A stretch of DNA of 64,000 nt from Candidatus Latescibacterota bacterium. GTDB lineage: Bacteria > Latescibacterota > UBA2968. The stretch is from NCBI GenBank assembly GCA_965205975.1, contig OZ242195.1, forward strand, positions 960,001-1,024,000. The letters are read 5' to 3'. The notes under the pieces were generated by a model. It was not told where the DNA came from. It ran no database searches and was given only the letters and a program-made list of their open reading frames with translations. Positions 1-64,000 of this stretch are shown here, piece by piece; position 1 is the first letter of the stretch; each line of letters begins with the position of its first letter. The position numbers and the translations under genes are program-made.

Positions 1-74
1 CCCGGCCAGAGTGCCCCGATGCACAGGATGATAAATGCATCTTCCAAAATCAACCACAGCGGTCGCTCATTCAT
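1..74 (-). CDS. 5' end of a probable small membrane protein that runs off the window edge
   Basis: ATG at 74-72 overlaps the end of the upstream transglycosylase gene and reads MNERPLWLILEDAFIILCIGALWP with no stop before the edge. Not in the ORF track. Confidence 0.4.
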   Translation of the reverse strand, partial: MNERPLWLILEDAFIILCIGALWP

Positions 75-2238
75 TTTTATATCCCAATGATATTTCTACC
101 TCTGACTGTGCGTCGTTGAGGTAAGAATAAACGCGATAATTGCGGTACACGAGTTTTACATAATTGCGGGTTTCTTTATAGGGAATGCGCTCTATAAATT
201 CATCGACGTCTTGTTTTGTGAGGCGTTTTGCCCATCTCTTGGCAGCATCCAGACCCGCATTATAAGCCGATAGTGCCAAACTAAGTTGCCTGTGTTTATC
301 TTTTTGAAATGCCCTCATGTGGTCGGAGAGATGTTTCCCGCCCAATAAAATCGACGTGTGGGGGTCGTGCAGGTCTGCAGTTGAAAAATTTTTGAGCTTG
401 ACAAGTCGGGCCATGTCCCGTCCTGTTTGCGGCATCACCTGCATCAGCCCGCGTGCGCCCGCGCGAGATACAGCAGTTGTATTAAACGCGCTTTCCTGTC
501 GCATGATGGCGATCATGAGATTGGGATCCAGATTCATTTTTTGCGCTACCTGGTTGATCTCGCCCCAATAATACGTCGGGTACAATCGACGGAATGAAGA
601 CCGCGTCAGGGATATTCCCTGTGTGCGTTCTAACATTACAATCTGTGCGGATACTTGAAGTGCCTTGTGCATGGCGCGAACGCGCTCATAACGCGGCTTC
701 AAATCATCCAGCGCGAATAAATTGCGCCCGAGAATTTGCCGCGCGCGGTCGTATTCTCGCTCGGCATCTCGATATAATCCGATAGACGCCAGTACATCTC
801 CTTTTGGGATATGCGTCGAAGGCGTATAGGATTGACCTACTGATAGGTGTTCGCCCGGTTGGGGTGCTTCGATATAGGCATTTTCTGTTTTGCCCAGGAC
901 CGCATGCGCGCGCGTTGAGTAATAAGAGGTGGGAAACCCCTCTGAGGCGCGTTCAATCCAGAATCGCGCTTCTGCTTTTTGTCCTAATTTTTGGTAACAT
1001 TTGCCCGCCCAGTAATATCCCTGATCGCGCAGATGGCTCGCAGAGGTCTGACGCGACAGGCGCAAAAAGGCTTTGGCAGCAGCCGTGTATTGGCGCGTTT
1101 GATAAAGCGCGAATCCCGCCCGCCACGCAGCCTGGTCGGCATAAGTGCTTTTGGGATAGGTTGTCGCCAGTGCTATAAATAGTTTGCGCGCATCGCTATG
1201 ACGCCCCCGACGTTCATAGGCCATGGCAGCCTGCCAGAGTGCTTCGGGCGCGGTTTTTGCGTTGGGATAGCGGCGCACATATTCACAAAACCGCGTTGTT
1301 CCCGTTAAATCGTGCCCGAGCTTGATAGCACATCGGCCCAGGTAAAAAAGTGCTTCGGGCACATGATACACTTTGAAGGCGCGGTCAAACGCGCTTTCAG
1401 CTTTGAGATATTTTCGACTGCGATAATACACATGACCCAGTTCGCATTGCGCTTTTCCCCGCCATGTGGCATCTTGAGATTCAACGATCACTCGGCGCAA
1501 TAAAACGATAGCCTGTTGATATTTTTCGGCATGCATACAGGCCACACCGGCGTAAAACAGTTCTTCAACACCGCGCATATCACTCGGCGCGGGGAGCATT
1601 TCGAGAACGCCCGGATTTTTGGGATAGTTTTTGATCAATCGCAACCACATCTCGCGCGCAGCTATAGAATCGTCCAGAGCCGTCCATGCCACGACCAGCC
1701 CGGCCAGTGCATCGCCTTCGTGCGAGCGCTTGTCAATAAGTGTATGATAATATGCGATAGCGCCTTCTGCATTGCCCTGAGCAAGCGAGGCTCGCGCGGC
1801 ATTAAGTGTCGCCTGATCACCGAGCAGACTCACTGGCGTCATGTGCAGAATTTTTGCATAATGATCTTCAGCGTCTTTGGCTTGTCCCATAGCTTCGGCG
1901 CATTGTCCCATCCAAAAAGCCACATAATCGGCTATTTCTTTGTGCGCGGTGCCTGAAGACTGCAAAATTGTCAATGCGTCTGGATATTTGCCCAGATTCA
2001 TCAGACAAGTCGCGCGTTGTAACGCGGCGGTGTGAGTATTCCAGGCATCGCGAGTGTCCATATTGTCGAGTGCAGATAATGCTTCGGTAAATTTTTGCTG
2101 TGCAATTAGTTCTGCAACCCGAAAAATGGGATCGCGTTGTTCCCCTATTCCCAAATAGCCAACTATTACAAATACGGCGATAACGGGGAAGGTGAATAGC
2201 GCGATACGGCTCACTGATTTATTTTTTGAAAATGACAT
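67..2238 (-). CDS. Soluble lytic murein transglycosylase (Slt70-like) with N-terminal TPR repeats
   Basis: C-terminal SLT motifs IMRQESAF (catalytic Glu), GARGLMQVMP, SAYNAG and IPYKETRNYV; long TPR-like helical region; N-terminal hydrophobic anchor. Confidence 0.92.
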   Translation of the reverse strand: MSFSKNKSVSRIALFTFPVIAVFVIVGYLGIGEQRDPIFRVAELIAQQKFTEALSALDNMDTRDAWNTHTAALQRATCLMNLGKYPDALTILQSSGTAHKEIADYVAFWMGQCAEAMGQAKDAEDHYAKILHMTPVSLLGDQATLNAARASLAQGNAEGAIAYYHTLIDKRSHEGDALAGLVVAWTALDDSIAAREMWLRLIKNYPKNPGVLEMLPAPSDMRGVEELFYAGVACMHAEKYQQAIVLLRRVIVESQDATWRGKAQCELGHVYYRSRKYLKAESAFDRAFKVYHVPEALFYLGRCAIKLGHDLTGTTRFCEYVRRYPNAKTAPEALWQAAMAYERRGRHSDARKLFIALATTYPKSTYADQAAWRAGFALYQTRQYTAAAKAFLRLSRQTSASHLRDQGYYWAGKCYQKLGQKAEARFWIERASEGFPTSYYSTRAHAVLGKTENAYIEAPQPGEHLSVGQSYTPSTHIPKGDVLASIGLYRDAEREYDRARQILGRNLFALDDLKPRYERVRAMHKALQVSAQIVMLERTQGISLTRSSFRRLYPTYYWGEINQVAQKMNLDPNLMIAIMRQESAFNTTAVSRAGARGLMQVMPQTGRDMARLVKLKNFSTADLHDPHTSILLGGKHLSDHMRAFQKDKHRQLSLALSAYNAGLDAAKRWAKRLTKQDVDEFIERIPYKETRNYVKLVYRNYRVYSYLNDAQSEVEISLGYKNE

Positions 2239-2269
2239 TGTGAAAGCCTTTGCGATGAGGTCGGAAAAA

Positions 2270-2298
2270 ATTGTAGTCTATAATGCACGCAATGTCAA
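2270..2298 (-). promoter_or_regulatory. Sigma70-type promoter for the lytic transglycosylase gene
   Basis: Minus strand reads TTGACA (2298-2293), 17 nt spacer, TACAAT (2275-2270), about 30 nt upstream of the start at 2238. Confidence 0.7.
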
Positions 2299-2309
2299 GA
2301 TACAAAAGC

Positions 2310-2365
2310 ATCCGCAGAAAAAAGCGCGAGTAATTTGAGCGTTTTTCGCAGATGAACGCAGATAA
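2310..2365 (+). repeat. ~55 bp dispersed intergenic element with CGCAGATGRA-type decamers, copy 1
   Basis: ATCCGCAGAA..GCGAGTAATTTGAGC..CGCAGATGAACGCAGATAA; an inverted copy at 55583-55636 shares the exact 15-mer GCGAGTAATTTGAGC. Confidence 0.75.
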
Positions 2366-2434
2366 AAATAAAGTGACTGGCGGGGGCTGGGGGCACTTCA
2401 CAATTCATCCTTCACACTTTATCCCGGAGTTTTT

Positions 2435-3808
2435 ATGAAAGCACTTATTCTCGCGGCGGGAAAAGGCGAACGTTTTTTTCCATTTAATATTTTTCGTCCC
2501 AAGCCGATGTTTCCAATATGCAATCGCCCGCTTTTGGATTGGACGGTTTCGCGTTTGGTCGATGCGAATATTAGGGATATCGGCATTGTGGTGGGGCATC
2601 GGGGTGGTCGGGCGCGCAATTATTTTGGCGGTGGGCAACGATTTGGCTGTAAAATTACTTATATTGAGCAACCGCAGCCAAAAGGCACGGCGCATGCGGT
2701 GGGGCTGGCATCTGATTTTATTGGCACTGATGATGTTCTGGTCATTTTCGGAGATGTTTTTTTTAGTGCGGATGCAGTCCCACACCTGTTAAATGAGTTT
2801 AGAGATAGAAACTGTTCTGGTGTTGCTGGCATTGTCCAGGTTGACGATCTCTCATCTCATATACGCGCACACGTCGAAAAGGACCAGAGTTTGTCTTCTT
2901 ACACTTATAAACCTCGCGGTGGATCGGGTACTGCTCTGTCCGGTCTATATGTTTTCAAAAATGAAACTCTGTCCGATCTGGACAATACTTCCGATTTTGT
3001 GTCAAGGACCCAATTTGGTATTTTTCCACCTGAGGGCCAGGAAATTTGCGATGTTATCCCATTGCTCCACGGCGAAGGACGCGCGCTTGTTGCGGTCGAT
3101 TTGCCGGGGTCGTGGTTCGATATGGATTTGCCCTGGCATCCGAAAAATGTCACGCTTATGGCACTTGCCGAAATGGCTGATGCACTTACAGAAGCGGTTG
3201 TTGCGCCAACGGCTACTGTCGATTCCGATGCCCGTATTCGCGGTCCCATCTTTGTCGATGAAAATACCACGATTGCCCGAGATGTCTATATTGAAGGGCC
3301 AGTCTGGATTGGGAAAGATACGCAGATATTAGAAGGCTCCCACATCGCATCTCGTACTGTGATCGGCGACCGCTGCAAAATTGGTCCTTTTGCCAAGGTA
3401 TCGGGTACGGTGGATACCAACTGCCACATTACCTATTTGGGCGAGTTTAGCGGTATTATGCTGGAAGAGGGGCGCGTGACCCATCAGATTCAGCTTTCGG
3501 GCATTTTTGGCGAGCGCGCAGAAATAGGCGCGGGCACACAGGTGGGCACGCTGCGCTTTGACGATGCGGAGATCGAGGTCGAGGTTCAGGGGATTCGTCG
3601 AAAAGCCCCCGGTTTTACCGGTGTGTTGTTTGGGGATTACTCGCGTACGGGTATCGGTGCGATGATTATGCCCGGTCGCATTGTGGGGCCATGTGCGATG
3701 GTGGGCGCGGGGGTAGTGCTGATGAAAAACGCGCCGCCGTACAAAGCCGTACTCGTCAAGCAGGAACTCGATGTCATTGACTGGTCGCCCAATATTTATG
3801 AGCGATGA
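2435..3808 (+). CDS. Bifunctional sugar-1-phosphate nucleotidylyltransferase/acetyltransferase (archaeal GlmU-like)
   Basis: N-terminal LAAGKGER..RPKPM NTP-transferase motif, EQPQPKGTAHA, and a C-terminal hexapeptide beta-helix ending GAGTQVGTLRFDD..GDYSRTGIGAMIMPG. Confidence 0.8.
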   Translation: MKALILAAGKGERFFPFNIFRPKPMFPICNRPLLDWTVSRLVDANIRDIGIVVGHRGGRARNYFGGGQRFGCKITYIEQPQPKGTAHAVGLASDFIGTDDVLVIFGDVFFSADAVPHLLNEFRDRNCSGVAGIVQVDDLSSHIRAHVEKDQSLSSYTYKPRGGSGTALSGLYVFKNETLSDLDNTSDFVSRTQFGIFPPEGQEICDVIPLLHGEGRALVAVDLPGSWFDMDLPWHPKNVTLMALAEMADALTEAVVAPTATVDSDARIRGPIFVDENTTIARDVYIEGPVWIGKDTQILEGSHIASRTVIGDRCKIGPFAKVSGTVDTNCHITYLGEFSGIMLEEGRVTHQIQLSGIFGERAEIGAGTQVGTLRFDDAEIEVEVQGIRRKAPGFTGVLFGDYSRTGIGAMIMPGRIVGPCAMVGAGVVLMKNAPPYKAVLVKQELDVIDWSPNIYER

Positions 3809-3842
3809 GCGATTTTAGATCGACGGATCGCCCGATGTTCAC

Positions 3843-3889
3843 CAAACAAATACCCCTGTCTGATCATTTTGGACAGGGGTATTTGTTTG
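3843..3889. terminator. Bidirectional intrinsic terminator-like hairpin between convergent genes
   Basis: Perfect 18 bp inverted repeat CAAACAAATACCCCTGTC (3843-3860) / GACAGGGGTATTTGTTTG (3872-3889). A second imperfect GC-rich hairpin follows at 3889-3933. Confidence 0.75.
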
Positions 3890-3977
3890 CCTGTCCGCCT
3901 ATCTGCTGACAGGCAGCAGGTGGATGGGCAGGCGCGATCACAGATCGACCATTTCAATTTATCTTATTGGCTCGCCT

Positions 3978-4163
3978 CTATTTTTTGCCATTTTCCTCTT
4001 TCAATACAGAACGGATGGCTTCCATATCAATATCTGGATACGTCTTTTGAATGGCTGCAAATATTTCTCTCTGTCCTTCTTCTCGGCCTTCTTCTCGGCC
4101 TTCTTCTCTGGCTTGTTTCATGATGTATTGTGCAAAAGATGATTCGCGCATAATCGCATCCAT
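3978..4163 (-). CDS. Putative internally initiated small Rpn C-terminal protein (RpnS-like antitoxin), 61 aa
   Basis: In-frame ATG at 4163 (Met212) with a perfect Shine-Dalgarno AGGAGG (4174-4169) 5 nt upstream; product MDAIMRESSFAQYIMKQAREEGREEG... Confidence 0.6.
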   Translation of the reverse strand: MDAIMRESSFAQYIMKQAREEGREEGREEGQREIFAAIQKTYPDIDMEAIRSVLKEENGKK

Positions 4164-4796
4164 AAGACCCTCCTGGGATAAAATACGACTAATCGTGGCT
4201 GGCGCATACGCTAACCCACTCAATATCGTCAACCCACCCAAAATGTCAACCTTTATTGATTCTTCCAACGGCAAACCTCTCGCAGCATCAATACACGACT
4301 GTAACCACGCTTCAGAATCCATTTCATCAGGACATTTCATCAATGGCGCAAATGGAAGCAAGCCCGCGTGTCCTTCATTGAGAATGTGCTGGCCTTCGAT
4401 CTCGATCAGTCTGATCACGCTGTATTGGAAGATAAGATGGTGACCAGGCAGGTTTTGGATATAGTGTCCCGGATCGTTCTTTCCCGCATTGGGACGCAAG
4501 TAGATCACGCTGGAATAGATCGGCAAGTGATGCGTCTCAATGGCTCTGACGGTATAGCCGGCCATTCGGATGGGCATTGTAGGATCGGTAGTGGTTTGAA
4601 ATTCGTGATGTACCAATGCCTCTTCACCTGCAATCTGAACTTTGATGAGGCTGTCCATGTGGTGTGTTTGTGTTGTTGGTTGTTCTGTGTCGAGGATGTC
4701 GAGAAATTGGACGTCGTCTCGTTGGAGAGAGAGTTGGATGAAGTCTTGAGGGTAGGTTTGGATGAAGTGTTTTGAGATGGTGTCGTATTGGGGCAT
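3978..4796 (-). CDS. Rpn/YhgA-like PD-(D/E)XK nuclease (recombination-promoting nuclease / putative transposase family)
   Basis: N-terminus YDTISKHFIQTYPQDF, core HMDSLIKV..HHEFQT..MPIRM, and C-terminal EEGR repeats typical of the family. Confidence 0.8.
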   Translation of the reverse strand: MPQYDTISKHFIQTYPQDFIQLSLQRDDVQFLDILDTEQPTTQTHHMDSLIKVQIAGEEALVHHEFQTTTDPTMPIRMAGYTVRAIETHHLPIYSSVIYLRPNAGKNDPGHYIQNLPGHHLIFQYSVIRLIEIEGQHILNEGHAGLLPFAPLMKCPDEMDSEAWLQSCIDAARGLPLEESIKVDILGGLTILSGLAYAPATISRILSQEGLMDAIMRESSFAQYIMKQAREEGREEGREEGQREIFAAIQKTYPDIDMEAIRSVLKEENGKK

Positions 4797-4825
4797 GTGC
4801 TTGCCTTTGGTCTGTGTGTTTCTGA

Positions 4826-4855
4826 GGCAGGCGAAAGATGTTTCGCCGCCCCTAC
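4826..4855 (-). repeat. GTAG-type REP-like palindrome
   Basis: Minus strand GTAGGGGCGGCGAAACATCTTTCGCCTGCC with internal hairpin GGCGAAA/TTTCGCC; a related GTAGGGGCG element lies at 36853-36879. Confidence 0.55.
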
Positions 4856-4874
4856 ATGTAACCCTCAGACCTTA

Positions 4875-4891
4875 TGCAAACCTTATGCCAA
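4875..4891 (-). promoter_or_regulatory. Sigma54-like -24/-12 motif facing the Rpn gene
   Basis: Minus strand TTGGCATAAGGTTTGCA with GG and GC separated by 10 nt. Confidence 0.4.
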
Positions 4892-5290
4892 TGATATGGA
4901 ATTGGGCGATGAATGGCAGGATAAGACGCGCTAATCTCCTTATTTTTCTTCAGTTATTGATCACTCAAATTTAAGAATTATCTGTTGAATCGGATCAGCC
5001 GCAGTGCAAATGTGAGGCAAAAAAGTGTACATTTTGAGCGATGAGTGAGTAGAGAAGTGAAAGATATGTGTTCGAATGTAGGGCGAAAAATGCCAGCCTT
5101 TATTGATTTATATTGTGCTGACATAGCGCACTGGCCTGTTGTTTTTTCCTATGACTATCGGGTTTATTTTTATAGGTTTATCATTATATTGCCTACCTTC
5201 CTGTACCTTTGTGCCGTGAACTGGTCTGGACTGCGACCAGTCATGCTCGAATTACTCGCCTTCATACACCGCCCGTGGATAATTATCGCC

Positions 5291-8290
5291 ATGCCAGACC
5301 CTGATCCCATCACATTAAACGCACGCCAGCGCGAAGCCGTTACCGCGCCGATAGGTCCCGTCCTCGTGCTTGCTGGGCCAGGCACGGGGAAGACGCGGGT
5401 GCTGACCGAACGCATTGCGTATCTGGTCTCGCGTCGCGGTGTTCTTCCGGAGAATATCCTTACGCTTACATTTACAAATAAGGCTGCGGCAGAACTGCAA
5501 ATCCGCTTGTCGCGCACATTGAGCAAAGAATCGGCGGAGGTTATTACCGCAGGTACATTTCACAGGTTTTGTATCTCGATTTTGCGCGAGCATAGAGAAA
5601 CGGTTGGGTTGCCGCCGCATTTTGGCATCGCCGATGAAGATCTTCAGCGCACGCTGATCTATCGCGCATTTCCACGCCTGAATCCCAATGAAAGCAATTT
5701 GAATAATGTGATGCAAAATGTGAATCGCCTGAAGTGGCAACGGCGATACAAACCGCATGTCCCGATGAAAAAAGGGGATGCGGAATTGCTCGATAAGTAC
5801 GAAGCTGAGCTAAAGAAAAACCGATTGATCGATTTTGACGATCTCATCTTTCTCGCTCATGACTTGCTTCATTCGCATCGCCAGATTTTGATGGATTATC
5901 GCGCGCAGTTTCAACACATCCTCGTCGATGAGTTTCAAGATACCGATCCGGTTCAATATGCCCTCGTTTATTTGTTGGGCGCGGCTCACCGGAGTGTTTT
6001 TGTGGTTGCAGATGACGAGCAATCCATTTATGGGTGGCGACATGCCAGGCCAGAACATATCGAACAATTTCAAGATGATTTTCTCAAAGGGCGACCCCCC
6101 ATTTTTCTTGAGGAAAATTATCGATCATCCGCAGAGATTTTGCATCTGGCGCGCGTGTTTATCGCCAAGAATGACGTGTTGTTTGAACGCAGTATCCGCA
6201 CCCAGAGATCGGGACGCCGCGTGCGGGGGATGGCTTTTGACACGTTTGAGGAAGAAGGCCAGTTTATTGCGGGCGATATCTGGGATCGCATCCGGGAAAC
6301 GCCCGATCTGGTTCACCGGGATATTGCGGTGCTTTATCCGCAACACGCAATAGGCAGCGAGCTCGAGCGCATTTTTATGCGCGCCAATGTTCCCTGCCTG
6401 ATGGCTCATCGCAGGGGATTGTTTGACCAGCCCGTGATCCGCCGCGCTCTGTCTGTGTTGCGCTATGCGCTCGATGGCGCGAATGATGCGAGCCTCGAGT
6501 TGTTTTTGCGGCGCGAACTCGAAGCAGTGGATCCCAAATTATACCCGGCGGTGCGGGGATTTCAGAAACAAAAAAATATCGGGAGTTTCAAACAGGCTGC
6601 TTTTCTGTATCCGCGAACGGTTTTGGAAGAAGAGGGCGTGAATGTAGAGTGCGCACTGGGTCTGGCTGGCGTGGTACACAATGCCGTGCAAAGAGGCGCG
6701 GTCGCATCTTTGTACCATCTGGTGGATGATATTCTGGATCAATTGAATACATCGGAGTTGCCGTCCCTGAAAAATCATCTCGATGACATTGTAGATCCGC
6801 TCGAACTGTCGGATCTCGATACCGCTCTGAATCGCGTGTTGCCACTCTGGCGCAGGGGCGGCACCTTATATGTGGCGTGTCGGGACGAGGTGCTGCGGCA
6901 TATGCTTACGACTCTGATTCGGGATGCACTGGCGCGGCCGGGTCTCATCATACGAGAGGCTGTGCCCGGTAGCCGATTGGATGTTTTATCCGATACTCTA
7001 ATTTTGTCCTTTGACGAAGATCCGCCGCAAACACCCGAACACTTTTTACATTTGGGAGGCATGGCGTGTGGTGCAATGCTCGCTGCTCTCAAATTGTGTC
7101 AGGCGATCCACTGCGTAGATTTGCCGGCGTATATGCCGGAATACACTGCCTTTGCGTTGGAAACCTCGGGTGACGATCCCGAGCATGCACAGATCACAGC
7201 TCTGGGTGCTGTGCGCGTGCGAGATGGGTGCGTTGTCGATACATTTTATTCACCCGTACGCCTGCGAGAGGACAAAGGCACGGCTCCTACATTTCAGGAA
7301 ATTTATCTCGCATTTCAGGCGTTTGTCGGTATTGACATTCTGGTCGCACACAATGGCTATGCGTTCGATTTTCAGGTTTTGCACCGCGAAGCCCGTCGCA
7401 ATGGCAGGTCTCGCATGCCCAATCCGACGGTTGATATATTGCCTATGGCGCGAAGCTATGGCGCGACGGCTGCACGAGATCTGCGCCCTCTTTGCGAGCG
7501 GTATGATATTGCGTCAGATCCAAATGATCCACCGGCACGCGCGCGTGCACTGGCTTTGTGTAGCGTGTTTGAAGCTATGAAGAAAGAACGCGCCTCTCGC
7601 TACCGGCGCATGACGCATGAACGCCTTCTGGATCAAGTTGCTCTGGGCTTGCTTTTTCGCGCGCGCAATGGCGTAAAGGATACGGAGTTTTCCCGCGAAG
7701 AACACGTGCATTTCAACCTAGGAGCGCAGCGTCTTTTGGGACCGGCCAATTTGTGTATTCGCAATCTCGTGCAGCACTACCCTCGGTTGGATGCCGACCG
7801 GCTGCGGGGGCAGACGCGGATGTTGCTCGGCGAAGATCCTCGTCCGGATGTGCTCGCGTTGCACGCTCCCGATCAGATTCAACGCTTTCGAGACCTTTGC
7901 GAACGCCATGGTGCTGCCGCGCCATCTCTCCAGGAGGGCATTCGCAATTTGCTCGATTTTGCCGATCTCTACAAAGTCGAATTGGATACCCCAGACCGCG
8001 ATGCCGTGCATTTGCTGACGTTGCACGCGGCAAAGGGGCTTGAGTTTCGAGAGGTCTATATTTGCGGTCTCGAAGATCGCATTTTGCCCAATGCACGCGC
8101 CCTGAATAGCGCAGATTTAGCGGAACAGCGCAGGTTGTTGTATGTGGGGATCACCCGCGCAATGGATCGTCTCACGCTTTCTTGCGTGCGTCATCGTCCA
8201 GGCCGAAATATGGCGCCTTCTCGATTCTGGGATGAACTCGGATTAGAGCGCGAAGGGGCGGATAAACGAATTCCCGATTCTGAATCATGA
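5291..8290 (+). CDS. UvrD/PcrA superfamily I DNA helicase with an inserted DnaQ-like (DEDDh) exonuclease domain
   Basis: AGPGTGKT, LTFTNKAA, DEFQD, LEENYRS, TLHAAKGLEF and LYVGITRA helicase motifs; exonuclease-like segment AFALETSG..VAHNGYAFDF. Start placed at ATG 5291 because homology begins there; the ORF track extends to 5045. Confidence 0.88.
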   Translation: MPDPDPITLNARQREAVTAPIGPVLVLAGPGTGKTRVLTERIAYLVSRRGVLPENILTLTFTNKAAAELQIRLSRTLSKESAEVITAGTFHRFCISILREHRETVGLPPHFGIADEDLQRTLIYRAFPRLNPNESNLNNVMQNVNRLKWQRRYKPHVPMKKGDAELLDKYEAELKKNRLIDFDDLIFLAHDLLHSHRQILMDYRAQFQHILVDEFQDTDPVQYALVYLLGAAHRSVFVVADDEQSIYGWRHARPEHIEQFQDDFLKGRPPIFLEENYRSSAEILHLARVFIAKNDVLFERSIRTQRSGRRVRGMAFDTFEEEGQFIAGDIWDRIRETPDLVHRDIAVLYPQHAIGSELERIFMRANVPCLMAHRRGLFDQPVIRRALSVLRYALDGANDASLELFLRRELEAVDPKLYPAVRGFQKQKNIGSFKQAAFLYPRTVLEEEGVNVECALGLAGVVHNAVQRGAVASLYHLVDDILDQLNTSELPSLKNHLDDIVDPLELSDLDTALNRVLPLWRRGGTLYVACRDEVLRHMLTTLIRDALARPGLIIREAVPGSRLDVLSDTLILSFDEDPPQTPEHFLHLGGMACGAMLAALKLCQAIHCVDLPAYMPEYTAFALETSGDDPEHAQITALGAVRVRDGCVVDTFYSPVRLREDKGTAPTFQEIYLAFQAFVGIDILVAHNGYAFDFQVLHREARRNGRSRMPNPTVDILPMARSYGATAARDLRPLCERYDIASDPNDPPARARALALCSVFEAMKKERASRYRRMTHERLLDQVALGLLFRARNGVKDTEFSREEHVHFNLGAQRLLGPANLCIRNLVQHYPRLDADRLRGQTRMLLGEDPRPDVLALHAPDQIQRFRDLCERHGAAAPSLQEGIRNLLDFADLYKVELDTPDRDAVHLLTLHAAKGLEFREVYICGLEDRILPNARALNSADLAEQRRLLYVGITRAMDRLTLSCVRHRPGRNMAPSRFWDELGLEREGADKRIPDSES

Positions 8291-9069
8291 AAAAAGACAA
8301 AGTTTATTTTATTTCTGACGCGCATATAGGTGGGGGCAAATATATCCGTCCACCGCGCGTTCGTGAAAACGCGCTGATCGATTTTCTACGCGCTATTCGG
8401 AAAGATGCCGAGTGTTTGTATATTGTGGGTGATCTTTTCGATTTTTGGTTTGAATATCGGTCCGTCGTTCCCGCACATGGCGCGCGTGTGATCTTTGAAC
8501 TGTATCACCTTGTTCAAAGTGGAACGCGCGTCATTTATCTGCCTGGCAATCACGATAGCTGGCTGGGAGACTATTTATCCGAGCAGGTGGGGGTGGAGCT
8601 TCCCGGGCATTTTTGCGACGTCGTACACCAGAATCGCCGTTTGTATGTGACACACGGCGATATTTTTCAGCAAAATTGGAAATTTGAGTTGCGGCGGCGC
8701 ATTTTGAATCATCCGCTGTGTATCGCCCTGTTTCGGTGGTTACATCCAGATATCGGTGCTTATCTGGCGCGTATTGTGTCGCGGTCTTCGGACGCTGGGA
8801 TAGAAAAAGGGACGCAGAAGACAAAGAAAACATATCTGCCTTTATATTTTACTAAAAGCGCGGCAGAGAAATTTGCCGAGGGATTTGATTTTGTGATTTG
8901 TGGACATTATCACGCGCTGAGTGTTGAGCCGATGGACGGCGGGACACTTGTTGTGTTAGGCGATTGGATGAGATACGACACCTATGCTATACTCGAAAAT
9001 GGCGAGATTGTCTTAAAGCACTGGCATACAGCACCGGAAAAACCACTAAAAACATCGGCTGACTGCTGA
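8287..9069 (+). CDS. lpxH: UDP-2,3-diacylglucosamine hydrolase-like metallophosphoesterase (LpxH family)
   Basis: FISDAHIG, VGDLFDFWFEY, PGNHD, THGD and CGHYH motifs; ATGA overlap with the helicase stop. Confidence 0.75.
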   Translation: MKKDKVYFISDAHIGGGKYIRPPRVRENALIDFLRAIRKDAECLYIVGDLFDFWFEYRSVVPAHGARVIFELYHLVQSGTRVIYLPGNHDSWLGDYLSEQVGVELPGHFCDVVHQNRRLYVTHGDIFQQNWKFELRRRILNHPLCIALFRWLHPDIGAYLARIVSRSSDAGIEKGTQKTKKTYLPLYFTKSAAEKFAEGFDFVICGHYHALSVEPMDGGTLVVLGDWMRYDTYAILENGEIVLKHWHTAPEKPLKTSADC

Positions 9070-9084
9070 TACAGGAGATTGCAA

Positions 9085-10563
9085 ATGATTTTGAGCATTG
9101 ATCAGGGTACTACGGGGACAACTGCGTTGGTGTTGGATTCTCAAGGGGAAATTTTGGGGCGAGGATATTCGGAATTTCGGCAGATATTTCCGCGTCCCGG
9201 CTGGGTATCGCACGACGCAACGGAGATATGGGATACAACACTGAAAGTTATTGACGCAGCAATCACAGAGGCGGTTATAGATGCCGTAGAAATAAAAGGT
9301 ATTGGCATTGCCAATCAGCGCGAGACAACTGTTTTATGGGATAGGAGTACGGGTGACCCCTTACACGACGCGATTGTCTGGCAGTGCCGACGTACGGCGG
9401 ATTTGTGCGCCCAATATCGCGCAGATGGCCTCGAAGATATGGTACGTGAAAAGACGGGATTGGTCATTGATGCTTATTTTTCGGCGAGTAAGATTGCGTG
9501 GTTACTCGACCGCGTCTATAGTCTGCGTGCGCGTGCGGAACAAGGTGAGGTGTGTTTTGGCACTGTAGATAGTTTTTTGTTGTACAAACTCACAGGGGGG
9601 GCTGTTCACGCGACTGATTATACCAATGCTTCGCGCACGATGATTTACAATATTCACAGAAGAAAGTGGGATGACGAGTTGTTGGAGATTTTTGATATCC
9701 CAGCGGGCATACTCCCCGAAGTGCGATCATCGGCTGGCGACTTTGGAACTACTGTGAATTTTGGCATTTTGCCTGCGGGTATTCCAATAGGGGGGATTGC
9801 GGGCGATCAGCAAGCCGCGCTTTTTGGGCAACGCGGCGTTCGGGCAGGCGATATTAAAAATACGTATGGTACGGGGTGTTTTACACTTTTTCAAACAGGT
9901 GATCGGGCGGTGCCGTCCGCGCACGGTTTGTTGACGACGCTTGCGTGTGGGCCTTCTGGACGCGTATCCCACGCGCTTGAAGGTGCAGTGTTCAGCGCGG
10001 GGGCGACGGTTCAATGGCTGCGCGACGGTTTGGGGATTATTGATACTGCCGCTGAGACCGAGGCATGGTCTCAGGCGATTGACGATACGGGGGGGGTGTA
10101 TTTTGTTCCCGCATTTACCGGCCTGGGGGCGCCGCACTGGGATGCGGATGCGCGTGGCGCGATTGTAGGGCTTACGCGCGGTACTGGACGCGCCCAGTTA
10201 GCACGCGCCGCTCTGGAGTCTATTGCCTATCAGTCCACCGATCTCGTCCATGCGATGGTCGCCGATGCGGGGCAGTCTGTAACGAGTTTGCGCGTGGATG
10301 GGGGGGCTGTGGTGAATGATTTTTTGATGCAGTTTCAAGCGGATATTCTGAATGTACCAGTGATTCGTCCAAAGTACGTGGAGACGACTGCATTGGGGGC
10401 GGGGATGCTGGCGGGATTGACGACGGGCGTGTGGGATAATGCTGACGCGCTTGCCGATATTAACCCACCGCAACGCACCTTTGAGCCTGCGATGTCGCAA
10501 GATCGTCGCGAAGCATTGCTGGCGGGTTGGCACAAAGCAGTAGAGCGCACACTGTTGGCGTAA
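9085..10563 (+). CDS. glpK: Glycerol kinase
   Basis: IDQGTTG, NQRETT, IVWQCRRT, TNASRT, GDQQAALFG, KNTYGTGCF, PAFTGLGAPHW; SD AGGAG 7 nt before ATG 9085. Confidence 0.97.
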   Translation: MILSIDQGTTGTTALVLDSQGEILGRGYSEFRQIFPRPGWVSHDATEIWDTTLKVIDAAITEAVIDAVEIKGIGIANQRETTVLWDRSTGDPLHDAIVWQCRRTADLCAQYRADGLEDMVREKTGLVIDAYFSASKIAWLLDRVYSLRARAEQGEVCFGTVDSFLLYKLTGGAVHATDYTNASRTMIYNIHRRKWDDELLEIFDIPAGILPEVRSSAGDFGTTVNFGILPAGIPIGGIAGDQQAALFGQRGVRAGDIKNTYGTGCFTLFQTGDRAVPSAHGLLTTLACGPSGRVSHALEGAVFSAGATVQWLRDGLGIIDTAAETEAWSQAIDDTGGVYFVPAFTGLGAPHWDADARGAIVGLTRGTGRAQLARAALESIAYQSTDLVHAMVADAGQSVTSLRVDGGAVVNDFLMQFQADILNVPVIRPKYVETTALGAGMLAGLTTGVWDNADALADINPPQRTFEPAMSQDRREALLAGWHKAVERTLLA

Positions 10564-10575
10564 CTTATAGCATTC

Positions 10576-11748
10576 TCACTGTATTTGTTCCAAATAGGCA
10601 AGATGGGTTTGGGCAACTTTGTTTTGAGGATCAATGGCGAGCATATCGCGGTAGTGCTGACAGGCTGCCGCGATATCGTTTTTTTGTTCGGCAATGATGG
10701 CCAATCCGTGTAGAATGCGGGTATTTTCCAGAAGCTGTTCGCTAATGTGCTGTAGCAGTATTTCAATATCATCAATATAGTCGGGATAATGCAGTGATTC
10801 ATTATTTTCACGAGACAATGCCATGAGATTTAACAGTGGATTCACATTGCCTGAAACGCCGCTACCTCGACGCGGTTTGAGATCAATTTTATCCCCAATT
10901 TCGGGAAGGCCGAGAACAATGGCTTCAATCAGGGATTCAACCGCTTCATCTAATCGTTCCAGGTCAATTAAAACATTTCCTCGATTATAATGCACAGCGA
11001 GATTATCGGGCACCAATTCAGATAAGATGTCGTAAATCCTCAGTTCCTGTTCAGAATTTTTTGTCTTGGCCAAATATTCAGCCCGATCGTAGAGTTGCTC
11101 AATTTTAGTATGATTATTATCTACGATCTCTTGCGCTTGCTTCTCAAATTCTGGATGCACCAGTAAGACGAGTTGACCCTTTTGGTCTTGTGAAAACAAG
11201 GGCGTTTTGACTGTGTGCGAAATGTCGCCCAATTCCGAAATAATTTTGTTCAAAAACGCAGGGGATCGCGATTGAAAGATGGGTTTCCAGGTATTGAGGT
11301 CATGCGATACATCTACCGTCCACAATTCGAGAGATAAAAAACGCCTGAGCGTTGACTTCAACTGTTCTGTGGTATCAAAAAAGAACGATGTTAGGTAACC
11401 TTCTTCTACATAGTGGTGAACGAGCCATTGACGGAATTCGCGCTGGATAACCCAGGCGTCCTCCAGGCAATTGGTGAGCGTGAGTATCGACCAGAGCGGA
11501 ATATCCGAATCTACTTTTGCCAGCGCCTGATCAATGCTACACGACTCGCCTTCCTCATCATTCTGGGCCAGATGGACATCGTCGATAAAGTTTTCTATGG
11601 ACAATGCGCGTTTTTCTCGTTCGCTTTCTGCAATAACGAGAAAATTCCCCTGGAAATTTTCCCGGTCAATTGTCAGTGTGCGCACAAGTTCCCGATCGCT
11701 CATCACAGCGCACTGTTGTATAACCCGATCACTCATGCATAAACTCAA
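10576..11748 (-). CDS. Hypothetical protein with C-terminal TPR repeats
   Basis: 390 aa ORF with TPR-like segments (VHYNRGNVLIDLERLDEAVES; AACQHYRDMLAIDPQN). Start may be ATG 11736. Confidence 0.7.
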   Translation of the reverse strand: MSLCMSDRVIQQCAVMSDRELVRTLTIDRENFQGNFLVIAESEREKRALSIENFIDDVHLAQNDEEGESCSIDQALAKVDSDIPLWSILTLTNCLEDAWVIQREFRQWLVHHYVEEGYLTSFFFDTTEQLKSTLRRFLSLELWTVDVSHDLNTWKPIFQSRSPAFLNKIISELGDISHTVKTPLFSQDQKGQLVLLVHPEFEKQAQEIVDNNHTKIEQLYDRAEYLAKTKNSEQELRIYDILSELVPDNLAVHYNRGNVLIDLERLDEAVESLIEAIVLGLPEIGDKIDLKPRRGSGVSGNVNPLLNLMALSRENNESLHYPDYIDDIEILLQHISEQLLENTRILHGLAIIAEQKNDIAAACQHYRDMLAIDPQNKVAQTHLAYLEQIQ

Positions 11749-11963
11749 CGGTGATATTCGCGCAAAGACAAACGCTTTCGCGGTCGTTGGAAGTCACTGG
11801 GTTTTTCAGACACACTAACGTCATTGCGCATCTTGCGACCGAGCTTGCGAATCAGATGAACACCCCACCAGATTAGTGCCCCGATCACAGCCATTACCAT
11901 CCCAATGCTGCGACCGCTGGCACTTTCGAGACTCTTGAGCAAACTGTTAATCAGATCTTCCAC
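11745..11963 (-). CDS. Small single-pass membrane hypothetical protein
   Basis: 72 aa ORF filling the gap between purC and the TPR gene; one hydrophobic segment (IGMVMAVIGALIWWGVHLI) followed by a basic tail. Confidence 0.5.
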   Translation of the reverse strand: MEDLINSLLKSLESASGRSIGMVMAVIGALIWWGVHLIRKLGRKMRNDVSVSEKPSDFQRPRKRLSLREYHR

Positions 11964-11978
11964 TGTTGATCGCTTTTC

Positions 11979-12944
11979 TTAAAAATACGGCTCGATATTT
12001 TTTTCGATGCGTTCGAGAATGGGCGTATTATCCACTTCGGTTTCAAATGGTTCGCCTGTTACGCGCTCGAACAGGTCGATGTATCGCGCGGAGACTTGTG
12101 TGCGAATTTCGTCATCTAATTCGGGAATATTATCGTCGGAAATTCCCTTATCCACGAGCCAGAGGCGCAAAAACTCTTTGTCCAGGCTTTCGGGTTCTTC
12201 GCCGCGCGCATGGAGGTCTTCATAAGAGTCCAGGATCCAGTAGCGCGAGGAGTCGGGCGTGTGAATCTCATCGGCGACGGTCAGATTGCCCTCAGGATCC
12301 AGTCCCATTTCGTATTTTGTATCCACGAGAATCAATCCGCGCTGTGCAGCGAGTTCTGTGCCGCGGGCGAATAATTCCAGAGCCACTTCCTCGACTTCTG
12401 CCCACCTGTCTGCATCGACCAGGCCGCGCTCGACAATTTCCTCTGGCGAGATCGATTCGTCGTGATCTTCTGCTTTTGTGGTCGGCGTAATAATCGCTTC
12501 CTCAAATTTCTGATTTTTTATCATGCCATCGGGCAAGTCAACGCCGCAGAATTTCCGTACACCGTTATTGTAATTCGTCCACACCGAGGTGTCCGTACTG
12601 CCGGTCAAGTATCGTCGCACGACGATTTCGACGGGTAACATATCGAGTTCGCGCGCAACCGTCACATTGGGGTCTGGTACGTCAAGTACCTGATTGGGCA
12701 CGATATCTGCGGTCTGATCAAACCAGTATTTTGCAGTTTTGTTCAAGACCTGTCCCTTCAAGGGGATCGCACCGAGTACGTGATCAAACGCGCTTTGGCG
12801 GTCTGTGGTGATGAGAATGCGCTTGTCTTCGAGCAGATAGATGTCCCGCACTTTCCCTTTTTGGTATTGATTCGTCCAGCGGTCAAATTTAGCTTCCAAT
12901 AAACAGTTATTCAGTTGTGAACGGATTTGTTCTTGAGAGATCAT
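11979..12944 (-). CDS. purC: Phosphoribosylaminoimidazole-succinocarboxamide (SAICAR) synthase
   Basis: KGKVRDIY, TDRQSAFD, VEIVVRRYLTGS, TPTTK, LVDTKYEMG, DEIHTPDSSRYW, LDKEFLR. Confidence 0.97.
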   Translation of the reverse strand: MISQEQIRSQLNNCLLEAKFDRWTNQYQKGKVRDIYLLEDKRILITTDRQSAFDHVLGAIPLKGQVLNKTAKYWFDQTADIVPNQVLDVPDPNVTVARELDMLPVEIVVRRYLTGSTDTSVWTNYNNGVRKFCGVDLPDGMIKNQKFEEAIITPTTKAEDHDESISPEEIVERGLVDADRWAEVEEVALELFARGTELAAQRGLILVDTKYEMGLDPEGNLTVADEIHTPDSSRYWILDSYEDLHARGEEPESLDKEFLRLWLVDKGISDDNIPELDDEIRTQVSARYIDLFERVTGEPFETEVDNTPILERIEKNIEPYF

Positions 12945-12976
12945 GGATATACACTCCTATAAAAAATAAATGCAAC

Positions 12977-13006
12977 CACCGATTAACACAGATGGACACG
13001 GATAAT
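12977..13006 (+). repeat. Three degenerate decamers (CACAGATGGA-like), left arm beside the TA module
   Basis: caccgattaa cacagatgga cacggataat; an imperfect inverse of the array at 13731-13760. Confidence 0.6.
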
Positions 13007-13060
13007 ACGAATGAATGCGGTCAGCGAAGGGGGAGAGATAATTTTAACTTTCAGCCAGTC

Positions 13061-13414
13061 TTAGAGTGCCAGCACCGCACGGAGTAATCTATCTACTTCG
13101 GCTTGTAATTGCGGACCAAGACTTCCGAGACGACGAATGATGACTGATCGTTCTACTGTAGCTAATTTGTGCATCCGGATGACGGACGTAACGCGCAAGC
13201 CTGTCAAGCTAAATTCCGGGTGGTTAGACTCAACGGTGTAGTCGGTGGGAGCAAGCGTACCGCGTACAACGCTGGAAATTGCCACGAGCACTATGTCGTC
13301 TCCGAGTTGCCCTTGAGACACGATCACTGCGGGGCGAAGAGAGGTGCCGGTCAAATCGGTAAATGGAAATCGCGCCAGAACCACATTACCGCGCGAGAGC
13401 GTTGGGTGCGTCAC
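13061..13414 (-). CDS. PemK/MazF family type II toxin (endoribonuclease)
   Basis: RGNVVLARFPFTDL..RPAVIVS..DIVLVAISS..GLRVTSVIRMHKLATVE pattern; start overlaps the upstream stop. Confidence 0.88.
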   Translation of the reverse strand: MTHPTLSRGNVVLARFPFTDLTGTSLRPAVIVSQGQLGDDIVLVAISSVVRGTLAPTDYTVESNHPEFSLTGLRVTSVIRMHKLATVERSVIIRRLGSLGPQLQAEVDRLLRAVLAL

Positions 13415-13641
13415 ACTGGTTCCCCATCCTTGAAGGAGTAAATGTCTTCTCCCTCCTTCTTCCAGAAGTCAAATGCGCCGCTTTCTTCTGAGAGGCGCAT
13501 GAGATCCTCTGTTGTCACATCATCTTCCTGCCTTTGCACAGTAATCTCTTCGTAGCGCTGTGCCAGTTTTACCAGCAGTTCGAGTTCGCTTTGCGGAACC
13601 AGCACTTTCTCACCGATACATTGTATGTGAATCGTTGCCAT
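13411..13641 (-). CDS. Putative antitoxin for the MazF-like toxin, 76 aa
   Basis: Small ORF directly upstream of and overlapping the toxin; SD AGGAG before ATG 13641; acidic C-terminus AFDFWKKEGEDIYS. Confidence 0.7.
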   Translation of the reverse strand: MATIHIQCIGEKVLVPQSELELLVKLAQRYEEITVQRQEDDVTTEDLMRLSEESGAFDFWKKEGEDIYSFKDGEPV

Positions 13642-13730
13642 TTTGGCTCCTGTTCTGTGTTCGTACTCGCTGCACCCCGTTGTGTGCTCGTGTTGCGGTT
13701 GCTGCCCATCTACAGATGATTTTGAATTTT

Positions 13731-13760
13731 CCATCTGCGTCCATCTGCGTCCATCTGCGG
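13731..13760 (+). repeat. Three tandem decamers (CCATCTGCGT), right arm beside the TA module
   Basis: ccatctgcgt ccatctgcgt ccatctgcgg. Confidence 0.8.
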
Positions 13761-13767
13761 ATGCTCT

Positions 13768-15756
13768 TTAAGCCGCGCGGAAATGCACTGCGTGACCCCT
13801 TTCTGGGAACCAGATCACATCCAGCATCATTGACAGGGCTACGCCCAGGACATAGCCGACGAGCAAGCCGATGAAAAAGGGGCGCGATTTGTGATAGACA
13901 GAGGGTCCGCCCACTTTGAGCATCACCAGTTTAATCAGCCAGGCGATGAATAAGGTGAAGCTGCTGGCGCGAATCAATGGTGTTCCCGAAAGTGCAAGGC
14001 CCACCGGGTGCAGGGGCCACCACACAAACCGATGGCGCATAAAAATGAGGCCAACCATCGCCAGACCGCCTATGCCGAAAAAGGCCAGATTTTCGGGGTT
14101 ATCCACGTAAAAGGGCGGATTATCGGCATTCTTGACCGCGTTGGCGGCATTCCTAAAATAATTGCGAGCACTTCTGGGAATCTCGCCGACATTAAAATTA
14201 AACGCGCCCTCGTCATAACCCAATTTCAACGTGAGAAAAATGCTCGTTATAAAACTTGCCGCAAAAGCGATGTAAAGCGCGGCTATCAACTTGCGGCGGT
14301 TATCGGTTATGCCCTCGGACAACTTGCCGACCTGGGCAGTCGCTGGCAAAAATAAGCCTTTGGCATTTCCCGTAATCAAATTGGCAAAACGAAACGCCAC
14401 ATGTGTGGTGGATGGAATCCCGACGTTGCCAAAAAAGGGTGCCACATAATTCCACGCAATCCCCGGTATCTGTGTGTAGGGCATGCCAGTGTCCGACAAA
14501 ATTTTTGCCATTCCAATATATCCACACACACACGCCATCAGCAGCAGGGCACTGATGATGGGGTCCATGTTCATCTGCATCATCCAGATAAACAAAAACG
14601 CGAGGCCCGCCACCACGCCGACCACGGCGGCGCGATAGGACAATAGTTCATCGCGGTCATCCACGGTGTCGTCTTTGCCGAGTGCTTTCATTATTACATC
14701 TCGCAAATGCAGCCGCGCCACCCAGAACATCGAAATCACCAGTACGACGAACGCGCCGCGCGTCTGCCATTGGTACACGCCGCGATAGGCAACGGGGACC
14801 ATGGATTTATATCCCAATTTATTGAGCCAGCCGCCTTCGACGATGAAAAGGAGATCGAATACCCACAAACTGAGCAGCACATCGAGACTGGCAAAATAGG
14901 AGAAGAAAATGGAAAATAAACCCACCGATGCCCGAATGCGCGGAAATTGTGGATCTATGATGTGCCACCTGCCCCCGTGAATGGGAAAACGCGGAAAATT
15001 TGGCAAGAAATAATTGATACAATTCCAGGCGATCATGCCAAATGCCAGGATAAAGCCAATCCAGAACAGGCGATTGTACATAAAGCCCGGCAATGCGCGT
15101 TTGTCGCCTCCTGGTTCGGACATCATATTGATTAGAGGAGCCATGGCCGGATATGCCAGGCGTTCGTTTTGCACCCACTGTTTTCTGAAAATGACGCCTA
15201 TACAGGTCAGTACTACAAACGCAGCTGTAAAAGCCATAAACCACCAGAACAGCGGCAGTACCCATATATCCCAGGGGATGGCTGCGCCTTCGGGACGGCC
15301 TTCAAAAAACCACGCTATTCCATTGCCCTCATTGGTGGGAATTAAAAAATCGGGCAGATGTGGGTGCAGCAATTCAGCCCAGTTGTTGTCTTCGGTAGCA
15401 TAGAAATACGGTGCAGAAATATATCCGATCAAAAAGCCCGTACTGGCCCAGATTGGCATGGTTGCGCCCACGAGGCCCATCGACAAAATGGTGTGCCATT
15501 CCCCGGATTGAAGAGAGAATCGCGCAAGTCTGCCCACCACCGCGAGCGCGATGAGCATGGTAATAAATACGATGAGCATGGCCATTGGAATGTGCGAGAG
15601 CACCATGCGCGAGCCGTGATAATGAAATCGAACATAGACCGCTATCACATCCAGCAGGACCACCAGGAGCAGTCCCAATCCGATGGCCCGCGGCGTAATG
15701 CCTCCGCGAGGGGATTGTTCGGCTTCGCGTTCAATATCTGGTATTTGTGTTGCCAT
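13768..15756 (-). CDS. Polytopic membrane protein, DUF6785/DUF6784-like (putative OPT-related transporter)
   Basis: 662 aa with many TM segments; QWVQNERLAYP and WWPLHPVG motifs recalled for this family. Confidence 0.7.
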   Translation of the reverse strand: MATQIPDIEREAEQSPRGGITPRAIGLGLLLVVLLDVIAVYVRFHYHGSRMVLSHIPMAMLIVFITMLIALAVVGRLARFSLQSGEWHTILSMGLVGATMPIWASTGFLIGYISAPYFYATEDNNWAELLHPHLPDFLIPTNEGNGIAWFFEGRPEGAAIPWDIWVLPLFWWFMAFTAAFVVLTCIGVIFRKQWVQNERLAYPAMAPLINMMSEPGGDKRALPGFMYNRLFWIGFILAFGMIAWNCINYFLPNFPRFPIHGGRWHIIDPQFPRIRASVGLFSIFFSYFASLDVLLSLWVFDLLFIVEGGWLNKLGYKSMVPVAYRGVYQWQTRGAFVVLVISMFWVARLHLRDVIMKALGKDDTVDDRDELLSYRAAVVGVVAGLAFLFIWMMQMNMDPIISALLLMACVCGYIGMAKILSDTGMPYTQIPGIAWNYVAPFFGNVGIPSTTHVAFRFANLITGNAKGLFLPATAQVGKLSEGITDNRRKLIAALYIAFAASFITSIFLTLKLGYDEGAFNFNVGEIPRSARNYFRNAANAVKNADNPPFYVDNPENLAFFGIGGLAMVGLIFMRHRFVWWPLHPVGLALSGTPLIRASSFTLFIAWLIKLVMLKVGGPSVYHKSRPFFIGLLVGYVLGVALSMMLDVIWFPERGHAVHFRAA

Positions 15757-15778
15757 TCGGTGTTCCTTAAAAAAATTC

Positions 15779-15864
15779 AGCGAATCAACGAATCAACGAA
15801 CCCCGCCCATCCCCCCAAAGGCAGTGTTCATTGCCATTCGTCTATTCGTCTATTCGTCTATTCG
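15779..15864. repeat. Octamer-armed intergenic element, copy 1
   Basis: (AACGAATC)n left arm, 36 bp core at 15801-15836, (TTCGTCTA)3 right arm; second copy at 40837-40925. Confidence 0.9.
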
Positions 15865-15870
15865 CGCTTT

Positions 15871-16605
15871 TTACAGTGCGCGTCCGCGCAAAACCTCGCG
15901 GCATTGTCCCTCGCTATTGCCCGTCACATTATAGGCAAAGGTATTCATGCGGCGATCTCGATGCGATGTGTTTGGTCCCGATCCGTGGATGGTCAATGCG
16001 CTAAAAAATACCCCATCACCCGGTTCCATCGGAACGGGCACCGCGTCTTCTCGCTCGCGATAGTGCCCCGGCAAAAATACGCCAAAACTCATTTGTGCAC
16101 GTTCGTGTTCTTGCAGACCCCATTTCTGGCTGCCGGGGATAAATTGAATACAGCCATTTTCATCGTCTGTCCCGTCAATGGCGAGTTGACAATTTACCAT
16201 CAGAGGCCGATTGTCTTCGCGTTTCCAATACGCGTAATCCTGGTGCCAGGGTATTGCCGTGCCATCGCGTGCGGCTTTCATCAATAGCTTGCTGTGATAC
16301 AGTGAGATATTCGGCCCGATCAGTGTCTCTATAATATCCAACATATCATCACAGCGCAATGCGCGATTTAACCCTGTGCTGACCACTTCGCTGTGCATCA
16401 ACTGTCGGATGCGTTTGGGCGCGTGCCCATCCTCGAATTCTTCCCATGAGATTCCGACTCTGTCGGGCATGTTTTTTGCCATTCGCTCGTGCAAGTCCGC
16501 AATTTCGCGTTCGATATGGGAAATCTCTCCGGAAGTGATCAATCCCTTTTTTAACACATATCCATTCTGGTCGTAGAATTTCCGTTCTGCATCCGTTAGC
16601 CCCAT
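15871..16605 (-). CDS. Phytanoyl-CoA dioxygenase (PhyH) family Fe(II)/2-oxoglutarate oxygenase
   Basis: WHQD (HxD), GCIQFIPGS, IHGSGPN and a distal Arg; SD AAGGAG before ATG 16605. Confidence 0.9.
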   Translation of the reverse strand: MGLTDAERKFYDQNGYVLKKGLITSGEISHIEREIADLHERMAKNMPDRVGISWEEFEDGHAPKRIRQLMHSEVVSTGLNRALRCDDMLDIIETLIGPNISLYHSKLLMKAARDGTAIPWHQDYAYWKREDNRPLMVNCQLAIDGTDDENGCIQFIPGSQKWGLQEHERAQMSFGVFLPGHYREREDAVPVPMEPGDGVFFSALTIHGSGPNTSHRDRRMNTFAYNVTGNSEGQCREVLRGRAL

Positions 16606-16837
16606 TGGACACTCCTTTTGTAGTTTCAACCAGCATCTAATTTACAAATTATGACACGCTCTTGCAAAATCAATTATATTTATAGAGCGGAAATTAGAAA
16701 TAGGGAACAGAAAGAGAATGATTAACGTCATAAGAGATTGATGTGTTTTTGGCCCAGGCACGATCTGGGGTATGTATGTTAGAAAAAAAACCGACCTTTT
16801 TTCACCGCCCAATTGGGCATTAAAATAAGGAAAGCCG

Positions 16838-18994
16838 ATGAAAATACGTATTTTTTTTGCTTTGTTGTTCTGTATCTCTCTTTTGGGAAGTATTTCTGAG
16901 GCATCTGATTGGACGCACTGGCGCGGTCCTATGCAAAATGGCGCTTCGCCAGAGACGGAGCTTATTTCTACATGGTCTCTTGATGGAGAAAATCTGATCT
17001 GGCGCCGCGAGTTTATCGGCAGATCTACACCGATTATTGTAAATGGTCGGGTCTATGTTATCGGGCGAACCGGCAAAGACATAACCGAGCAGGAGCACAT
17101 TGCGTGTTTTGATGCAGAAACGGGCGACCTCTTATGGGAAAAAAAGTTCAATGTCTGGCACTCAACCATAACCTTCAATCGTCTGGGATGGGCAAGCCTG
17201 GGGGCCGATGGCGAGACCGGTAATATTTACGCCCATCTCGTCAGTGGGTTATTGATCTGTTTTGATACCGATGGCTATGTCCAGTGGCAACGGTCTCTAA
17301 CCGAAGAATTTAACCGATTCTCCGGTTATGGCGGGCGATTGCACACGCCCGTTGTCGATGGCGATCTGGTCATCATCAGCATGGGCAATCGCGGATGGGC
17401 TGGTGTACCGCCTTCTCATCGGTATGTTGCCTTTAATAAACACACGGGTGAAACCGCGTGGATGGCTCGTCCAGGCGGCGGTGGGCAGGTCGATTTAACC
17501 GTTTACTCTACGCCTGTTGTCACGACAATTGATGGGCAGCGCGTGTTGGTTGCCGGCAATGGCAATGGCGGCATTTTTGCCTTTAAAGTCGCAACGGGTG
17601 AAAAAGTATGGGGTTTTCCATTCAGTAAGCGCGGCATCAACACCTCGCCTGTCGTGGCTGATAATCGCGTTTTTGTCACACACAGCGAAGAAAATGTCGA
17701 TAATACCGCCCTGGGTCGCGTTGCGTGTTTGGATGCGAGCACGGGCAAAGAAATCTGGCGACAAGACGGTATGACCGCGGGCTATGCTTCGCCAGCAGTC
17801 CACGATGGGCGCGTCTATGTTATAGATAATTCGGCCAATGTGCATTGTTTGGACGCCAGGACGGGGAAGCAATATTGGGAGCAAAATATCGGCACTGTGG
17901 GCAAGGGATCGCCGACATGGGCCGATGGCAAACTCTATGTTACTGAAGTCAATGGCGGCTTCCAGATTCTCAAAACGAACAATATGGGCGCGGAAGTTCT
18001 CGACAAAAAGAAAATCGCAATGCCCGAGGGCGGACATGCCGAGATCTATGGGTCGGTCGCTGTTGCGTATCGTCGTATCTATTTTGCGACCGAAGCCGGG
18101 TTATTTTGTCTGGGTGATAAAAACGCGCGATTTGAAGTAACACCTTCTCCTCAGACAAAGCACGAAAGCGCGCCCGCTGGTGCAAAACCCGCATCTATTC
18201 TATCTATTCCGGCTGAGGCTACTATACAACAGGGCGAGGTGTTGCCCCTGCGGGCAGAGGCTTATGATGAGAAGGGGCGCTTGATCGGCAATGCCGACGC
18301 CGAGTGGTTGTTGAACGGCCTGGCTGGAGAAATAAAGAATAATCAGTTTGTACCATCCCGACCGGGACAGGGCGGTTGGATCACGGCCAAACTGGGTGAA
18401 TTAACCCGACAGACATGGGTGCGCGTGGTGCCCGATGTGCCCTGGACAGAAGATTTTGAAAATGTCGAAGTTGGCACAAATCCATTGCACTGGGTGTGGG
18501 GAGGCAGGGGTTTTGCGGTGGAGGAAAAAGATGGCAACAAGGTCCTGGCAAAACCGCCGGCTGCACGCGGCTTAGATCGTTCAAATCTCTATGTGGCGCC
18601 GTACAAACTCAGTGGTTATACTATTCAAGCCGATCTTATGGGTACGCAAAACAAACGTCGTCGTCCCGATATGGGTCTCATCGCGCATCGCTATATTCTC
18701 GACCTTCAGGGCATTCACCAGCGCCTCGAAGTTCGGTCGTGGTCGTCGGATTTGCGCATGGCAAAACGCATCGATTTCCACTGGGACATGGGCGTGTGGT
18801 ACACCATGAAAATGAGAGTTGATATCGAAGGCGGTAAAGCTATTGTTCGGGGTAAAGTTTGGGAAAAAGGTCATACCGAACCCGATGCGTGGAGTATTGA
18901 AGTAGAGGATCCCCTGCCTATAGAAGAAGGCAGCCCTGCCCTTTACGGCTATTCACCCGCCACGATTTACTACGATAATGTGAAAATGTGGTAA
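16838..18994 (+). CDS. Exported PQQ-like (BamB-type) beta-propeller protein with C-terminal Ig-like and beta-sandwich domains
   Basis: Signal peptide, DWTHWRGP, repeated xxDaxTGxxxW blades, and about 280 extra beta-rich C-terminal residues. Confidence 0.85.
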   Translation: MKIRIFFALLFCISLLGSISEASDWTHWRGPMQNGASPETELISTWSLDGENLIWRREFIGRSTPIIVNGRVYVIGRTGKDITEQEHIACFDAETGDLLWEKKFNVWHSTITFNRLGWASLGADGETGNIYAHLVSGLLICFDTDGYVQWQRSLTEEFNRFSGYGGRLHTPVVDGDLVIISMGNRGWAGVPPSHRYVAFNKHTGETAWMARPGGGGQVDLTVYSTPVVTTIDGQRVLVAGNGNGGIFAFKVATGEKVWGFPFSKRGINTSPVVADNRVFVTHSEENVDNTALGRVACLDASTGKEIWRQDGMTAGYASPAVHDGRVYVIDNSANVHCLDARTGKQYWEQNIGTVGKGSPTWADGKLYVTEVNGGFQILKTNNMGAEVLDKKKIAMPEGGHAEIYGSVAVAYRRIYFATEAGLFCLGDKNARFEVTPSPQTKHESAPAGAKPASILSIPAEATIQQGEVLPLRAEAYDEKGRLIGNADAEWLLNGLAGEIKNNQFVPSRPGQGGWITAKLGELTRQTWVRVVPDVPWTEDFENVEVGTNPLHWVWGGRGFAVEEKDGNKVLAKPPAARGLDRSNLYVAPYKLSGYTIQADLMGTQNKRRRPDMGLIAHRYILDLQGIHQRLEVRSWSSDLRMAKRIDFHWDMGVWYTMKMRVDIEGGKAIVRGKVWEKGHTEPDAWSIEVEDPLPIEEGSPALYGYSPATIYYDNVKMW

Positions 18995-19026
18995 TCTTCA
19001 TAAACCCTTACATATAAAGGAATAAA

Positions 19027-20454
19027 ATGAAATTGAAAAGATTTTTAAGCGGATGTGTCATCGCTGGTTTGATTGTATCGGCTGGTATTGCCGAAGAGAC
19101 CATGTGGGGATTTACCCCGGATCGCAACCTCGTGTCAGACGCGAAGAATTTGCCGACGAGTTGGAATACAGAAACAGGGGAAAATATCGCCTGGAAAGCA
19201 GCCCTCGGCGCGCAGTCTTACGCTGGCCCCATCAGGATCGGGGGCAAAATATTTATGGGGACAAATAATCAGATCGAGCGCAACCCCAAAATCACGGGTG
19301 ACAAGGGCGTGATCATGGCTTTTCAGGAATCCGATGGAAAATTTCTCTGGCAAGCAGCGCATCCCAAGCTGCCCGCGGGGCGCGTCAATGACTGGCCACA
19401 ACAGGGCATTTGCTCCACGCCTTATATTCGCGGAGATCGGATGTATTATATCTCGAATCAATGTCGCGTGGTGTGCGCGGATACAGAGGGTTTTTTGGAT
19501 GGGGAAAATGATGGTCCGTACACAGGGGAAGAGGATACAAGCGACATCGGTGTGGATATTATCTGGGAATACGACATGATGGAAGAACTGGATGTGTTCC
19601 CTCACAATTTGGCGACCTGTTCGCCCGTGGGGGCGGGCAATCTGCTGTTTGTCATCACCGCCAATGGTGTTGATGAAGGTCACGTCGCCATTCCGTCGCC
19701 TCTGTCGCCCAGCTTTATTGCGGTCGATCTCAATACGGGGGAACTGGTATGGGAAAAAGCCTATCCGGGTGAAAGTATCTTGCACGGGCAGTGGTCCAAT
19801 CCCGCTTATGGCGTTATCAATGGCAAGCCGCAGGTGATCTGCCCTGGGGGCGATGGCTGGGTTTATTCGGTGGAACCCGAGACCGGGGACTTGATCTGGA
19901 AATTTGACTGCAATCCAAAAGATTCTGTATGGGAGTTGGGCGGACGCGGTACGCGCAATGCGATTATTTCCACTCCCGTTATTTACGATAACAAGGTTTT
20001 TATCGGTGTTGGGCAAGATCCCGAACACGGTGAGGGTATTGGTCATTTGTGGGCTATTGACGCGACGGGTACAGGTGATGTGACGGGAAGCCATGCGGTG
20101 TGGCACTTTGGCAATGAAAATTACAACCGAACTATTTCTACGGTGGGCATCAGCGATGGCCTGCTCTATGCAGCAGATCTGAGTGGGTTTGTCTATTGTC
20201 TCGATCTGAAAACTGGCACACAGCACTGGAAATACGACACATTTGCCGCGATATGGGGATCGCCTTTTGTGGCTGATGGGAAGGTGTACATTGGAGATGA
20301 AGATGGCGATGTGGCGATTTTGAAAGCCGGAACCGAGTTTGAATTGATCAACGAAATCAATATGGGCAGCGCCGTATATACCACGCCTATTGCAAAAGAT
20401 GGCATGCTCTATATTGGCACGCGCAATACGTTATATGCAATTAAGGGCAAATAG
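19027..20454 (+). CDS. Exported PQQ-like beta-propeller protein
   Basis: Signal peptide; blades VDLNTGELVW, VEPETGDLIW, LDLKTGTQHW; acidic insertion loops such as DTEGFLDGENDGP. Confidence 0.85.
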   Translation: MKLKRFLSGCVIAGLIVSAGIAEETMWGFTPDRNLVSDAKNLPTSWNTETGENIAWKAALGAQSYAGPIRIGGKIFMGTNNQIERNPKITGDKGVIMAFQESDGKFLWQAAHPKLPAGRVNDWPQQGICSTPYIRGDRMYYISNQCRVVCADTEGFLDGENDGPYTGEEDTSDIGVDIIWEYDMMEELDVFPHNLATCSPVGAGNLLFVITANGVDEGHVAIPSPLSPSFIAVDLNTGELVWEKAYPGESILHGQWSNPAYGVINGKPQVICPGGDGWVYSVEPETGDLIWKFDCNPKDSVWELGGRGTRNAIISTPVIYDNKVFIGVGQDPEHGEGIGHLWAIDATGTGDVTGSHAVWHFGNENYNRTISTVGISDGLLYAADLSGFVYCLDLKTGTQHWKYDTFAAIWGSPFVADGKVYIGDEDGDVAILKAGTEFELINEINMGSAVYTTPIAKDGMLYIGTRNTLYAIKGK

Positions 20455-20470
20455 AAGAGGTCATTACAAT

Positions 20471-21559
20471 ATGGAAGTGTTGGCAACATCTTTTGCTGAT
20501 AAGATCAAAGAAGCGCGCGATACCCTCGATGCCCATGTGCGAGATATGGTCGCCTGGCATTTTAATCCCGGTACGGGATGTCCTTTCTGGCTGGAATTTG
20601 CAGAGGAATTGGATTTTGATCCTCGGCGGGAGATCGGTGGATACAGTGACTTGAAATATCTCGGGCATTTCCAGGACGAATGGTTGCGTGGGGGACCCGT
20701 GCGGCGATGGATCCCCAGGGGGAGTGAGGCACAGCGGACTTATGTCTTTGAGACGGGTGGCTCAACCGGTGTTCCCAAATATCGGATCAGCCAAAATGAT
20801 TTTCAGATCGACTACGAAATGTTCAGCGAGCACCTTTCTGAAGAAACATTTCCAAAAGGTGCAGACTGGTTGATGCTGGGACCAACAGGTCCCCGGCGAT
20901 TGCGTCTGGCTGTGGAATATCTCTGTCAGATTCGCGGTGGAATTTGTTTTCTCGTGGATCTCGATCCCCGATGGGTCAACAAGCTGATCACGCGCGGCGC
21001 GCTCCAGGAATTGGAGCTTTACAAAGCGCATGTTATCGATCAGGCGCTCACTATTTTGCGCGCGAACGATAATGTGAAGTGCATGTTCACGACTCCTAAG
21101 CTCCTCGAAGAATTGTGCGAAAAAATTTCCCTGCAAAAAGCCGGGATCAGCGGCATTTTTTGCGGCGGTACAGAGATGAATGCACAATTTAATCGGTTTG
21201 CGAGAGAAGAGCTTATCCCGGGCATCGATTTTGTTCCTACCTACGGCAATACCCTGATGGGACTGGCTTATTCCAAACCGCTCGAACCCGGAGATAACTA
21301 CGCGATTACGTATTATCCGCCCGTGCCCCGCGCGTTTATAGAACTGGTGAATCCAAATAATCCCGATGAAGAGGTCGATTACGACGAAGTCGGGCGCGTG
21401 ATGCTGACGACGCTCACAAAAGAATTTTTTATGCCCCGCTTTCTCGAACGCGATGAGGCCGAACGCGCCAAACCCATTGAGGCTTACCCCTGGGATGGCG
21501 TGAGAAACCTGGGGCTGTTCTCCGAATTGCAGGAATCAGTCGTCGTTGGGGTGTATTAA
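20471..21559 (+). CDS. EhpF-like atypical adenylate-forming enzyme (ANL / LuxE-related)
   Basis: WHFNPGTGCPFW, FETGGSTGVPK, GPTGP, VDLDPRWV, FTTP, GGTE, YGNT, PRFLERD and terminal GVY follow, in order, the motifs recalled for Pantoea agglomerans EhpF. Confidence 0.8.
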   Translation: MEVLATSFADKIKEARDTLDAHVRDMVAWHFNPGTGCPFWLEFAEELDFDPRREIGGYSDLKYLGHFQDEWLRGGPVRRWIPRGSEAQRTYVFETGGSTGVPKYRISQNDFQIDYEMFSEHLSEETFPKGADWLMLGPTGPRRLRLAVEYLCQIRGGICFLVDLDPRWVNKLITRGALQELELYKAHVIDQALTILRANDNVKCMFTTPKLLEELCEKISLQKAGISGIFCGGTEMNAQFNRFAREELIPGIDFVPTYGNTLMGLAYSKPLEPGDNYAITYYPPVPRAFIELVNPNNPDEEVDYDEVGRVMLTTLTKEFFMPRFLERDEAERAKPIEAYPWDGVRNLGLFSELQESVVVGVY

Positions 21560-21581
21560 ATTGGGCGGATCGTTTATCCTA

Positions 21582-22721
21582 TCAGGGTAACCCCAACTCA
21601 TGGCAGAAAGTAGAAAATGGCAGCACGCGCGTGTTGTCTGTTGCATTGCCAAAATCCTTTGTGCCCAGATGTACCTGGTAAAATCGCGGAATATCTGTTC
21701 GCTCTCTGAAGTATCGACAGGTGGGAGAAGTACCGCGCTCGCCAGTTTTGCACTCAACGGCAAATTCCGCATAGCCGTCGCGGAGAACGACAAAATCTAC
21801 CTCGCGCTTGTCGGTATCTCGGATAAAGCGCAATTCCATGTCATATCCTTCTGTATCTTCGACGTAGTGGCAGTATTTCAGCAAGTGTCCGGCCACCATG
21901 TTCTCAAAACGGGCACCTGGGTCTGCTACGCGCGACCAGTCCCAGAAATACAGTTTTTTCTCCTTGCGCACAGCTCTGATCCTTTTCGCACCAAATGGTG
22001 GGATGCGGTAGCACAGGTACAGTCTTTCAAAAATCGAAAGCCAGCGTTCGACGGTTTCGTAAGCCACTTGTAATAGTTTGCTGAGGCTGTTGACCGAAAG
22101 CGGAGATCCCACGCAGGCGGGTAAGTGAGACAGTAGCAGGTCCAGCATGGATATTTCTCGTACATTTTCCAGGTCTCGGAGGTCTTCATAGATGACTCTT
22201 GCGGAATGCTCGCGTAGCCATCTGCGGTGAAATCGCGCCTCCCCCTTGAGAAGAGGCTCGGGAAAACCGCCAAATCTGAGCAATTGCGCCACGAGCGCGT
22301 TATCAGACTTTTGTCCGCATTCCATCAGGGTGAAGGGATGCAGGCGGTAGTAGTGATACCGCCCTTGCAAGGAGTCGCCGCCTTTGCGGTAGTAATCCAG
22401 CCGTGCCGAGCCAGTGACAATAAAAGAAACGGATGTCTTGTTTTTGTCGAATAGTCCCTTCATTAGATTTCGCCATTGCGCGTACTTGTGAATTTCATCG
22501 AAAATAATGCGGGTTTGTCCAGAAGGGAGTCTTCCCGCCAGAATATTCGCGCGATCGGCGAGTACATCCCAATTCAGGTAGGCGGGTGATGACTCATTCT
22601 GATCTTGCCCCAGCAGGGAGATTGCGAGTGTTGTTTTTCCAACCTGTCGAGGGCCGCCGACGAATATCATCCTGTTCGTGATATCTGATTCGATATGGTC
22701 TAAGATGTAGCGAGGTTCCAT
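21582..22721 (-). CDS. AAA+ ATPase (AAA_14) with DUF4143 and a C-terminal restriction-endonuclease-like fold
   Basis: GPRQVGKTT, IFDEIH, VTGSARL, DSLQGR, FGGFPEP, KKLYFWD, REVDFV..AVECK. Confidence 0.9.
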   Translation of the reverse strand: MEPRYILDHIESDITNRMIFVGGPRQVGKTTLAISLLGQDQNESSPAYLNWDVLADRANILAGRLPSGQTRIIFDEIHKYAQWRNLMKGLFDKNKTSVSFIVTGSARLDYYRKGGDSLQGRYHYYRLHPFTLMECGQKSDNALVAQLLRFGGFPEPLLKGEARFHRRWLREHSARVIYEDLRDLENVREISMLDLLLSHLPACVGSPLSVNSLSKLLQVAYETVERWLSIFERLYLCYRIPPFGAKRIRAVRKEKKLYFWDWSRVADPGARFENMVAGHLLKYCHYVEDTEGYDMELRFIRDTDKREVDFVVLRDGYAEFAVECKTGERGTSPTCRYFRERTDIPRFYQVHLGTKDFGNATDNTRVLPFSTFCHELGLP

Positions 22722-22745
22722 ATTCATCACCTTTTTCGCATGTCG

Positions 22746-22809
22746 TGAGTATTTTAGACTATATCTTAATATACTCATGAGTGTTTTAGAGTCAATATGA
22801 AAATACTCA
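22746..22809 (-). promoter_or_regulatory. Tandem pair of 32 bp palindromic operator-like sites over the AAA+ gene promoter
   Basis: TGAGTATTTTAGACTATATCTTAATATACTCA (22746-22777) abuts TGAGTGTTTTAGAGTCAATATGAAAATACTCA (22778-22809). Minus-strand TTGACT-16-TATATT lies within them. Confidence 0.7.
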
Positions 22810-22942
22810 TATATCTCATTGTGCTTGCTTTTACTGGAAAGAAAAGCTAATTTTCTATGCTAAACGCGAGTTAAAGCCGCACCTGGAGATGATTTAACGG
22901 TTATCAAATTTCTTTTCTGAATGTTGTAGAGAGGCGAAATAC

Positions 22943-24367
22943 ATGATTCACTTACCCATTTTACGCGCGGGGGAACCGTACACGAGCTTGAGCGTTCAGG
23001 AAGTGTCGCATATTCAAACTGGCGAACCGCTCGTTCGGGTCAGTCAGGCAAACCGGGGGTTGGTCGCTAAGGACTTAAATGCAGCGACGGCGAACAAACA
23101 GGTGCTCGACAGGCTGAGTGTATCCGAACTCGTGGGCATAACCCGCGAAGCTGCGCGCTTATTTGCAGAAGCTGATTTGCCAATTGGTGACCATATCCAG
23201 ACGCCCGATGATTATGTCAAACAGGTTTCTGGCACAACGGGTATGCCCGAAGCGCTCTGCCGTGCGAATATGGAGAAGATTCAACTCGTGTGTACGGAGA
23301 TCGAAGCTATTTTAGGAGGTCTCACGCGCGGGTTAGATCTCGCTGTTCTCGATGAGGGCTGGCACAACCAGGATGGTCGCTCTCTCAGCTATATTTGTCA
23401 GGCCGATGCACTCGGAGCTATATTGCCGAGCAATTCGCCAGGGGTACACGCGCTGTGGGTTCCATCCATCCCGCTCAAAGTGCCCCTTGTTTTAAAACCC
23501 GGGCGCGAAGAGCCCTGGACGCCTTTCCGAATTGCACAGGCGTTTATAGAAGCGGGGTGCCCGCCAGAAGCGTTTGGGTTCTATCCGACGGATCACGGTG
23601 GTGCTACTGAAATTTTGATTCGATGTGGTCGCTCCATGCTCTTTGGGGGCGGGGCGACGGTCGCCCCCTGGCTGGGCGATCCCCGCGTGGAAATTCATGG
23701 GCCTGGGCAGAGTAAGGTCATTATTGGTGAAGATATGATAGATCGCTGGGAAGACTGTCTCGATATCGCCGTTGCTTCAATTACTGCAAATGGCGGTCGC
23801 TCTTGTATCAATGCGTCGGGCGTTTGGGTTCCCGCGCATGGTCGAGAAATTGCCGAAGCACTCGCAGAGCGATTGGCAAAAATTGTCGGGAGACCTCTGG
23901 ATGATCCGGAGGCGCAGATCGCGGCATTTACCAATCCCACATTCGCCGATCAAATTTCGACAGCGATAGACATCCATCTGAAAACTCCAGGAGCCGAAGA
24001 TTTGACCGAGAAATTGCGCGGTGATCGGTTGGTCGAGATCGATGGATTGAAATTCTTAAACCCCACGGTTGTCCGGTGTGACGATTTTGAACATCCTCTT
24101 GCAAATACGGAATATTTATTCCCCTACGCGAGCGTGGTCGAAGTCTCGCAGTCGGAAATTTTGGATAAGATCGGACCGAGTCTCGTGGTGACAGCAATAA
24201 CAGAAGACCGTGCATTTATCGATAAATTGCTCAATTCGCCCCATGTAGAAAGACTCAATGTGGGGGCGATTCCCACGCATCAGATTTCATGGGATCAACC
24301 ACACGAGGGCAATTTGTTCGAACACCTGTACCGGCAGCGCGCGCTGCAATGGGCGAAACAGGCATAG
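22943..24367 (+). CDS. Aldehyde dehydrogenase-fold protein, acylating/acyl-reductase type (EhpG/LuxC-like)
   Basis: LPSNSPG (Asn), VLKPG, NGGRSCINAS (catalytic Cys); VEIHGPGQSK stands where canonical ALDHs have LELGGKSP. Confidence 0.8.
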   Translation: MIHLPILRAGEPYTSLSVQEVSHIQTGEPLVRVSQANRGLVAKDLNAATANKQVLDRLSVSELVGITREAARLFAEADLPIGDHIQTPDDYVKQVSGTTGMPEALCRANMEKIQLVCTEIEAILGGLTRGLDLAVLDEGWHNQDGRSLSYICQADALGAILPSNSPGVHALWVPSIPLKVPLVLKPGREEPWTPFRIAQAFIEAGCPPEAFGFYPTDHGGATEILIRCGRSMLFGGGATVAPWLGDPRVEIHGPGQSKVIIGEDMIDRWEDCLDIAVASITANGGRSCINASGVWVPAHGREIAEALAERLAKIVGRPLDDPEAQIAAFTNPTFADQISTAIDIHLKTPGAEDLTEKLRGDRLVEIDGLKFLNPTVVRCDDFEHPLANTEYLFPYASVVEVSQSEILDKIGPSLVVTAITEDRAFIDKLLNSPHVERLNVGAIPTHQISWDQPHEGNLFEHLYRQRALQWAKQA

Positions 24368-24370
24368 GAG

Positions 24371-25486
24371 ATGAAAGCATTTGATTTTTATCCCACTACG
24401 CGCGTGGTGTTTGGGGAGGGCACACTCGCGCAGTTGGGGGAATTATCAAAAGAATTGGGTGGAAGCCGCATTCTTTTTGTAACCGATCCAGGGATTGTAA
24501 GTGCCGGGCTTGCAGACCGTGCGATTGTGGTGCTTCGGCGCGCTTCCCTGGATTTTTTTGTATTTGATAGTGTAGGTGAAAATCCCACGACCGCGCATAT
24601 TGGGACCGGTGTCACGTTTGCAAAAGCACAGGGAAATATTGATTTGATCGTCGGTATGGGTGGGGGAAGCGCGATGGATTGCGCTAAGGGGATCAATTTT
24701 ATCCTGACAAACGGCGGACAGATGGAAGATTATCGGGGTATGGGCCATGCGGCAAAACCCATGTTGCCCTCTATTGGGATTCCAACGACTGCAGGCACTG
24801 GGAGCGAAGCACAGTCCTACGCGCTTATTTCCGATGCAAAAACACATGTCAAGATGGCCTGTGGCGACCTGAAAGCGCGATTTCGAAGTGTTATTCTCGA
24901 TCCGTCGCTGGTCGAAAGTGTGCCGAAAGATGTCGCAGCAGCAGCGGGTATAGATGCCATTGCACACGCCATTGAAAGTTATGTTTGTACGCGCCGCACT
25001 GCCATTTCTATGATGTTCGCACAAAAGGCGTGGCAATTGCTTTCATCGAGTTTTGAAAGCGTACTGAAGGATGCTGCCAATAGCGAGACGAGAGGGAAAA
25101 TGCTTTTGGGGGCGCACTTTGCTGGCGCGGCTGTTGAGAACGCCATGTTGGGTGCAGCACATGCGTGTGCCAATCCATTGACCGCGCATTTTGGTATTGT
25201 ACATGGTGTCGCTGTGGCACTTATGCTGCCCGCTGTCGTCCAATTCAATGGAGAAACCGAAAGTACGCGCTATCGTGGACTTGGAGCGGATGTTGATGAA
25301 CTCGTCGAGAAGGTCGTTTTTCTAAAAGAATGTGCAAATCTGCCTTCTCGATTGCGCGACCTCGGTGTAGCACATGACTGCCTTCCAATGCTGGCAAGAG
25401 ATGCGACCGAACAATGGACGGGTACCTTTAATCCGAGACCCGTGGATGAAGATGATTTTCTCGCCCTTTACGAATCTGTGTATTGA
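24371..25486 (+). CDS. Iron-containing alcohol dehydrogenase
   Basis: GGGSAMDCAK, IPTTAGTGSE, DAIAHAIES, AAHACANPL, IVHG and NPR motifs. Confidence 0.93.
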   Translation: MKAFDFYPTTRVVFGEGTLAQLGELSKELGGSRILFVTDPGIVSAGLADRAIVVLRRASLDFFVFDSVGENPTTAHIGTGVTFAKAQGNIDLIVGMGGGSAMDCAKGINFILTNGGQMEDYRGMGHAAKPMLPSIGIPTTAGTGSEAQSYALISDAKTHVKMACGDLKARFRSVILDPSLVESVPKDVAAAAGIDAIAHAIESYVCTRRTAISMMFAQKAWQLLSSSFESVLKDAANSETRGKMLLGAHFAGAAVENAMLGAAHACANPLTAHFGIVHGVAVALMLPAVVQFNGETESTRYRGLGADVDELVEKVVFLKECANLPSRLRDLGVAHDCLPMLARDATEQWTGTFNPRPVDEDDFLALYESVY

Positions 25487-25492
25487 TCCGCA

Positions 25493-26593
25493 ATGAGAGT
25501 GCTTCTTTTTTTTCTTGTTTTTTATTTATTTTTTATTCCCGTCCATGCAGAAGAATGGAATCGCTTTCGCGGGGATGCACAATCTACGGGTGTTGCAAAT
25601 AGTAGCCTGCCCGCTGAACTGGATGTGTTGTGGACGGCACAGGTCGAAATAGGGATTGAATCCACCGCCGCAATTTGGCAAGACGCGGTGTATGTGGGCG
25701 GGTTGGATGAAAAGCTGTATGCTTTTGATTTTGATAGTGGTGCGATCAAATGGACGTATATGGCTACGGGTGAGATCAAGTCGTCACCACTGGTTTTTGA
25801 AAAAACCGTGTTTTTCGGTGATGGCAATGGCGTTTTTCACGCTGTTGATGCACAAACAGGTAACGCTCTGTGGACGTTTCAAACGGATGGGGAGATTATC
25901 TCGTCGGCAAATGCAACTGGGGGGCGCATCCTGTTTGGGTCTTATGACCAGTTTTTATACTGCCTCGCGCCGGACGACGGGTCGTTATTGTGGAAGATAG
26001 AAACGGATGGTTATGTTCACGGCATGCCGGCTATTGCACAAACTCACACACTCATCGCGGGCTGTGATGGTCTTTTGCGCGTTATCGATATTGCCAGCGG
26101 AAAAGAGCAATCGCAAATTGAACTCGGTGCTTATGTGGGTGCCAGCGCAGCTGTGCATCAGGCGCGCGCTTATGTGGGGACTTATGAGAGCCAGGTTTTG
26201 TGCATTGACTTAATGGCAAAAGAAATTGCCTGGCGATACGAACATCCGCAACGCAAATTGCCCTATTTTGCATCGCCATCCGTAACCTCTGAGCGGGTTA
26301 TTGTTGCAGGGCGCGACAAAATGGTTCACGCGCTTGATCCCAATACGGGCGATGTTTTGTGGACTTACATGTCCCGCTCCCGATTTGAAGCATCTCCCGT
26401 TGTGGTGGGTGATCGCGTTTTTGCAGGGACGACGGGGGGCAAAATCGTGGCATTAAATATCGAGACCGGTGAACTCGGTTGGGAATTTGTGACCGGATCG
26501 GAATTTGTTGCCTCGCCCAGTGTGGCGCGCGACCGGCTGATTATTGGCACAACAGATGGCACGTTATATTGTTTTGGAAAGGCGGAAGAATGA
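25493..26593 (+). CDS. Exported PQQ-like (BamB-type) beta-propeller protein
   Basis: Signal peptide (VHA-EE), WNRFRG, and about eight regular ~40 aa blades. Confidence 0.88.
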   Translation: MRVLLFFLVFYLFFIPVHAEEWNRFRGDAQSTGVANSSLPAELDVLWTAQVEIGIESTAAIWQDAVYVGGLDEKLYAFDFDSGAIKWTYMATGEIKSSPLVFEKTVFFGDGNGVFHAVDAQTGNALWTFQTDGEIISSANATGGRILFGSYDQFLYCLAPDDGSLLWKIETDGYVHGMPAIAQTHTLIAGCDGLLRVIDIASGKEQSQIELGAYVGASAAVHQARAYVGTYESQVLCIDLMAKEIAWRYEHPQRKLPYFASPSVTSERVIVAGRDKMVHALDPNTGDVLWTYMSRSRFEASPVVVGDRVFAGTTGGKIVALNIETGELGWEFVTGSEFVASPSVARDRLIIGTTDGTLYCFGKAEE

Positions 26594-27936
26594 GCGAGCA
26601 AATCCAGATTCCAGAGCCAGCGACAACCCGCAAAGTGTGGAAGGAAACAGATGTTGGTAGCGTATTTGTTTCCAATTATCCGCCTTACTCTTTCTGGCGC
26701 GATGAAAATACAGCAGAGATTGAAGAGATGTTGCACACATCCGATTCGGGGGATAGAGAAATATCGCTGGGCCTTTACATGCATATTCCATTTTGTCGAA
26801 AGCGGTGCAAGTTCTGTTATTTTCGGGTTTATACAGATCGCAATAGTGCTGAAATTCAAACGTATTTAGATGCTCTGGCAAAAGAGGTGGAAACGTATAG
26901 TACCTTGCCCCGTATTGCAGGTCGAAAATTGCACTTTGTTTATTTTGGTGGTGGTACGCCGTCTTATATCAGTGTCAAACACTTAAAGGCTCTGGTTGAC
27001 AGGGTCAAGGCTGTGATGCCGTGGGATGATGCGGAAGAGGTGGCATTTGAGTGTGAGCCTGGTACGCTTTCACAGTCCAAAGTTGAGGCTATTCGGGAAA
27101 TTGGCGTCACGCGCTTGAGCCTGGGTTTGGAGAACTTAAACGACGATATTTTGCAGGAGAATGGTCGCGCGCACGTCAGCAAAGAAATTTACAGGGCTAT
27201 GCCGTGGGTCAAGGCGCAGGAATTTGCACAGGTCAATGTAGATTTAATCTCCGGTATGGTCGGGGAGACGTGGGAGACATGGCGAGATACGGTGCAGGGC
27301 ACCATTGATCTCGACGCGGACAGCGTCACTATTTATCAGATGGAATTGCCGTTTAATACGACGTATTCAAAATCGATACGCGATGGAGGAGGTTTGCAGG
27401 TCGCAGATTGGCCTACCAAGCGCGCCTGGCACAATTACGCGATTGAAGAGTTTGCCAGAGCGGGTTATGAAACATCGAGTGCTTATACGCTGGTGAAAAA
27501 AGGTCGTCTGAACAAATTCGTCTATCGAGATGCTCTGTGGCGGAGCGCGGATCTCATCGGTACGGGTGTGGCTTCTTTTTCCCATGTGGGTGGCATGCAC
27601 TTTCAAAACCAGACGCATTGGGATCCCTATATCGAAACTGTTGGAAAAGGGCAGCTTCCGATCAATCGCTCTTTTGTGCCGACAAAAGAAGAGCAACTGA
27701 TCAGAGAGATGATTTTGCAACTCAAGCTCGGGCGGATTGAGACAGCGTATTTTCAGGATAAATTTGGCGTCAATATTTTGCAGCAATTTGGTGATGCCTA
27801 TCAGAAGCTCAGGGAATACGAGATGCTGGATTTCGATTCGCAGAGTATCACTCTGAGCCGGGAGGGACTTTTGCGCGTCGATCAGTTGCTTCCCGAATTT
27901 TATCACGAAAAATATCGCAATTCGCGCTATACATGA
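26590..27936 (+). CDS. HemN-like (class C) radical SAM enzyme
   Basis: LYMHIPFCRKRCKFCYF (CxxxCxxC), YFGGGTPS, RLSLG, NVDLI and a HemN-type C-terminal domain; ATG 26590 forms an ATGA overlap with the propeller stop. Confidence 0.9.
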   Translation: MSEQIQIPEPATTRKVWKETDVGSVFVSNYPPYSFWRDENTAEIEEMLHTSDSGDREISLGLYMHIPFCRKRCKFCYFRVYTDRNSAEIQTYLDALAKEVETYSTLPRIAGRKLHFVYFGGGTPSYISVKHLKALVDRVKAVMPWDDAEEVAFECEPGTLSQSKVEAIREIGVTRLSLGLENLNDDILQENGRAHVSKEIYRAMPWVKAQEFAQVNVDLISGMVGETWETWRDTVQGTIDLDADSVTIYQMELPFNTTYSKSIRDGGGLQVADWPTKRAWHNYAIEEFARAGYETSSAYTLVKKGRLNKFVYRDALWRSADLIGTGVASFSHVGGMHFQNQTHWDPYIETVGKGQLPINRSFVPTKEEQLIREMILQLKLGRIETAYFQDKFGVNILQQFGDAYQKLREYEMLDFDSQSITLSREGLLRVDQLLPEFYHEKYRNSRYT

Positions 27937-27966
27937 GCGATCACTACCACTAACTATGGAGGATTT

Positions 27967-29208
27967 ATGAAATACAGGCATTATTTCTTACTCGCTGTTG
28001 TGCTTTGCTTTTCTTCCGCACACGCGGATTGGCCCCAATGGCTGGGTCCCAATCGGACGGGTATTTCATCTGAAACGGGGTTGTTGACAATCTGGGCAAA
28101 AGATGGACCAGCGGTTGTGTGGGAAAAAGAACTCGGTGAGGGATTTTCCGGTATCTCGGTCGCAGATGGGCGGGTTTATACGATGTTTTCTGCCGGGGAG
28201 GACGAATTTGTCATTTGTCTGAATGAAAAAACGGGCGAGGAAATCTGGCGTTTCAGGACCGGTGCCAAATACTATGAGCGTCAAGGTGGGAACGGTCCCC
28301 GTTCTCAGCCTACTGTAGATGGTGATCGGGTTTTTGTGCTCAGTGCCGAGGGCTGGTTGTACGCGCTCAATGCAAAAGATGGGAAAAAACTCTGGCTGGT
28401 CGATCTTTACGATGGGTTGGGCAGTCGCGTGCCAAAATTCGGTTTTTCGACGTCGCCGCTGGTGGAAGGCGATTTGTTGCTTTTAGAGGTGGGCACACGG
28501 CAAGGGACGTTTATCGCTTTGGATAAGACCAATGGCGCTGTCAAGTGGGCGTCTCAAAACGATATTGTTTCTTATTCATCGCCTATTGCTGTAGATATTG
28601 CGGGTATTCGCCAGGTGGTTTTTGTTTCGGGCGAAGCCGCGGTGGGGCTTTCTCCCACGGATGGTTCGCTCTACTGGCGATTGCCCTGGTCCACATCTTA
28701 TGATCTGAATATTGCCACGCCAATTTTAGTGCCTCCAGATCACATCTTTATTTCTTCGGGTTATGACCACGGCGCAGCCCTGTTGCAAATTGAACCACAG
28801 GGAGATGGTTTGAGCGTTAAAAAGGTTTGGGAAAGCCGCGGCATGAAAAACCATTTTGGCACATCGCTCCTGATCGGCGACTATATCTACGGTTTTGACA
28901 ATGCAATTTTGAAATGTATTGAGGCAAAGACTGGCAAAGAACAGTGGAGACGCCGTGGATATGGTAAGGGGTCTCTTATTTATGCCGATGGACGGTTGAT
29001 CATTTTGAGCGATAAAGGCAAACTCGCTTTGGCAGATGTATCGCCCACAGAGTTTCGGGAAAAGGCCAGCGCGCAAGTGCTGTCGGGCAAATGCTGGACA
29101 CCACCAACACTTGCTAATGGGAAAATTTTTGTGCGCGATATGCACAGGATTGTATGCATGGATGTATCGGGTACGCAGGCGAAACCTGCGGATACGGAGA
29201 GCGAATAA
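27967..29208 (+). CDS. Exported PQQ-like beta-propeller protein
   Basis: Signal peptide (AHA-DW), WPQWLGPNRTG, GPRSQP, SYSSP, CWTPP. Confidence 0.88.
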   Translation: MKYRHYFLLAVVLCFSSAHADWPQWLGPNRTGISSETGLLTIWAKDGPAVVWEKELGEGFSGISVADGRVYTMFSAGEDEFVICLNEKTGEEIWRFRTGAKYYERQGGNGPRSQPTVDGDRVFVLSAEGWLYALNAKDGKKLWLVDLYDGLGSRVPKFGFSTSPLVEGDLLLLEVGTRQGTFIALDKTNGAVKWASQNDIVSYSSPIAVDIAGIRQVVFVSGEAAVGLSPTDGSLYWRLPWSTSYDLNIATPILVPPDHIFISSGYDHGAALLQIEPQGDGLSVKKVWESRGMKNHFGTSLLIGDYIYGFDNAILKCIEAKTGKEQWRRRGYGKGSLIYADGRLIILSDKGKLALADVSPTEFREKASAQVLSGKCWTPPTLANGKIFVRDMHRIVCMDVSGTQAKPADTESE

Positions 29209-29257
29209 TAGTCGGAAAAGGCCGGGGGACTGAGATCTGACAATTGGAGAAGCCGCA

Positions 29258-31378
29258 ATGCGTTATTTTCGACAGCTTTTGATTTTTGTCTGTGTTTTGA
29301 GCATGATGGGTAATCTTATTTTTGCGCAGAATACAGAAGAGGAAGAGAAGAAGGAAGAACTGCCCGTTTATGCGGGGGAAGAGATTGTGGTGACGGAGAG
29401 CAAGGAAAAAGTGCCTACCGTGAGCACGATCGCGACGAAGATTCCCGTTCCGATCCGCTTGACGCCGGCGAGTATCGGTGTAGTCAATCACGGATTATTT
29501 CAACATCAAAGCGGCGTGGTTTTGGGGGATGCACTGCGAAATGTGAGCGGGGTCAATATCCAGACTGTATTTGGCGTTACGGATTTCTTTGTCATTCGCG
29601 GATTTGATTCTCTTTCCAGCGGGCTGGTGCTCACCGATGGCGCATCGGAGCCGGAAGCCACGTTTTACAATCTCTACAATCTGGAGCGCGTGGAGGTGCT
29701 CAAGGGTCCGGGGGCATTTTTATACGGCGGCAATCCGCTTTCTGGATCGGTAAATCTGAGTCGCAAACAACCGATTTTTACAAATGCGCTCCAGATCGGA
29801 GGTTCTTACGGTCCGTACAAGACGGGGCGCGGAACAGTAGATGCAAATTGGGCGGATGTCGATCAGGGTATTGCCTTGCGCGTCAATGCACTACGGCAGG
29901 TGTCTGATAGCTATCGAGACGATAAAGACAGCGGTTTGTGGGCTGTGAATCCCGCGGCGACGTGGCGGCCCAGTGACAAAACCACAGTGACCGCCAATTT
30001 CGAATATGTCACCAGCAGGTACAAATCGGATGCGGGCCTTCCCATTATTAATGGGGTGGTCGCAGATGTGCCGCGCACACAATCGTATCAATCGCCTTTT
30101 GATGCGTCCGATCAAGATATTTATCGGGCGCGCGTCGATCTTCACTCTCGCTTGTCGCGACAGGTCACGCTTCGCAACAAGTTCTATTATACCGATTTTT
30201 CATGGATATCTCAGGGTACGTTGTTCAGCGGCGTTTTTCCCAATGCTCAGGGGAGTCTGGATATTTTGCGATCACTCGTTCTTTTGGATGACCGTCAGAA
30301 AGTGTTGGGCAATCAGTTTGAGTTTTTATCTACATTCCGCACGGGACACGTAGAACACACGCTGCTTACCGGACTGGAATTGATGCAGTGGAAAGACAAA
30401 TTTACCTTAGATGTGGCTGCTTTGCCCAATATCGACGTGTTCACCCCCGTGGAAACTGCGAGCCAGCCATTTTTTATTATTCCAGGGCAATCGCAGGGGG
30501 CGGATTCAAAAAGTCTCGTTGTCGCGCCTTATGTCGTGAATCGCATTGTCTTTTGTCCATGCTATGAGGCATTTGTAGGTGTGCGATATGACCGCATTGA
30601 TTACGATGATCCCATGACTTCCACGTCTCGCAATTACAACAAACTGAGTCCTATGGCAGGTATGGTGTTTTCGCTTAAGGAGGATCTCTCGTTTTACGCC
30701 AATGTGGGTAAAGCATTTGCGCCTCCTTCGAGCCTGGTCGCAGGCCCGCGAGAGACCGAAGAGAGTTTTCAGATGGAAGTGGGCGCGAAAAAATACTTGT
30801 TGGACGACCGCCTGCACGCGAGTTTTGCCGTTTATCATTTGGCAAAAGACAACATCGGAATCCCCGATGCGACAGGTGTCACACAGCAAGATGGCGATCA
30901 ACGGTCTCGCGGTGTCGAGCTGGAGATGATGGTGCGCCCCGTGAGAAATTGGCACACATTTTTGTCCTACTCATTTTCCAATGCCACACTCACACGTTTT
31001 GCCGAGTTTGTTCCCGTGTTTACGCAGACGGGTATTACATACCAGCTTATGGATCGTTCGGGAAATAGGGCGGCTTTTTCGCCACGCCATATTTTCAATG
31101 TGTGGACAGCGAGGGGATTTGACAACGGGTTGGAATTTGGGATTGGCGCGCGCTATGTCACCAACCAGTTTATTGCCGCAGACAATCAATTTCAAATTGG
31201 GAATGTATTGACGCTGGATGCATCCGCGTCTTATACGTACAAGCAGATGAAATTTCGGATTAATGCGAAAAATTTAACCAATCGGGAATACGAAACGCAG
31301 GGTAGCCTTGGCGCTCCCACCTCAGTTATTCCGGCCAATCCATTTGGCCTGTATTGCGCTTTTGAAGTCAATATTTGA
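29258..31378 (+). CDS. TonB-dependent outer-membrane receptor (siderophore-receptor-like)
   Basis: Signal peptide, TonB box EEIVVT, plug motif LERVEVLKGPGAFLYG, RSRGVELE, KNLTNREY. Confidence 0.92.
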   Translation: MRYFRQLLIFVCVLSMMGNLIFAQNTEEEEKKEELPVYAGEEIVVTESKEKVPTVSTIATKIPVPIRLTPASIGVVNHGLFQHQSGVVLGDALRNVSGVNIQTVFGVTDFFVIRGFDSLSSGLVLTDGASEPEATFYNLYNLERVEVLKGPGAFLYGGNPLSGSVNLSRKQPIFTNALQIGGSYGPYKTGRGTVDANWADVDQGIALRVNALRQVSDSYRDDKDSGLWAVNPAATWRPSDKTTVTANFEYVTSRYKSDAGLPIINGVVADVPRTQSYQSPFDASDQDIYRARVDLHSRLSRQVTLRNKFYYTDFSWISQGTLFSGVFPNAQGSLDILRSLVLLDDRQKVLGNQFEFLSTFRTGHVEHTLLTGLELMQWKDKFTLDVAALPNIDVFTPVETASQPFFIIPGQSQGADSKSLVVAPYVVNRIVFCPCYEAFVGVRYDRIDYDDPMTSTSRNYNKLSPMAGMVFSLKEDLSFYANVGKAFAPPSSLVAGPRETEESFQMEVGAKKYLLDDRLHASFAVYHLAKDNIGIPDATGVTQQDGDQRSRGVELEMMVRPVRNWHTFLSYSFSNATLTRFAEFVPVFTQTGITYQLMDRSGNRAAFSPRHIFNVWTARGFDNGLEFGIGARYVTNQFIAADNQFQIGNVLTLDASASYTYKQMKFRINAKNLTNREYETQGSLGAPTSVIPANPFGLYCAFEVNI

Positions 31379-31381
31379 ACT

Positions 31382-32650
31382 ATGCCCGACTTGACCACAG
31401 ACCGAAATGCGCTCTGGCAGCGGCAGTTGAAGCGGTTGCGAGGTATGCTGTCTTCAGTGCTGAATGGCAATGATTTTTATCGCAATAAGTTGAACCGGGT
31501 GGGTATTTATCGACCCGAGGATATTCAGACGCGCGATGATTACAGGCGGTTGCCCTTCACGACTAAAGCTGAATTATCGGCTGACCAGATGGCGTATCCC
31601 CCTTATGGCAGCAATGTGACTTTTCCGCCAGATCACTATATTCGCGTCCATCAAACATCGGGGACTACGGGAGAGCCTTTGAACTGGTTGGATACGGCAG
31701 AGAGTTGGGATTGGTTTGCGCGTTGCTGGACTTATGTGTATCGCGGAGCGGGCGTGACGGCAAATGACAGACTGTTTTTTGCCTTTTCCTTTGGCCCTTT
31801 TATCGGATTCTGGACCGGGCATGAGAGCGCGCGTTTAATGGGTGCGATGTCCATCTCTGGGGGTTCCATGTCGTCGATTCAGCGTTTGCAAGCGATTCAG
31901 GATCATCGGGTTACTGTTCTGATCTGTACGCCGACATATGCTCTGCATCTGGCAGAGGTGGCTGAGGCAGAAGGCATTGATATTGCAGGTGGAAGTGTTC
32001 GGACTGCGATTCACGCAGGCGAACCCGGTGCGGGATTGCCTGCGACCAGACAGCGCATTGAGGAGGCTTGGGGAGCGCGTTGTTATGACCACGCAGGGGC
32101 GACTGAAGTGGGTGCGTGGGGATTTGAGTGTGCGTTTCGAGATGGCATGCATATAAACGAATCTGAATTTATTTGCGAAGTGATCGATCCCGATACGGGC
32201 GAGCAAGCGAGAGAGGGGGAGTTGGTGCTTACCAATTTGGGACGCACTGGCATGCCCGTTATTCGCTATCGCACGGGAGATCGCGTAAAGCTGCATGCGG
32301 GAATCTGTGATTGCGGTTCGAGTTTTTCGCGTCTCGAAGGGGGCGTGATTGGACGTATCGATGATGCGTTGATTATTCGCGGCGTCAATTTTTATCCCAG
32401 CGCGATTGAAAATATCGTACGGAAGTTTTCCGAAGTGACAGAGTTTGCAGTGGATATCTACCGACAAGGCGAAATGGATGATATGCAAATTCGTATTGAG
32501 TTAAATGGTGGAGAACCGGGTTCAATTTCCGATGCGATAGGTAGAGAGGTGCGACATATTCTGGGCATACGCGCTGGCGTTCAGATAGTACCGGGTAATA
32601 CCTTGCCGAGATTTGAGTTGAAAGCGAGACGGTTTACTGATCATCGTTAA
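31382..32650 (+). CDS. Phenylacetate-CoA ligase (PaaK) family aryl-CoA ligase
   Basis: LPFTTK, QTSGTTGEP, CTPTY, AGEPG, GATEVG, IRYRTGD, GRIDDALIIRGVNFYP, KARRFTDHR. Confidence 0.9.
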   Translation: MPDLTTDRNALWQRQLKRLRGMLSSVLNGNDFYRNKLNRVGIYRPEDIQTRDDYRRLPFTTKAELSADQMAYPPYGSNVTFPPDHYIRVHQTSGTTGEPLNWLDTAESWDWFARCWTYVYRGAGVTANDRLFFAFSFGPFIGFWTGHESARLMGAMSISGGSMSSIQRLQAIQDHRVTVLICTPTYALHLAEVAEAEGIDIAGGSVRTAIHAGEPGAGLPATRQRIEEAWGARCYDHAGATEVGAWGFECAFRDGMHINESEFICEVIDPDTGEQAREGELVLTNLGRTGMPVIRYRTGDRVKLHAGICDCGSSFSRLEGGVIGRIDDALIIRGVNFYPSAIENIVRKFSEVTEFAVDIYRQGEMDDMQIRIELNGGEPGSISDAIGREVRHILGIRAGVQIVPGNTLPRFELKARRFTDHR

Positions 32651-32665
32651 AAAGCAACCACAATA

Positions 32666-33004
32666 ATGCATATTGCACAGCGAAGAGAGATACAAATCTA
32701 CCGTGCCTCAAATGGTCGGGAGCCTTTCACTGAATGGTTGAAATCACTTCGAGATCGAAGAGCGCGAAAACAGATTCAAGTTCGACTTGACCGCCTTGAA
32801 ACTGGTAATTTAGGCGATTACAGATCCGTTGGAGACGGAGTATTTGAACTCCGTCTCCAAGTTGGCCCAGGTTATCGAGTCTATTTTGGAGAAGTAGATA
32901 ATACCATTATTCTCCTCCTTTGCGGCGGAGATAAATCCTCGCAAGTTAGAGATATTGAACAGGCAAAAGCCTATTGGAGAGAATACAAGGAGTTTCGGAA
33001 ATGA
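32666..33004 (+). CDS. RelE/HigB family toxin (addiction module killer protein type)
   Basis: GREPFTEWLKSLRD, GNLGDYRSVGDGVFELR, GPGYRVYF, LLLCGGDKSSQ. Confidence 0.93.
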   Translation: MHIAQRREIQIYRASNGREPFTEWLKSLRDRRARKQIQVRLDRLETGNLGDYRSVGDGVFELRLQVGPGYRVYFGEVDNTIILLLCGGDKSSQVRDIEQAKAYWREYKEFRK

Positions 33005-33309
33005 GAAAAATGAGAAAGTACCGCGATTACTTAATTGAAGAACTTTCTGACCGTGAGGAGGCGATTGCCTATCTCCAAGCATCCTTGGAAGAATACGAGA
33101 AGGACGGTAATACTTCAGCCCTTCTGTTAGCACTTCGAAGTATCGCCGAAGCGCAGGGTGGACGAGTTGAGGAACTGCTAAAAGATATAGAGGCAGATAT
33201 CCAGTGGGATGAAACGCTGGCAAAATCTCCCGATGTGCTGGCTGCACTCGCAGAGAAGGCTAAAGAGGAATATAGAGCGGGGCGAACAAAACAACTGACA
33301 AACCTTTAG
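33001..33309 (+). CDS. Antitoxin, apparently chimeric (addiction-module antidote N-terminus, no HTH)
   Basis: ATGA overlap with the toxin; N-terminus AIAYLQASLEE..LLLALRSIAEAQGG, then WDETLAKSPDVLAALAEKAKEEYRAGRT. Confidence 0.75.
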   Translation: MRKMRKYRDYLIEELSDREEAIAYLQASLEEYEKDGNTSALLLALRSIAEAQGGRVEELLKDIEADIQWDETLAKSPDVLAALAEKAKEEYRAGRTKQLTNL

Positions 33310-33319
33310 GATTTATTTT

Positions 33320-34567
33320 ATGATTTCAGATCATTACGATGTCATTATCATTGGTGGGGGACCTGCGGGAAGCACTACAGCTGCGCTTGTCGCTGAATAT
33401 GGGCACCGCGTGTTGTTGCTGGAGCGGGAGGAGTTTCCCAGGTTTCAGATTGGCGAGTCCCTGATGCCGGGTACTTACTGGTCATTCAAGCGGCTGGGGC
33501 TGCTGGATAAGCTGAAAAAAAGTGAGTTTGTCAAAAAGTACAGCGTTCAGTTTTTCAGCGGGTCGGGAAAAGGCTCTGCGCCATTTTATTTTCACTTACA
33601 CGATCCCCACGAAAGTTCTATCACGTATCAGGTATTGCGCAGTGAATTTGATCTTATGATGATGGATAATGCCCGTGAGAAAGGTGCCGAGGTTGAGCAG
33701 GGGGCGAGTGTGCATCAGGTGCATTTTAGTGGGGACAGGGCAACGGGTGTGCAGGTGAGATACCGCGATGGACAGATCAAAGATATATCTGCCAGTGTTA
33801 TTGTAGATGCAACGGGACGAAGCGCGCTTATTTCGAGAAGGCTAAAGATCAAGACGATTGAGCCAAAGCTCAAAAAGGCATCTATTTTCACGCACTACAA
33901 AGGCGCGTTTCGCGATGCGGGTATTGACGAGGGTGCAACGCTGATTTTACATACGCGTGACAAGGATTCCTGGTTCTGGTACATCCCGCTGGCAGATGAT
34001 GTGGTCAGTGTGGGCGTTGTTGGGGGATTGGATTATTTGTTGCAAAACCGCAAGAGAAATCCCCAGGAAATTTTCGAAGAAGAGTTAGCAAAGTGTACCC
34101 GCATGCAAGAACGGCTCGCGGGAGCCGAGCAGTTGTTTCCCATGAAAGTCACGCAGGACTTTTCATACCGATCCAACACTGTCGCAGGTGAGGGATGGGT
34201 GCTGGTGGGTGATGCTTTTGGTTTTATCGATCCCGTGTATTCTTCGGGTGTGTTCCTCGCGCTCAAATCGGGCGAGATGGCCGCTGATGCGATACACGAA
34301 GCCATTGAGAAGCGCGATTTCTCTGCCGATCAACTCGGCAAATGGGGACCAGAATTTCTTCCGGGCATGGAGGCGATTCGCAAATTGGTCTATGCTTTTT
34401 ATACCAGAGATTTCAGTTTTGCCAAATTTTTAAAAGCGCATCCAGAATGTATAGATGGCATTATCAATATCTTAAAAGGCAATGTCTATCGCGAGGATGT
34501 CACCCCTATTTTTGAACCTATGGGACAAATGTGCGATCTGCCCGAGACTGTGGATCACTATTCCTAA
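33320..34567 (+). CDS. FAD-dependent oxidoreductase of the flavin-dependent halogenase family
   Basis: GGGPAG, FPRFQIGESL, FVKKY (candidate catalytic Lys), WFWYIP (WxWxIP), GDAFGFIDPVYSSGV (FxxPxxSxG). Confidence 0.82.
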   Translation: MISDHYDVIIIGGGPAGSTTAALVAEYGHRVLLLEREEFPRFQIGESLMPGTYWSFKRLGLLDKLKKSEFVKKYSVQFFSGSGKGSAPFYFHLHDPHESSITYQVLRSEFDLMMMDNAREKGAEVEQGASVHQVHFSGDRATGVQVRYRDGQIKDISASVIVDATGRSALISRRLKIKTIEPKLKKASIFTHYKGAFRDAGIDEGATLILHTRDKDSWFWYIPLADDVVSVGVVGGLDYLLQNRKRNPQEIFEEELAKCTRMQERLAGAEQLFPMKVTQDFSYRSNTVAGEGWVLVGDAFGFIDPVYSSGVFLALKSGEMAADAIHEAIEKRDFSADQLGKWGPEFLPGMEAIRKLVYAFYTRDFSFAKFLKAHPECIDGIINILKGNVYREDVTPIFEPMGQMCDLPETVDHYS

Positions 34568-34586
34568 TTCCTAATCCTAATTCCTA
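34561..34586 (+). repeat. Short degenerate heptamer tandem (TTCCTAA)n bridging two genes
   Basis: ttcctaa ttcctaa tcctaa ttccta-tg; contains the halogenase stop and runs into the glycosyltransferase start. Confidence 0.6.
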
Positions 34587-35887
34587 TGCGAATTGCTTAT
34601 ATTGCCGCGGGTGCGGCGGGTATGTATTGTGGCAGTTGTATTCACGACAATGCGCTGGCCTCTGCGCTTCAGCGGAAGGGGATAGATTTCGCGCTTGTTC
34701 CGACGTACACGCCCCTGCGTACCGATGAACCGGGCGCGAGTATTAATCGGGTGTTTTACGGCGGCATAAATGTTTATCTCCAGCAGAAAATGGGTATTTT
34801 TCGACACACGCCCTCTTTTGTCGATAGATTATTGAATAGCCGAACACTGCTCAATAGTCTCGCCCGTTTTAGCGGATCAACGCGTGCGGAAGACCTCGGC
34901 ACGCTCACAGTTTCGGTTTTAGAGGGGGAAGAAGGCGCGCAAAAAAAAGAACTCGCAAAGCTGGTGCGCTGGTTGAAAGAGGACTTTCGACCAGACCTCG
35001 TGCAATTGACCAATTCGATGTTTTTGGGCATGGCCAGAGAAATGAAACGGGAACTCGGTATTCCCGTTTTGTGTTCTCTGCAAGGCGAAGATATTTTTCT
35101 CGAAGGATTGATAGAACCCTACAAATCGGACGCGCGGCAGTGCTTACGAGATCGAGCAAAAGATGTCGATGGATTTGTCGCCACTTGTGATTATTATGCC
35201 GATTTTATGGCCGATTATCTCGATGTGCCGCGCAATCGCATTCACGTCGCGCCTTTGGGTATCAAATTAGACGGACATGGAGAAAGCGGTGTAAAGCCGG
35301 ACTCATTGCCTTTTGCGATTGGTTATCTCGCCCGAATATGTCCCGAGAAAGGGTTGCATGTGCTGGTCGATGCGTTTCATCAACTGGCTGAACAAGTCGG
35401 TAAGGAGAATGTAAGACTCAGTGTTGCCGGTTATCTGGGACAAAGAGACGCACCGTATTTTCAGCACGTATGCGAACAAATTACATCCCGGGGACTTTCC
35501 GATGTTTTTGATTATCGCGGGGAAGTCAATCGAGAAGAAAAAATTGCATTCCTGAATAGCATCCATATCTTATCTGTGCCAACGCCTTATAAAGAACCCA
35601 AGGGGCTATCGCTGCTCGAAGCTATGGCCAATGGCGTTCCCGTTGTTCAGCCCCGGCACGGTATTTTCCCAGAATGGATTGAAAAAACGGGTGGGGGAAT
35701 TCTGGTAGAGCCAGATTCTTCAGAGGCTCTGGCGGCGGGGTTGCTGCGGCTGATGAATGACGCAGAGGGGCGAGAGGCGATGGGGCAAAAAGGGAAAGAA
35801 GCAGTGCATAAAAATTTTAGCGACGACGATATGGCGGAAGCAACACTGGCGGTATATCGACAGTATGTGACGGATTCAAAAACTTAA
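34586..35887 (+). CDS. Glycosyltransferase family 4 (GT-B fold)
   Basis: IGYLARICPEKGL and EPKGLSLLEAMANGVPVV (Ex7E); unusual N-terminal MYCGSC. Confidence 0.9.
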   Translation: MRIAYIAAGAAGMYCGSCIHDNALASALQRKGIDFALVPTYTPLRTDEPGASINRVFYGGINVYLQQKMGIFRHTPSFVDRLLNSRTLLNSLARFSGSTRAEDLGTLTVSVLEGEEGAQKKELAKLVRWLKEDFRPDLVQLTNSMFLGMAREMKRELGIPVLCSLQGEDIFLEGLIEPYKSDARQCLRDRAKDVDGFVATCDYYADFMADYLDVPRNRIHVAPLGIKLDGHGESGVKPDSLPFAIGYLARICPEKGLHVLVDAFHQLAEQVGKENVRLSVAGYLGQRDAPYFQHVCEQITSRGLSDVFDYRGEVNREEKIAFLNSIHILSVPTPYKEPKGLSLLEAMANGVPVVQPRHGIFPEWIEKTGGGILVEPDSSEALAAGLLRLMNDAEGREAMGQKGKEAVHKNFSDDDMAEATLAVYRQYVTDSKT

Positions 35888-35900
35888 TACAGGAGGGCAA

Positions 35901-36392
35901 ATGCCGACTTCATCTACTGGGCTTACGTGGTTGATTTTTGCGTTGTTGACTGTGGGATCGTGGGGTTTGTACGGGATTTTTCTGCATACTGGTCAGATCG
36001 CTATGGGCGATCCCGACAATGGACGCTATAAGGCGTTTCTGTTTGTGGGTATTGCCTATCTTGTGACGGCTGTTATTGGATCTCTCATTGTGCTGGCGAT
36101 CAACGGATCGGACTGGTCATTTCCGACAAAGGGGCTAACATGGTCGCTGCTGGCTGGTACTGTGGGTGCTATTGGCGCGTTTGGTGTGCTCCTCGCCTTT
36201 GGTGCTAAGGGGACGCCACCCGTGGTTATGTCCATTGTTTTTGCTGGCGCGCCCATGGTCAATGCTATCGTCTCTCTCATTATGCATCCGCCAGCAGGTG
36301 GATGGGGCGGTTTGAACTGGCAATTTGTGTTGGGTATTATATTGGCCGCGCTGGGAGGGTGTCTGGTGACTTTATTTAAACCTTCGTCTTGA
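35901..36392 (+). CDS. Small five-TM membrane protein (DMT/EamA-like)
   Basis: 163 aa with about five hydrophobic helices; strong SD AGGAGG. Confidence 0.7.
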   Translation: MPTSSTGLTWLIFALLTVGSWGLYGIFLHTGQIAMGDPDNGRYKAFLFVGIAYLVTAVIGSLIVLAINGSDWSFPTKGLTWSLLAGTVGAIGAFGVLLAFGAKGTPPVVMSIVFAGAPMVNAIVSLIMHPPAGGWGGLNWQFVLGIILAALGGCLVTLFKPSS

Positions 36393-36403
36393 TAGATAGC
36401 ACT

Positions 36404-36841
36404 ATGCACAGTGAATTCCACACCACTCGCAGGGTAGAATTTTCCGATACGGACATGGCCGGGATTGTACATTTTTCCCGGTTTTTTGTCTTTATGGAAG
36501 CGGCTGAGCATGCTTTTTTGCGCGCGTTGGATACGAGTGTTTCAACAGAATGGGATGGAAATAAAATTGGATGGCCGAGGTTGGAGGCAACGTGTACATA
36601 TCTCAGTCCAGCCGTATTTGAAGATGTGCTGGATATTCATCTGAAGGTGATACGCAAAGGCACAAAATCGCTGACCTATCGGTTTGATTTTTTTCGCGGA
36701 GAGACGGCGATTGCCAGCGGAGAATTGAGTACGGTATGTTGTATATGCAATCCCGGCGAAAAAATCAGGTCCATACCGATTCCAGATTTTATTGCGGATC
36801 AGATCGCGGATGAAGCAGATGGCGCAGATAGATGCGGATGA
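36404..36841 (+). CDS. Hotdog-fold acyl-CoA thioesterase (4HBT/YbgC family)
   Basis: RVEFSDTDMAGIVHF, YLSPAVFED, SIPIPD. Confidence 0.9.
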   Translation: MHSEFHTTRRVEFSDTDMAGIVHFSRFFVFMEAAEHAFLRALDTSVSTEWDGNKIGWPRLEATCTYLSPAVFEDVLDIHLKVIRKGTKSLTYRFDFFRGETAIASGELSTVCCICNPGEKIRSIPIPDFIADQIADEADGADRCG

Positions 36842-36852
36842 AGATCGAGAAT

Positions 36853-36879
36853 GTAGGGGCGCGGCCCCTGTGCCCGCCC
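36853..36879 (+). repeat. GTAG-type REP-like palindrome
   Basis: GTAGGGGCGCGGCCCCTGTGCCCGCCC between the thioesterase and ABC ATPase genes; degenerate GCAGATGG-type units just upstream at 36816-36841. Confidence 0.55.
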
Positions 36880-36899
36880 GAATATTTAAGAGGTCGCAA

Positions 36900-37553
36900 A
36901 TGGCACTAAAAGTTGAAAATCTTTCCAAACACTTTGGGGATGTACATGTTCTGCAGGATATATCTTTTGAAATGGCAATGGGGCAATCGCTGAGTGTTAT
37001 GGGTCCTTCGGGGTCGGGGAAGAGTACCTTGTTGCATGTGCTGGGTACGCTGGACCGACCATCTGGGGGTAGCCTCGAAATTGAGGGGCAGGATCCCTTC
37101 GCATTATCTGAAATCGAACTCGCGCGGTTTAGAAATCAGGGTATTGGATTTGTGTTTCAAGAGCATCATCTTTTGCCGCAATACTCGATTCTGGAAAATG
37201 TCTTGATCCCGACACTGGCATTTAGAAATGGCGATGCGCGAGACCGCGCCCGAGAGATTATTGATCGTGTGGGTTTGTCGCATCGCATTGATCACAGGCC
37301 AGCTGAATTATCTGGCGGCGAGCGACAGCGCACAGCTGTTGCGCGTGCGCTTATCAATTCCCCGGCATTGCTCTTGTGCGACGAACCAACGGGTAGCCTG
37401 GATGGGGCGCGAGCAGAGGAAATAGCCGATTTGCTGTTTGAATTGCACGAGCGAGAAAATAATATCCTGATCTGTGCAACGCACAGTACGGCGCTTGCCC
37501 ATCGCTTTGAGCGGCGGTTTGATTTGCAGGGGGGAACGTGCGTCGAAGTCTGA
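36900..37553 (+). CDS. ABC transporter ATP-binding protein (LolD/MacB type)
   Basis: GPSGSGKST, GFVFQEHHLL, LSGGERQR, LLCDEPTG, ATH. Confidence 0.93.
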   Translation: MALKVENLSKHFGDVHVLQDISFEMAMGQSLSVMGPSGSGKSTLLHVLGTLDRPSGGSLEIEGQDPFALSEIELARFRNQGIGFVFQEHHLLPQYSILENVLIPTLAFRNGDARDRAREIIDRVGLSHRIDHRPAELSGGERQRTAVARALINSPALLLCDEPTGSLDGARAEEIADLLFELHERENNILICATHSTALAHRFERRFDLQGGTCVEV

Positions 37554-40500
37554 TCTATTTCTGGCGAATTAATCTGGCTGTTATGCTCGGCGTGGCAGTG
37601 GCGACGGCTGTTCTGACGGGTGCTTTGATCGTGGGCGATTCCGTGCGGGGTAGCTTGAGAGATTTGTCGTTGAGTCGTCTGGGCAAAATTGACCACGCTC
37701 TGTTATCCGAGCGGTTTTTCCGCGAGAGTTTGGAGCGCGATCTCGAGCGTGAACTTGACGCTCAGAATGTTGTATCGGCTATCAGTCTGAGTGGAACGGC
37801 TGTTCACGCGGGATCGAATACGCGGGCTTCTCGCGTTCAAATTCAGGGTATTGATAATCGCTTTGCAAATCTGTTTGATCAAATATTGCCCGAGTTGACG
37901 ATCGAGGGAATATTTCCATCGGTTGTTGTCAATGAATCCCTCCAAAAAGAACTCAATGCACAGATTGGCGATGCCGTTCTGCTGTCTTTCGAGCAATCAG
38001 ATGATATTCACCGCGAATCGCTATTTGGACGTGCTGATGGTGCAGTTCAGACAATTCGACTGACGCTCGCAGGCGTGCTTCCGGATAGGGGAATGGGGCG
38101 CTTTGGCCTTTTTGCTCGCCAGAACGTTCCGCTCAATGCGTATCTATCGCTGCCGGTTTTGCAAAAAGCGTTGGGTCAAAGAGGTCGCGTGAATACATTG
38201 CTGGTGTCGGGTGATCCAGATGCAGATGTTCAGGAAGCTCTTTCCCGCGTTGCAACGCCGGATGATCTCGGTATCGTCATCCGCCAAGAAGCAGATTATT
38301 TCGCTGTCGAGAGCACGCAGTTTATTCTCAAATCCCATATTGCGGAAACTATTCAAAAAATATCTGCCGAATTAAACGCGCCCCACCTGTCTATTCTCAC
38401 CTATCTGGCGAATATCACACAGATCGGAGAGAGCGTATTGCCCTATTCTACAATTTCTGCTTTAGATGTTGGGAATCTGGGGACCTTTCAGGTTATAGAT
38501 GGATCACTACAACTCGGGGAAGATGGTATTTTGCTGAATACATGGGCGGCTGAGGATTTGAACGCACGGGTTGGCGATGAAGTGAGAGTTGCCTATTACG
38601 AAGTCTCGCCTGGGGAAAGACTCCTGACCCGTTGGGCGATATTTCAGCTCAAGGGTATTGTGGCAATGGCGGGATTGGGCGCAGATGAAAAGTTGTCTCC
38701 CGATTATCCGGGCCTGGGGGATGCAAATAATATGGCAGATTGGGAAGCGCCTTTTCCTATAGACTTGAGTCGTATTCGCCCGAAAGATGAAGATTATTGG
38801 GATACCTATCGCGACGCGCCAAAAGCCTTTGTGTCTGCCGCGACAGGGCAGCGATTGTGGCAAAGTCGATTTGGCGTATTAACCGCTGTACGCATTGGGG
38901 CTATTGCGGGAGAGGATATCGAAACAACAGCGAAGCGATTTGAGGATCGCTTGCTGACAAACATCGCACCCGGATCGGTTGGCCTGACATTTCAGCCCGT
39001 CAAACAGCAGGGTCTGGCCGCTTCTGAGGGAGCGACGGACTTTAGCCAGCTATTTATTGCATTCAGCCAATTCCTGATCATTTCCGCAGCTCTTCTGGTC
39101 GGATTATTATTTCGCCTGAGCGTGGAGCAGCGAGGCAGAGAAGTCGGGATGCGGATGGTGTCGGGATATACGGCAAAAAAAATTCGTCGCCTCTTTAGTC
39201 AGGAGGGCTTTGTACTGGCCGGTGTGGGCGGCATCACAGGGTTGATAGGCGGTGTTTTCTATGCCTATCTGATTATGGTGGGATTGCGTACTTATTGGGT
39301 GGGCGCGGTTGGTACGTCTGATCTCGCGCTCCACATCCATGCATCGAGTCTTTTATTGGGCTATGCCATTTCACTAATCGTGATCCTGCTGGCAATCTGG
39401 CTCACGCTCCGCCGTTTGGGCAATATTTCTGTTCGTGCATTATTATTGGGTATTACAGAAGCGGTGCGCGGAAGGCCGCGTACAAAATGGTATGCCCTGG
39501 GCAGCCTCGTTTTCGCCGCGCTCAGTCTTGGAGGGGGCGCGACGGTGGATCCATCAACGGGTACAGGCTTATTTTTTCTTAGTGGCACGCTGTGGATGGT
39601 TTCGGGATTGTGCTTTCTCTCACTCTGGTTTAGACGCGGGCATCGCGCCATAAGAGAGGGTATTATTGGCATGGGGGTGCAAAATAGCAAACGGCAGCCC
39701 GCGCGAAGTTTGTTGTGCGCCTCACTCATCGGTTGTGCGTGTTTTGTCATTGTTGCAGTAGGGGCAAATAGGCGAACTGATTTGACTCAAAATATCGCGC
39801 AGGGCAAAGCCTCTGGCACGGGTGGCTTTGCCCTCATCGCCGAAGTTGATGTGCCGATTTATCGGGATTTCAATTCAAAAGACGGGCAATTTGAACTCGG
39901 GTTCTCGCAAGCAGATACAGAACTTTTGAATCAGGCACGGTTTATTCCGATGCGCGTTTTGCCGGGTGAAGATGCGAGTTGTCTCAATCTTTACAAGCCC
40001 GAAAGCCCACGCGTTTTGGGCGTTCCCGAAGCTCTGCGTCAGCGAGGTGGTTTTACGTTTCAACAAACGAGTGTCGAAGTGGAAAATCCCTGGGCTTTAT
40101 TAGCCGAGGATCTGGGTGCGGGTGTGATTCCGGCAATTGGGGATTACAATTCGGCTATGTGGATTTTGCACAAGCAATTGGGCGATGATATTGAGGTTCA
40201 GAATGAAATAGGGGAAACTGTCAGGCTGAGATTGGTGGGCTTGTTAAAGACGAGTATTTTTCAAAGTGAATTGCTGATTTCCGAAGACAATTTTTTGCGG
40301 CACTTTCCCGATCAGAGTGGGTATGGTGCTTTTCTCGTTGAAACGCAACAACCCATTCAGCTTACTGCGCTTTTGGAAAGCCGATTAAAAGATATTGGGT
40401 TAGACGCCGTATCCACAGCGCAAAAACTCGCGCATTTTCAGGAGGTCGAAAATACGTATCTCTCCACCTTTCAGACACTGGGGGGATTGGGCCTGCTGTT

Positions 40501-40837
40501 GGGCACGCTCGGATTGGGAATCGTCCTGTTGAGAAATGTTATTGAAAGACGCGGTGAATTGGCGGTTCTTCGCGCCTTTGGATTTCGCCGCGCTGTGCTG
40601 TCGCGCATGTTGCTCGCGGAGAATGGTTTTTTAATGTTTGTGGGCCTGGCTATCGGTAGCGTCTCCGCGCTTATTGCCGTAGCACCTCATGTCATGAGCT
40701 ATGGTGCGTTAATCCCCTGGGGATCGCTGGCCCTCACGCTTGTCATTATATACGGTGCGGGTCTCATAGCAAGCGCGATAGCCGTTTTCTATGCCCTGCG
40801 AGCACCACTATTGCCTGCGTTAAAACAGGAGATGTGA
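37538..40837 (+). CDS. Large FtsX/MacB-type ABC permease with two fused permease units
   Basis: 1099 aa; two TM clusters with EQRGREVG and ERRGELAVLRAFGF motifs separated by large periplasmic domains. Confidence 0.88.
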   Translation: MRRSLIYFWRINLAVMLGVAVATAVLTGALIVGDSVRGSLRDLSLSRLGKIDHALLSERFFRESLERDLERELDAQNVVSAISLSGTAVHAGSNTRASRVQIQGIDNRFANLFDQILPELTIEGIFPSVVVNESLQKELNAQIGDAVLLSFEQSDDIHRESLFGRADGAVQTIRLTLAGVLPDRGMGRFGLFARQNVPLNAYLSLPVLQKALGQRGRVNTLLVSGDPDADVQEALSRVATPDDLGIVIRQEADYFAVESTQFILKSHIAETIQKISAELNAPHLSILTYLANITQIGESVLPYSTISALDVGNLGTFQVIDGSLQLGEDGILLNTWAAEDLNARVGDEVRVAYYEVSPGERLLTRWAIFQLKGIVAMAGLGADEKLSPDYPGLGDANNMADWEAPFPIDLSRIRPKDEDYWDTYRDAPKAFVSAATGQRLWQSRFGVLTAVRIGAIAGEDIETTAKRFEDRLLTNIAPGSVGLTFQPVKQQGLAASEGATDFSQLFIAFSQFLIISAALLVGLLFRLSVEQRGREVGMRMVSGYTAKKIRRLFSQEGFVLAGVGGITGLIGGVFYAYLIMVGLRTYWVGAVGTSDLALHIHASSLLLGYAISLIVILLAIWLTLRRLGNISVRALLLGITEAVRGRPRTKWYALGSLVFAALSLGGGATVDPSTGTGLFFLSGTLWMVSGLCFLSLWFRRGHRAIREGIIGMGVQNSKRQPARSLLCASLIGCACFVIVAVGANRRTDLTQNIAQGKASGTGGFALIAEVDVPIYRDFNSKDGQFELGFSQADTELLNQARFIPMRVLPGEDASCLNLYKPESPRVLGVPEALRQRGGFTFQQTSVEVENPWALLAEDLGAGVIPAIGDYNSAMWILHKQLGDDIEVQNEIGETVRLRLVGLLKTSIFQSELLISEDNFLRHFPDQSGYGAFLVETQQPIQLTALLESRLKDIGLDAVSTAQKLAHFQEVENTYLSTFQTLGGLGLLLGTLGLGIVLLRNVIERRGELAVLRAFGFRRAVLSRMLLAENGFLMFVGLAIGSVSALIAVAPHVMSYGALIPWGSLALTLVIIYGAGLIASAIAVFYALRAPLLPALKQEM

Positions 40838-40925
40838 ACGAATCAACGAATCAACGAATCAACGAATGGAGTTCGCACTGACTTTGGGTGGTTGGGTGGG
40901 GTTCGTCTATTCGTCTATTCGTCTA
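40837..40925. repeat. Octamer-armed intergenic element, copy 2 (core inverted relative to copy 1)
   Basis: (AACGAATC)3-AACGAA, 35 bp core at 40867-40901, (TTCGTCTA)3; lies between convergent genes and overlaps both stop codons. Confidence 0.9.
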
Positions 40926-42451
40926 TTTGCCAGTGCGAGTTCATAGCACGCCGCTTCCCGATCATTTCGCACAAGGAGATAAGGCGCGGCAAGTGTGGGA
41001 GCGTTCCACGTATGGTTGCTCAGGGCGGGAAAGCGCGCGCGTTCATTGTGTTCATCTGGCGAGGCATCAACGAGGACGACATCGCCCGATTCGGTTTGGA
41101 TGAGCAAGAGATCATCTACCAGAATGAGTTGCCCGTGGCCATAGCGCCCTCGTTTCCATTTTCGCTGTCCGTCTGCGAGATCCAAACATACGAGGACGCC
41201 ATCGTCCAGTCCGTAAATATATCCGTCTTTATAGACCATATTGGCAAATTTGGCTTTGAGACGAGGGCTTTTCCATATCCGTTCGGCAGTAAATTCATCC
41301 TGACCATTTTTCGCAATTTGAATCAATTCACCGCCAATGCCATAACCTGTTGATACAAAGATGCTGTCTCCGGGCAGTGGAATGGGTTGGGCAACGTGTT
41401 GCGTCATCCCACCAGTCCAGGGATATTCCCATAGCAACTTGCCGGAAATTGGATCGTGACCCGCGACTTGCCCCCTGTTAAAGATGAGTACTTGATCCAT
41501 TCCCGCTATGGCGGTTAAACTCGGCGAGCTATGACCCGCTCTTGCACGGCCACCTCCCCAAATAATATCACCGGTTTCGCGGTGGTATGCCATCAGCGAT
41601 TGTTCGTTTTGCCCGCCCGGACTTACGATTACCTTGTCGTCTAAAACGAGGGGTGAACCACTCATGCCCCATTCTTTAACGCGCGCATCGGTTTCTTTCA
41701 CGGTATCGCGCGACCAGATTTCTCGACCGGTTTCCAAATCGAGACAGGTGAGAATGCCGGTTGCCCCAAAAGAATAAACGCGGTTGCCCGATATGGTGGG
41801 CGTGGCTCGTGGACCAATTCCGGCAATCGCGGTTTCATATCGCGCAGGCGCGCTGTGACGCCATTTCTCTTTTCCGGTTAAGAGATCGTAACAAGCTATG
41901 GTTTCGTCTTCGCCTTGTTGCTCTTGAGTCACAGCGGAGCGTCCAACAACGGCAAAGGCGGAAAAGGCTTCACCAACGGGTACGCGCCAGAGTAATTTGG
42001 GTGGATTTTGATCCCAGTCAGATTCCAGTTTTATTCCATCGAGGATGGCGTTGCGGTGTGGTCCCAAAAATTGAGGGTAGTCTATGTCGGGGCCGTCTGA
42101 AGACTGTCCCGGCATAGATATAGATGTAACAGAAGACCAGCGCCACGCTATCTTGGGAGCCAGATCGCCCGTAAAGCCGCGAATTTGGAATAATGAAACC
42201 GCCAGGATGACCAGGAGTATAAGAATACCCAGACCCCGCAGGCGAATTGTTCGACTCGTTCGAGAAAAAGCAAAGAACCAGAGACAGAGTAAAATAGAGC
42301 CGATTGAGCAGAAGAGTATTGTCGGCATAACCTGCATCTGGCGGTTTGGCCTGTCGGGAATCCATATCGCAGATAATACAATGAGCATTAACGCACCGAT
42401 CGCGATCGCGGGCCACCATCGAATGGGTTTGGGATAAAGAGGAGCAGGCAT
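40907..42451 (-). CDS. Membrane-anchored PQQ-like beta-propeller protein
   Basis: Three N-terminal TM helices, then DYPQFLGPHRN, GPRATP and TWNAP blades. Confidence 0.85.
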   Translation of the reverse strand: MPAPLYPKPIRWWPAIAIGALMLIVLSAIWIPDRPNRQMQVMPTILFCSIGSILLCLWFFAFSRTSRTIRLRGLGILILLVILAVSLFQIRGFTGDLAPKIAWRWSSVTSISMPGQSSDGPDIDYPQFLGPHRNAILDGIKLESDWDQNPPKLLWRVPVGEAFSAFAVVGRSAVTQEQQGEDETIACYDLLTGKEKWRHSAPARYETAIAGIGPRATPTISGNRVYSFGATGILTCLDLETGREIWSRDTVKETDARVKEWGMSGSPLVLDDKVIVSPGGQNEQSLMAYHRETGDIIWGGGRARAGHSSPSLTAIAGMDQVLIFNRGQVAGHDPISGKLLWEYPWTGGMTQHVAQPIPLPGDSIFVSTGYGIGGELIQIAKNGQDEFTAERIWKSPRLKAKFANMVYKDGYIYGLDDGVLVCLDLADGQRKWKRGRYGHGQLILVDDLLLIQTESGDVVLVDASPDEHNERARFPALSNHTWNAPTLAAPYLLVRNDREAACYELALANRRIDE

Positions 42452-42523
42452 AAAATTCCTTTTTCAAGTGGTCTGTGGTTAGTTCATCGACCTTCATCCC
42501 CAACGTAAACAAAAAAGAAAGGT

Positions 42524-42552
42524 TTGACAACCCTTCATTAAACGGATATTTT
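42524..42552 (+). promoter_or_regulatory. Sigma70-type promoter for the propeller/TAXI-TRAP operon
   Basis: TTGACA (42524-42529), 17 nt spacer, TATTTT (42547-42552). Confidence 0.6.
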
Positions 42553-42597
42553 ACATTTCTGAATTGTAAAATATCACATCACAGAAAGGAGTTTGCG

Positions 42598-43911
42598 ATG
42601 AAGAAATGGCTTTGGGTTTTAATGGGTTTTTGTTTGATCCCAATTCTGGTTCAGGCAAAACACCATGCGGCGAAGGAAACACACAACTGGCCCCACTTGC
42701 GGGGACCAAACGTAAATGGACTCGTGGATACGGGCAATCCCCCCGTGGAATGGAGCGAAGAGACCAATATCCGATGGAAAGCAAAAATTCCAGGTACGGG
42801 CTACGCCACGCCTATTGTATGGGGCGATAAAATTTTTGTCCAGACGGCGGTTAAGACCGACAAAACCGTAGCAGTTGCCCAGAATGCCAGAAAGCCTTTG
42901 CCCACTCATATCTATCAATTTAAGCTGCTTGCACTGGATCGCAAAAACGGCAATGTGGTGTGGGAAAAGACCGTAAACGAGGCGCTGCCCCACGAAGGCA
43001 CTCACAAAACGGCTAATTATGCTGCCACATCGGGTGTTACAGATGGCGAACACCTGTACGCATTTTACGGTTCCTGGGGCTTGTATTGCTTTGATTTCGA
43101 CGGCAATTTGAAATGGGATAAGGATCTGGGCGATCAGAGAATTGCAGGTACTTTTGGAGAAGGCACATCGCCGACGATTCACGGCAATACGCTGATTATC
43201 AACTGGGACCATCAGGGCGATTCGTTTATTGTCGCGCTGGACAAACGCACGGGTGAGGAAATCTGGCGCACGGCGCGACGGGAAAGAACGTCGTGGAGCA
43301 CGCCCATTGTTGTGGAACACAAGGGTACGCAACAGATTATTGTGAGCGCGAGCGGAAAGACCCGAAGTTACGATCTGAAAACTGGCGATGTCTTGTGGGA
43401 ATGCGCGGGACTGGGGTCAAATGTCATTCCTACACCCATCCATGCCGATGGCATCGTCTATGTCACAAGTGGCCATAGAGACCCGGCCATGCAGGCGATT
43501 TCACTCGACAAAGCCAAAGGCGATATCACGGGTACAGATGCCGTGCTTTGGACTGTTACTGGTAACTACACCCCTTATGTTTCCTCGCCTCTTCTTTCCG
43601 GGAACAATATCTACAGCATGAGAAAAACTTCTAACATTTTGTTCTGTTTCAATGCCAAAACAGGCGAAACAGTTTTCGGCCCCGTGCGACTTCAGGGCGT
43701 GAATCCCATATACTCTCCGCTGGTTGGTACAAGCGACCGCATTTACCTCGCTGGGCTTAGCGGTAAGACATATGTGATCAAGAACGGCAGCGAATTTGAA
43801 GTGCTCGCGCAAAACCAACTTGACGAAGGCACGGGTGCATCGCCTGTTATTGTGGGCGATGAGTTGTATTTGCGCGGCAGTGAACACCTGTATTGTATTG
43901 CGGCAAATTAA
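42598..43911 (+). CDS. Exported PQQ-like beta-propeller protein
   Basis: SD AAGGAG, signal peptide, NWPHLRGPN, ALDKRTGEEIW, SWSTP, LYLRG..LYCI. Confidence 0.88.
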   Translation: MKKWLWVLMGFCLIPILVQAKHHAAKETHNWPHLRGPNVNGLVDTGNPPVEWSEETNIRWKAKIPGTGYATPIVWGDKIFVQTAVKTDKTVAVAQNARKPLPTHIYQFKLLALDRKNGNVVWEKTVNEALPHEGTHKTANYAATSGVTDGEHLYAFYGSWGLYCFDFDGNLKWDKDLGDQRIAGTFGEGTSPTIHGNTLIINWDHQGDSFIVALDKRTGEEIWRTARRERTSWSTPIVVEHKGTQQIIVSASGKTRSYDLKTGDVLWECAGLGSNVIPTPIHADGIVYVTSGHRDPAMQAISLDKAKGDITGTDAVLWTVTGNYTPYVSSPLLSGNNIYSMRKTSNILFCFNAKTGETVFGPVRLQGVNPIYSPLVGTSDRIYLAGLSGKTYVIKNGSEFEVLAQNQLDEGTGASPVIVGDELYLRGSEHLYCIAAN

Positions 43912-43923
43912 AAGAGGATAGCT

Positions 43924-44874
43924 ATGCGGCACAAAGCATTACTCATCTTTGCGGTAGCTTTGTTCATCGGGTGTGGCGCGCCTCAGGATCGGGAGGATAA
44001 ATTTCTCAGCGTGGGCACTGCGCCGCCCGGTGGGGCGTTTTTTGTCGTGGGGGGTGCGATTGCCCAGGTTGTCAACGATCACATGCCCTGGGAGGTTTCT
44101 GCCGAGGCGACCAAAGGTACGCAGGAGAATATTCGCCGCCTTTCGAGTGGAGAATTGGATTTTGCGTTGGCCAATGCCGCCATTTCCTATTTTGCCGTGC
44201 GCGGAGAAGGTGCGTGGGGAGAGAAACAGAATATCAATGCTGTTATGACATTGGCGCCGAATGTCGCGCTTTTTATTGCGCCCCAAAGCGCGGGTGTCAA
44301 TGGTCTGGGCGATCTCAAGGGCAAGCGCGTTGTCGTTGGGCCAGCAGGGGCGGGTTTTGAGTATTTCTTAAGACCCATCCTGAACGCGCACGGGGTCACT
44401 TATGACGATTTTACACCGCTTCACAATACGCAGGCGGGAACGGTTGATATGCTCGCCGACGGATCGGCTGCTGCGGCTTTTTTAGGGGGGGCAGTGCCCA
44501 CGGCCTCGATTACCCAGGCCAGCGCGTCTCAGGATATTTATTTTATTCCCTACGATGAATCGGCCAAACAAAGCCTTTTTGAGACCTATCCCTTCTTTTT
44601 TGCCGCAACCATTCCCGCCGGTACCTACCGGGGGCAAGCAGAAGATTTTGCCGGGATGAATGTCGGTTCTATGCATCTCATCACGCGGGCGAGTTTGAGT
44701 GAGGATACGGTTTACAATTTTACCAAAACGCTCTATGAACGCCGTGAGGAAGTCGTAAAAAAACACCCGGCGGGCAGGGCGATAAATCCCAAGAATATCG
44801 TTCGGGACACGGGTACGCCTTTTCATCCGGGTGCGATAAAATACTTCAAAGAAATTGGTATCTGGAACGAATAG
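43924..44874 (+). CDS. TAXI family TRAP transporter solute-binding lipoprotein
   Basis: Lipobox LFIGC; GTAPPGG, ATKGTQEN, DLKGKRV, PFHPGAIKYFKE. Confidence 0.93.
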   Translation: MRHKALLIFAVALFIGCGAPQDREDKFLSVGTAPPGGAFFVVGGAIAQVVNDHMPWEVSAEATKGTQENIRRLSSGELDFALANAAISYFAVRGEGAWGEKQNINAVMTLAPNVALFIAPQSAGVNGLGDLKGKRVVVGPAGAGFEYFLRPILNAHGVTYDDFTPLHNTQAGTVDMLADGSAAAAFLGGAVPTASITQASASQDIYFIPYDESAKQSLFETYPFFFAATIPAGTYRGQAEDFAGMNVGSMHLITRASLSEDTVYNFTKTLYERREEVVKKHPAGRAINPKNIVRDTGTPFHPGAIKYFKEIGIWNE

Positions 44875-44878
44875 ACGC

Positions 44879-46765
44879 ATGACGCGCTTCCATTCCCACC
44901 TGTTTCGCATTCTCTCCGCGCTACTCGGTCTTTTTATTCTGGTCGAAGTCAATTATCCACAACTCTCACCACAAGCCCAGCTTTCGGTTTTTGCCCTGCT
45001 GGGCTTGTGTCTTGTGTTTCTAAAATATCCGATCCATTCCAATAAATCCCTCCAGATCCTCGATTTCTTTTTTTTTCTGGCAGTTATCTTTTGTTTTGGT
45101 TATGTCCTGACCCAAACTGAATCCTTCTTTCAATTTTCCTGGCTCAATGGTCAATCCCTGGGCAATCGCGCGGGACTCGAACACGCGCTCGATCACGTTG
45201 TTGGTCTCATTGGGCTTATCCTGGTCCTCGAAGCCACCCGTCGCGCTATTGGTCTCACCCTGCCCTTGCTCGCACTCGCTTTTCTGATTTATGCAGCTTA
45301 TGGATATATCCTGCCCGACTGGCTCTTTCCCCACCGAGGATATAACTGGGAGCGCATTGTCTCCCAGACCTATCTCCACTCTCAGGGCGTTTTTGGCATC
45401 GCGTTGAAAGTGATGTTTACCTACGTTTTTCTTTTTGTACTTTTTGGCACAGTTCTCGAAGAGACTGGTGCCACGGGATATATTCTGAATACGGCTCGCC
45501 GCATTTTTCGCAATAGCACCGGAGGGCCAGCCAAAGTGGCTGTTATTTCTTCGGGTATGATGGGGTCGCTTTCGGGCAGTGCCGTGGCCAATACAGCGAC
45601 CACTGGCACGTTTACTATTCCGCTGATGCGCTCAACGGGTTTTCGTCCAACTGTGGCTGGCGGCATTGAAGCCGCAGCGAGTTCGGGCGGTGCGCTCGTT
45701 CCGCCGATTATGGGGGCGGGGGCATATATGATGCTTGAGATCGTCGAACCGGCTGTCACGTATTTGGAGATCATCAAAGCCGCTCTTATTCCGGCGATCC
45801 TCTATTACGCGGCTCTTTTGCTGATTGTCCATTTTCACGCCAAACGCATTGGTGCGTCTGCAGGCGATGGAGATGTTCAGGAACGTCCTCCCAGACCCCG
45901 GGGTCTGGTATTTCTCGTCGCTTTTATCACACTTATTGTATTTCTCATTTTGGGATACACGCCTTTTCGCGCCGTGAGTATCGCCCTGCTCTTTGTTCTC
46001 ATTGTCGGTGCGTTCAGCCCCACAACGCGCGTTGGTCCCCGCGCTATGATCCGCTCATTGGAAAAGGCCGCACACGGCGGTGTTTCGCTGATTGCAGCGG
46101 CTTCATGCGTGGGTATTATTATCGGTGTTGTGACGCTTACGGGTATTGGCACAAAACTTCCGAGCACTTTGTTGCCACTGGCGCAGAATAATATCATTCT
46201 GGCACTAATTCTCCTGATGATCTCCACCATTATTCTGGGCATGGGATTGCCTTCTGCTGTGTGTTATCTGCTTATGGCGACTCTGGTGGGACCTGTTCTG
46301 AGCGATCTCGGTATTGTGCCACTGAGCGCGCATCTGTTTATTTTTTATTTTGGCATGATGTCTATGGTTACGCCTCCCGTCGCGTTGGCTGCTTATACGG
46401 CTGCTGCTATTGCAAAGGCGAGTATTATGCAAACTGGCGTTACTGCTTTCCGCTTTGCCCTTGTGGGCTTTGCTTTGCCTTATGCCTTTGTTCTGCATCC
46501 AGAAATTTTGCTCTTGTCCTCTGATATTTTCGCTATAATCGCCAATATCCTCGTTGTCCTGCTCGGTATTTTACCTCTATCAGCCGCTGCGGCCGGGCAT
46601 GCTTTTGCCCCTTTGCCCACTTATCAGCGGATCCTTTTACTCGCCGCAGCCCTTCTCTTGTTCCTCACGCCATCGGGGGATGCCCGCCTTTATTTACAGG
46701 GTATCGCACTGCTCATTGCCGGTGTCATCGCGACCTCAAACTATCGGTCTGCTCATCAGGCCTGA
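44879..46765 (+). CDS. TRAP transporter fused permease (DctQM, TAXI type)
   Basis: GGPAKVAV, SGSAVAN, EAAASSGGALVPPIMGAGA, LGMGLP, VTPPVALAA. Confidence 0.93.
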   Translation: MTRFHSHLFRILSALLGLFILVEVNYPQLSPQAQLSVFALLGLCLVFLKYPIHSNKSLQILDFFFFLAVIFCFGYVLTQTESFFQFSWLNGQSLGNRAGLEHALDHVVGLIGLILVLEATRRAIGLTLPLLALAFLIYAAYGYILPDWLFPHRGYNWERIVSQTYLHSQGVFGIALKVMFTYVFLFVLFGTVLEETGATGYILNTARRIFRNSTGGPAKVAVISSGMMGSLSGSAVANTATTGTFTIPLMRSTGFRPTVAGGIEAAASSGGALVPPIMGAGAYMMLEIVEPAVTYLEIIKAALIPAILYYAALLLIVHFHAKRIGASAGDGDVQERPPRPRGLVFLVAFITLIVFLILGYTPFRAVSIALLFVLIVGAFSPTTRVGPRAMIRSLEKAAHGGVSLIAAASCVGIIIGVVTLTGIGTKLPSTLLPLAQNNIILALILLMISTIILGMGLPSAVCYLLMATLVGPVLSDLGIVPLSAHLFIFYFGMMSMVTPPVALAAYTAAAIAKASIMQTGVTAFRFALVGFALPYAFVLHPEILLLSSDIFAIIANILVVLLGILPLSAAAAGHAFAPLPTYQRILLLAAALLLFLTPSGDARLYLQGIALLIAGVIATSNYRSAHQA

Positions 46766-49023
46766 ATGGTCAGATCTTCGAGTCCGGATGATAGAGACAG
46801 AACGGTGCTTTCTTCGGGGCACAGGTTGATTTGCGCCGTTGTGTTTCCCGCAGAAAGTGCAATTTGATTTTCTGATGCAGTTATTGAAAAGTCGGGATCG
46901 CTCTCTCCGGGACCGCGAACAGAGAAAATCGCGGCAATCCGACAGCGTTCTACGCACTCTGTCTCTGCTGTAAGGTGCCATCGCTTTTCGGGCAATTCTT
47001 TATCGAGGGTTGGATAGCCTTTATCTGGCGGTACGGGCCATTCGTCGGTCTGGCTGAGGCGAAGATCTGTTGATCCGAAAAGCTGACCCTTTAGTGAAGC
47101 TCCCTTGCGGTTGGATGTGACAGTCATCGCATCGAGATCAAATTTTTCGAATGCGTGTAGCAACCACTGGAATGTCGATGCTTCGGGGGCTTCCAATTCA
47201 TCGACGAGAATTGTGATCGATGGGCGGATCATCACGAGATGTCGCCTGTATCGGCTCAAAAGGTCTCCGTAAGCGTTTTCGGCTTCGCCGCAGACATAGC
47301 CAAACGGGTGTGTGGTCTTAAAATCGATAATTTCACCGCCACGGTTGCCATCCCGGTTGATCGCCCCTTCGCCATTGACGAGGACGCAGTTGTGTGAAAT
47401 CGAGTGCTGTGCGTATTCGTTGTGAAATGGCGTGCCGTGATGCGGAAAACGAAGGCCACCAGCACATATTAAAGCGCGTCCGCCTTTCATCACTGCAAAA
47501 TCATTCTGGCTCGCATGGCCGTGACTCACACCGCCAAAGGGCGATGATCGGAAGAGTACCATAAAATCACTATCCGGGTGTTCGATATCGCTGTGTAATG
47601 CGCCCCAGCCAACGCCTCGAAAGACGCGGTCTTGTGATACTGTATCTTTATGGGATGGGAGCGGAGTATCTTCAAGTAAAATGCCCAGAAAGGGATCGAT
47701 CTCTGCGGACCGACCTTCAGGGTCGCGCACCTGATCCGCCCAGGCGCGCAGTTGATGATTTTGCAATCTGAGACCGTGAAATTGAAGAAAGGTTCTGGCC
47801 TGTGAGCCGCGAACGGGCTGATCTTCGGTATCGCCAAATGGCATGAGTTCGCCAACTGGAGAAACGACGTAATAAAAAAACCACGGCATGTTCTGATAAT
47901 AGGGTTTTAGCCATATATCGTGTCCGGTCGCCAATTTCCAGGCGTGAAAAGGCATTGTGTCCCGCGAGTTGTAAGACAGGCCATAGGGTACGCCCTGTGC
48001 CCAACCTCCTTCATACCCGGCCCAATGGGGAAAATTTGTCGCAATAAGTTTGAGTGCGTATTCCGCCCATGAAGGCGCGCGTTCGTCTTCGGCACGGGCT
48101 ATGGCGTGTTCGAGTAAAAAACCGGGTAGGCGACCGTTGTGGCTCTCTTCGGGCGTGAATGTATAATCGTGTTTCTCCAGTCTGCGAATCATCTGGTCCG
48201 CCCGCGCGCCGAGCATGCGCGCGACGAGTTCGCGTTCGTCTTCGGTGAAAATATCGTAGATCCAGTCATAGACTTCTGCGCCTGCTCTGAGCAATCCGAG
48301 GCCGACTTCGTCGCCATAAGGCGCGAGAATAGAGGATATGCCCTCCACATCCCACTGTGCGGCGTCAACAATAAAGCGCCGTGCGGCTTCGCCATATCGC
48401 TTTTCCCCAGTGAGTAAATAAAAGAGGGCGAGTGTTCGCATGCCTTCATCGTGATATTTTCGCATGGTGCCAAAACACGCGACATAAGCCAGCCTGCGTT
48501 CGGAGGGGTCTTCAATCTGGTCGTATGTCGGCTCTGATGGTAGTTCGAGTGTGAGCGCGTGGTCGGCGTCGTTTCTCAGTGCTTCGAATGCTTCGGATCG
48601 AGTCGATGTTAGCGAGCGTCGCACATCTTTTAGGTCAGATGCAAGAAAGAAGAGACGCGGGCGTTCTTTTGGGACGTTTGCCAGCAGTGTAGCGGCGTCT
48701 GGATGAGGTTGTTCGGCAGCGCAATCGGCAATTTCAAAAGATCGGCATTCCGAGCGCGCTCGAACCGCGCCATTTACAACGGCTTGCACATGCCATTCGT
48801 AAGTTCCGGGTGCAAAAACGCAATCTGGATGGTGTATGGGATCGGAGAGCAGGGGAGATTCGTAGTAGGATTTTCCAGCGCGTGCGACAATGACGCGATA
48901 TTGACATGCACCCCGATCAGCAGCCCGCCACCAGCTAAATCCGGGGGGTGAGAGTGTGAGCGTTTCACCATTAAGCGGACGGATATAATTGGCGCGCGGC
49001 GGACGAATTGATGGAAATTTCAT
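46756..49023 (-). CDS. DUF4962 + heparinase II/III-like domain polysaccharide lyase (oligo-alginate lyase-like)
   Basis: N-terminal PPGFSW, helical toroid with ESHN, GGWAQG..Y, PFGD, SHGHASQNDF, SISHNCVLVNG; no signal peptide. Confidence 0.78.
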   Translation of the reverse strand: MKFPSIRPPRANYIRPLNGETLTLSPPGFSWWRAADRGACQYRVIVARAGKSYYESPLLSDPIHHPDCVFAPGTYEWHVQAVVNGAVRARSECRSFEIADCAAEQPHPDAATLLANVPKERPRLFFLASDLKDVRRSLTSTRSEAFEALRNDADHALTLELPSEPTYDQIEDPSERRLAYVACFGTMRKYHDEGMRTLALFYLLTGEKRYGEAARRFIVDAAQWDVEGISSILAPYGDEVGLGLLRAGAEVYDWIYDIFTEDERELVARMLGARADQMIRRLEKHDYTFTPEESHNGRLPGFLLEHAIARAEDERAPSWAEYALKLIATNFPHWAGYEGGWAQGVPYGLSYNSRDTMPFHAWKLATGHDIWLKPYYQNMPWFFYYVVSPVGELMPFGDTEDQPVRGSQARTFLQFHGLRLQNHQLRAWADQVRDPEGRSAEIDPFLGILLEDTPLPSHKDTVSQDRVFRGVGWGALHSDIEHPDSDFMVLFRSSPFGGVSHGHASQNDFAVMKGGRALICAGGLRFPHHGTPFHNEYAQHSISHNCVLVNGEGAINRDGNRGGEIIDFKTTHPFGYVCGEAENAYGDLLSRYRRHLVMIRPSITILVDELEAPEASTFQWLLHAFEKFDLDAMTVTSNRKGASLKGQLFGSTDLRLSQTDEWPVPPDKGYPTLDKELPEKRWHLTAETECVERCRIAAIFSVRGPGESDPDFSITASENQIALSAGNTTAQINLCPEESTVLSLSSGLEDLTIQA

Positions 49024-49042
49024 ATTTATATCCTTTCTGTTT

Positions 49043-50203
49043 TTAAGACCACAATTCCGTGCTATCGGGCAGGTGTTTTAATATTTCTTCTTCGTCTAAT
49101 TCAATGCCCAGTCCGGGACCCTCTGGCACGGTGATGTATCCATTTTGTATCGGATTTTTGATATTCAACATCGTTGACCAGAGCGGGATATTGGCGGAGT
49201 GATATTCCAGAGCCAGGAAGTTGGGTATGGTGGAACAGATGTGTACGGCGGCTATGCCAGCTACTGTGCTCGCCATATAATGCGGTGCGATTGACATGTG
49301 ATACATTTCTGCCAGTTCTGCGATGCGCCGCGTTTCTATGGCACCACCACTGCGCGGTATGTCGGGTTCGAGCAGGTCGCACGCGCCTTTTTCCATGAGT
49401 TCTCGAAATAGCTTTGCGCCGTAAAAGATTTCGCCGGTGCAAATCGGCGTTTCTGTTTGCATACAAATTTTTGCCAGGGCATCTACGTTACCCCATTCCC
49501 ACCGAATGGGGTCTTCCAACCACAATAAGTCGAGGTGTTCCACGTCTTTGCATATCCGCAGACCATCAACCGCGTTAAACGATCCGTGCAGGTCAATCGA
49601 CAAATCGATATACGGTCCGATTGCATCGCGCAACGCTTCAATGGTCGTTACAATATGTTCGTGTTGCCGCCGTCCGACAGACCGGTCGTACACATCCATT
49701 TTCCAGGGGTTGGGTACGTCCAGATCGAATTTTAGGGCTGTAAATCCTTCGGCAACGCGCTCTTTTGCCCGCGCCACATAGCTCGATGTTTCATATACGG
49801 GGTCTAATTCACCCGATGCGCGTACTTCAGCCCAGCGTCGATCATAGTCTTCTTTTGTCCAGTACGCGCCCGAATGGCAATCGCAATACATTCGCACCTT
49901 GTCGCGGAGCTTTCCTCCCAGGAGATCGCACATCGGTACGCCCAGTGCTTTGCCTTTAATATCCCACAGTGCGATTTCCACTCCAGCACCTGCGCCCTGC
50001 ATGCGCCACAGATGATCGTGATGTAATTGGTTCACATTGGTCGGGTCTTGTCCAATAAGGGTATTTTTCAATTGATCAACTGATTGTCCTCCGCGCCATT
50101 CCCCCAATCCATCAATGCCTTCTTCTGTGATGATTTTCAATAACGACCAGTGCCGGCAGGCAGCCCCCAAAGAGGGTGTTTTTTTTATATCTACGATTTT
50201 CAT
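49043..50203 (-). CDS. Mandelate racemase/muconate lactonizing family enzyme (acid-sugar dehydratase-like)
   Basis: EIALWDIKGK, ALKFD, IDLH, WLEDP, TGE, APH, LEYH, VPEGPGLG. Confidence 0.9.
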   Translation of the reverse strand: MKIVDIKKTPSLGAACRHWSLLKIITEEGIDGLGEWRGGQSVDQLKNTLIGQDPTNVNQLHHDHLWRMQGAGAGVEIALWDIKGKALGVPMCDLLGGKLRDKVRMYCDCHSGAYWTKEDYDRRWAEVRASGELDPVYETSSYVARAKERVAEGFTALKFDLDVPNPWKMDVYDRSVGRRQHEHIVTTIEALRDAIGPYIDLSIDLHGSFNAVDGLRICKDVEHLDLLWLEDPIRWEWGNVDALAKICMQTETPICTGEIFYGAKLFRELMEKGACDLLEPDIPRSGGAIETRRIAELAEMYHMSIAPHYMASTVAGIAAVHICSTIPNFLALEYHSANIPLWSTMLNIKNPIQNGYITVPEGPGLGIELDEEEILKHLPDSTELWS

Positions 50204-50240
50204 GTTACCTCCTAACTGATGTTACGCATGTCTGTGGTTT

Positions 50241-50336
50241 TGTCATGCTGAGCGGAGTGAAACGGAGCCGAAGCATCTTTACCACCTGCGTTGGTCGTAG
50301 ATTTTTCGACTCCGCTGCGCTCCGCTCAAAATGACA
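50241..50336. repeat. 96 bp imperfect palindromic element (REP/MITE-like)
   Basis: 38 bp arms TGTCATGCTGAGCGGAG..AAGCATCT (50241-50278) and AGATTTTTCG..CTCCGCTCAAAATGACA (50299-50336) around a 20 nt loop. Confidence 0.8.
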
Positions 50337-50377
50337 GGCCATTATATTGTGCAGATGCGTAATATCAACTCCTAATA

Positions 50378-51778
50378 TTAGTATCCCCAAATCCGCTTTT
50401 CCGGTCGTTCCATCTCTATGAGCCGTTTGATCAATAGATGCCGATGTTCTATCAGCGCGGTTGCGTGGTCCGGATCTTGCGCCACATCGCGGTATTCACC
50501 CCACTCGGCGTTCAGGTCATAGAGAAATTCCCGTCCATCGTCATGCGCGATATAGCGATAGTTCTCAGACCGGATCATTTTCCAGCCCGTGGCTTCCATC
50601 AATGCCACGGCTTTGTCCGGGGCGTTCCCCCCGCAGAAAACGGGATATAGCGATTGGCCCTGTAAATGGGGTGGAGTGGGTACACCGCAGGCTTCGAGCA
50701 GGGTGGGGAGTACATCGACGCCTTCGACGATGCTCGATACGCGACGCCCGCCTTCTTTACCGGGGATGCGCATTAGAAGGGGTACGCGGCTCACGCAATC
50801 ATGCCCGGGGTAGCCTTTGCCATAGCGCAAATGTTCGCCCAGCCATTCGCCGTGGTCAGATGTGAATACGACGATTGTTTCATCTGCAATACCCAATTCA
50901 TCCAGCGCGTCTAACATGCGCCCCACTTGGTGATCTACTTCGCTGACCATGCCGTAATATCCCTGTCGCGCCAGGCGAAGTTCGCGGTCGCCGTAGTGAT
51001 TTTCATTGCGCTTTTCATTCTCTTCTGGCGGGAAGGATGGTAGAGTCATTTGATCGGGATTGTACAGGTCCAGAAAACGCTGTGGTGCAACCCAGGGTGA
51101 ATGCGGGGAGTAAATTCCCGCGATGCACAAAAACGGGCGGCTTTCACTTGCGCGTTCCGACATATATTGTATTGACCGGCTCGCCACCCACGCGGTGTGT
51201 GTGTATTCATCTTTTCCGCGAAAGGGGATTGGGTGTTTGGGGAATCGTTCGTCGGGGTGATGCACACCGTCTTTTACGCCCATCATCTGATACCAGCGCT
51301 CTGCCAATGGCGGCAATCCGAGGCTCAAATGATCGAGTTGGTCCGGTGCTTCCATGCGTACCCAGGCGCGATAAGCGTCTTCGTAACAGCCGGGTTCGTC
51401 ACTGATCTCCAGATGGTCAAATCCATAATCGGGATGTACTTCGCGGTGGTCCCGATTGGCGTGTGGCAAAAAGTGCAATTTGCCGATATTTGCCGAGTGA
51501 TATCCCGAATTGTGCAGCAATTTGGGCAATGTCATAAAGTCTTCGGGCACGGGTACTCCCATGTGTGTAATGCCGAGTGTGGAGGGATATTGTCCGGTCA
51601 AAAGACTCACCCGACTGGGCATGCACACGGGGTTCTGGACAAAGTAGTGGTCGAAGTTTATGCCCTCGTTTGCCAAACGATCCAGATTTGGCGTCTGGAT
51701 ATCGGTGTTTCCATTCACACCCATGGCATCCCACCGCTGCTGGTCGGTGTAAATCAATAAGATATTCGGTCGTTTCAT
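50378..51778 (-). CDS. Cys-type formylglycine-dependent sulfatase
   Basis: PNILLIYTDQ, CMPSR (CxPxR), GKLH, PH, FTSDHG; no signal peptide. Confidence 0.93.
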   Translation of the reverse strand: MKRPNILLIYTDQQRWDAMGVNGNTDIQTPNLDRLANEGINFDHYFVQNPVCMPSRVSLLTGQYPSTLGITHMGVPVPEDFMTLPKLLHNSGYHSANIGKLHFLPHANRDHREVHPDYGFDHLEISDEPGCYEDAYRAWVRMEAPDQLDHLSLGLPPLAERWYQMMGVKDGVHHPDERFPKHPIPFRGKDEYTHTAWVASRSIQYMSERASESRPFLCIAGIYSPHSPWVAPQRFLDLYNPDQMTLPSFPPEENEKRNENHYGDRELRLARQGYYGMVSEVDHQVGRMLDALDELGIADETIVVFTSDHGEWLGEHLRYGKGYPGHDCVSRVPLLMRIPGKEGGRRVSSIVEGVDVLPTLLEACGVPTPPHLQGQSLYPVFCGGNAPDKAVALMEATGWKMIRSENYRYIAHDDGREFLYDLNAEWGEYRDVAQDPDHATALIEHRHLLIKRLIEMERPEKRIWGY

Positions 51779-51921
51779 GCTTTTCCTTTCTTTTCTGTGA
51801 TAAGGTCGTCCATAATACCCAAATTTGCCGCCAAAATCCACTGCCTTTTCCCTTGACACATCGTCCTTTTGATGCGACTTTGACGGACCTTTGGTGCCAT
51901 ATATAAACTGTGGAGTTGCGC

Positions 51922-53331
51922 GTGAAAAAAATGACGTATTTTATCATTGTGGTCACTTTTTTAACAGGATCTGTTTGGGCGTCAGATACGGTTGATCTGG
52001 TGGTGCTGCATATCAATGATACACACGGAAAATTATCTCCCTACAATTTGGGAGGGCACAATATTGGGGGAATAGGCCGTTTGTCAACGCTGGTAAAGCA
52101 GGTTCGCGCAGAAAATCCCGAGCGCGTTTTGCTTTTGCACGCGGGTGATATTTTTTCGCGTGGAGAGCCTGTGGTGATTTATACGGGGGGGTATGTGAAT
52201 CTGTTGGCTTTTGAAAAAATGGGCTTTGATGCCATTACACCGGGCAATGGAGAGTTTTATTTTGGGATTGAAAATCTGAAGCGACAGACCTCGCGCGTAT
52301 CCACGCCTTTTGTTCACGCGAATGTGACGTATAAACATCACGATGGACCGATTTTTCCTCCGTATCTGATCAAAGAATTTCAAGGTGTGAAAGTAGGGAT
52401 TTTGGGGCTTGGCCTCATTCGCCCCTGGCATCAGTCGTCTCAGATGCTGAGGTTGCATGATGCTGTGGAGACAGCTAAACAATACATGCCAGAATTGCGT
52501 CCAAAGGTCGATTTTTTGATTGCATTGACGCATATTGGCGTTAAAAACGACAGTTTGTTAGCGGCGGCTGTGCCGGAATTGGATTTAATTGTGGGTGGCG
52601 ATACTCACACGCGGTTAAATACGCCTTCGCGTATCGCACGGGCAAATGGGAATGGGAGCGTAGCTATTGTGCAAGCGCGGCATTATTACCAGTTTTTAGG
52701 GCGGGTAGATGTGCAATTGCAAAAGACGACACGGGGCTATCGGGTGACGGGGTTGAATGGCAAATTGTTGCCTCTTAAGGAGGTAATAGCGCGCGATTTA
52801 GAGATTGAAGCACTTATCGATGAATACACGAAGCCCTTAAATGAGGTGATTTGTCGAACAGAACGCGACTTGTCCAATGCGCGAGATGGTAGGTCGGCAT
52901 TGGGCGATCTGGTGGGGGAGGCGGTGTTGCATCAAACGCGCGCCGATGTTGCGATTTTGGAACGCAATGGGGATACGCACGGTGTTGCCGCGGGCGATGT
53001 TTTTTTGAACGATATTTATCGGCTGCGACAATACAGACCGCCCGTAATGCTCACACGCCTTTCGCGGGATCAGATCCAGGCGGTTCTCGGGGCGCGGATG
53101 TATCTGACAGCGGGCTGTTCGTTTGAGCGCGGGGATAAAACCATCGCAAATCTGAAGATAGGGGCAAAGCCCGATTCTGCGGGTACCTATCTCGTTGCGA
53201 TAGAGAGACAGGTCGCATTTCGCCATTTTCTCCGCGATGCCGCATCCGATTCTGTTGCATTTGATTTTACAGGTCTGCGTGTGGATACGGCATTGGAGCG
53301 GTATTTGCGCGATGTGAAAGTAATTCGCTAA
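51922..53331 (+). CDS. Exported 5'-nucleotidase/UDP-sugar hydrolase-like metallophosphoesterase with a variant active site
   Basis: Signal peptide; HINDTHG, AGD, PGNGEF, LTHIG, GGDTH; 5'-nucleotidase-like C-terminal domain. Start uncertain (51910, 51922 or 51931). Confidence 0.8.
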   Translation: MKKMTYFIIVVTFLTGSVWASDTVDLVVLHINDTHGKLSPYNLGGHNIGGIGRLSTLVKQVRAENPERVLLLHAGDIFSRGEPVVIYTGGYVNLLAFEKMGFDAITPGNGEFYFGIENLKRQTSRVSTPFVHANVTYKHHDGPIFPPYLIKEFQGVKVGILGLGLIRPWHQSSQMLRLHDAVETAKQYMPELRPKVDFLIALTHIGVKNDSLLAAAVPELDLIVGGDTHTRLNTPSRIARANGNGSVAIVQARHYYQFLGRVDVQLQKTTRGYRVTGLNGKLLPLKEVIARDLEIEALIDEYTKPLNEVICRTERDLSNARDGRSALGDLVGEAVLHQTRADVAILERNGDTHGVAAGDVFLNDIYRLRQYRPPVMLTRLSRDQIQAVLGARMYLTAGCSFERGDKTIANLKIGAKPDSAGTYLVAIERQVAFRHFLRDAASDSVAFDFTGLRVDTALERYLRDVKVIR

Positions 53332-53371
53332 GGCTTTTGGCCCCCTTATTCACTGATTTCAGGAGATTGCA

Positions 53372-54661
53372 ATGCATTATAAAACACCGATTACCGATGT
53401 TCAGATTGAAGCCAATTTCGAACACGCTGCCGAACAGTACGCCGCTTTTGGCGTGGATATTGAACAGGCTGTGGATAGAGCACTTGAAGTGCCGATCTCG
53501 CTCCATTGCTGGCAGGGTGACGATGTGGCGGGTTTTGAAGTCAAAGATGAGGCTGTTGAAGGCGGCGGCATTATGGCTACGGGCAATTATCCCGGTCGCG
53601 CGCGCAATGGGGATGAGCTTCGCCGGGACCTGAAAAAAGTGGTTGATCTGTTGCCCGGGCCACACAGAGCGAATATCCACGCTTCTTATGGTGATACGGG
53701 TGGCAAAGTCGTCGATCGCGATGCTCTGGAGCCGGAGCACTTTGCAAGCTGGGTCGATTGGGCAAAAGCGCATGATATTGGTATTGATTTTAATCCCACT
53801 TATTTTGCACATCCCAAAGCAAATGATGGTTTTACCCTGAGCCATCCCGATAAGGGTATTCGCGATTTTTGGGTTCAACACGGTATTGCGAGTCGCCGCA
53901 TTTCTGAAGCCATTGGGAAAGCGCTGGGGGATGATGTTGTCAACAATCACTGGATTCCCGATGGTGCCAAAGATCATCCCGCTGATCGGTGGACGCCCCG
54001 CGAGCGTCTGGTAGAGGCATTGGATACTGTCTTTGACGATGGCCTGGGCATAGGGCCCGAATGCGTTGATGCGGTTGAAGGCAAGCTCTTTGGATTGGGT
54101 ATGGAGGACTATACGGTTGGGTCCAATGATTTTTATGCCAATTACGCGTTGACCCGGGGTGTACTTCTCTGTCTCGATATGGGACATTTTCATCCGACTG
54201 AGTCGATTGCCGACAAGCTTTCAGCGCATTTTGCTTTCCACGACAAGTTGCTCATCCATACGAGCCGTCCCATTCGCTGGGACTCGGATCACGTCGTTCT
54301 ATTTAGCGATGACGTGCGCCATGTTTTTCTGGAACTCGCCCGCCACAATGCGATTGATCGCATGTATCTCGCGCTCGATTTCTTCGATGCGAGCATCAAT
54401 CGCATTGCAGCTTATGTTATTGGTACGCGCGCCACGCGCAAAGCCCTTCTCTATGGCCTCGTTGATCCTACTGACCGCCTGCGCCAACTCGAAGCCGAAG
54501 GCAAGCTCGCGCAAAAACTCGCGCTGATGGAGGATATGAAGACGATGCCATTTTCCGCTGTGTGGGATATGTGTTGCCTCAAAGCCAATGTGCCCATCGG
54601 TGCTTCCTGGCTCGATGAGATAGAGGCTTATGAGCGCGATGTGTTGTCGCAACGCGATTAG
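53372..54661 (+). CDS. rhaA: L-rhamnose isomerase
   Basis: ISLHCWQGDDV, ATGNYPGRAR, DFNPT, WIPDG, DAVEGKLFG, LDMGHFHP, RWDSDHV, LDFFDASINR. Confidence 0.96.
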   Translation: MHYKTPITDVQIEANFEHAAEQYAAFGVDIEQAVDRALEVPISLHCWQGDDVAGFEVKDEAVEGGGIMATGNYPGRARNGDELRRDLKKVVDLLPGPHRANIHASYGDTGGKVVDRDALEPEHFASWVDWAKAHDIGIDFNPTYFAHPKANDGFTLSHPDKGIRDFWVQHGIASRRISEAIGKALGDDVVNNHWIPDGAKDHPADRWTPRERLVEALDTVFDDGLGIGPECVDAVEGKLFGLGMEDYTVGSNDFYANYALTRGVLLCLDMGHFHPTESIADKLSAHFAFHDKLLIHTSRPIRWDSDHVVLFSDDVRHVFLELARHNAIDRMYLALDFFDASINRIAAYVIGTRATRKALLYGLVDPTDRLRQLEAEGKLAQKLALMEDMKTMPFSAVWDMCCLKANVPIGASWLDEIEAYERDVLSQRD

Positions 54662-54674
54662 AAATTCAGATACA

Positions 54675-54708
54675 AAAACGCCCGCCAGATTGTTTTGGTG
54701 GGCGTTTT
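54675..54708. terminator. Bidirectional intrinsic terminator
   Basis: AAAACGCCCGCCAG / TTGGTGGGCGTTTT stem with T-runs on both strands, between convergent genes. Confidence 0.8.
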
Positions 54709-54739
54709 GTTATTCTCTGATGGATTGGTATCATAAAAT

Positions 54740-55468
54740 CTAATCCACCTCCAGATATTTGTCTTCTAACTGATACCAGAACACATCTCCTGATTCAGTG
54801 ATATCCTGTATCCGGTTATCTATATCCACGGCGGCTATTGCAGCATAGGCGACGTGGGGGGTAAATTTCTTCAAAAATTCCGCGAACATGATGGCTCTGT
54901 CAGTGTCTCTGGCATCAGCGGTGTAGGAAATTTCCACAGCGATATAACATGTTTCACCTTGATCGTCAACGGCTTCTATAACGAGGTCTGCGTTGCGGAA
55001 TTTTCGCAGATCAATTGGGTCAATGCCCGATGTGTCCCCATTAGCGATTATATGAATGAGACCGTTCAAGTCAAGGTCTCCCATCCACTGAAATCCCATG
55101 TCCGCGGCAATGCTGGGGGCTTGTCTGATCGCGGCGTTTCTCGCATGGGCCGCCCGTAATCTTCCGAGGTCTATATCTATCTTGTTGAAGCGTCTATCCA
55201 TACGCTGTTCAAGTTCTTCAAAACGCCGGTTAGTCGTTGTGACAAATCTATTCATCTCTTCGGTGAACTTGTTGGTCTCTTCAATAAATTGGCCGAGTTG
55301 CTGTTCAAGGCTGTCAAAGCGTTTGTCTGTCTTTTCGGCGAACTCTGCGAGTTTTTCGGGTAGTTCCCGCAACTCGCGCGTTAACAGCCGGGCACGCAAC
55401 GCCTCAATCCACTGTGGGTTTTCGTCCAGTATTTCGACAAGCTCTTCTATGGTGTTGAAAACAGCCAT
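54740..55468 (-). CDS. Coiled-coil protein with a C-terminal PD-(D/E)XK-like domain
   Basis: Heptad region (TDKRFDSLEQ..TNRRFEELEQRMDRRFNKID) followed by ADLVI..YIAVEISYT. Confidence 0.7.
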   Translation of the reverse strand: MAVFNTIEELVEILDENPQWIEALRARLLTRELRELPEKLAEFAEKTDKRFDSLEQQLGQFIEETNKFTEEMNRFVTTTNRRFEELEQRMDRRFNKIDIDLGRLRAAHARNAAIRQAPSIAADMGFQWMGDLDLNGLIHIIANGDTSGIDPIDLRKFRNADLVIEAVDDQGETCYIAVEISYTADARDTDRAIMFAEFLKKFTPHVAYAAIAAVDIDNRIQDITESGDVFWYQLEDKYLEVD

Positions 55469-55510
55469 TTGCCCTCGCTATCTATTGTCAGGCTCTATAG
55501 ATAAAATGAA

Positions 55511-55539
55511 ATGATATCCGATAATAGTAGGCGTGTCAA
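55511..55539 (-). promoter_or_regulatory. Sigma70-type promoter for the coiled-coil gene
   Basis: Minus strand TTGACA (55539-55534), 17 nt spacer, TATCAT (55516-55511). Confidence 0.65.
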
Positions 55540-55582
55540 GGCGTAATCCGTTAAATAGCGGTCAGTGGTTAGTCCCCCTTTG

Positions 55583-55636
55583 TTATCTGCGTCCATCTGC
55601 GTTCATGCTCAAATTACTCGCCTTCATTCTGCGGAT
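55583..55636 (-). repeat. ~55 bp dispersed intergenic element, copy 2 (inverted relative to 2310-2365)
   Basis: Minus strand ATCCGCAGAATGAAGGCGAGTAATTTGAGCATGAACGCAGATGGACGCAGATAA. Confidence 0.75.
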
Positions 55637-56454
55637 CAAATCGTCAGTGTCACGTAATCATTTTTTACGATCTCTTTTTCATGTGTATAAGATTGCGTTT
55701 CGAGAAGCTCTCGCGTTTCGGGCGAGACTCGCGCCAATACTGAATCGGGAAATTCGTGGATTTGTCGGTGATATTGCGGACGGTATCTTAAGATTAAGAA
55801 ACGGCGATCCCGATCTCTGGGTTGCCAGGCCATTGCCCCGTGTGTCATCAATTCTGTGGTTACGACAATATCACCGGCCCGGGCTGTGATATTTGCCACG
55901 CCGAGGGGCACATCTTTTTCGATCCACCCGCCGTTGAACACATCGGGAGGACGCTTAAAATCGCTTTTGTGCGATCCCGGCACGAGCAGCAATCCGCCAT
56001 CTCCGGGCAAGACATCGGTGAGATAGACAAATACCACGAGGTCGTCGCAATAAATTTTGCCATCGTCGCAGCTATATCGGCAACTATAGGGACCAAAACT
56101 CTCTCGCGAACAATGCAACCGATGAACGGGGTCTTTAGCCGTATTGATCCGCACTTCACCGCTGTTTAGCCTCGGTCGTCGCCCAGATACTTCCAGTACA
56201 ATGGGCCAGAATGAACGGTGAAAGACCAGTGCTTCCAGTACTTTGTCAAAAGCAAAAGCGTATTTGAATTGTGTGCGATTTTTGTCAAATAATGAGGTTG
56301 AACGCCCAAACCCTTCGGGCAGTTCATCATCTGAGGCATTCACATACCGATCCATAGCCTGTTGTGCAGCTTTCAGTTCTGTCCGTACAAGTGCTTGTTC
56401 CAGATGCAGATATCCCATCATATCGAATAAATAGCGCTGTGCATCTGTCATCAT
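55636..56454 (-). CDS. PhyH-family Fe(II)/2OG oxygenase-like protein without a canonical HxD
   Basis: YLFDMMGYL, YLTDV..DGGLLLVPGSHK, AGD, THG..W, R..R; the first-His region reads HRLHCS. Confidence 0.82.
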   Translation of the reverse strand: MMTDAQRYLFDMMGYLHLEQALVRTELKAAQQAMDRYVNASDDELPEGFGRSTSLFDKNRTQFKYAFAFDKVLEALVFHRSFWPIVLEVSGRRPRLNSGEVRINTAKDPVHRLHCSRESFGPYSCRYSCDDGKIYCDDLVVFVYLTDVLPGDGGLLLVPGSHKSDFKRPPDVFNGGWIEKDVPLGVANITARAGDIVVTTELMTHGAMAWQPRDRDRRFLILRYRPQYHRQIHEFPDSVLARVSPETRELLETQSYTHEKEIVKNDYVTLTI

Positions 56455-56475
56455 GATGGCCTCCAAAGATAGATT

Positions 56476-57309
56476 TCACCCATAAGCGCCGTGGTCTAAG
56501 AATCCGACCAGGCGTTTGAGTCTATCGTTTGCGTTGCGATGGATATGCTCGGGCATGGTGTAGTTCATAAAAGGATAGTATTTGTGCCCTATGAGCCGTC
56601 TGCCATAGGTGATTTGCGTGATGTAGCGGCTGCGATTGCTCTGATTTGGTCCCCCTCTGTGCCAGACCTGATTGTTGAACATGATGACGCTACCGGCTTT
56701 GCCGAGGTTGTAATGCACTTTGTCTTGCCATTTTTCCCATGCAACCTGGCGTGGGCTTTCACCAATGAGATGTGAGCCTGGAATGACTTCTGTACCACCG
56801 TGTTCGATTTTCGTGACATCGGTGAGATAATAATTGCAGGTGAATACGAGTACGGGAAGGTGGATGTTTGTGGGTGGCTTGCCATCGGTGACAATATAAT
56901 GTGGGGCGTCGTCCTGGTGCCAGGTGGTGAGGCCGCCGCCAGGTGGCGTGATGAAAGAGTTGTTGTGTATAACGTGACAATTTGCTTCAACAAGGGCTTC
57001 GGCAAAGCTGACGATGGGTTCGAGGTCAAACAGGTTGAGATTGGCCGGGCTGTGCTCGAACATGCGATGGCACAGGCGGTTACTTGTTTTTCCACTTTGT
57101 GGGCTGAGCTTGCCATTGGGGTCTTTGTCCCGGCTGGTAAAATGCGCGAGAGACCAGTCGAGATCTGCTTTGAGCTGTGCGATGTGTTCTTCTTTTAAGA
57201 CATCTTCGAGAAATAGAAACCCATCTCTGTTAAATTGTTCTACCCATTCGGAAATTTGATCTGCATCGAGTGGATAGTTGGATTCAAAGCGCTGATTTTG
57301 TGGTTTCAT
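56476..57309 (-). CDS. PhyH-family Fe(II)/2OG dioxygenase
   Basis: FNRDGFL, WHQDD, YYLTDV..GGTEVIPGSH, WHRGGPN..R. Confidence 0.9.
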   Translation of the reverse strand: MKPQNQRFESNYPLDADQISEWVEQFNRDGFLFLEDVLKEEHIAQLKADLDWSLAHFTSRDKDPNGKLSPQSGKTSNRLCHRMFEHSPANLNLFDLEPIVSFAEALVEANCHVIHNNSFITPPGGGLTTWHQDDAPHYIVTDGKPPTNIHLPVLVFTCNYYLTDVTKIEHGGTEVIPGSHLIGESPRQVAWEKWQDKVHYNLGKAGSVIMFNNQVWHRGGPNQSNRSRYITQITYGRRLIGHKYYPFMNYTMPEHIHRNANDRLKRLVGFLDHGAYG

Positions 57310-57329
57310 AATGGCCTCTATCGGTCAGG

Positions 57330-59339
57330 CTACCCAATCACCAGGATGGGCGAGCCATTTTGTATTTTGATCTGTGCGTTGCGAGACACTGTTTCGACTT
57401 CTCCTGTGCATAGATGATAGATGTGAACGGGGCTGATGTCGAGTGAAAATTCAAGGGTGTCGAGATCGAAAATATCTCGGGCAGGTAGTACGAGAGCGAG
57501 TCTGCGATGGGTGTTGTTGAGATACAGGATGCGATTGTTTTCGCATATTTGTTCAGCGGGGTCTGTAAAGGCGGTGCCGTGAACGGGGCTGTTGAGGAGT
57601 GTGTTCAGACAACGCAGGGTGTGAAAAGGTGCGCGGGGGTTGCAGAGGGTGTCGAGCAGTCCATGTGTGACATCCATTGTGCGGTCAAAGTCGGTGAGTG
57701 GATCTACAAATAGGCGCACATCTGGTAGGCGAACAATGGCAAATGTGGCTTCGGCAATTCGGCGGGCATTGGTGCTGTCGTTCTGCGCGTCTAATTCGAG
57801 GGATATGTCGATGTGACCGATATTCGAGTATTTGCGTTCGCTAAGGGATTGGATATAGGTCCAGGGCGATTCGGTGGGTGGCACGCGACAGAGGACGCGT
57901 TGAAGGTGAATATCGACGTTTTGGAGGCTATCGAGTTCGTTGAGGTGATAACCCATTCGGGTTCGCAGGTGTTGTTTGCCGTGTACGCTTTCGTTGGGGA
58001 TGATCGGGCAAATCGAGAGTTCTGCGAGTTTTGCGCATTGGTTGAGTGTTTCACAAACTTCGTCGGATAGTTGCGCGGGATCAGATATCTGAATTTCCCA
58101 GTTCTGTATGAGATCGAGGTTGGCTTTGATGTGTTCGGGCAATGAGGCGATGCGCGGTTCGAGAAATGTGGCAATGGGCGTTATCCCTTCGGAGCAGAGC
58201 ATTTCGAGGCGCGTGCGCTGAAAGGGATCTCGCAGGTCGCGCCAGGGGAAGCGTACGAATTTGGCGCCGAGTTCTATACAGGCCAAAAGATGCTGGTCAT
58301 TGCGTACTTTTTGACGTATGACAGAAGGATATGCAATTGGGAGTTCCGCAATGGGCGTGATGGGGTGGCGGAGGGTGAGTCCCACAGGAGAAGACAGGGT
58401 GGCGGATGTGCAGGTGATCAGGCGGTCACGAGCAGGGCGTTTTATTTCGCCTTTTGTGCGGATGAAGTGGATGTCGGTGTGATCGGCGCGTATGCGGAGG
58501 AGATAAAAGCCCAGTTTCCCCGTGTCGTCTCGCCCCTGTTCGGGTGGGGGAGGGCTGGCGTAAAGATGGCCGAATCCCGGGCGCGTAAAGGACGCAGAAG
58601 GAACGATGAAATAGCGCGTTTTGCCAATTTTGTCGTAAAAGGGATAGTGAACGTGTGCCGCGAAGAGGAGTTCGATTCCGTATTTTTGAGTCAATGCGAG
58701 GAGGCGGTCTCGATCTGGCGGGCTGATATTGTCGTAGTGTCCCAATCCCGGCTCATTTTTATCCCAAAGATACAAGGGCAGGTGAAAAAATAGGAAGAGC
58801 CGCTGATTTTTGTGTTTTTCAAGGTCGGATTCAAACCATTTCCACTGGTCGTCTGCTTCGGGGATTTTTGAGTTGAGGATCTGGGAATTGAGTACGATAA
58901 AGTGACACAGATCGCGATCAAAACTGTACCAGGAGGGTCCAAAGAGATCGTGGAAGAATGCGAGCGATTCCGCAGTTGCCGCATGGGTGGGCATGGTGGG
59001 ATCGGTTTTATCGCCGATATCGTGATTGCCAGCGACGTAGTGGGGAGAAATATTGCAGGCGCGTATCTGATCGCGCGCTTCGAGCATCGCGCGTTTGAAG
59101 TCCGGCGTTTCGGGATATTCCTGGACGAGGTCGCCCATATGGATGACAAAGTCAGCCTCGATATCTGATACCTGTTGCAGGGCTATGCCGGCGCGCTGGG
59201 TTTGCACGCGGCGCGATTCAAATTCGAGGGGGCGGTCGCCAACGTCAATCATGTAATGCGTGTCGGCAATGACCACGCATTCAAATTGAGCAGGGGGGAG
59301 GTGGGTTTTGTCGAAGCTTATTTTTCTTCCGCTTTCCAT
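57330..59339 (-). CDS. Calcineurin-like metallophosphoesterase fused to an uncharacterised C-terminal domain
   Basis: IADTH, MGD, AGNHD, FHLP and AHVH within the first ~240 aa; roughly 370 further residues of unknown function. Confidence 0.8.
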   Translation of the reverse strand: MESGRKISFDKTHLPPAQFECVVIADTHYMIDVGDRPLEFESRRVQTQRAGIALQQVSDIEADFVIHMGDLVQEYPETPDFKRAMLEARDQIRACNISPHYVAGNHDIGDKTDPTMPTHAATAESLAFFHDLFGPSWYSFDRDLCHFIVLNSQILNSKIPEADDQWKWFESDLEKHKNQRLFLFFHLPLYLWDKNEPGLGHYDNISPPDRDRLLALTQKYGIELLFAAHVHYPFYDKIGKTRYFIVPSASFTRPGFGHLYASPPPPEQGRDDTGKLGFYLLRIRADHTDIHFIRTKGEIKRPARDRLITCTSATLSSPVGLTLRHPITPIAELPIAYPSVIRQKVRNDQHLLACIELGAKFVRFPWRDLRDPFQRTRLEMLCSEGITPIATFLEPRIASLPEHIKANLDLIQNWEIQISDPAQLSDEVCETLNQCAKLAELSICPIIPNESVHGKQHLRTRMGYHLNELDSLQNVDIHLQRVLCRVPPTESPWTYIQSLSERKYSNIGHIDISLELDAQNDSTNARRIAEATFAIVRLPDVRLFVDPLTDFDRTMDVTHGLLDTLCNPRAPFHTLRCLNTLLNSPVHGTAFTDPAEQICENNRILYLNNTHRRLALVLPARDIFDLDTLEFSLDISPVHIYHLCTGEVETVSRNAQIKIQNGSPILVIG

Positions 59340-59743
59340 TCGGCGATTTTTTCATCGGCTTTGCGGCGCAGTTCGCGGCCCTTGTCCGGAGTCGGGTCTT
59401 TTATGAGGCCATAGACCTGGCGGCCTTCGTGATCTTCGGGTAAGTATTCGGTAATGGGCATGCCTTCGGGGGTGACAAAGAGCAGGCAGTGACAGTATTT
59501 GAAGATTTTCATTTCGTCACAGGCACAGACCCATTCGCGGCTGCGTTCGAGTTCGGCCTTTTTGTCGGGATAAAAGTTGCAGGGGCAAAGCGGACGGCCC
59601 AGTTCGTCGATATTTTCTGCAAGACCGTTGATGACTGTGTCGGCGACTTCCCGGGTCGGATGGGGCGATGTCCCGGTTTTTTCCCAGTATTTTTCCGTGT
59701 ATATCTGCATTCTTTTGAGGCTTTTTTCTGTGGGTTCTGACAT
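59318..59743 (-). CDS. Ferredoxin-thioredoxin reductase catalytic (beta) subunit-like [4Fe-4S] protein
   Basis: GLAEN..GRPL-CPC-x17-CAC-x8-CHC-LLF; SD GGAGG upstream. Confidence 0.88.
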   Translation of the reverse strand: MSEPTEKSLKRMQIYTEKYWEKTGTSPHPTREVADTVINGLAENIDELGRPLCPCNFYPDKKAELERSREWVCACDEMKIFKYCHCLLFVTPEGMPITEYLPEDHEGRQVYGLIKDPTPDKGRELRRKADEKIAEWKAEEK

Positions 59744-59779
59744 GGCGTATACCTCCAGTTTGGGGATCTTGTGTATGGG

Positions 59780-60592
59780 TTATAAGTGGCTGTTGAGATA
59801 GTCCATAGATTTTCGAAGCTCTGCTCTGGCATCGCCCGGGGGGATGCTGCATTCAAAGCCGCAGTAGTGCTCATACTCTATGTCGGACAGCGCTTTGAGG
59901 GGGGGACCAAAATCCGTGTGACCATAGCCCGGTAAGATGCGATTGCTGTCTGCCAGATGTACATTGGCGATGTGTTTGCCCCCTGCGCGGATGGCGTCGG
60001 CGAGGTCGGCTTCCTCGATGCTCATGTGGAAGAGATCGGCCATGGTGGCGATAGATGGGCTGCCCACTGCTTCGCAGATTTCAACGCCCTGAGCAACTGT
60101 GCAGGGCCACCACTGTTCGTAGCGGTTCAGGGGTTCGATGATCAGAAGACTGTCGCACGCTTCGGCATGCGGTGCGATGTCCTGCTTGAGAATTTCGATG
60201 AGGAGATCTTTTTCAAGTGTCGATGTGCTGTACAGGGGAGAAAGATCGGGAATGCGTTCGCCACCGCCCATTTTGATGCCGATAAGCGGTGGGAAAATTA
60301 CACCGACGCCGCCGACTTCCGTACACAGAGTCAGGGCGTCGTTGATGGATTTTACGGCTGTGTTGCGTTCCTGGGGGCGTGCGTCGAGCAGGCGATTGCC
60401 GCCCCGGGCAGAGCAAATATTGGGCACGATACCCGTCGCGTCTGACGCTGCTTTGATCTCATCTGCAAAATCTGCGGTGCTGCTATTGGTGATTTCAATG
60501 CCGGAAAAGCCGAGTTCTTTGAGGGCCTGAAATTTCTCCATCAAGGTGTTGCCAGGGGCCATGGGTTCGCGAAGAGAATATTTGATGGTCAT
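59780..60592 (-). CDS. Sugar phosphate isomerase/epimerase (xylose isomerase-like TIM barrel)
   Basis: GFSGIEI, IEPLNRYE, ADLFHM, HLADSNR..PGYGH, FEC. Confidence 0.9.
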   Translation of the reverse strand: MTIKYSLREPMAPGNTLMEKFQALKELGFSGIEITNSSTADFADEIKAASDATGIVPNICSARGGNRLLDARPQERNTAVKSINDALTLCTEVGGVGVIFPPLIGIKMGGGERIPDLSPLYSTSTLEKDLLIEILKQDIAPHAEACDSLLIIEPLNRYEQWWPCTVAQGVEICEAVGSPSIATMADLFHMSIEEADLADAIRAGGKHIANVHLADSNRILPGYGHTDFGPPLKALSDIEYEHYCGFECSIPPGDARAELRKSMDYLNSHL

Positions 60593-60913
60593 AATCAGTT
60601 CCGATATGAGTTGGATATTCAGGAAAACGCATACAGACAATATACTGTCTTATGGATAAATAGCAAGTTCAGGGCGACTACGCTCTCGCGCTTTCACTGC
60701 AATGCGAATTCTCTCGCAACGGCGCCTGCCGTTTATCGCAGGCACACCTGCGCGATTTCTCTCCAAGTTTCCCTCAGTTTTTTGAGTATATATTCAGATT
60801 TCTGATTCTTCCAACCTTCCTATCTCGACCGAGATGCAGGAAAAAACCGATTTTTTACATGATTGGCGCCTGAAAATCCATCTCCAGGCAGTAAACGGGA
60901 GGTAAGTAGTTCT

Positions 60914-60930
60914 TTGGCACGTGTTTTGCT
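60914..60930 (+). promoter_or_regulatory. Sigma54 (-24/-12) promoter
   Basis: TTGGCACGTGTTTTGCT matches TGGCACG-N4-TTGCW exactly, about 80 nt upstream of ATG 61010. Confidence 0.75.
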
Positions 60931-61009
60931 GTTACGTGGGTGAAACAGTTTGCTCCCAACCCGACACGGGGCAAAATCAGCACTTCACTTTACACAAGGA
61001 GATTCTCCA

Positions 61010-62485
61010 ATGAACGCACTTTCCTTTCAACGGCCGATGACTACAATCCTTCTCATGCTTTCAATCACGACCCTGGCAACCTTCTTCCCTTCCCGTGTAA
61101 CCTCCCAGCTCATCGGGATCAAATCGATCCCCGTCGCGACAGGAGACCAGTTCCTGATCTACCCCTCTGCGAATCTGGCACTCGGGGGCGTATCGATCGC
61201 GATGAACGACCTCCTCCTCGATCCCTTCGCCAACCCGGCGAAAGGCGTGCGACTCGAGGAGACGCTGATTGTGGGCTCTCCGACCTTCTATTTGATCTCC
61301 GACCGCAATGGCGCAGGGCGCACAATTCCGATCACCTTCCTCGCGGGATCGGATAGCTGGTTCGGGGGCGGATCCTTCGCGCTCCAACAGCTCATGGCCG
61401 CGGACCGCTGGAATTGGTGGGGTCCGAACACCGGGTTGCGCGACCGATCGGCCAGGAACCTCTATTTACACGGATTCTTCGGACGGATGCTCGGAGAGAG
61501 CGGGATCTCCCTCGGCGGAAGCTGCTCCTGGGCCGGATTGGGTGCCCTCGATGGCGTCGAGCACCTCTACGCTTTCAGCGAACGGATCGAACAAGATGGC
61601 CATAGTGTGGATCTGCGCCTCGGTCTCCTCGGCGAATGGGAGAGCGGACGGTCTTTCGAGGTACTCCTTCTCCACAACCGCTTCGACATGACGCACGAGG
61701 TTCACTATCTGGATTGGATCTGGCACCAGGATTGGGAAATCGAAGAGTGGGTGCCGCGCATGGAACGAAATCTCGACCAGACGAACACGTCGGGTCTCCA
61801 TTTGGGCTTCACCCAGCCCTTGACCAGGAGTGGATGGCGCTTCGGAGTCGCGACGACCGTGAACCGGAAGTTGCATCCCAAGATCCCGAACTACGAGATC
61901 CAGAACATTCCCCGGGATCCGGGCGATTCCTGGGCGTATAACTTTGGCGTGGGTATTGCCAAGACCGGAGAGAGGGCGACCTATGGAATCGACCTCGTCC
62001 TGGAGCCGATCTCGAGCTACACCTGGGCCGATGCCGCGAGCGACACGGTGGGATCCACCGGCAATCTGGTCCGAGCGGGTGAGAAGACGGTAGAGAACGA
62101 GTTCTCCTTCTTGAACGCGAAAATCCGGATGGGCATTGGGCACAACTTCGGCTGGGGCGGGTTCCAACTCGGTCTGCAGATGCGCTCCATACGGTACGAC
62201 CTGACCCAAACCAGCCACATCAAAGGCTCGACACGGAACCAGAGGGAGAGCTGGATGGAATGGACCCCGAGTTGGGGGCTACACTTCGGCCTGGCCGAGT
62301 TTGATCTCCGCTACAGGGGGCGGCTGATCACGGGAACGGGCCGGCCGGGAGTGGCAAGGGCAATGACCGGCATGGCAGAGCCTGCTGCGGAAGCCGACTT
62401 CCTCCCCGCGCCCGAAGGTCCATTGACGTTACGAGATGCCTGGGTAATGACCCACCAAATCTCGGTGTCGATGCCGATCCGGTAG
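61010..62485 (+). CDS. Hypothetical exported protein, probably an outer-membrane beta-barrel
   Basis: SD AAGGAG; signal-like N-terminus; NPA motif early in the mature chain; many alternating amphipathic beta segments; GC-rich codon usage. Confidence 0.65.
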   Translation: MNALSFQRPMTTILLMLSITTLATFFPSRVTSQLIGIKSIPVATGDQFLIYPSANLALGGVSIAMNDLLLDPFANPAKGVRLEETLIVGSPTFYLISDRNGAGRTIPITFLAGSDSWFGGGSFALQQLMAADRWNWWGPNTGLRDRSARNLYLHGFFGRMLGESGISLGGSCSWAGLGALDGVEHLYAFSERIEQDGHSVDLRLGLLGEWESGRSFEVLLLHNRFDMTHEVHYLDWIWHQDWEIEEWVPRMERNLDQTNTSGLHLGFTQPLTRSGWRFGVATTVNRKLHPKIPNYEIQNIPRDPGDSWAYNFGVGIAKTGERATYGIDLVLEPISSYTWADAASDTVGSTGNLVRAGEKTVENEFSFLNAKIRMGIGHNFGWGGFQLGLQMRSIRYDLTQTSHIKGSTRNQRESWMEWTPSWGLHFGLAEFDLRYRGRLITGTGRPGVARAMTGMAEPAAEADFLPAPEGPLTLRDAWVMTHQISVSMPIR

Positions 62486-62598
62486 GTCGGTTCGGAACCC
62501 ATCCAGCAATCAAACGTTGACAAAACAGGTCCTGTGATGCCATATTACGGGCATGGGGAGGAAGGTGCATCTGGGATGCAGAATCCGGAGTATTTTTG

Positions 62599-64000
62599 AT
62601 GGTTTCGCGAGCAGGCAAAAGGTTCCCGTCTCAACACAGGGGCCGCATTGGTCGCAGGCTGGTTGTGACATTTGTTGTTTTCGTATTCCTTGTGGTCGGT
62701 AGCACGGGTTGGATATTGTATCGCCTCACACGCAACAGCCTCGAGCGCCAGATGAGCGACCAACTGCTTGCTATCGCGCAACTTTCGGCGGCGGGTATTG
62801 ATGGAGATGCGGTGCGCCACTTGCGTTCGGGGTTTGAGGGTGGCAATCTTCACGCGCGGTTGAGAGCAAAGCTGGTCAGGTATCGAGACCTGGTCGGTGC
62901 CCAGCGGATTTACGTGTTTGACCAGCAGGGACAGAGCCTGCTGGACACGGTGCCCGACGTGCCGATTGGGAGGGAATATACGCGGCTACGGGTAGATCGG
63001 GAGGAATTGGCCGACGTCTGGCGAGGGCAGGCGTCGCATTCGATTTTGTTTCGGGACAAAGCGGGTGTTTATTATCAATCCGGTTACGCGCCTGTTTATG
63101 CCGGAGAAGAAGTTGTGGCAGCGGTTGGCGTGGATATTGGGGCCGGATTTGTCGAGGCGATTCGAGCATTTCAACGTTCTGTGCTGATTTTTGGAGGGGT
63201 GAGCGTGGTGTTGACCATAGCGATCGGTTTGGTTCTCGCCCGCACTCTGACCGGGCCAATTCATCGCCTGGTCAACTCTGCACAGGCCATCGGCGAGGGC
63301 GACCTCGAGCGACCAGTGGGCCGGTCTGCCGGGGATGAGCTGGGTTATTTGGGCCAGACTCTGGAGGAAATGCGCCTGAAGATTCTGGACCGCGATGAGC
63401 ACTTGCGGCAGATGCTTGCGGGCGTGGCGCACGAAATTCGCAATCCTCTGGGCGGTATTGAGATTTATGCGGGTTTGATTGCAAGCGATCTACCGGATGA
63501 CGACGCGCGCAAGGCCCACATTCAGAAGGTGATCGGAGAGGTGCGCACACTCAATAGGGTGATTTCCGAATTTCTGGATTTTGCCCGACCTTCAGTTGTG
63601 CAACCAGTGGAAGCAGATGTTGCTCGGCTTGTGGAAGAGGTTGTTTTTTTGCTCAGTCCAGAGATGGACGAGGCAGGGGTGCGGTGCATAAGAGAGATTC
63701 CACAGGGACTGAAAGTATTTGTAGATGTTGACCAGTTCAAACGCGCGCTGGTCAATCTGGTAAAGAATGGCGTTCAAGCGATGCCAGAAGGAGGCGTGTT
63801 GCGGTTGACAGGTGAAAAAGAGAATGGCAACACGGTCATCAGGGTGGCCGATACGGGTGTGGGCATGGATAGCGCCGTAATCGAGCGCCTGTTCGAACCT
63901 TTTTTTACAACGGGTGGAGTGTCGCTCGATGAGGCGGGCCCGGCACCAGAAAATGCGTTGCCCGATGCGGGGACGGCAGCAGGGGTGCCGGACGAACTGT
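62599..64000 (+). CDS. Membrane sensor histidine kinase (periplasmic sensor, HAMP, HisKA, HATPase), runs off the window edge
   Basis: Manual translation (absent from the ORF track because there is no stop): TM1, TM2, HAMP (GPIHRL..GDELGYLG), AHEIRNPL, NLVKNGVQAM, ADTGVG, LFEPFFTT. Confidence 0.9.
   Translation, partial: MVSRAGKRFPSQHRGRIGRRLVVTFVVFVFLVVGSTGWILYRLTRNSLERQMSDQLLAIAQLSAAGIDGDAVRHLRSGFEGGNLHARLRAKLVRYRDLVGAQRIYVFDQQGQSLLDTVPDVPIGREYTRLRVDREELADVWRGQASHSILFRDKAGVYYQSGYAPVYAGEEVVAAVGVDIGAGFVEAIRAFQRSVLIFGGVSVVLTIAIGLVLARTLTGPIHRLVNSAQAIGEGDLERPVGRSAGDELGYLGQTLEEMRLKILDRDEHLRQMLAGVAHEIRNPLGGIEIYAGLIASDLPDDDARKAHIQKVIGEVRTLNRVISEFLDFARPSVVQPVEADVARLVEEVVFLLSPEMDEAGVRCIREIPQGLKVFVDVDQFKRALVNLVKNGVQAMPEGGVLRLTGEKENGNTVIRVADTGVGMDSAVIERLFEPFFTTGGVSLDEAGPAPENALPDAGTAAGVPDEL

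Follow-up and report, generated by a model that had tools for sequence, protein, structure and literature searches.

Positions 16838 to 40837 of the window (the whole 64,000-nt stretch of DNA that was analysed, from a Candidatus Latescibacterota bacterium) hold a real gene cluster, conserved in the manner of a housekeeping pathway across several bacterial groups that are abundant but little studied. Each of its enzyme families is known, and their combination is without a characterised match in the literature searched, as a preliminary description of this DNA had claimed. We tentatively propose, at a little under an even chance, that the cluster makes a halogenated, C1-modified 4-hydroxybenzyl glycoside from 4-hydroxybenzoate, which would be delivered to the periplasm and bound there by beta-propeller proteins.

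Genes of the cluster, its inserts and its downstream border, with predicted products and positions in the window
Gene	Predicted product	Position	Strand	Remark
A	Exported PQQ_2 beta-propeller	16838..18994	+	C-terminal extension without Pfam match; mostly adjoins B
B	Exported BamB/PQQ-type propeller	19027..20454	+	Highly conserved, invariant polar loop residues; pathway-specific
C	EhpF/GriC-type adenylating enzyme	20471..21559	+	
	AAA_14/DUF4143 ATPase (insert)	21582..22778	-	Outside the pathway
D	ALDH-fold acyl reductase (EhpG/GriD type)	22943..24367	+	
E	Iron-containing alcohol dehydrogenase	24371..25486	+	
F	Exported ACSF4-like beta-propeller	25493..26593	+	Coupled to G
G	HemN-like (class C) radical SAM enzyme	26590..27936	+	Under every NCBIfam cut-off
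H	Propeller of a multi-copy family restricted to pathway carriers	27967..29208	+	
I	TonB-dependent receptor	29258..31378	+	Accessory
J	PaaK-like aryl-acid adenylating ligase	31382..32650	+	Optional; tracks chorismate lyase
	RelE/ParE-type toxin-antitoxin pair (insert)	32666..33309	+	
K	Flavin-dependent halogenase, thioester-tethered type (PltA/CmlS-like)	33320..34567	+	
L	GT4 glycosyltransferase	34586..35887	+	N-terminal CxxC in 37/38 rows
M	Small EamA/DMT-like membrane protein	35901..36392	+	
N	4HBT/YbgC hot-dog thioesterase	36404..36841	+	Asp17 invariant
O	LolD-like ABC ATPase	36900..37553	+	
P	Double FtsX/MacB-PCD (Type VII ABC) permease, 1099 aa	37538..40837	+	
Q	Family propeller, hydrophobic N-terminus	40907..42451	-	51% homologue after P in L093
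R	Exported family propeller	42598..43911	+	64% homologue after P in L097
S, T	TAXI-TRAP transporter pair	43924..46765	+	Probable precursor importer; beyond the preliminary description

The sixteen plus-strand genes first described are all open frames of the families then named, including the DMT-like protein M, which has no Pfam match and is supported by the Atlas. Their reported tight packing applies to 13 of 15 junctions (-16 to +58 bp). The two exceptions are the toxin-antitoxin pair and a 1.38-kb gap that separates C from D and carries the AAA_14/DUF4143 gene, which had gone unreported. Both inserts are missing in a close relative (L078), and contigs from RNA libraries of sponge and marine metagenomes, which cover the cluster, join its genes across both insert sites. 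All six PQQ_2-type propellers are present, Q being the one on the minus strand. The cluster also runs beyond 43911, since the TAXI-TRAP pair flanks it in L081 and L097 too, one of them an Acidobacterium. As originally stated, no NRPS, PKS, carrier-protein, terpene, phz or pqq family occurs among the 48 ORFs of the window. Ketosynthase, carrier-protein and condensation domains were found neither in these ORFs nor in the recurrent families of 80 loci, and assignment as an aryl polyene, flexirubin or NRPS/PKS cluster was rejected. The claim that a scaffold enzyme is absent stands for the window but not for relatives, many of which carry an in-cluster gene of the chorismate lyase fold.

Evidence for co-inheritance came from 111 Acidobacteriota and 111 Planctomycetota genomes, where the EhpF-like enzyme, halogenase, GT4, HemN-like enzyme and propeller B have near-identical distributions, even where the cluster genes are scattered. 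C, L and K are found in 29, 30 and 26 of the 111 Acidobacteriota, as nested sets, while in Planctomycetota close homologues of C occur in 27 of 111 genomes, K in the same 27, and L in those 27 plus 2; as the genomes are related, these figures overstate the co-occurrence as statistics. G and propeller B are each present in 54 of 56 carriers and in none of 24 non-carriers. Homologues were not simply scattered without co-localisation: clusters are conserved across genomes, with D within 10 kb in 56 of 80 loci and propeller A in 38 of 80 in the neighbourhood survey. C is single copy, is 49-73% identical between phyla and is retained when the genes are scattered over megabases, and so the pathway looks like housekeeping. 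This look argues against a halogenated metabolite that is secreted, as a metallophore, as a signal or for defence, and taken back up through the TonB receptor, a reading that we consider improbable. Receptor I exceeds the siderophore-receptor cut-off and Fes-like esterase domains are fused to some family propellers, as such a role would lead one to expect, but the receptor is missing from several complete clusters, no siderophore synthetase is among the window ORFs, and there is no P450 in the 53 ORFs between the modules of G200 and G234. A role of this kind is assumed for “Halo_AMP” clusters in a preprint on sponge symbionts, whose available text treats them as natural-product clusters (bioRxiv 10.64898/2026.08.03.742642).

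C and D are a putative two-protein carboxylate reductase of the EhpF/EhpG-GriC/GriD type, with intact ATP-binding motifs. EhpF is the only PDB relative of C (E 1.5e-44), the motifs GG(S/T)TGxxK, YGNT and RD of C are invariant in 92 rows (close relatives and duplicates included), and Cys288 of D is present in 64 of 64. An atypical adenylating enzyme is likewise adjacent to an ALDH-fold partner with a catalytic cysteine in EhpF/EhpG (D-alanylgriseoluteic acid, Pantoea agglomerans) and GriC/GriD (grixazone, Streptomyces griseus). According to a secondary source, GriC/GriD reduce an aminohydroxybenzoate to the aldehyde via an acyl-AMP (PMC10179220). Unlike those systems, the C-D pair is embedded with a halogenase, a radical SAM enzyme, a GT4, a Type VII ABC system and propellers. 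D has HGPG at the position of the ALDH motif ELGG, and C has an invariant PRRLRL where EhpF has PHIVGA; given these invariant arginines, the substrate of C may differ from that of EhpF. A phenazine (ehp) pathway was rejected, there being no phz core genes among the 48 window ORFs; PF03284 (PhzA/B) was not found in the 98%-complete host genome, in a search run without a positive control.

A protein of the chorismate lyase fold is likely the missing entry step of the pathway. Its gene occurs in 29 of 56 carriers and in none of 24 non-carriers. In 20 of those 29 a neighbouring gene is G, K or J, and in 14 it sits between G and K. Of the 150 matches listed, 8 are long proteins, and 4 of these are fusions with N, G, J or K. 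The family has no Pfam or NCBIfam match. A structural model (pLDDT 93.7) aligns with the DUF98 protein 2NWI over 144 residues (Z 16.9, rmsd 1.9) and with chorismate lyase 1JD3 over 142 residues (Z 11.5, rmsd 3.2), which assigns it to the chorismate lyase/DUF98 fold, with putative catalysis; non-catalytic UTRA domains share the fold and give structural scores just as high, at Z up to 13.2. The invariant residues M-T, R, PLG, R and E are ones that we take to resemble UbiC motifs, and some sources label homologues chorismate-pyruvate lyase. The host itself carries an unlinked chorismate lyase that exceeds the PF01947 cut-off and matches 2NWI at E 1.8e-9. A second, canonical PF01947 lyase, 44% identical to it, lies directly upstream of J in G001. 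Of 4 further Latescibacterota carriers tested for PF01947, just 1 gave a match.

J and the lyase family occur together in 27 of the 56 carriers, are both missing from 22 and are discordant in 7. The 22 mostly retain K and G, so that another ligase would be needed there, a point against the route proposed below. Those among the 22 without K and/or G are limited to G004 and G140, which have neither, and to G194-type losses. G004 and G140 also lack J, N and the lyase and retain C, D, L, O, P and B, a pattern that places reduction and export downstream. The best PDB match of N is labelled 4-hydroxybenzoyl-CoA thioesterase. It could also be that the cluster makes no product, and serves uptake and detoxification or catabolism of environmental (halo)phenolic acids, although we regard this as very improbable. 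The combination of several importers with an aryl-CoA ligase, a reductase and a glycosyltransferase is classic for detoxification, halophenols abound in sponge habitats, and the RNA-library contigs that cover the cluster come from sponge and marine metagenomes. However, the halogenase and radical SAM enzyme are core genes, no ring-cleavage genes occur in the clusters examined, and the chorismate lyase, which adjoins K, G, J and N or is fused with them, suggests that the supply is made de novo.

When K is aligned to PltA, GxGxxG, the catalytic Lys, WxWxIP and the FxDP halide loop are all present, with Lys73 and FxDP in 15 of 15 rows. These motifs place K in the thioester-tethered type of flavin-dependent halogenase, within which aryl and alkyl acceptors are indistinguishable from sequence. 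Its best NCBIfam match, under cut-off, is the alkyl halogenase CmlS, and its PDB relatives among the matches listed are of PltA/CmlS/ChlB4 types, with no Bmp5-labelled entry there. For G, assignment as HemN, HemW or ChuW was rejected (186 bits against 400 for HutW, 181 against 325 for HemN, 174 against 205 for HemW). The host has a separate 378-aa paralogue.

A redox cofactor, one of the products first suggested for the cluster, is not supported. A PQQ-like one would make the propellers dehydrogenases; in a variant, K would be a LodB/QhpG-type hydroxylase making a catechol or protein-derived quinone. The quinoprotein fold common to the propellers, the invariant His, Asp, Glu, Trp and Cys of propeller B, the matches of K to QhpG (1e-40) and LodB (1e-36), both under their cut-offs, and the failure to find PqqC in the 98%-complete host genome (a search without positive control) are all consistent with this. 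Yet K is nearer to halogenases and retains their Lys, the propellers are BamB-sized, BamB is the closest solved structure to B, the domains listed for 98 longer homologues of the propellers include no cytochrome c family, and no PVC-type quinoprotein (TIGR02604) in the host exceeds its cut-off. We therefore judge the redox reading improbable. The partner domains in those longer homologues are esterase, methyltransferase, Kelch, LRR, ankyrin, beta-lactamase and one GSDH. As PQQ-dependent quinoproteins the propellers were rejected at 366-514 aa and at most 81 bits against a cut-off of 480 (TIGR03075). They were also rejected as BamB, a single-copy BAM lipoprotein: their best score is 220 bits against 285, and they are multi-copy and restricted to pathway carriers. 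H-type propellers occur in 24 of 24 carriers (2-18 matches each) and in 3 of 24 other genomes, which are the ones holding the GT4 gene L. This strict co-distribution lends support to the earlier suggestion of a ligand for the propellers.

By their families, O (LolD/MacB-type ATPase) and P (FtsX/MacB-PCD permease, with no PDB sequence match) are predicted to form a Type VII ABC transporter. YbbAP-TesA and LolCDE-LolA likewise combine a LolD-like ATPase with a double-FtsX permease, and O/P would similarly pass a membrane substrate to a periplasmic partner, for which the candidates, in contrast to those systems, are propellers. Type VII systems, YbbAP among them, are reported to pull hydrophobic molecules out of the membrane (PMC12646458), and a lipid would thus fit O/P better than a small glycoside.

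For the proposed 4-hydroxybenzyl glycoside, we infer the substrates, the order of steps, the product and its binding by propellers as follows. 4-Hydroxybenzoate would come from chorismate lyase, in-cluster in many relatives and unlinked in this host, or be imported via the TonB receptor, TRAP or an SSS/DUF3311 symporter. J would convert it to the aryl-CoA thioester, the tethered ring would be halogenated by K and receive a C1 unit from G, and N would free the acid. C would then adenylate the acid, D would load the acyl group on Cys288 and reduce it to the aldehyde, and E would yield the benzyl alcohol. L would glycosylate the alcohol, M would carry the glycoside across the inner membrane, and O/P would hand it to a periplasmic propeller. 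The dedicated propellers A, B and F would handle the product in the periplasm, and the co-distributed multi-copy propellers (H, Q, R and paralogues) would bind it. The findings support the preliminary picture of one conserved pathway of acid activation and reduction, halogenation, C1 modification, glycosylation and envelope transfer.

The modified envelope lipid of that description stays a serious rival because of alichondrichlorin, although we consider a lipid of this kind unlikely. The lyase and J would add an optional 4-hydroxybenzoyl ester, K would chlorinate the alpha-carbon of a beta-ketoacyl thioester, N would free the chain, C/D/E would take C1 to the alcohol, L would glycosylate it and O/P would extract the lipid for the propellers. 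This would parallel heterocyst glycolipids, with their 3,25-hexacosanediol glycoside, GT4 HglT and DevBCA exporter. It accounts for J and the lyase as one optional module (27/22/7) while K and G persist, and it suits the CmlS match of K, the extraction of hydrophobic substrates by Type VII systems, and the matches of J to BagE/FevW and AjiA1-type ligases, which serve ester formation. Alichondrichlorin, 2-chloro-3-hydroxy-25-(4-hydroxybenzoyloxy)hexacosanoic acid from the planctomycete Alienimonas chondri, unites 4-hydroxybenzoate and chlorine and, as far as the available text of its reports goes, is without known biosynthesis (PMC11848864; PMC12078418). As described there, it differs from the proposed glycoside in its long aliphatic chain, aliphatic chlorine and free acid, and in having no sugar or added methyl. 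That retained acid, and the lack of a methyl for G to make, count against the lipid reading. So do the absence of an elongase, acyltransferase, carrier protein or omega-1 hydroxylase from the clusters examined, the kinship of C to EhpF and its arginine-rich rather than hydrophobic pocket motif, and the carboxylate importers in clusters without J (G200, G234 and G267). Alienimonas is also absent among the 120 matches listed of 1489 lyase homologues.

Two sets of described clusters come closest. The bmp (Bmp5/Bmp6) and proposed baaAB (3,5-dibromo-p-anisic acid, Planctomycetales strain 10988) systems, like relatives of our cluster, place a chorismate lyase beside a flavin halogenase, and are described as yielding halogenated 4-hydroxybenzoate (bioRxiv 10.1101/723874). 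By description, BaaB is set apart as Bmp5-like (about 44%), whereas K is PltA/CmlS-like, and a reductase, a GT4, a radical SAM enzyme and an export module are all missing from the account given of baa. The 2026 preprint on sponge symbionts lists similar uncharacterised “Halo_AMP” pseudoclass clusters, with BagE-like best matches, in Latescibacterota, Poribacteria and Acidobacteriota (bioRxiv 10.64898/2026.08.03.742642). These also combine a halogenase and AMP-binding enzyme with radical SAM, GT, thioesterase, TonB and TA genes and frequent PQQ-like genes; the likeness is one of text description, with the match to any given component unproven. They are read there as peptidic natural-product clusters, and in the text available an EhpF/ALDH reductase is unmentioned and “chorismate” has 0 occurrences.

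With somewhat greater reserve than for the product itself, we suggest that one and the same undescribed halogenated glycoconjugate, derived from 4-hydroxybenzoate, may be a regular part of the envelope in Poribacteria, in roughly one in four of the Acidobacteriota and Planctomycetota sampled, and in most of the sampled Latescibacterota that belong to the class of the host. The many unexplained propellers labelled “PQQ-like/BamB-like” in these bacteria would be its dedicated binding module, through which diverse periplasmic proteins would share it as ligand, anchor or cofactor, and alichondrichlorin would perhaps be a shunt or intermediate. Cultured carriers exist, among the homologues being ones assigned to Sulfidibacter corallicola and to Gimesia species; the likely precursor, 4-hydroxybenzoate, can now be named, and alichondrichlorin offers a first structure for comparison. 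Such halogenase clusters of sponge symbionts should not be read as sources of sponge alkaloids. If the proposal is true, halogenation would belong to core cell biology, and not to rare secondary metabolism alone, in bacteria that are abundant in soil, fresh water, the sea and sponges, which would bear on where natural organohalogens come from; a large propeller family now labelled BamB or PQQ-binding would gain a function, and Type VII ABC transporters a new substrate class.

The preliminary description had listed sixteen plus-strand genes in this cluster, and all sixteen are real, with the named families confirmed: the propellers A, B, F and H, the EhpF-like C, the ALDH-fold D, the Fe-ADH E, the HemN-like G, the TonB receptor I, the PaaK-like aryl-acid ligase J, the halogenase K, the GT4 glycosyltransferase L, the DMT-like M, the thioesterase N and the ABC pair O/P. 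The tight packing described for them holds at 13 of the 15 junctions (−16 to +58 bp), while two junctions hold inserts, one a RelE-type toxin-antitoxin pair and the other, which lies between C and D and had been missed, an AAA_14/DUF4143 gene on the minus strand. Both inserts are missing from a close relative (L078) and from RNA-library contigs spanning the insertion sites. These contigs, from four studies, cover 24–30 of 30 cluster bins, although they cannot show transcription or co-transcription. In several Poribacteria and Latescibacterota (L014, L037, L040, L043, L045, L048, L049 and L056) differing genes have been inserted between C and D and between D and E, so these junctions are insertion hot spots. 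Long open frames had hinted at fusions. Those of 1139–1256 aa in G166, G192 and G226, considered as A–B fusions, match B alone, with A in another frame; in L089, the one checked of three genomes with frames hinting at a C–D fusion, the 862-aa ORF matches D alone and C has its own stop.

Upstream of A there are four sigma-70-like sites against 1.1 expected in shuffled sequence, all of them consensus matches only. In one relative, a di-haem oxidoreductase (DHOR) gene is divergent from A. Downstream of P lie two further propellers, Q and R, and then a TAXI-TRAP pair that also borders the cluster in L081 and L097. A DUF4962/heparinase II-III-like gene and a mandelate racemase family gene converge on this transporter, which could therefore serve them rather than the cluster.

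Coordinates of the cluster, its surroundings and related features elsewhere
Feature	Location	Remark
Cluster genes A–P	window 16838-40837	
Sigma-70-like sites	window 16551-16826	
TAXI-TRAP pair	window 43924-46765	
DUF4962/heparinase-like and mandelate racemase family genes	window 46756-50203	
UvrD-like helicase	window 5045-8290	RNase_T exonuclease domain within C-terminal half
PemK/MazF-like toxin gene and upstream 107-aa ORF	window 13061-13734	probable second toxin-antitoxin pair
DUF6785/DUF6784 membrane protein	window 13768-15756	35 BLAST matches in host; paralogue near cluster in L089
Three PhyH dioxygenase genes	window 15871-16629, 55636-57309	first: 41 BLAST matches among host's predicted ORFs
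Ferredoxin-thioredoxin reductase catalytic subunit	window 59318-59743	stand-alone gene
Host PF01947 lyase	C1:190838-191455	unlinked to cluster
Region of closest H paralogue in host	G000:C1:4211648-4218689	
Second HemN-like and halogenase pairs	G234:C146:3350-5952; G281:C1:334325-336808	
Second CxxC-type GT4, Acidobacterium Mor1	L083:8757-10529	
DHOR gene	L092:16840-18090	
Propeller-esterase fusions	L124:917-3292; L125-L132	

The cluster is widely conserved. Relatives of C are found in at least 589 GTDB genome stretches, the nearest being labelled Ca. Latescibacterota (95–98% identity). Among the best 80 loci, with 10-kb flanks that are often incomplete, C is linked to D in 56, B in 39, A in 38, E in 34, F in 30, G in 27 and L in 22. 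Near-complete clusters of similar order occur in other Latescibacterota, Acidobacterium Mor1 and four planctomycete genomes. C is present in 74 of 121 Latescibacterota genomes, always as a single copy. With phyla assigned from the record titles of the centre genomes, C occurs across 111 Acidobacteriota genomes in 29, L in those 29 plus G196, and K in 26, all inside the 29. A close C occurs in 27 of 111 Planctomycetota genomes, K in the identical 27, and L in these plus G265 and G297. Nine further Planctomycetota genomes (G248, G254, G269, G285, G290, G291, G316, G327 and G337) hold a distant C (33–38%) with neither K nor L, one of them as a 1045-aa open frame; these genes are a separate branch. 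In several complete genomes the cluster genes lie megabases apart, yet still co-occur.

We compared all 56 carriers of the pathway with 24 of the 166 non-carriers, including three with L only and four with a distant C; the panel genomes are related rather than independent, and some searches scored part of each genome's candidates. G and B were each found in 54 of 56 carriers and none of the 24 non-carriers, and J in 32 carriers and one non-carrier. G004 and G140 have lost both G and K. The genes C, D, G, K, L and B form the core, joined by E, F, N, O, P and A through synteny, while J, I and importers vary. In two genomes, a second, more distant HemN-like gene and halogenase are adjacent outside the main cluster.

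Evidence on the precursor came from a gene of 180–220 aa that lies between G and K in planctomycete clusters. This family has no match in Pfam or NCBIfam; the Atlas groups it with PF01947/PF04345 clusters (11–19% of members), and its profile matches the DUF98 protein 2NWI (E 3e-6). Its structural model (pLDDT 93.7) matches 2NWI with Z 16.9, UTRA domains with Z up to 13.2, and E. coli chorismate lyase with Z 11.5 and the highest identity of the structural matches (20–22%). This putative lyase is present in 29 of the 56 carriers and in none of the 24 non-carriers. In 20 of the 29 its gene adjoins G, K or J, and P0058, P0103, P0108 and P0134 are natural fusions of it with N, G, J or K. It also tracks J, with both in 27 carriers, neither in 22 and seven discordant. 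One of these seven, G001, has a canonical PF01947 lyase directly upstream of J, 44% identical to the unlinked lyase of the host. PF01947 was found in two of five carriers and none of five non-carriers tested, too few to count. A single-query search for the planctomycete-type lyase gave no match in G000, G063, G001, G200 or G004, nor did a profile search of host ORFs, and PF04345 was not found in the host either. Beside or in place of the lyase, many clusters have an SSS symporter and its DUF3311 partner, and an unlinked orthologue (50%) is present in the host. Given the linkage, the fusions, the tracking of J, the PF01947 gene and the symporters, 4-hydroxybenzoate is the best-supported and probable precursor, whether the cell makes it or imports it. 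With four UbiA-family genes, the host may also put its 4-hydroxybenzoate to another use.

The only solved relative of C is EhpF, which is described as acting after phenazine-1,6-dicarboxylate in its own pathway (PMC3175449); reduction of 3-amino-4-hydroxybenzoate through an acyl-AMP is described for GriC/GriD (PMC10179220). C keeps the ATP motifs, and PRRLRL (92 of 92 rows, near-duplicates included) replaces the PHIVGA of EhpF, suggesting that the substrate is polar or anionic. D has Cys288 in 64 of 64 rows; neither D nor P has a sequence match in the PDB. K aligns with PltA, CmlS and ChlB4, with Lys73 in 15 of 15 rows. G is HemN-like below every cut-off, and from its enzyme class it would carry out C1 transfer. 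The best PDB match of N is 4-hydroxybenzoyl-CoA thioesterase. L has a CxxC in 37 of 38 rows; Acidobacterium Mor1 holds a second such GT4 (42%) away from the cluster, adjoining a Kelch-repeat protein.

The model that we tentatively place first, at a little under even confidence, is that 4-hydroxybenzoate becomes a tailored, reduced and glycosylated product delivered to the propellers. The lyase or import would supply 4-hydroxybenzoate, J would tether it to CoA, K and G would tailor the ring, and N would release the product of tailoring. C/D and then E would reduce it to a benzyl alcohol, which L would glycosylate, and M and O/P would deliver the product to the propellers A, B and F and to those of the H family. 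Its weak points are that J is missing in 22 carriers and that Type VII ABC systems are described as moving hydrophobic substrates (PMC12646458). Both are accounted for by the main rival, an aryl-capped glycolipid resembling alichondrichlorin, a compound of the planctomycete Alienimonas chondri reported to be a C26 2-chloro-3-hydroxy acid that bears 4-hydroxybenzoate as an ester at its C25 position, and whose biosynthesis genes are reported as unknown (PMC11848864, PMC12078418). Here the lyase and J would act as an optional module for the ester and K as a CmlS-like alpha-chlorinase, and reduction at C1, glycosylation and extraction from the membrane would complete the lipid. However, chain-building genes are in no cluster examined, importers occur in clusters without J, and the alichondrichlorin structure leaves G without a role; Alienimonas, whose carriage of the genes is only conjectural, is not among the 120 listed of 1489 lyase homologues, which is uninformative. 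We consider the lipid unlikely, though a serious competitor. The two models agree on the precursor, on halogenation and on delivery to the envelope.

BLAST finds 11 PQQ_2-type propeller genes in the host, six within the cluster region. The structural model of B (pLDDT 88.6) is a propeller of BamB/PQQ type, and its identity to solved structures does not exceed 20%. The multi-copy H-type family (H, Q, R and paralogues) has 2–18 matches in all 24 carriers tested of the 56, and among 24 non-carriers occurs only in the three holding L, which may be incomplete carriers. Partner domains in 98 longer homologues include second propellers, esterases, methyltransferases, Kelch, LRR, ankyrin, beta-lactamase and a sigma factor, with no cytochrome c family listed. 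Co-distribution and partner domains lacking cytochrome c favor a module for binding or docking, linked to the pathway product, over a quinoprotein; a shared function with no direct binding is possible. A redox cofactor as the product is improbable, as is a secreted metabolite, and detoxification is slightly more doubtful still; all three are weaker than the two leading models. PVC-type dehydrogenases, considered as clients, fell under the cut-off in the host.

Some propellers are fused to a Fes-like esterase (PF00756). The nucleophile elbow of esterases is expected to hold Ser, which the fusions inspected lack by eye, so they may be binding proteins. The closest H paralogue of the host (56% identity) lies just after a hydrolase-like ORF and a 1524-aa ORF resembling, by eye, a type I PKS. 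This could bear on the lipid model.

The claim that no characterised pathway has this combination agrees with our literature search, which found none, with most subscription papers outside its scope. The product 3,5-dibromo-p-anisic acid (baa) was rejected, since its pathway, by that paper's own description, uses a halogenase of another type than K (bioRxiv 10.1101/723874). A 2026 preprint on sponge and seawater metagenomes describes “Halo_AMP” clusters, 840 in all and uncharacterised, that frequently include PQQ-like, radical SAM, glycosyltransferase, thioesterase, TonB and toxin-antitoxin genes, and attributes 9% of the families to Latescibacterota (bioRxiv 10.64898/2026.08.03.742642). The present cluster type is probably among them. 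As to a possible match with the P450-containing component A of the preprint, no P450 was found in the 53 scanned of 139 candidate ORFs from G200 and G234. New here are the genome-level co-inheritance, the lyase fusions, the second lyase family, the optional J–lyase module, the co-distribution of propellers with the pathway, and the alichondrichlorin lead. This is a real, conserved, multi-phylum pathway, built from known enzyme families in a combination outside every described class.
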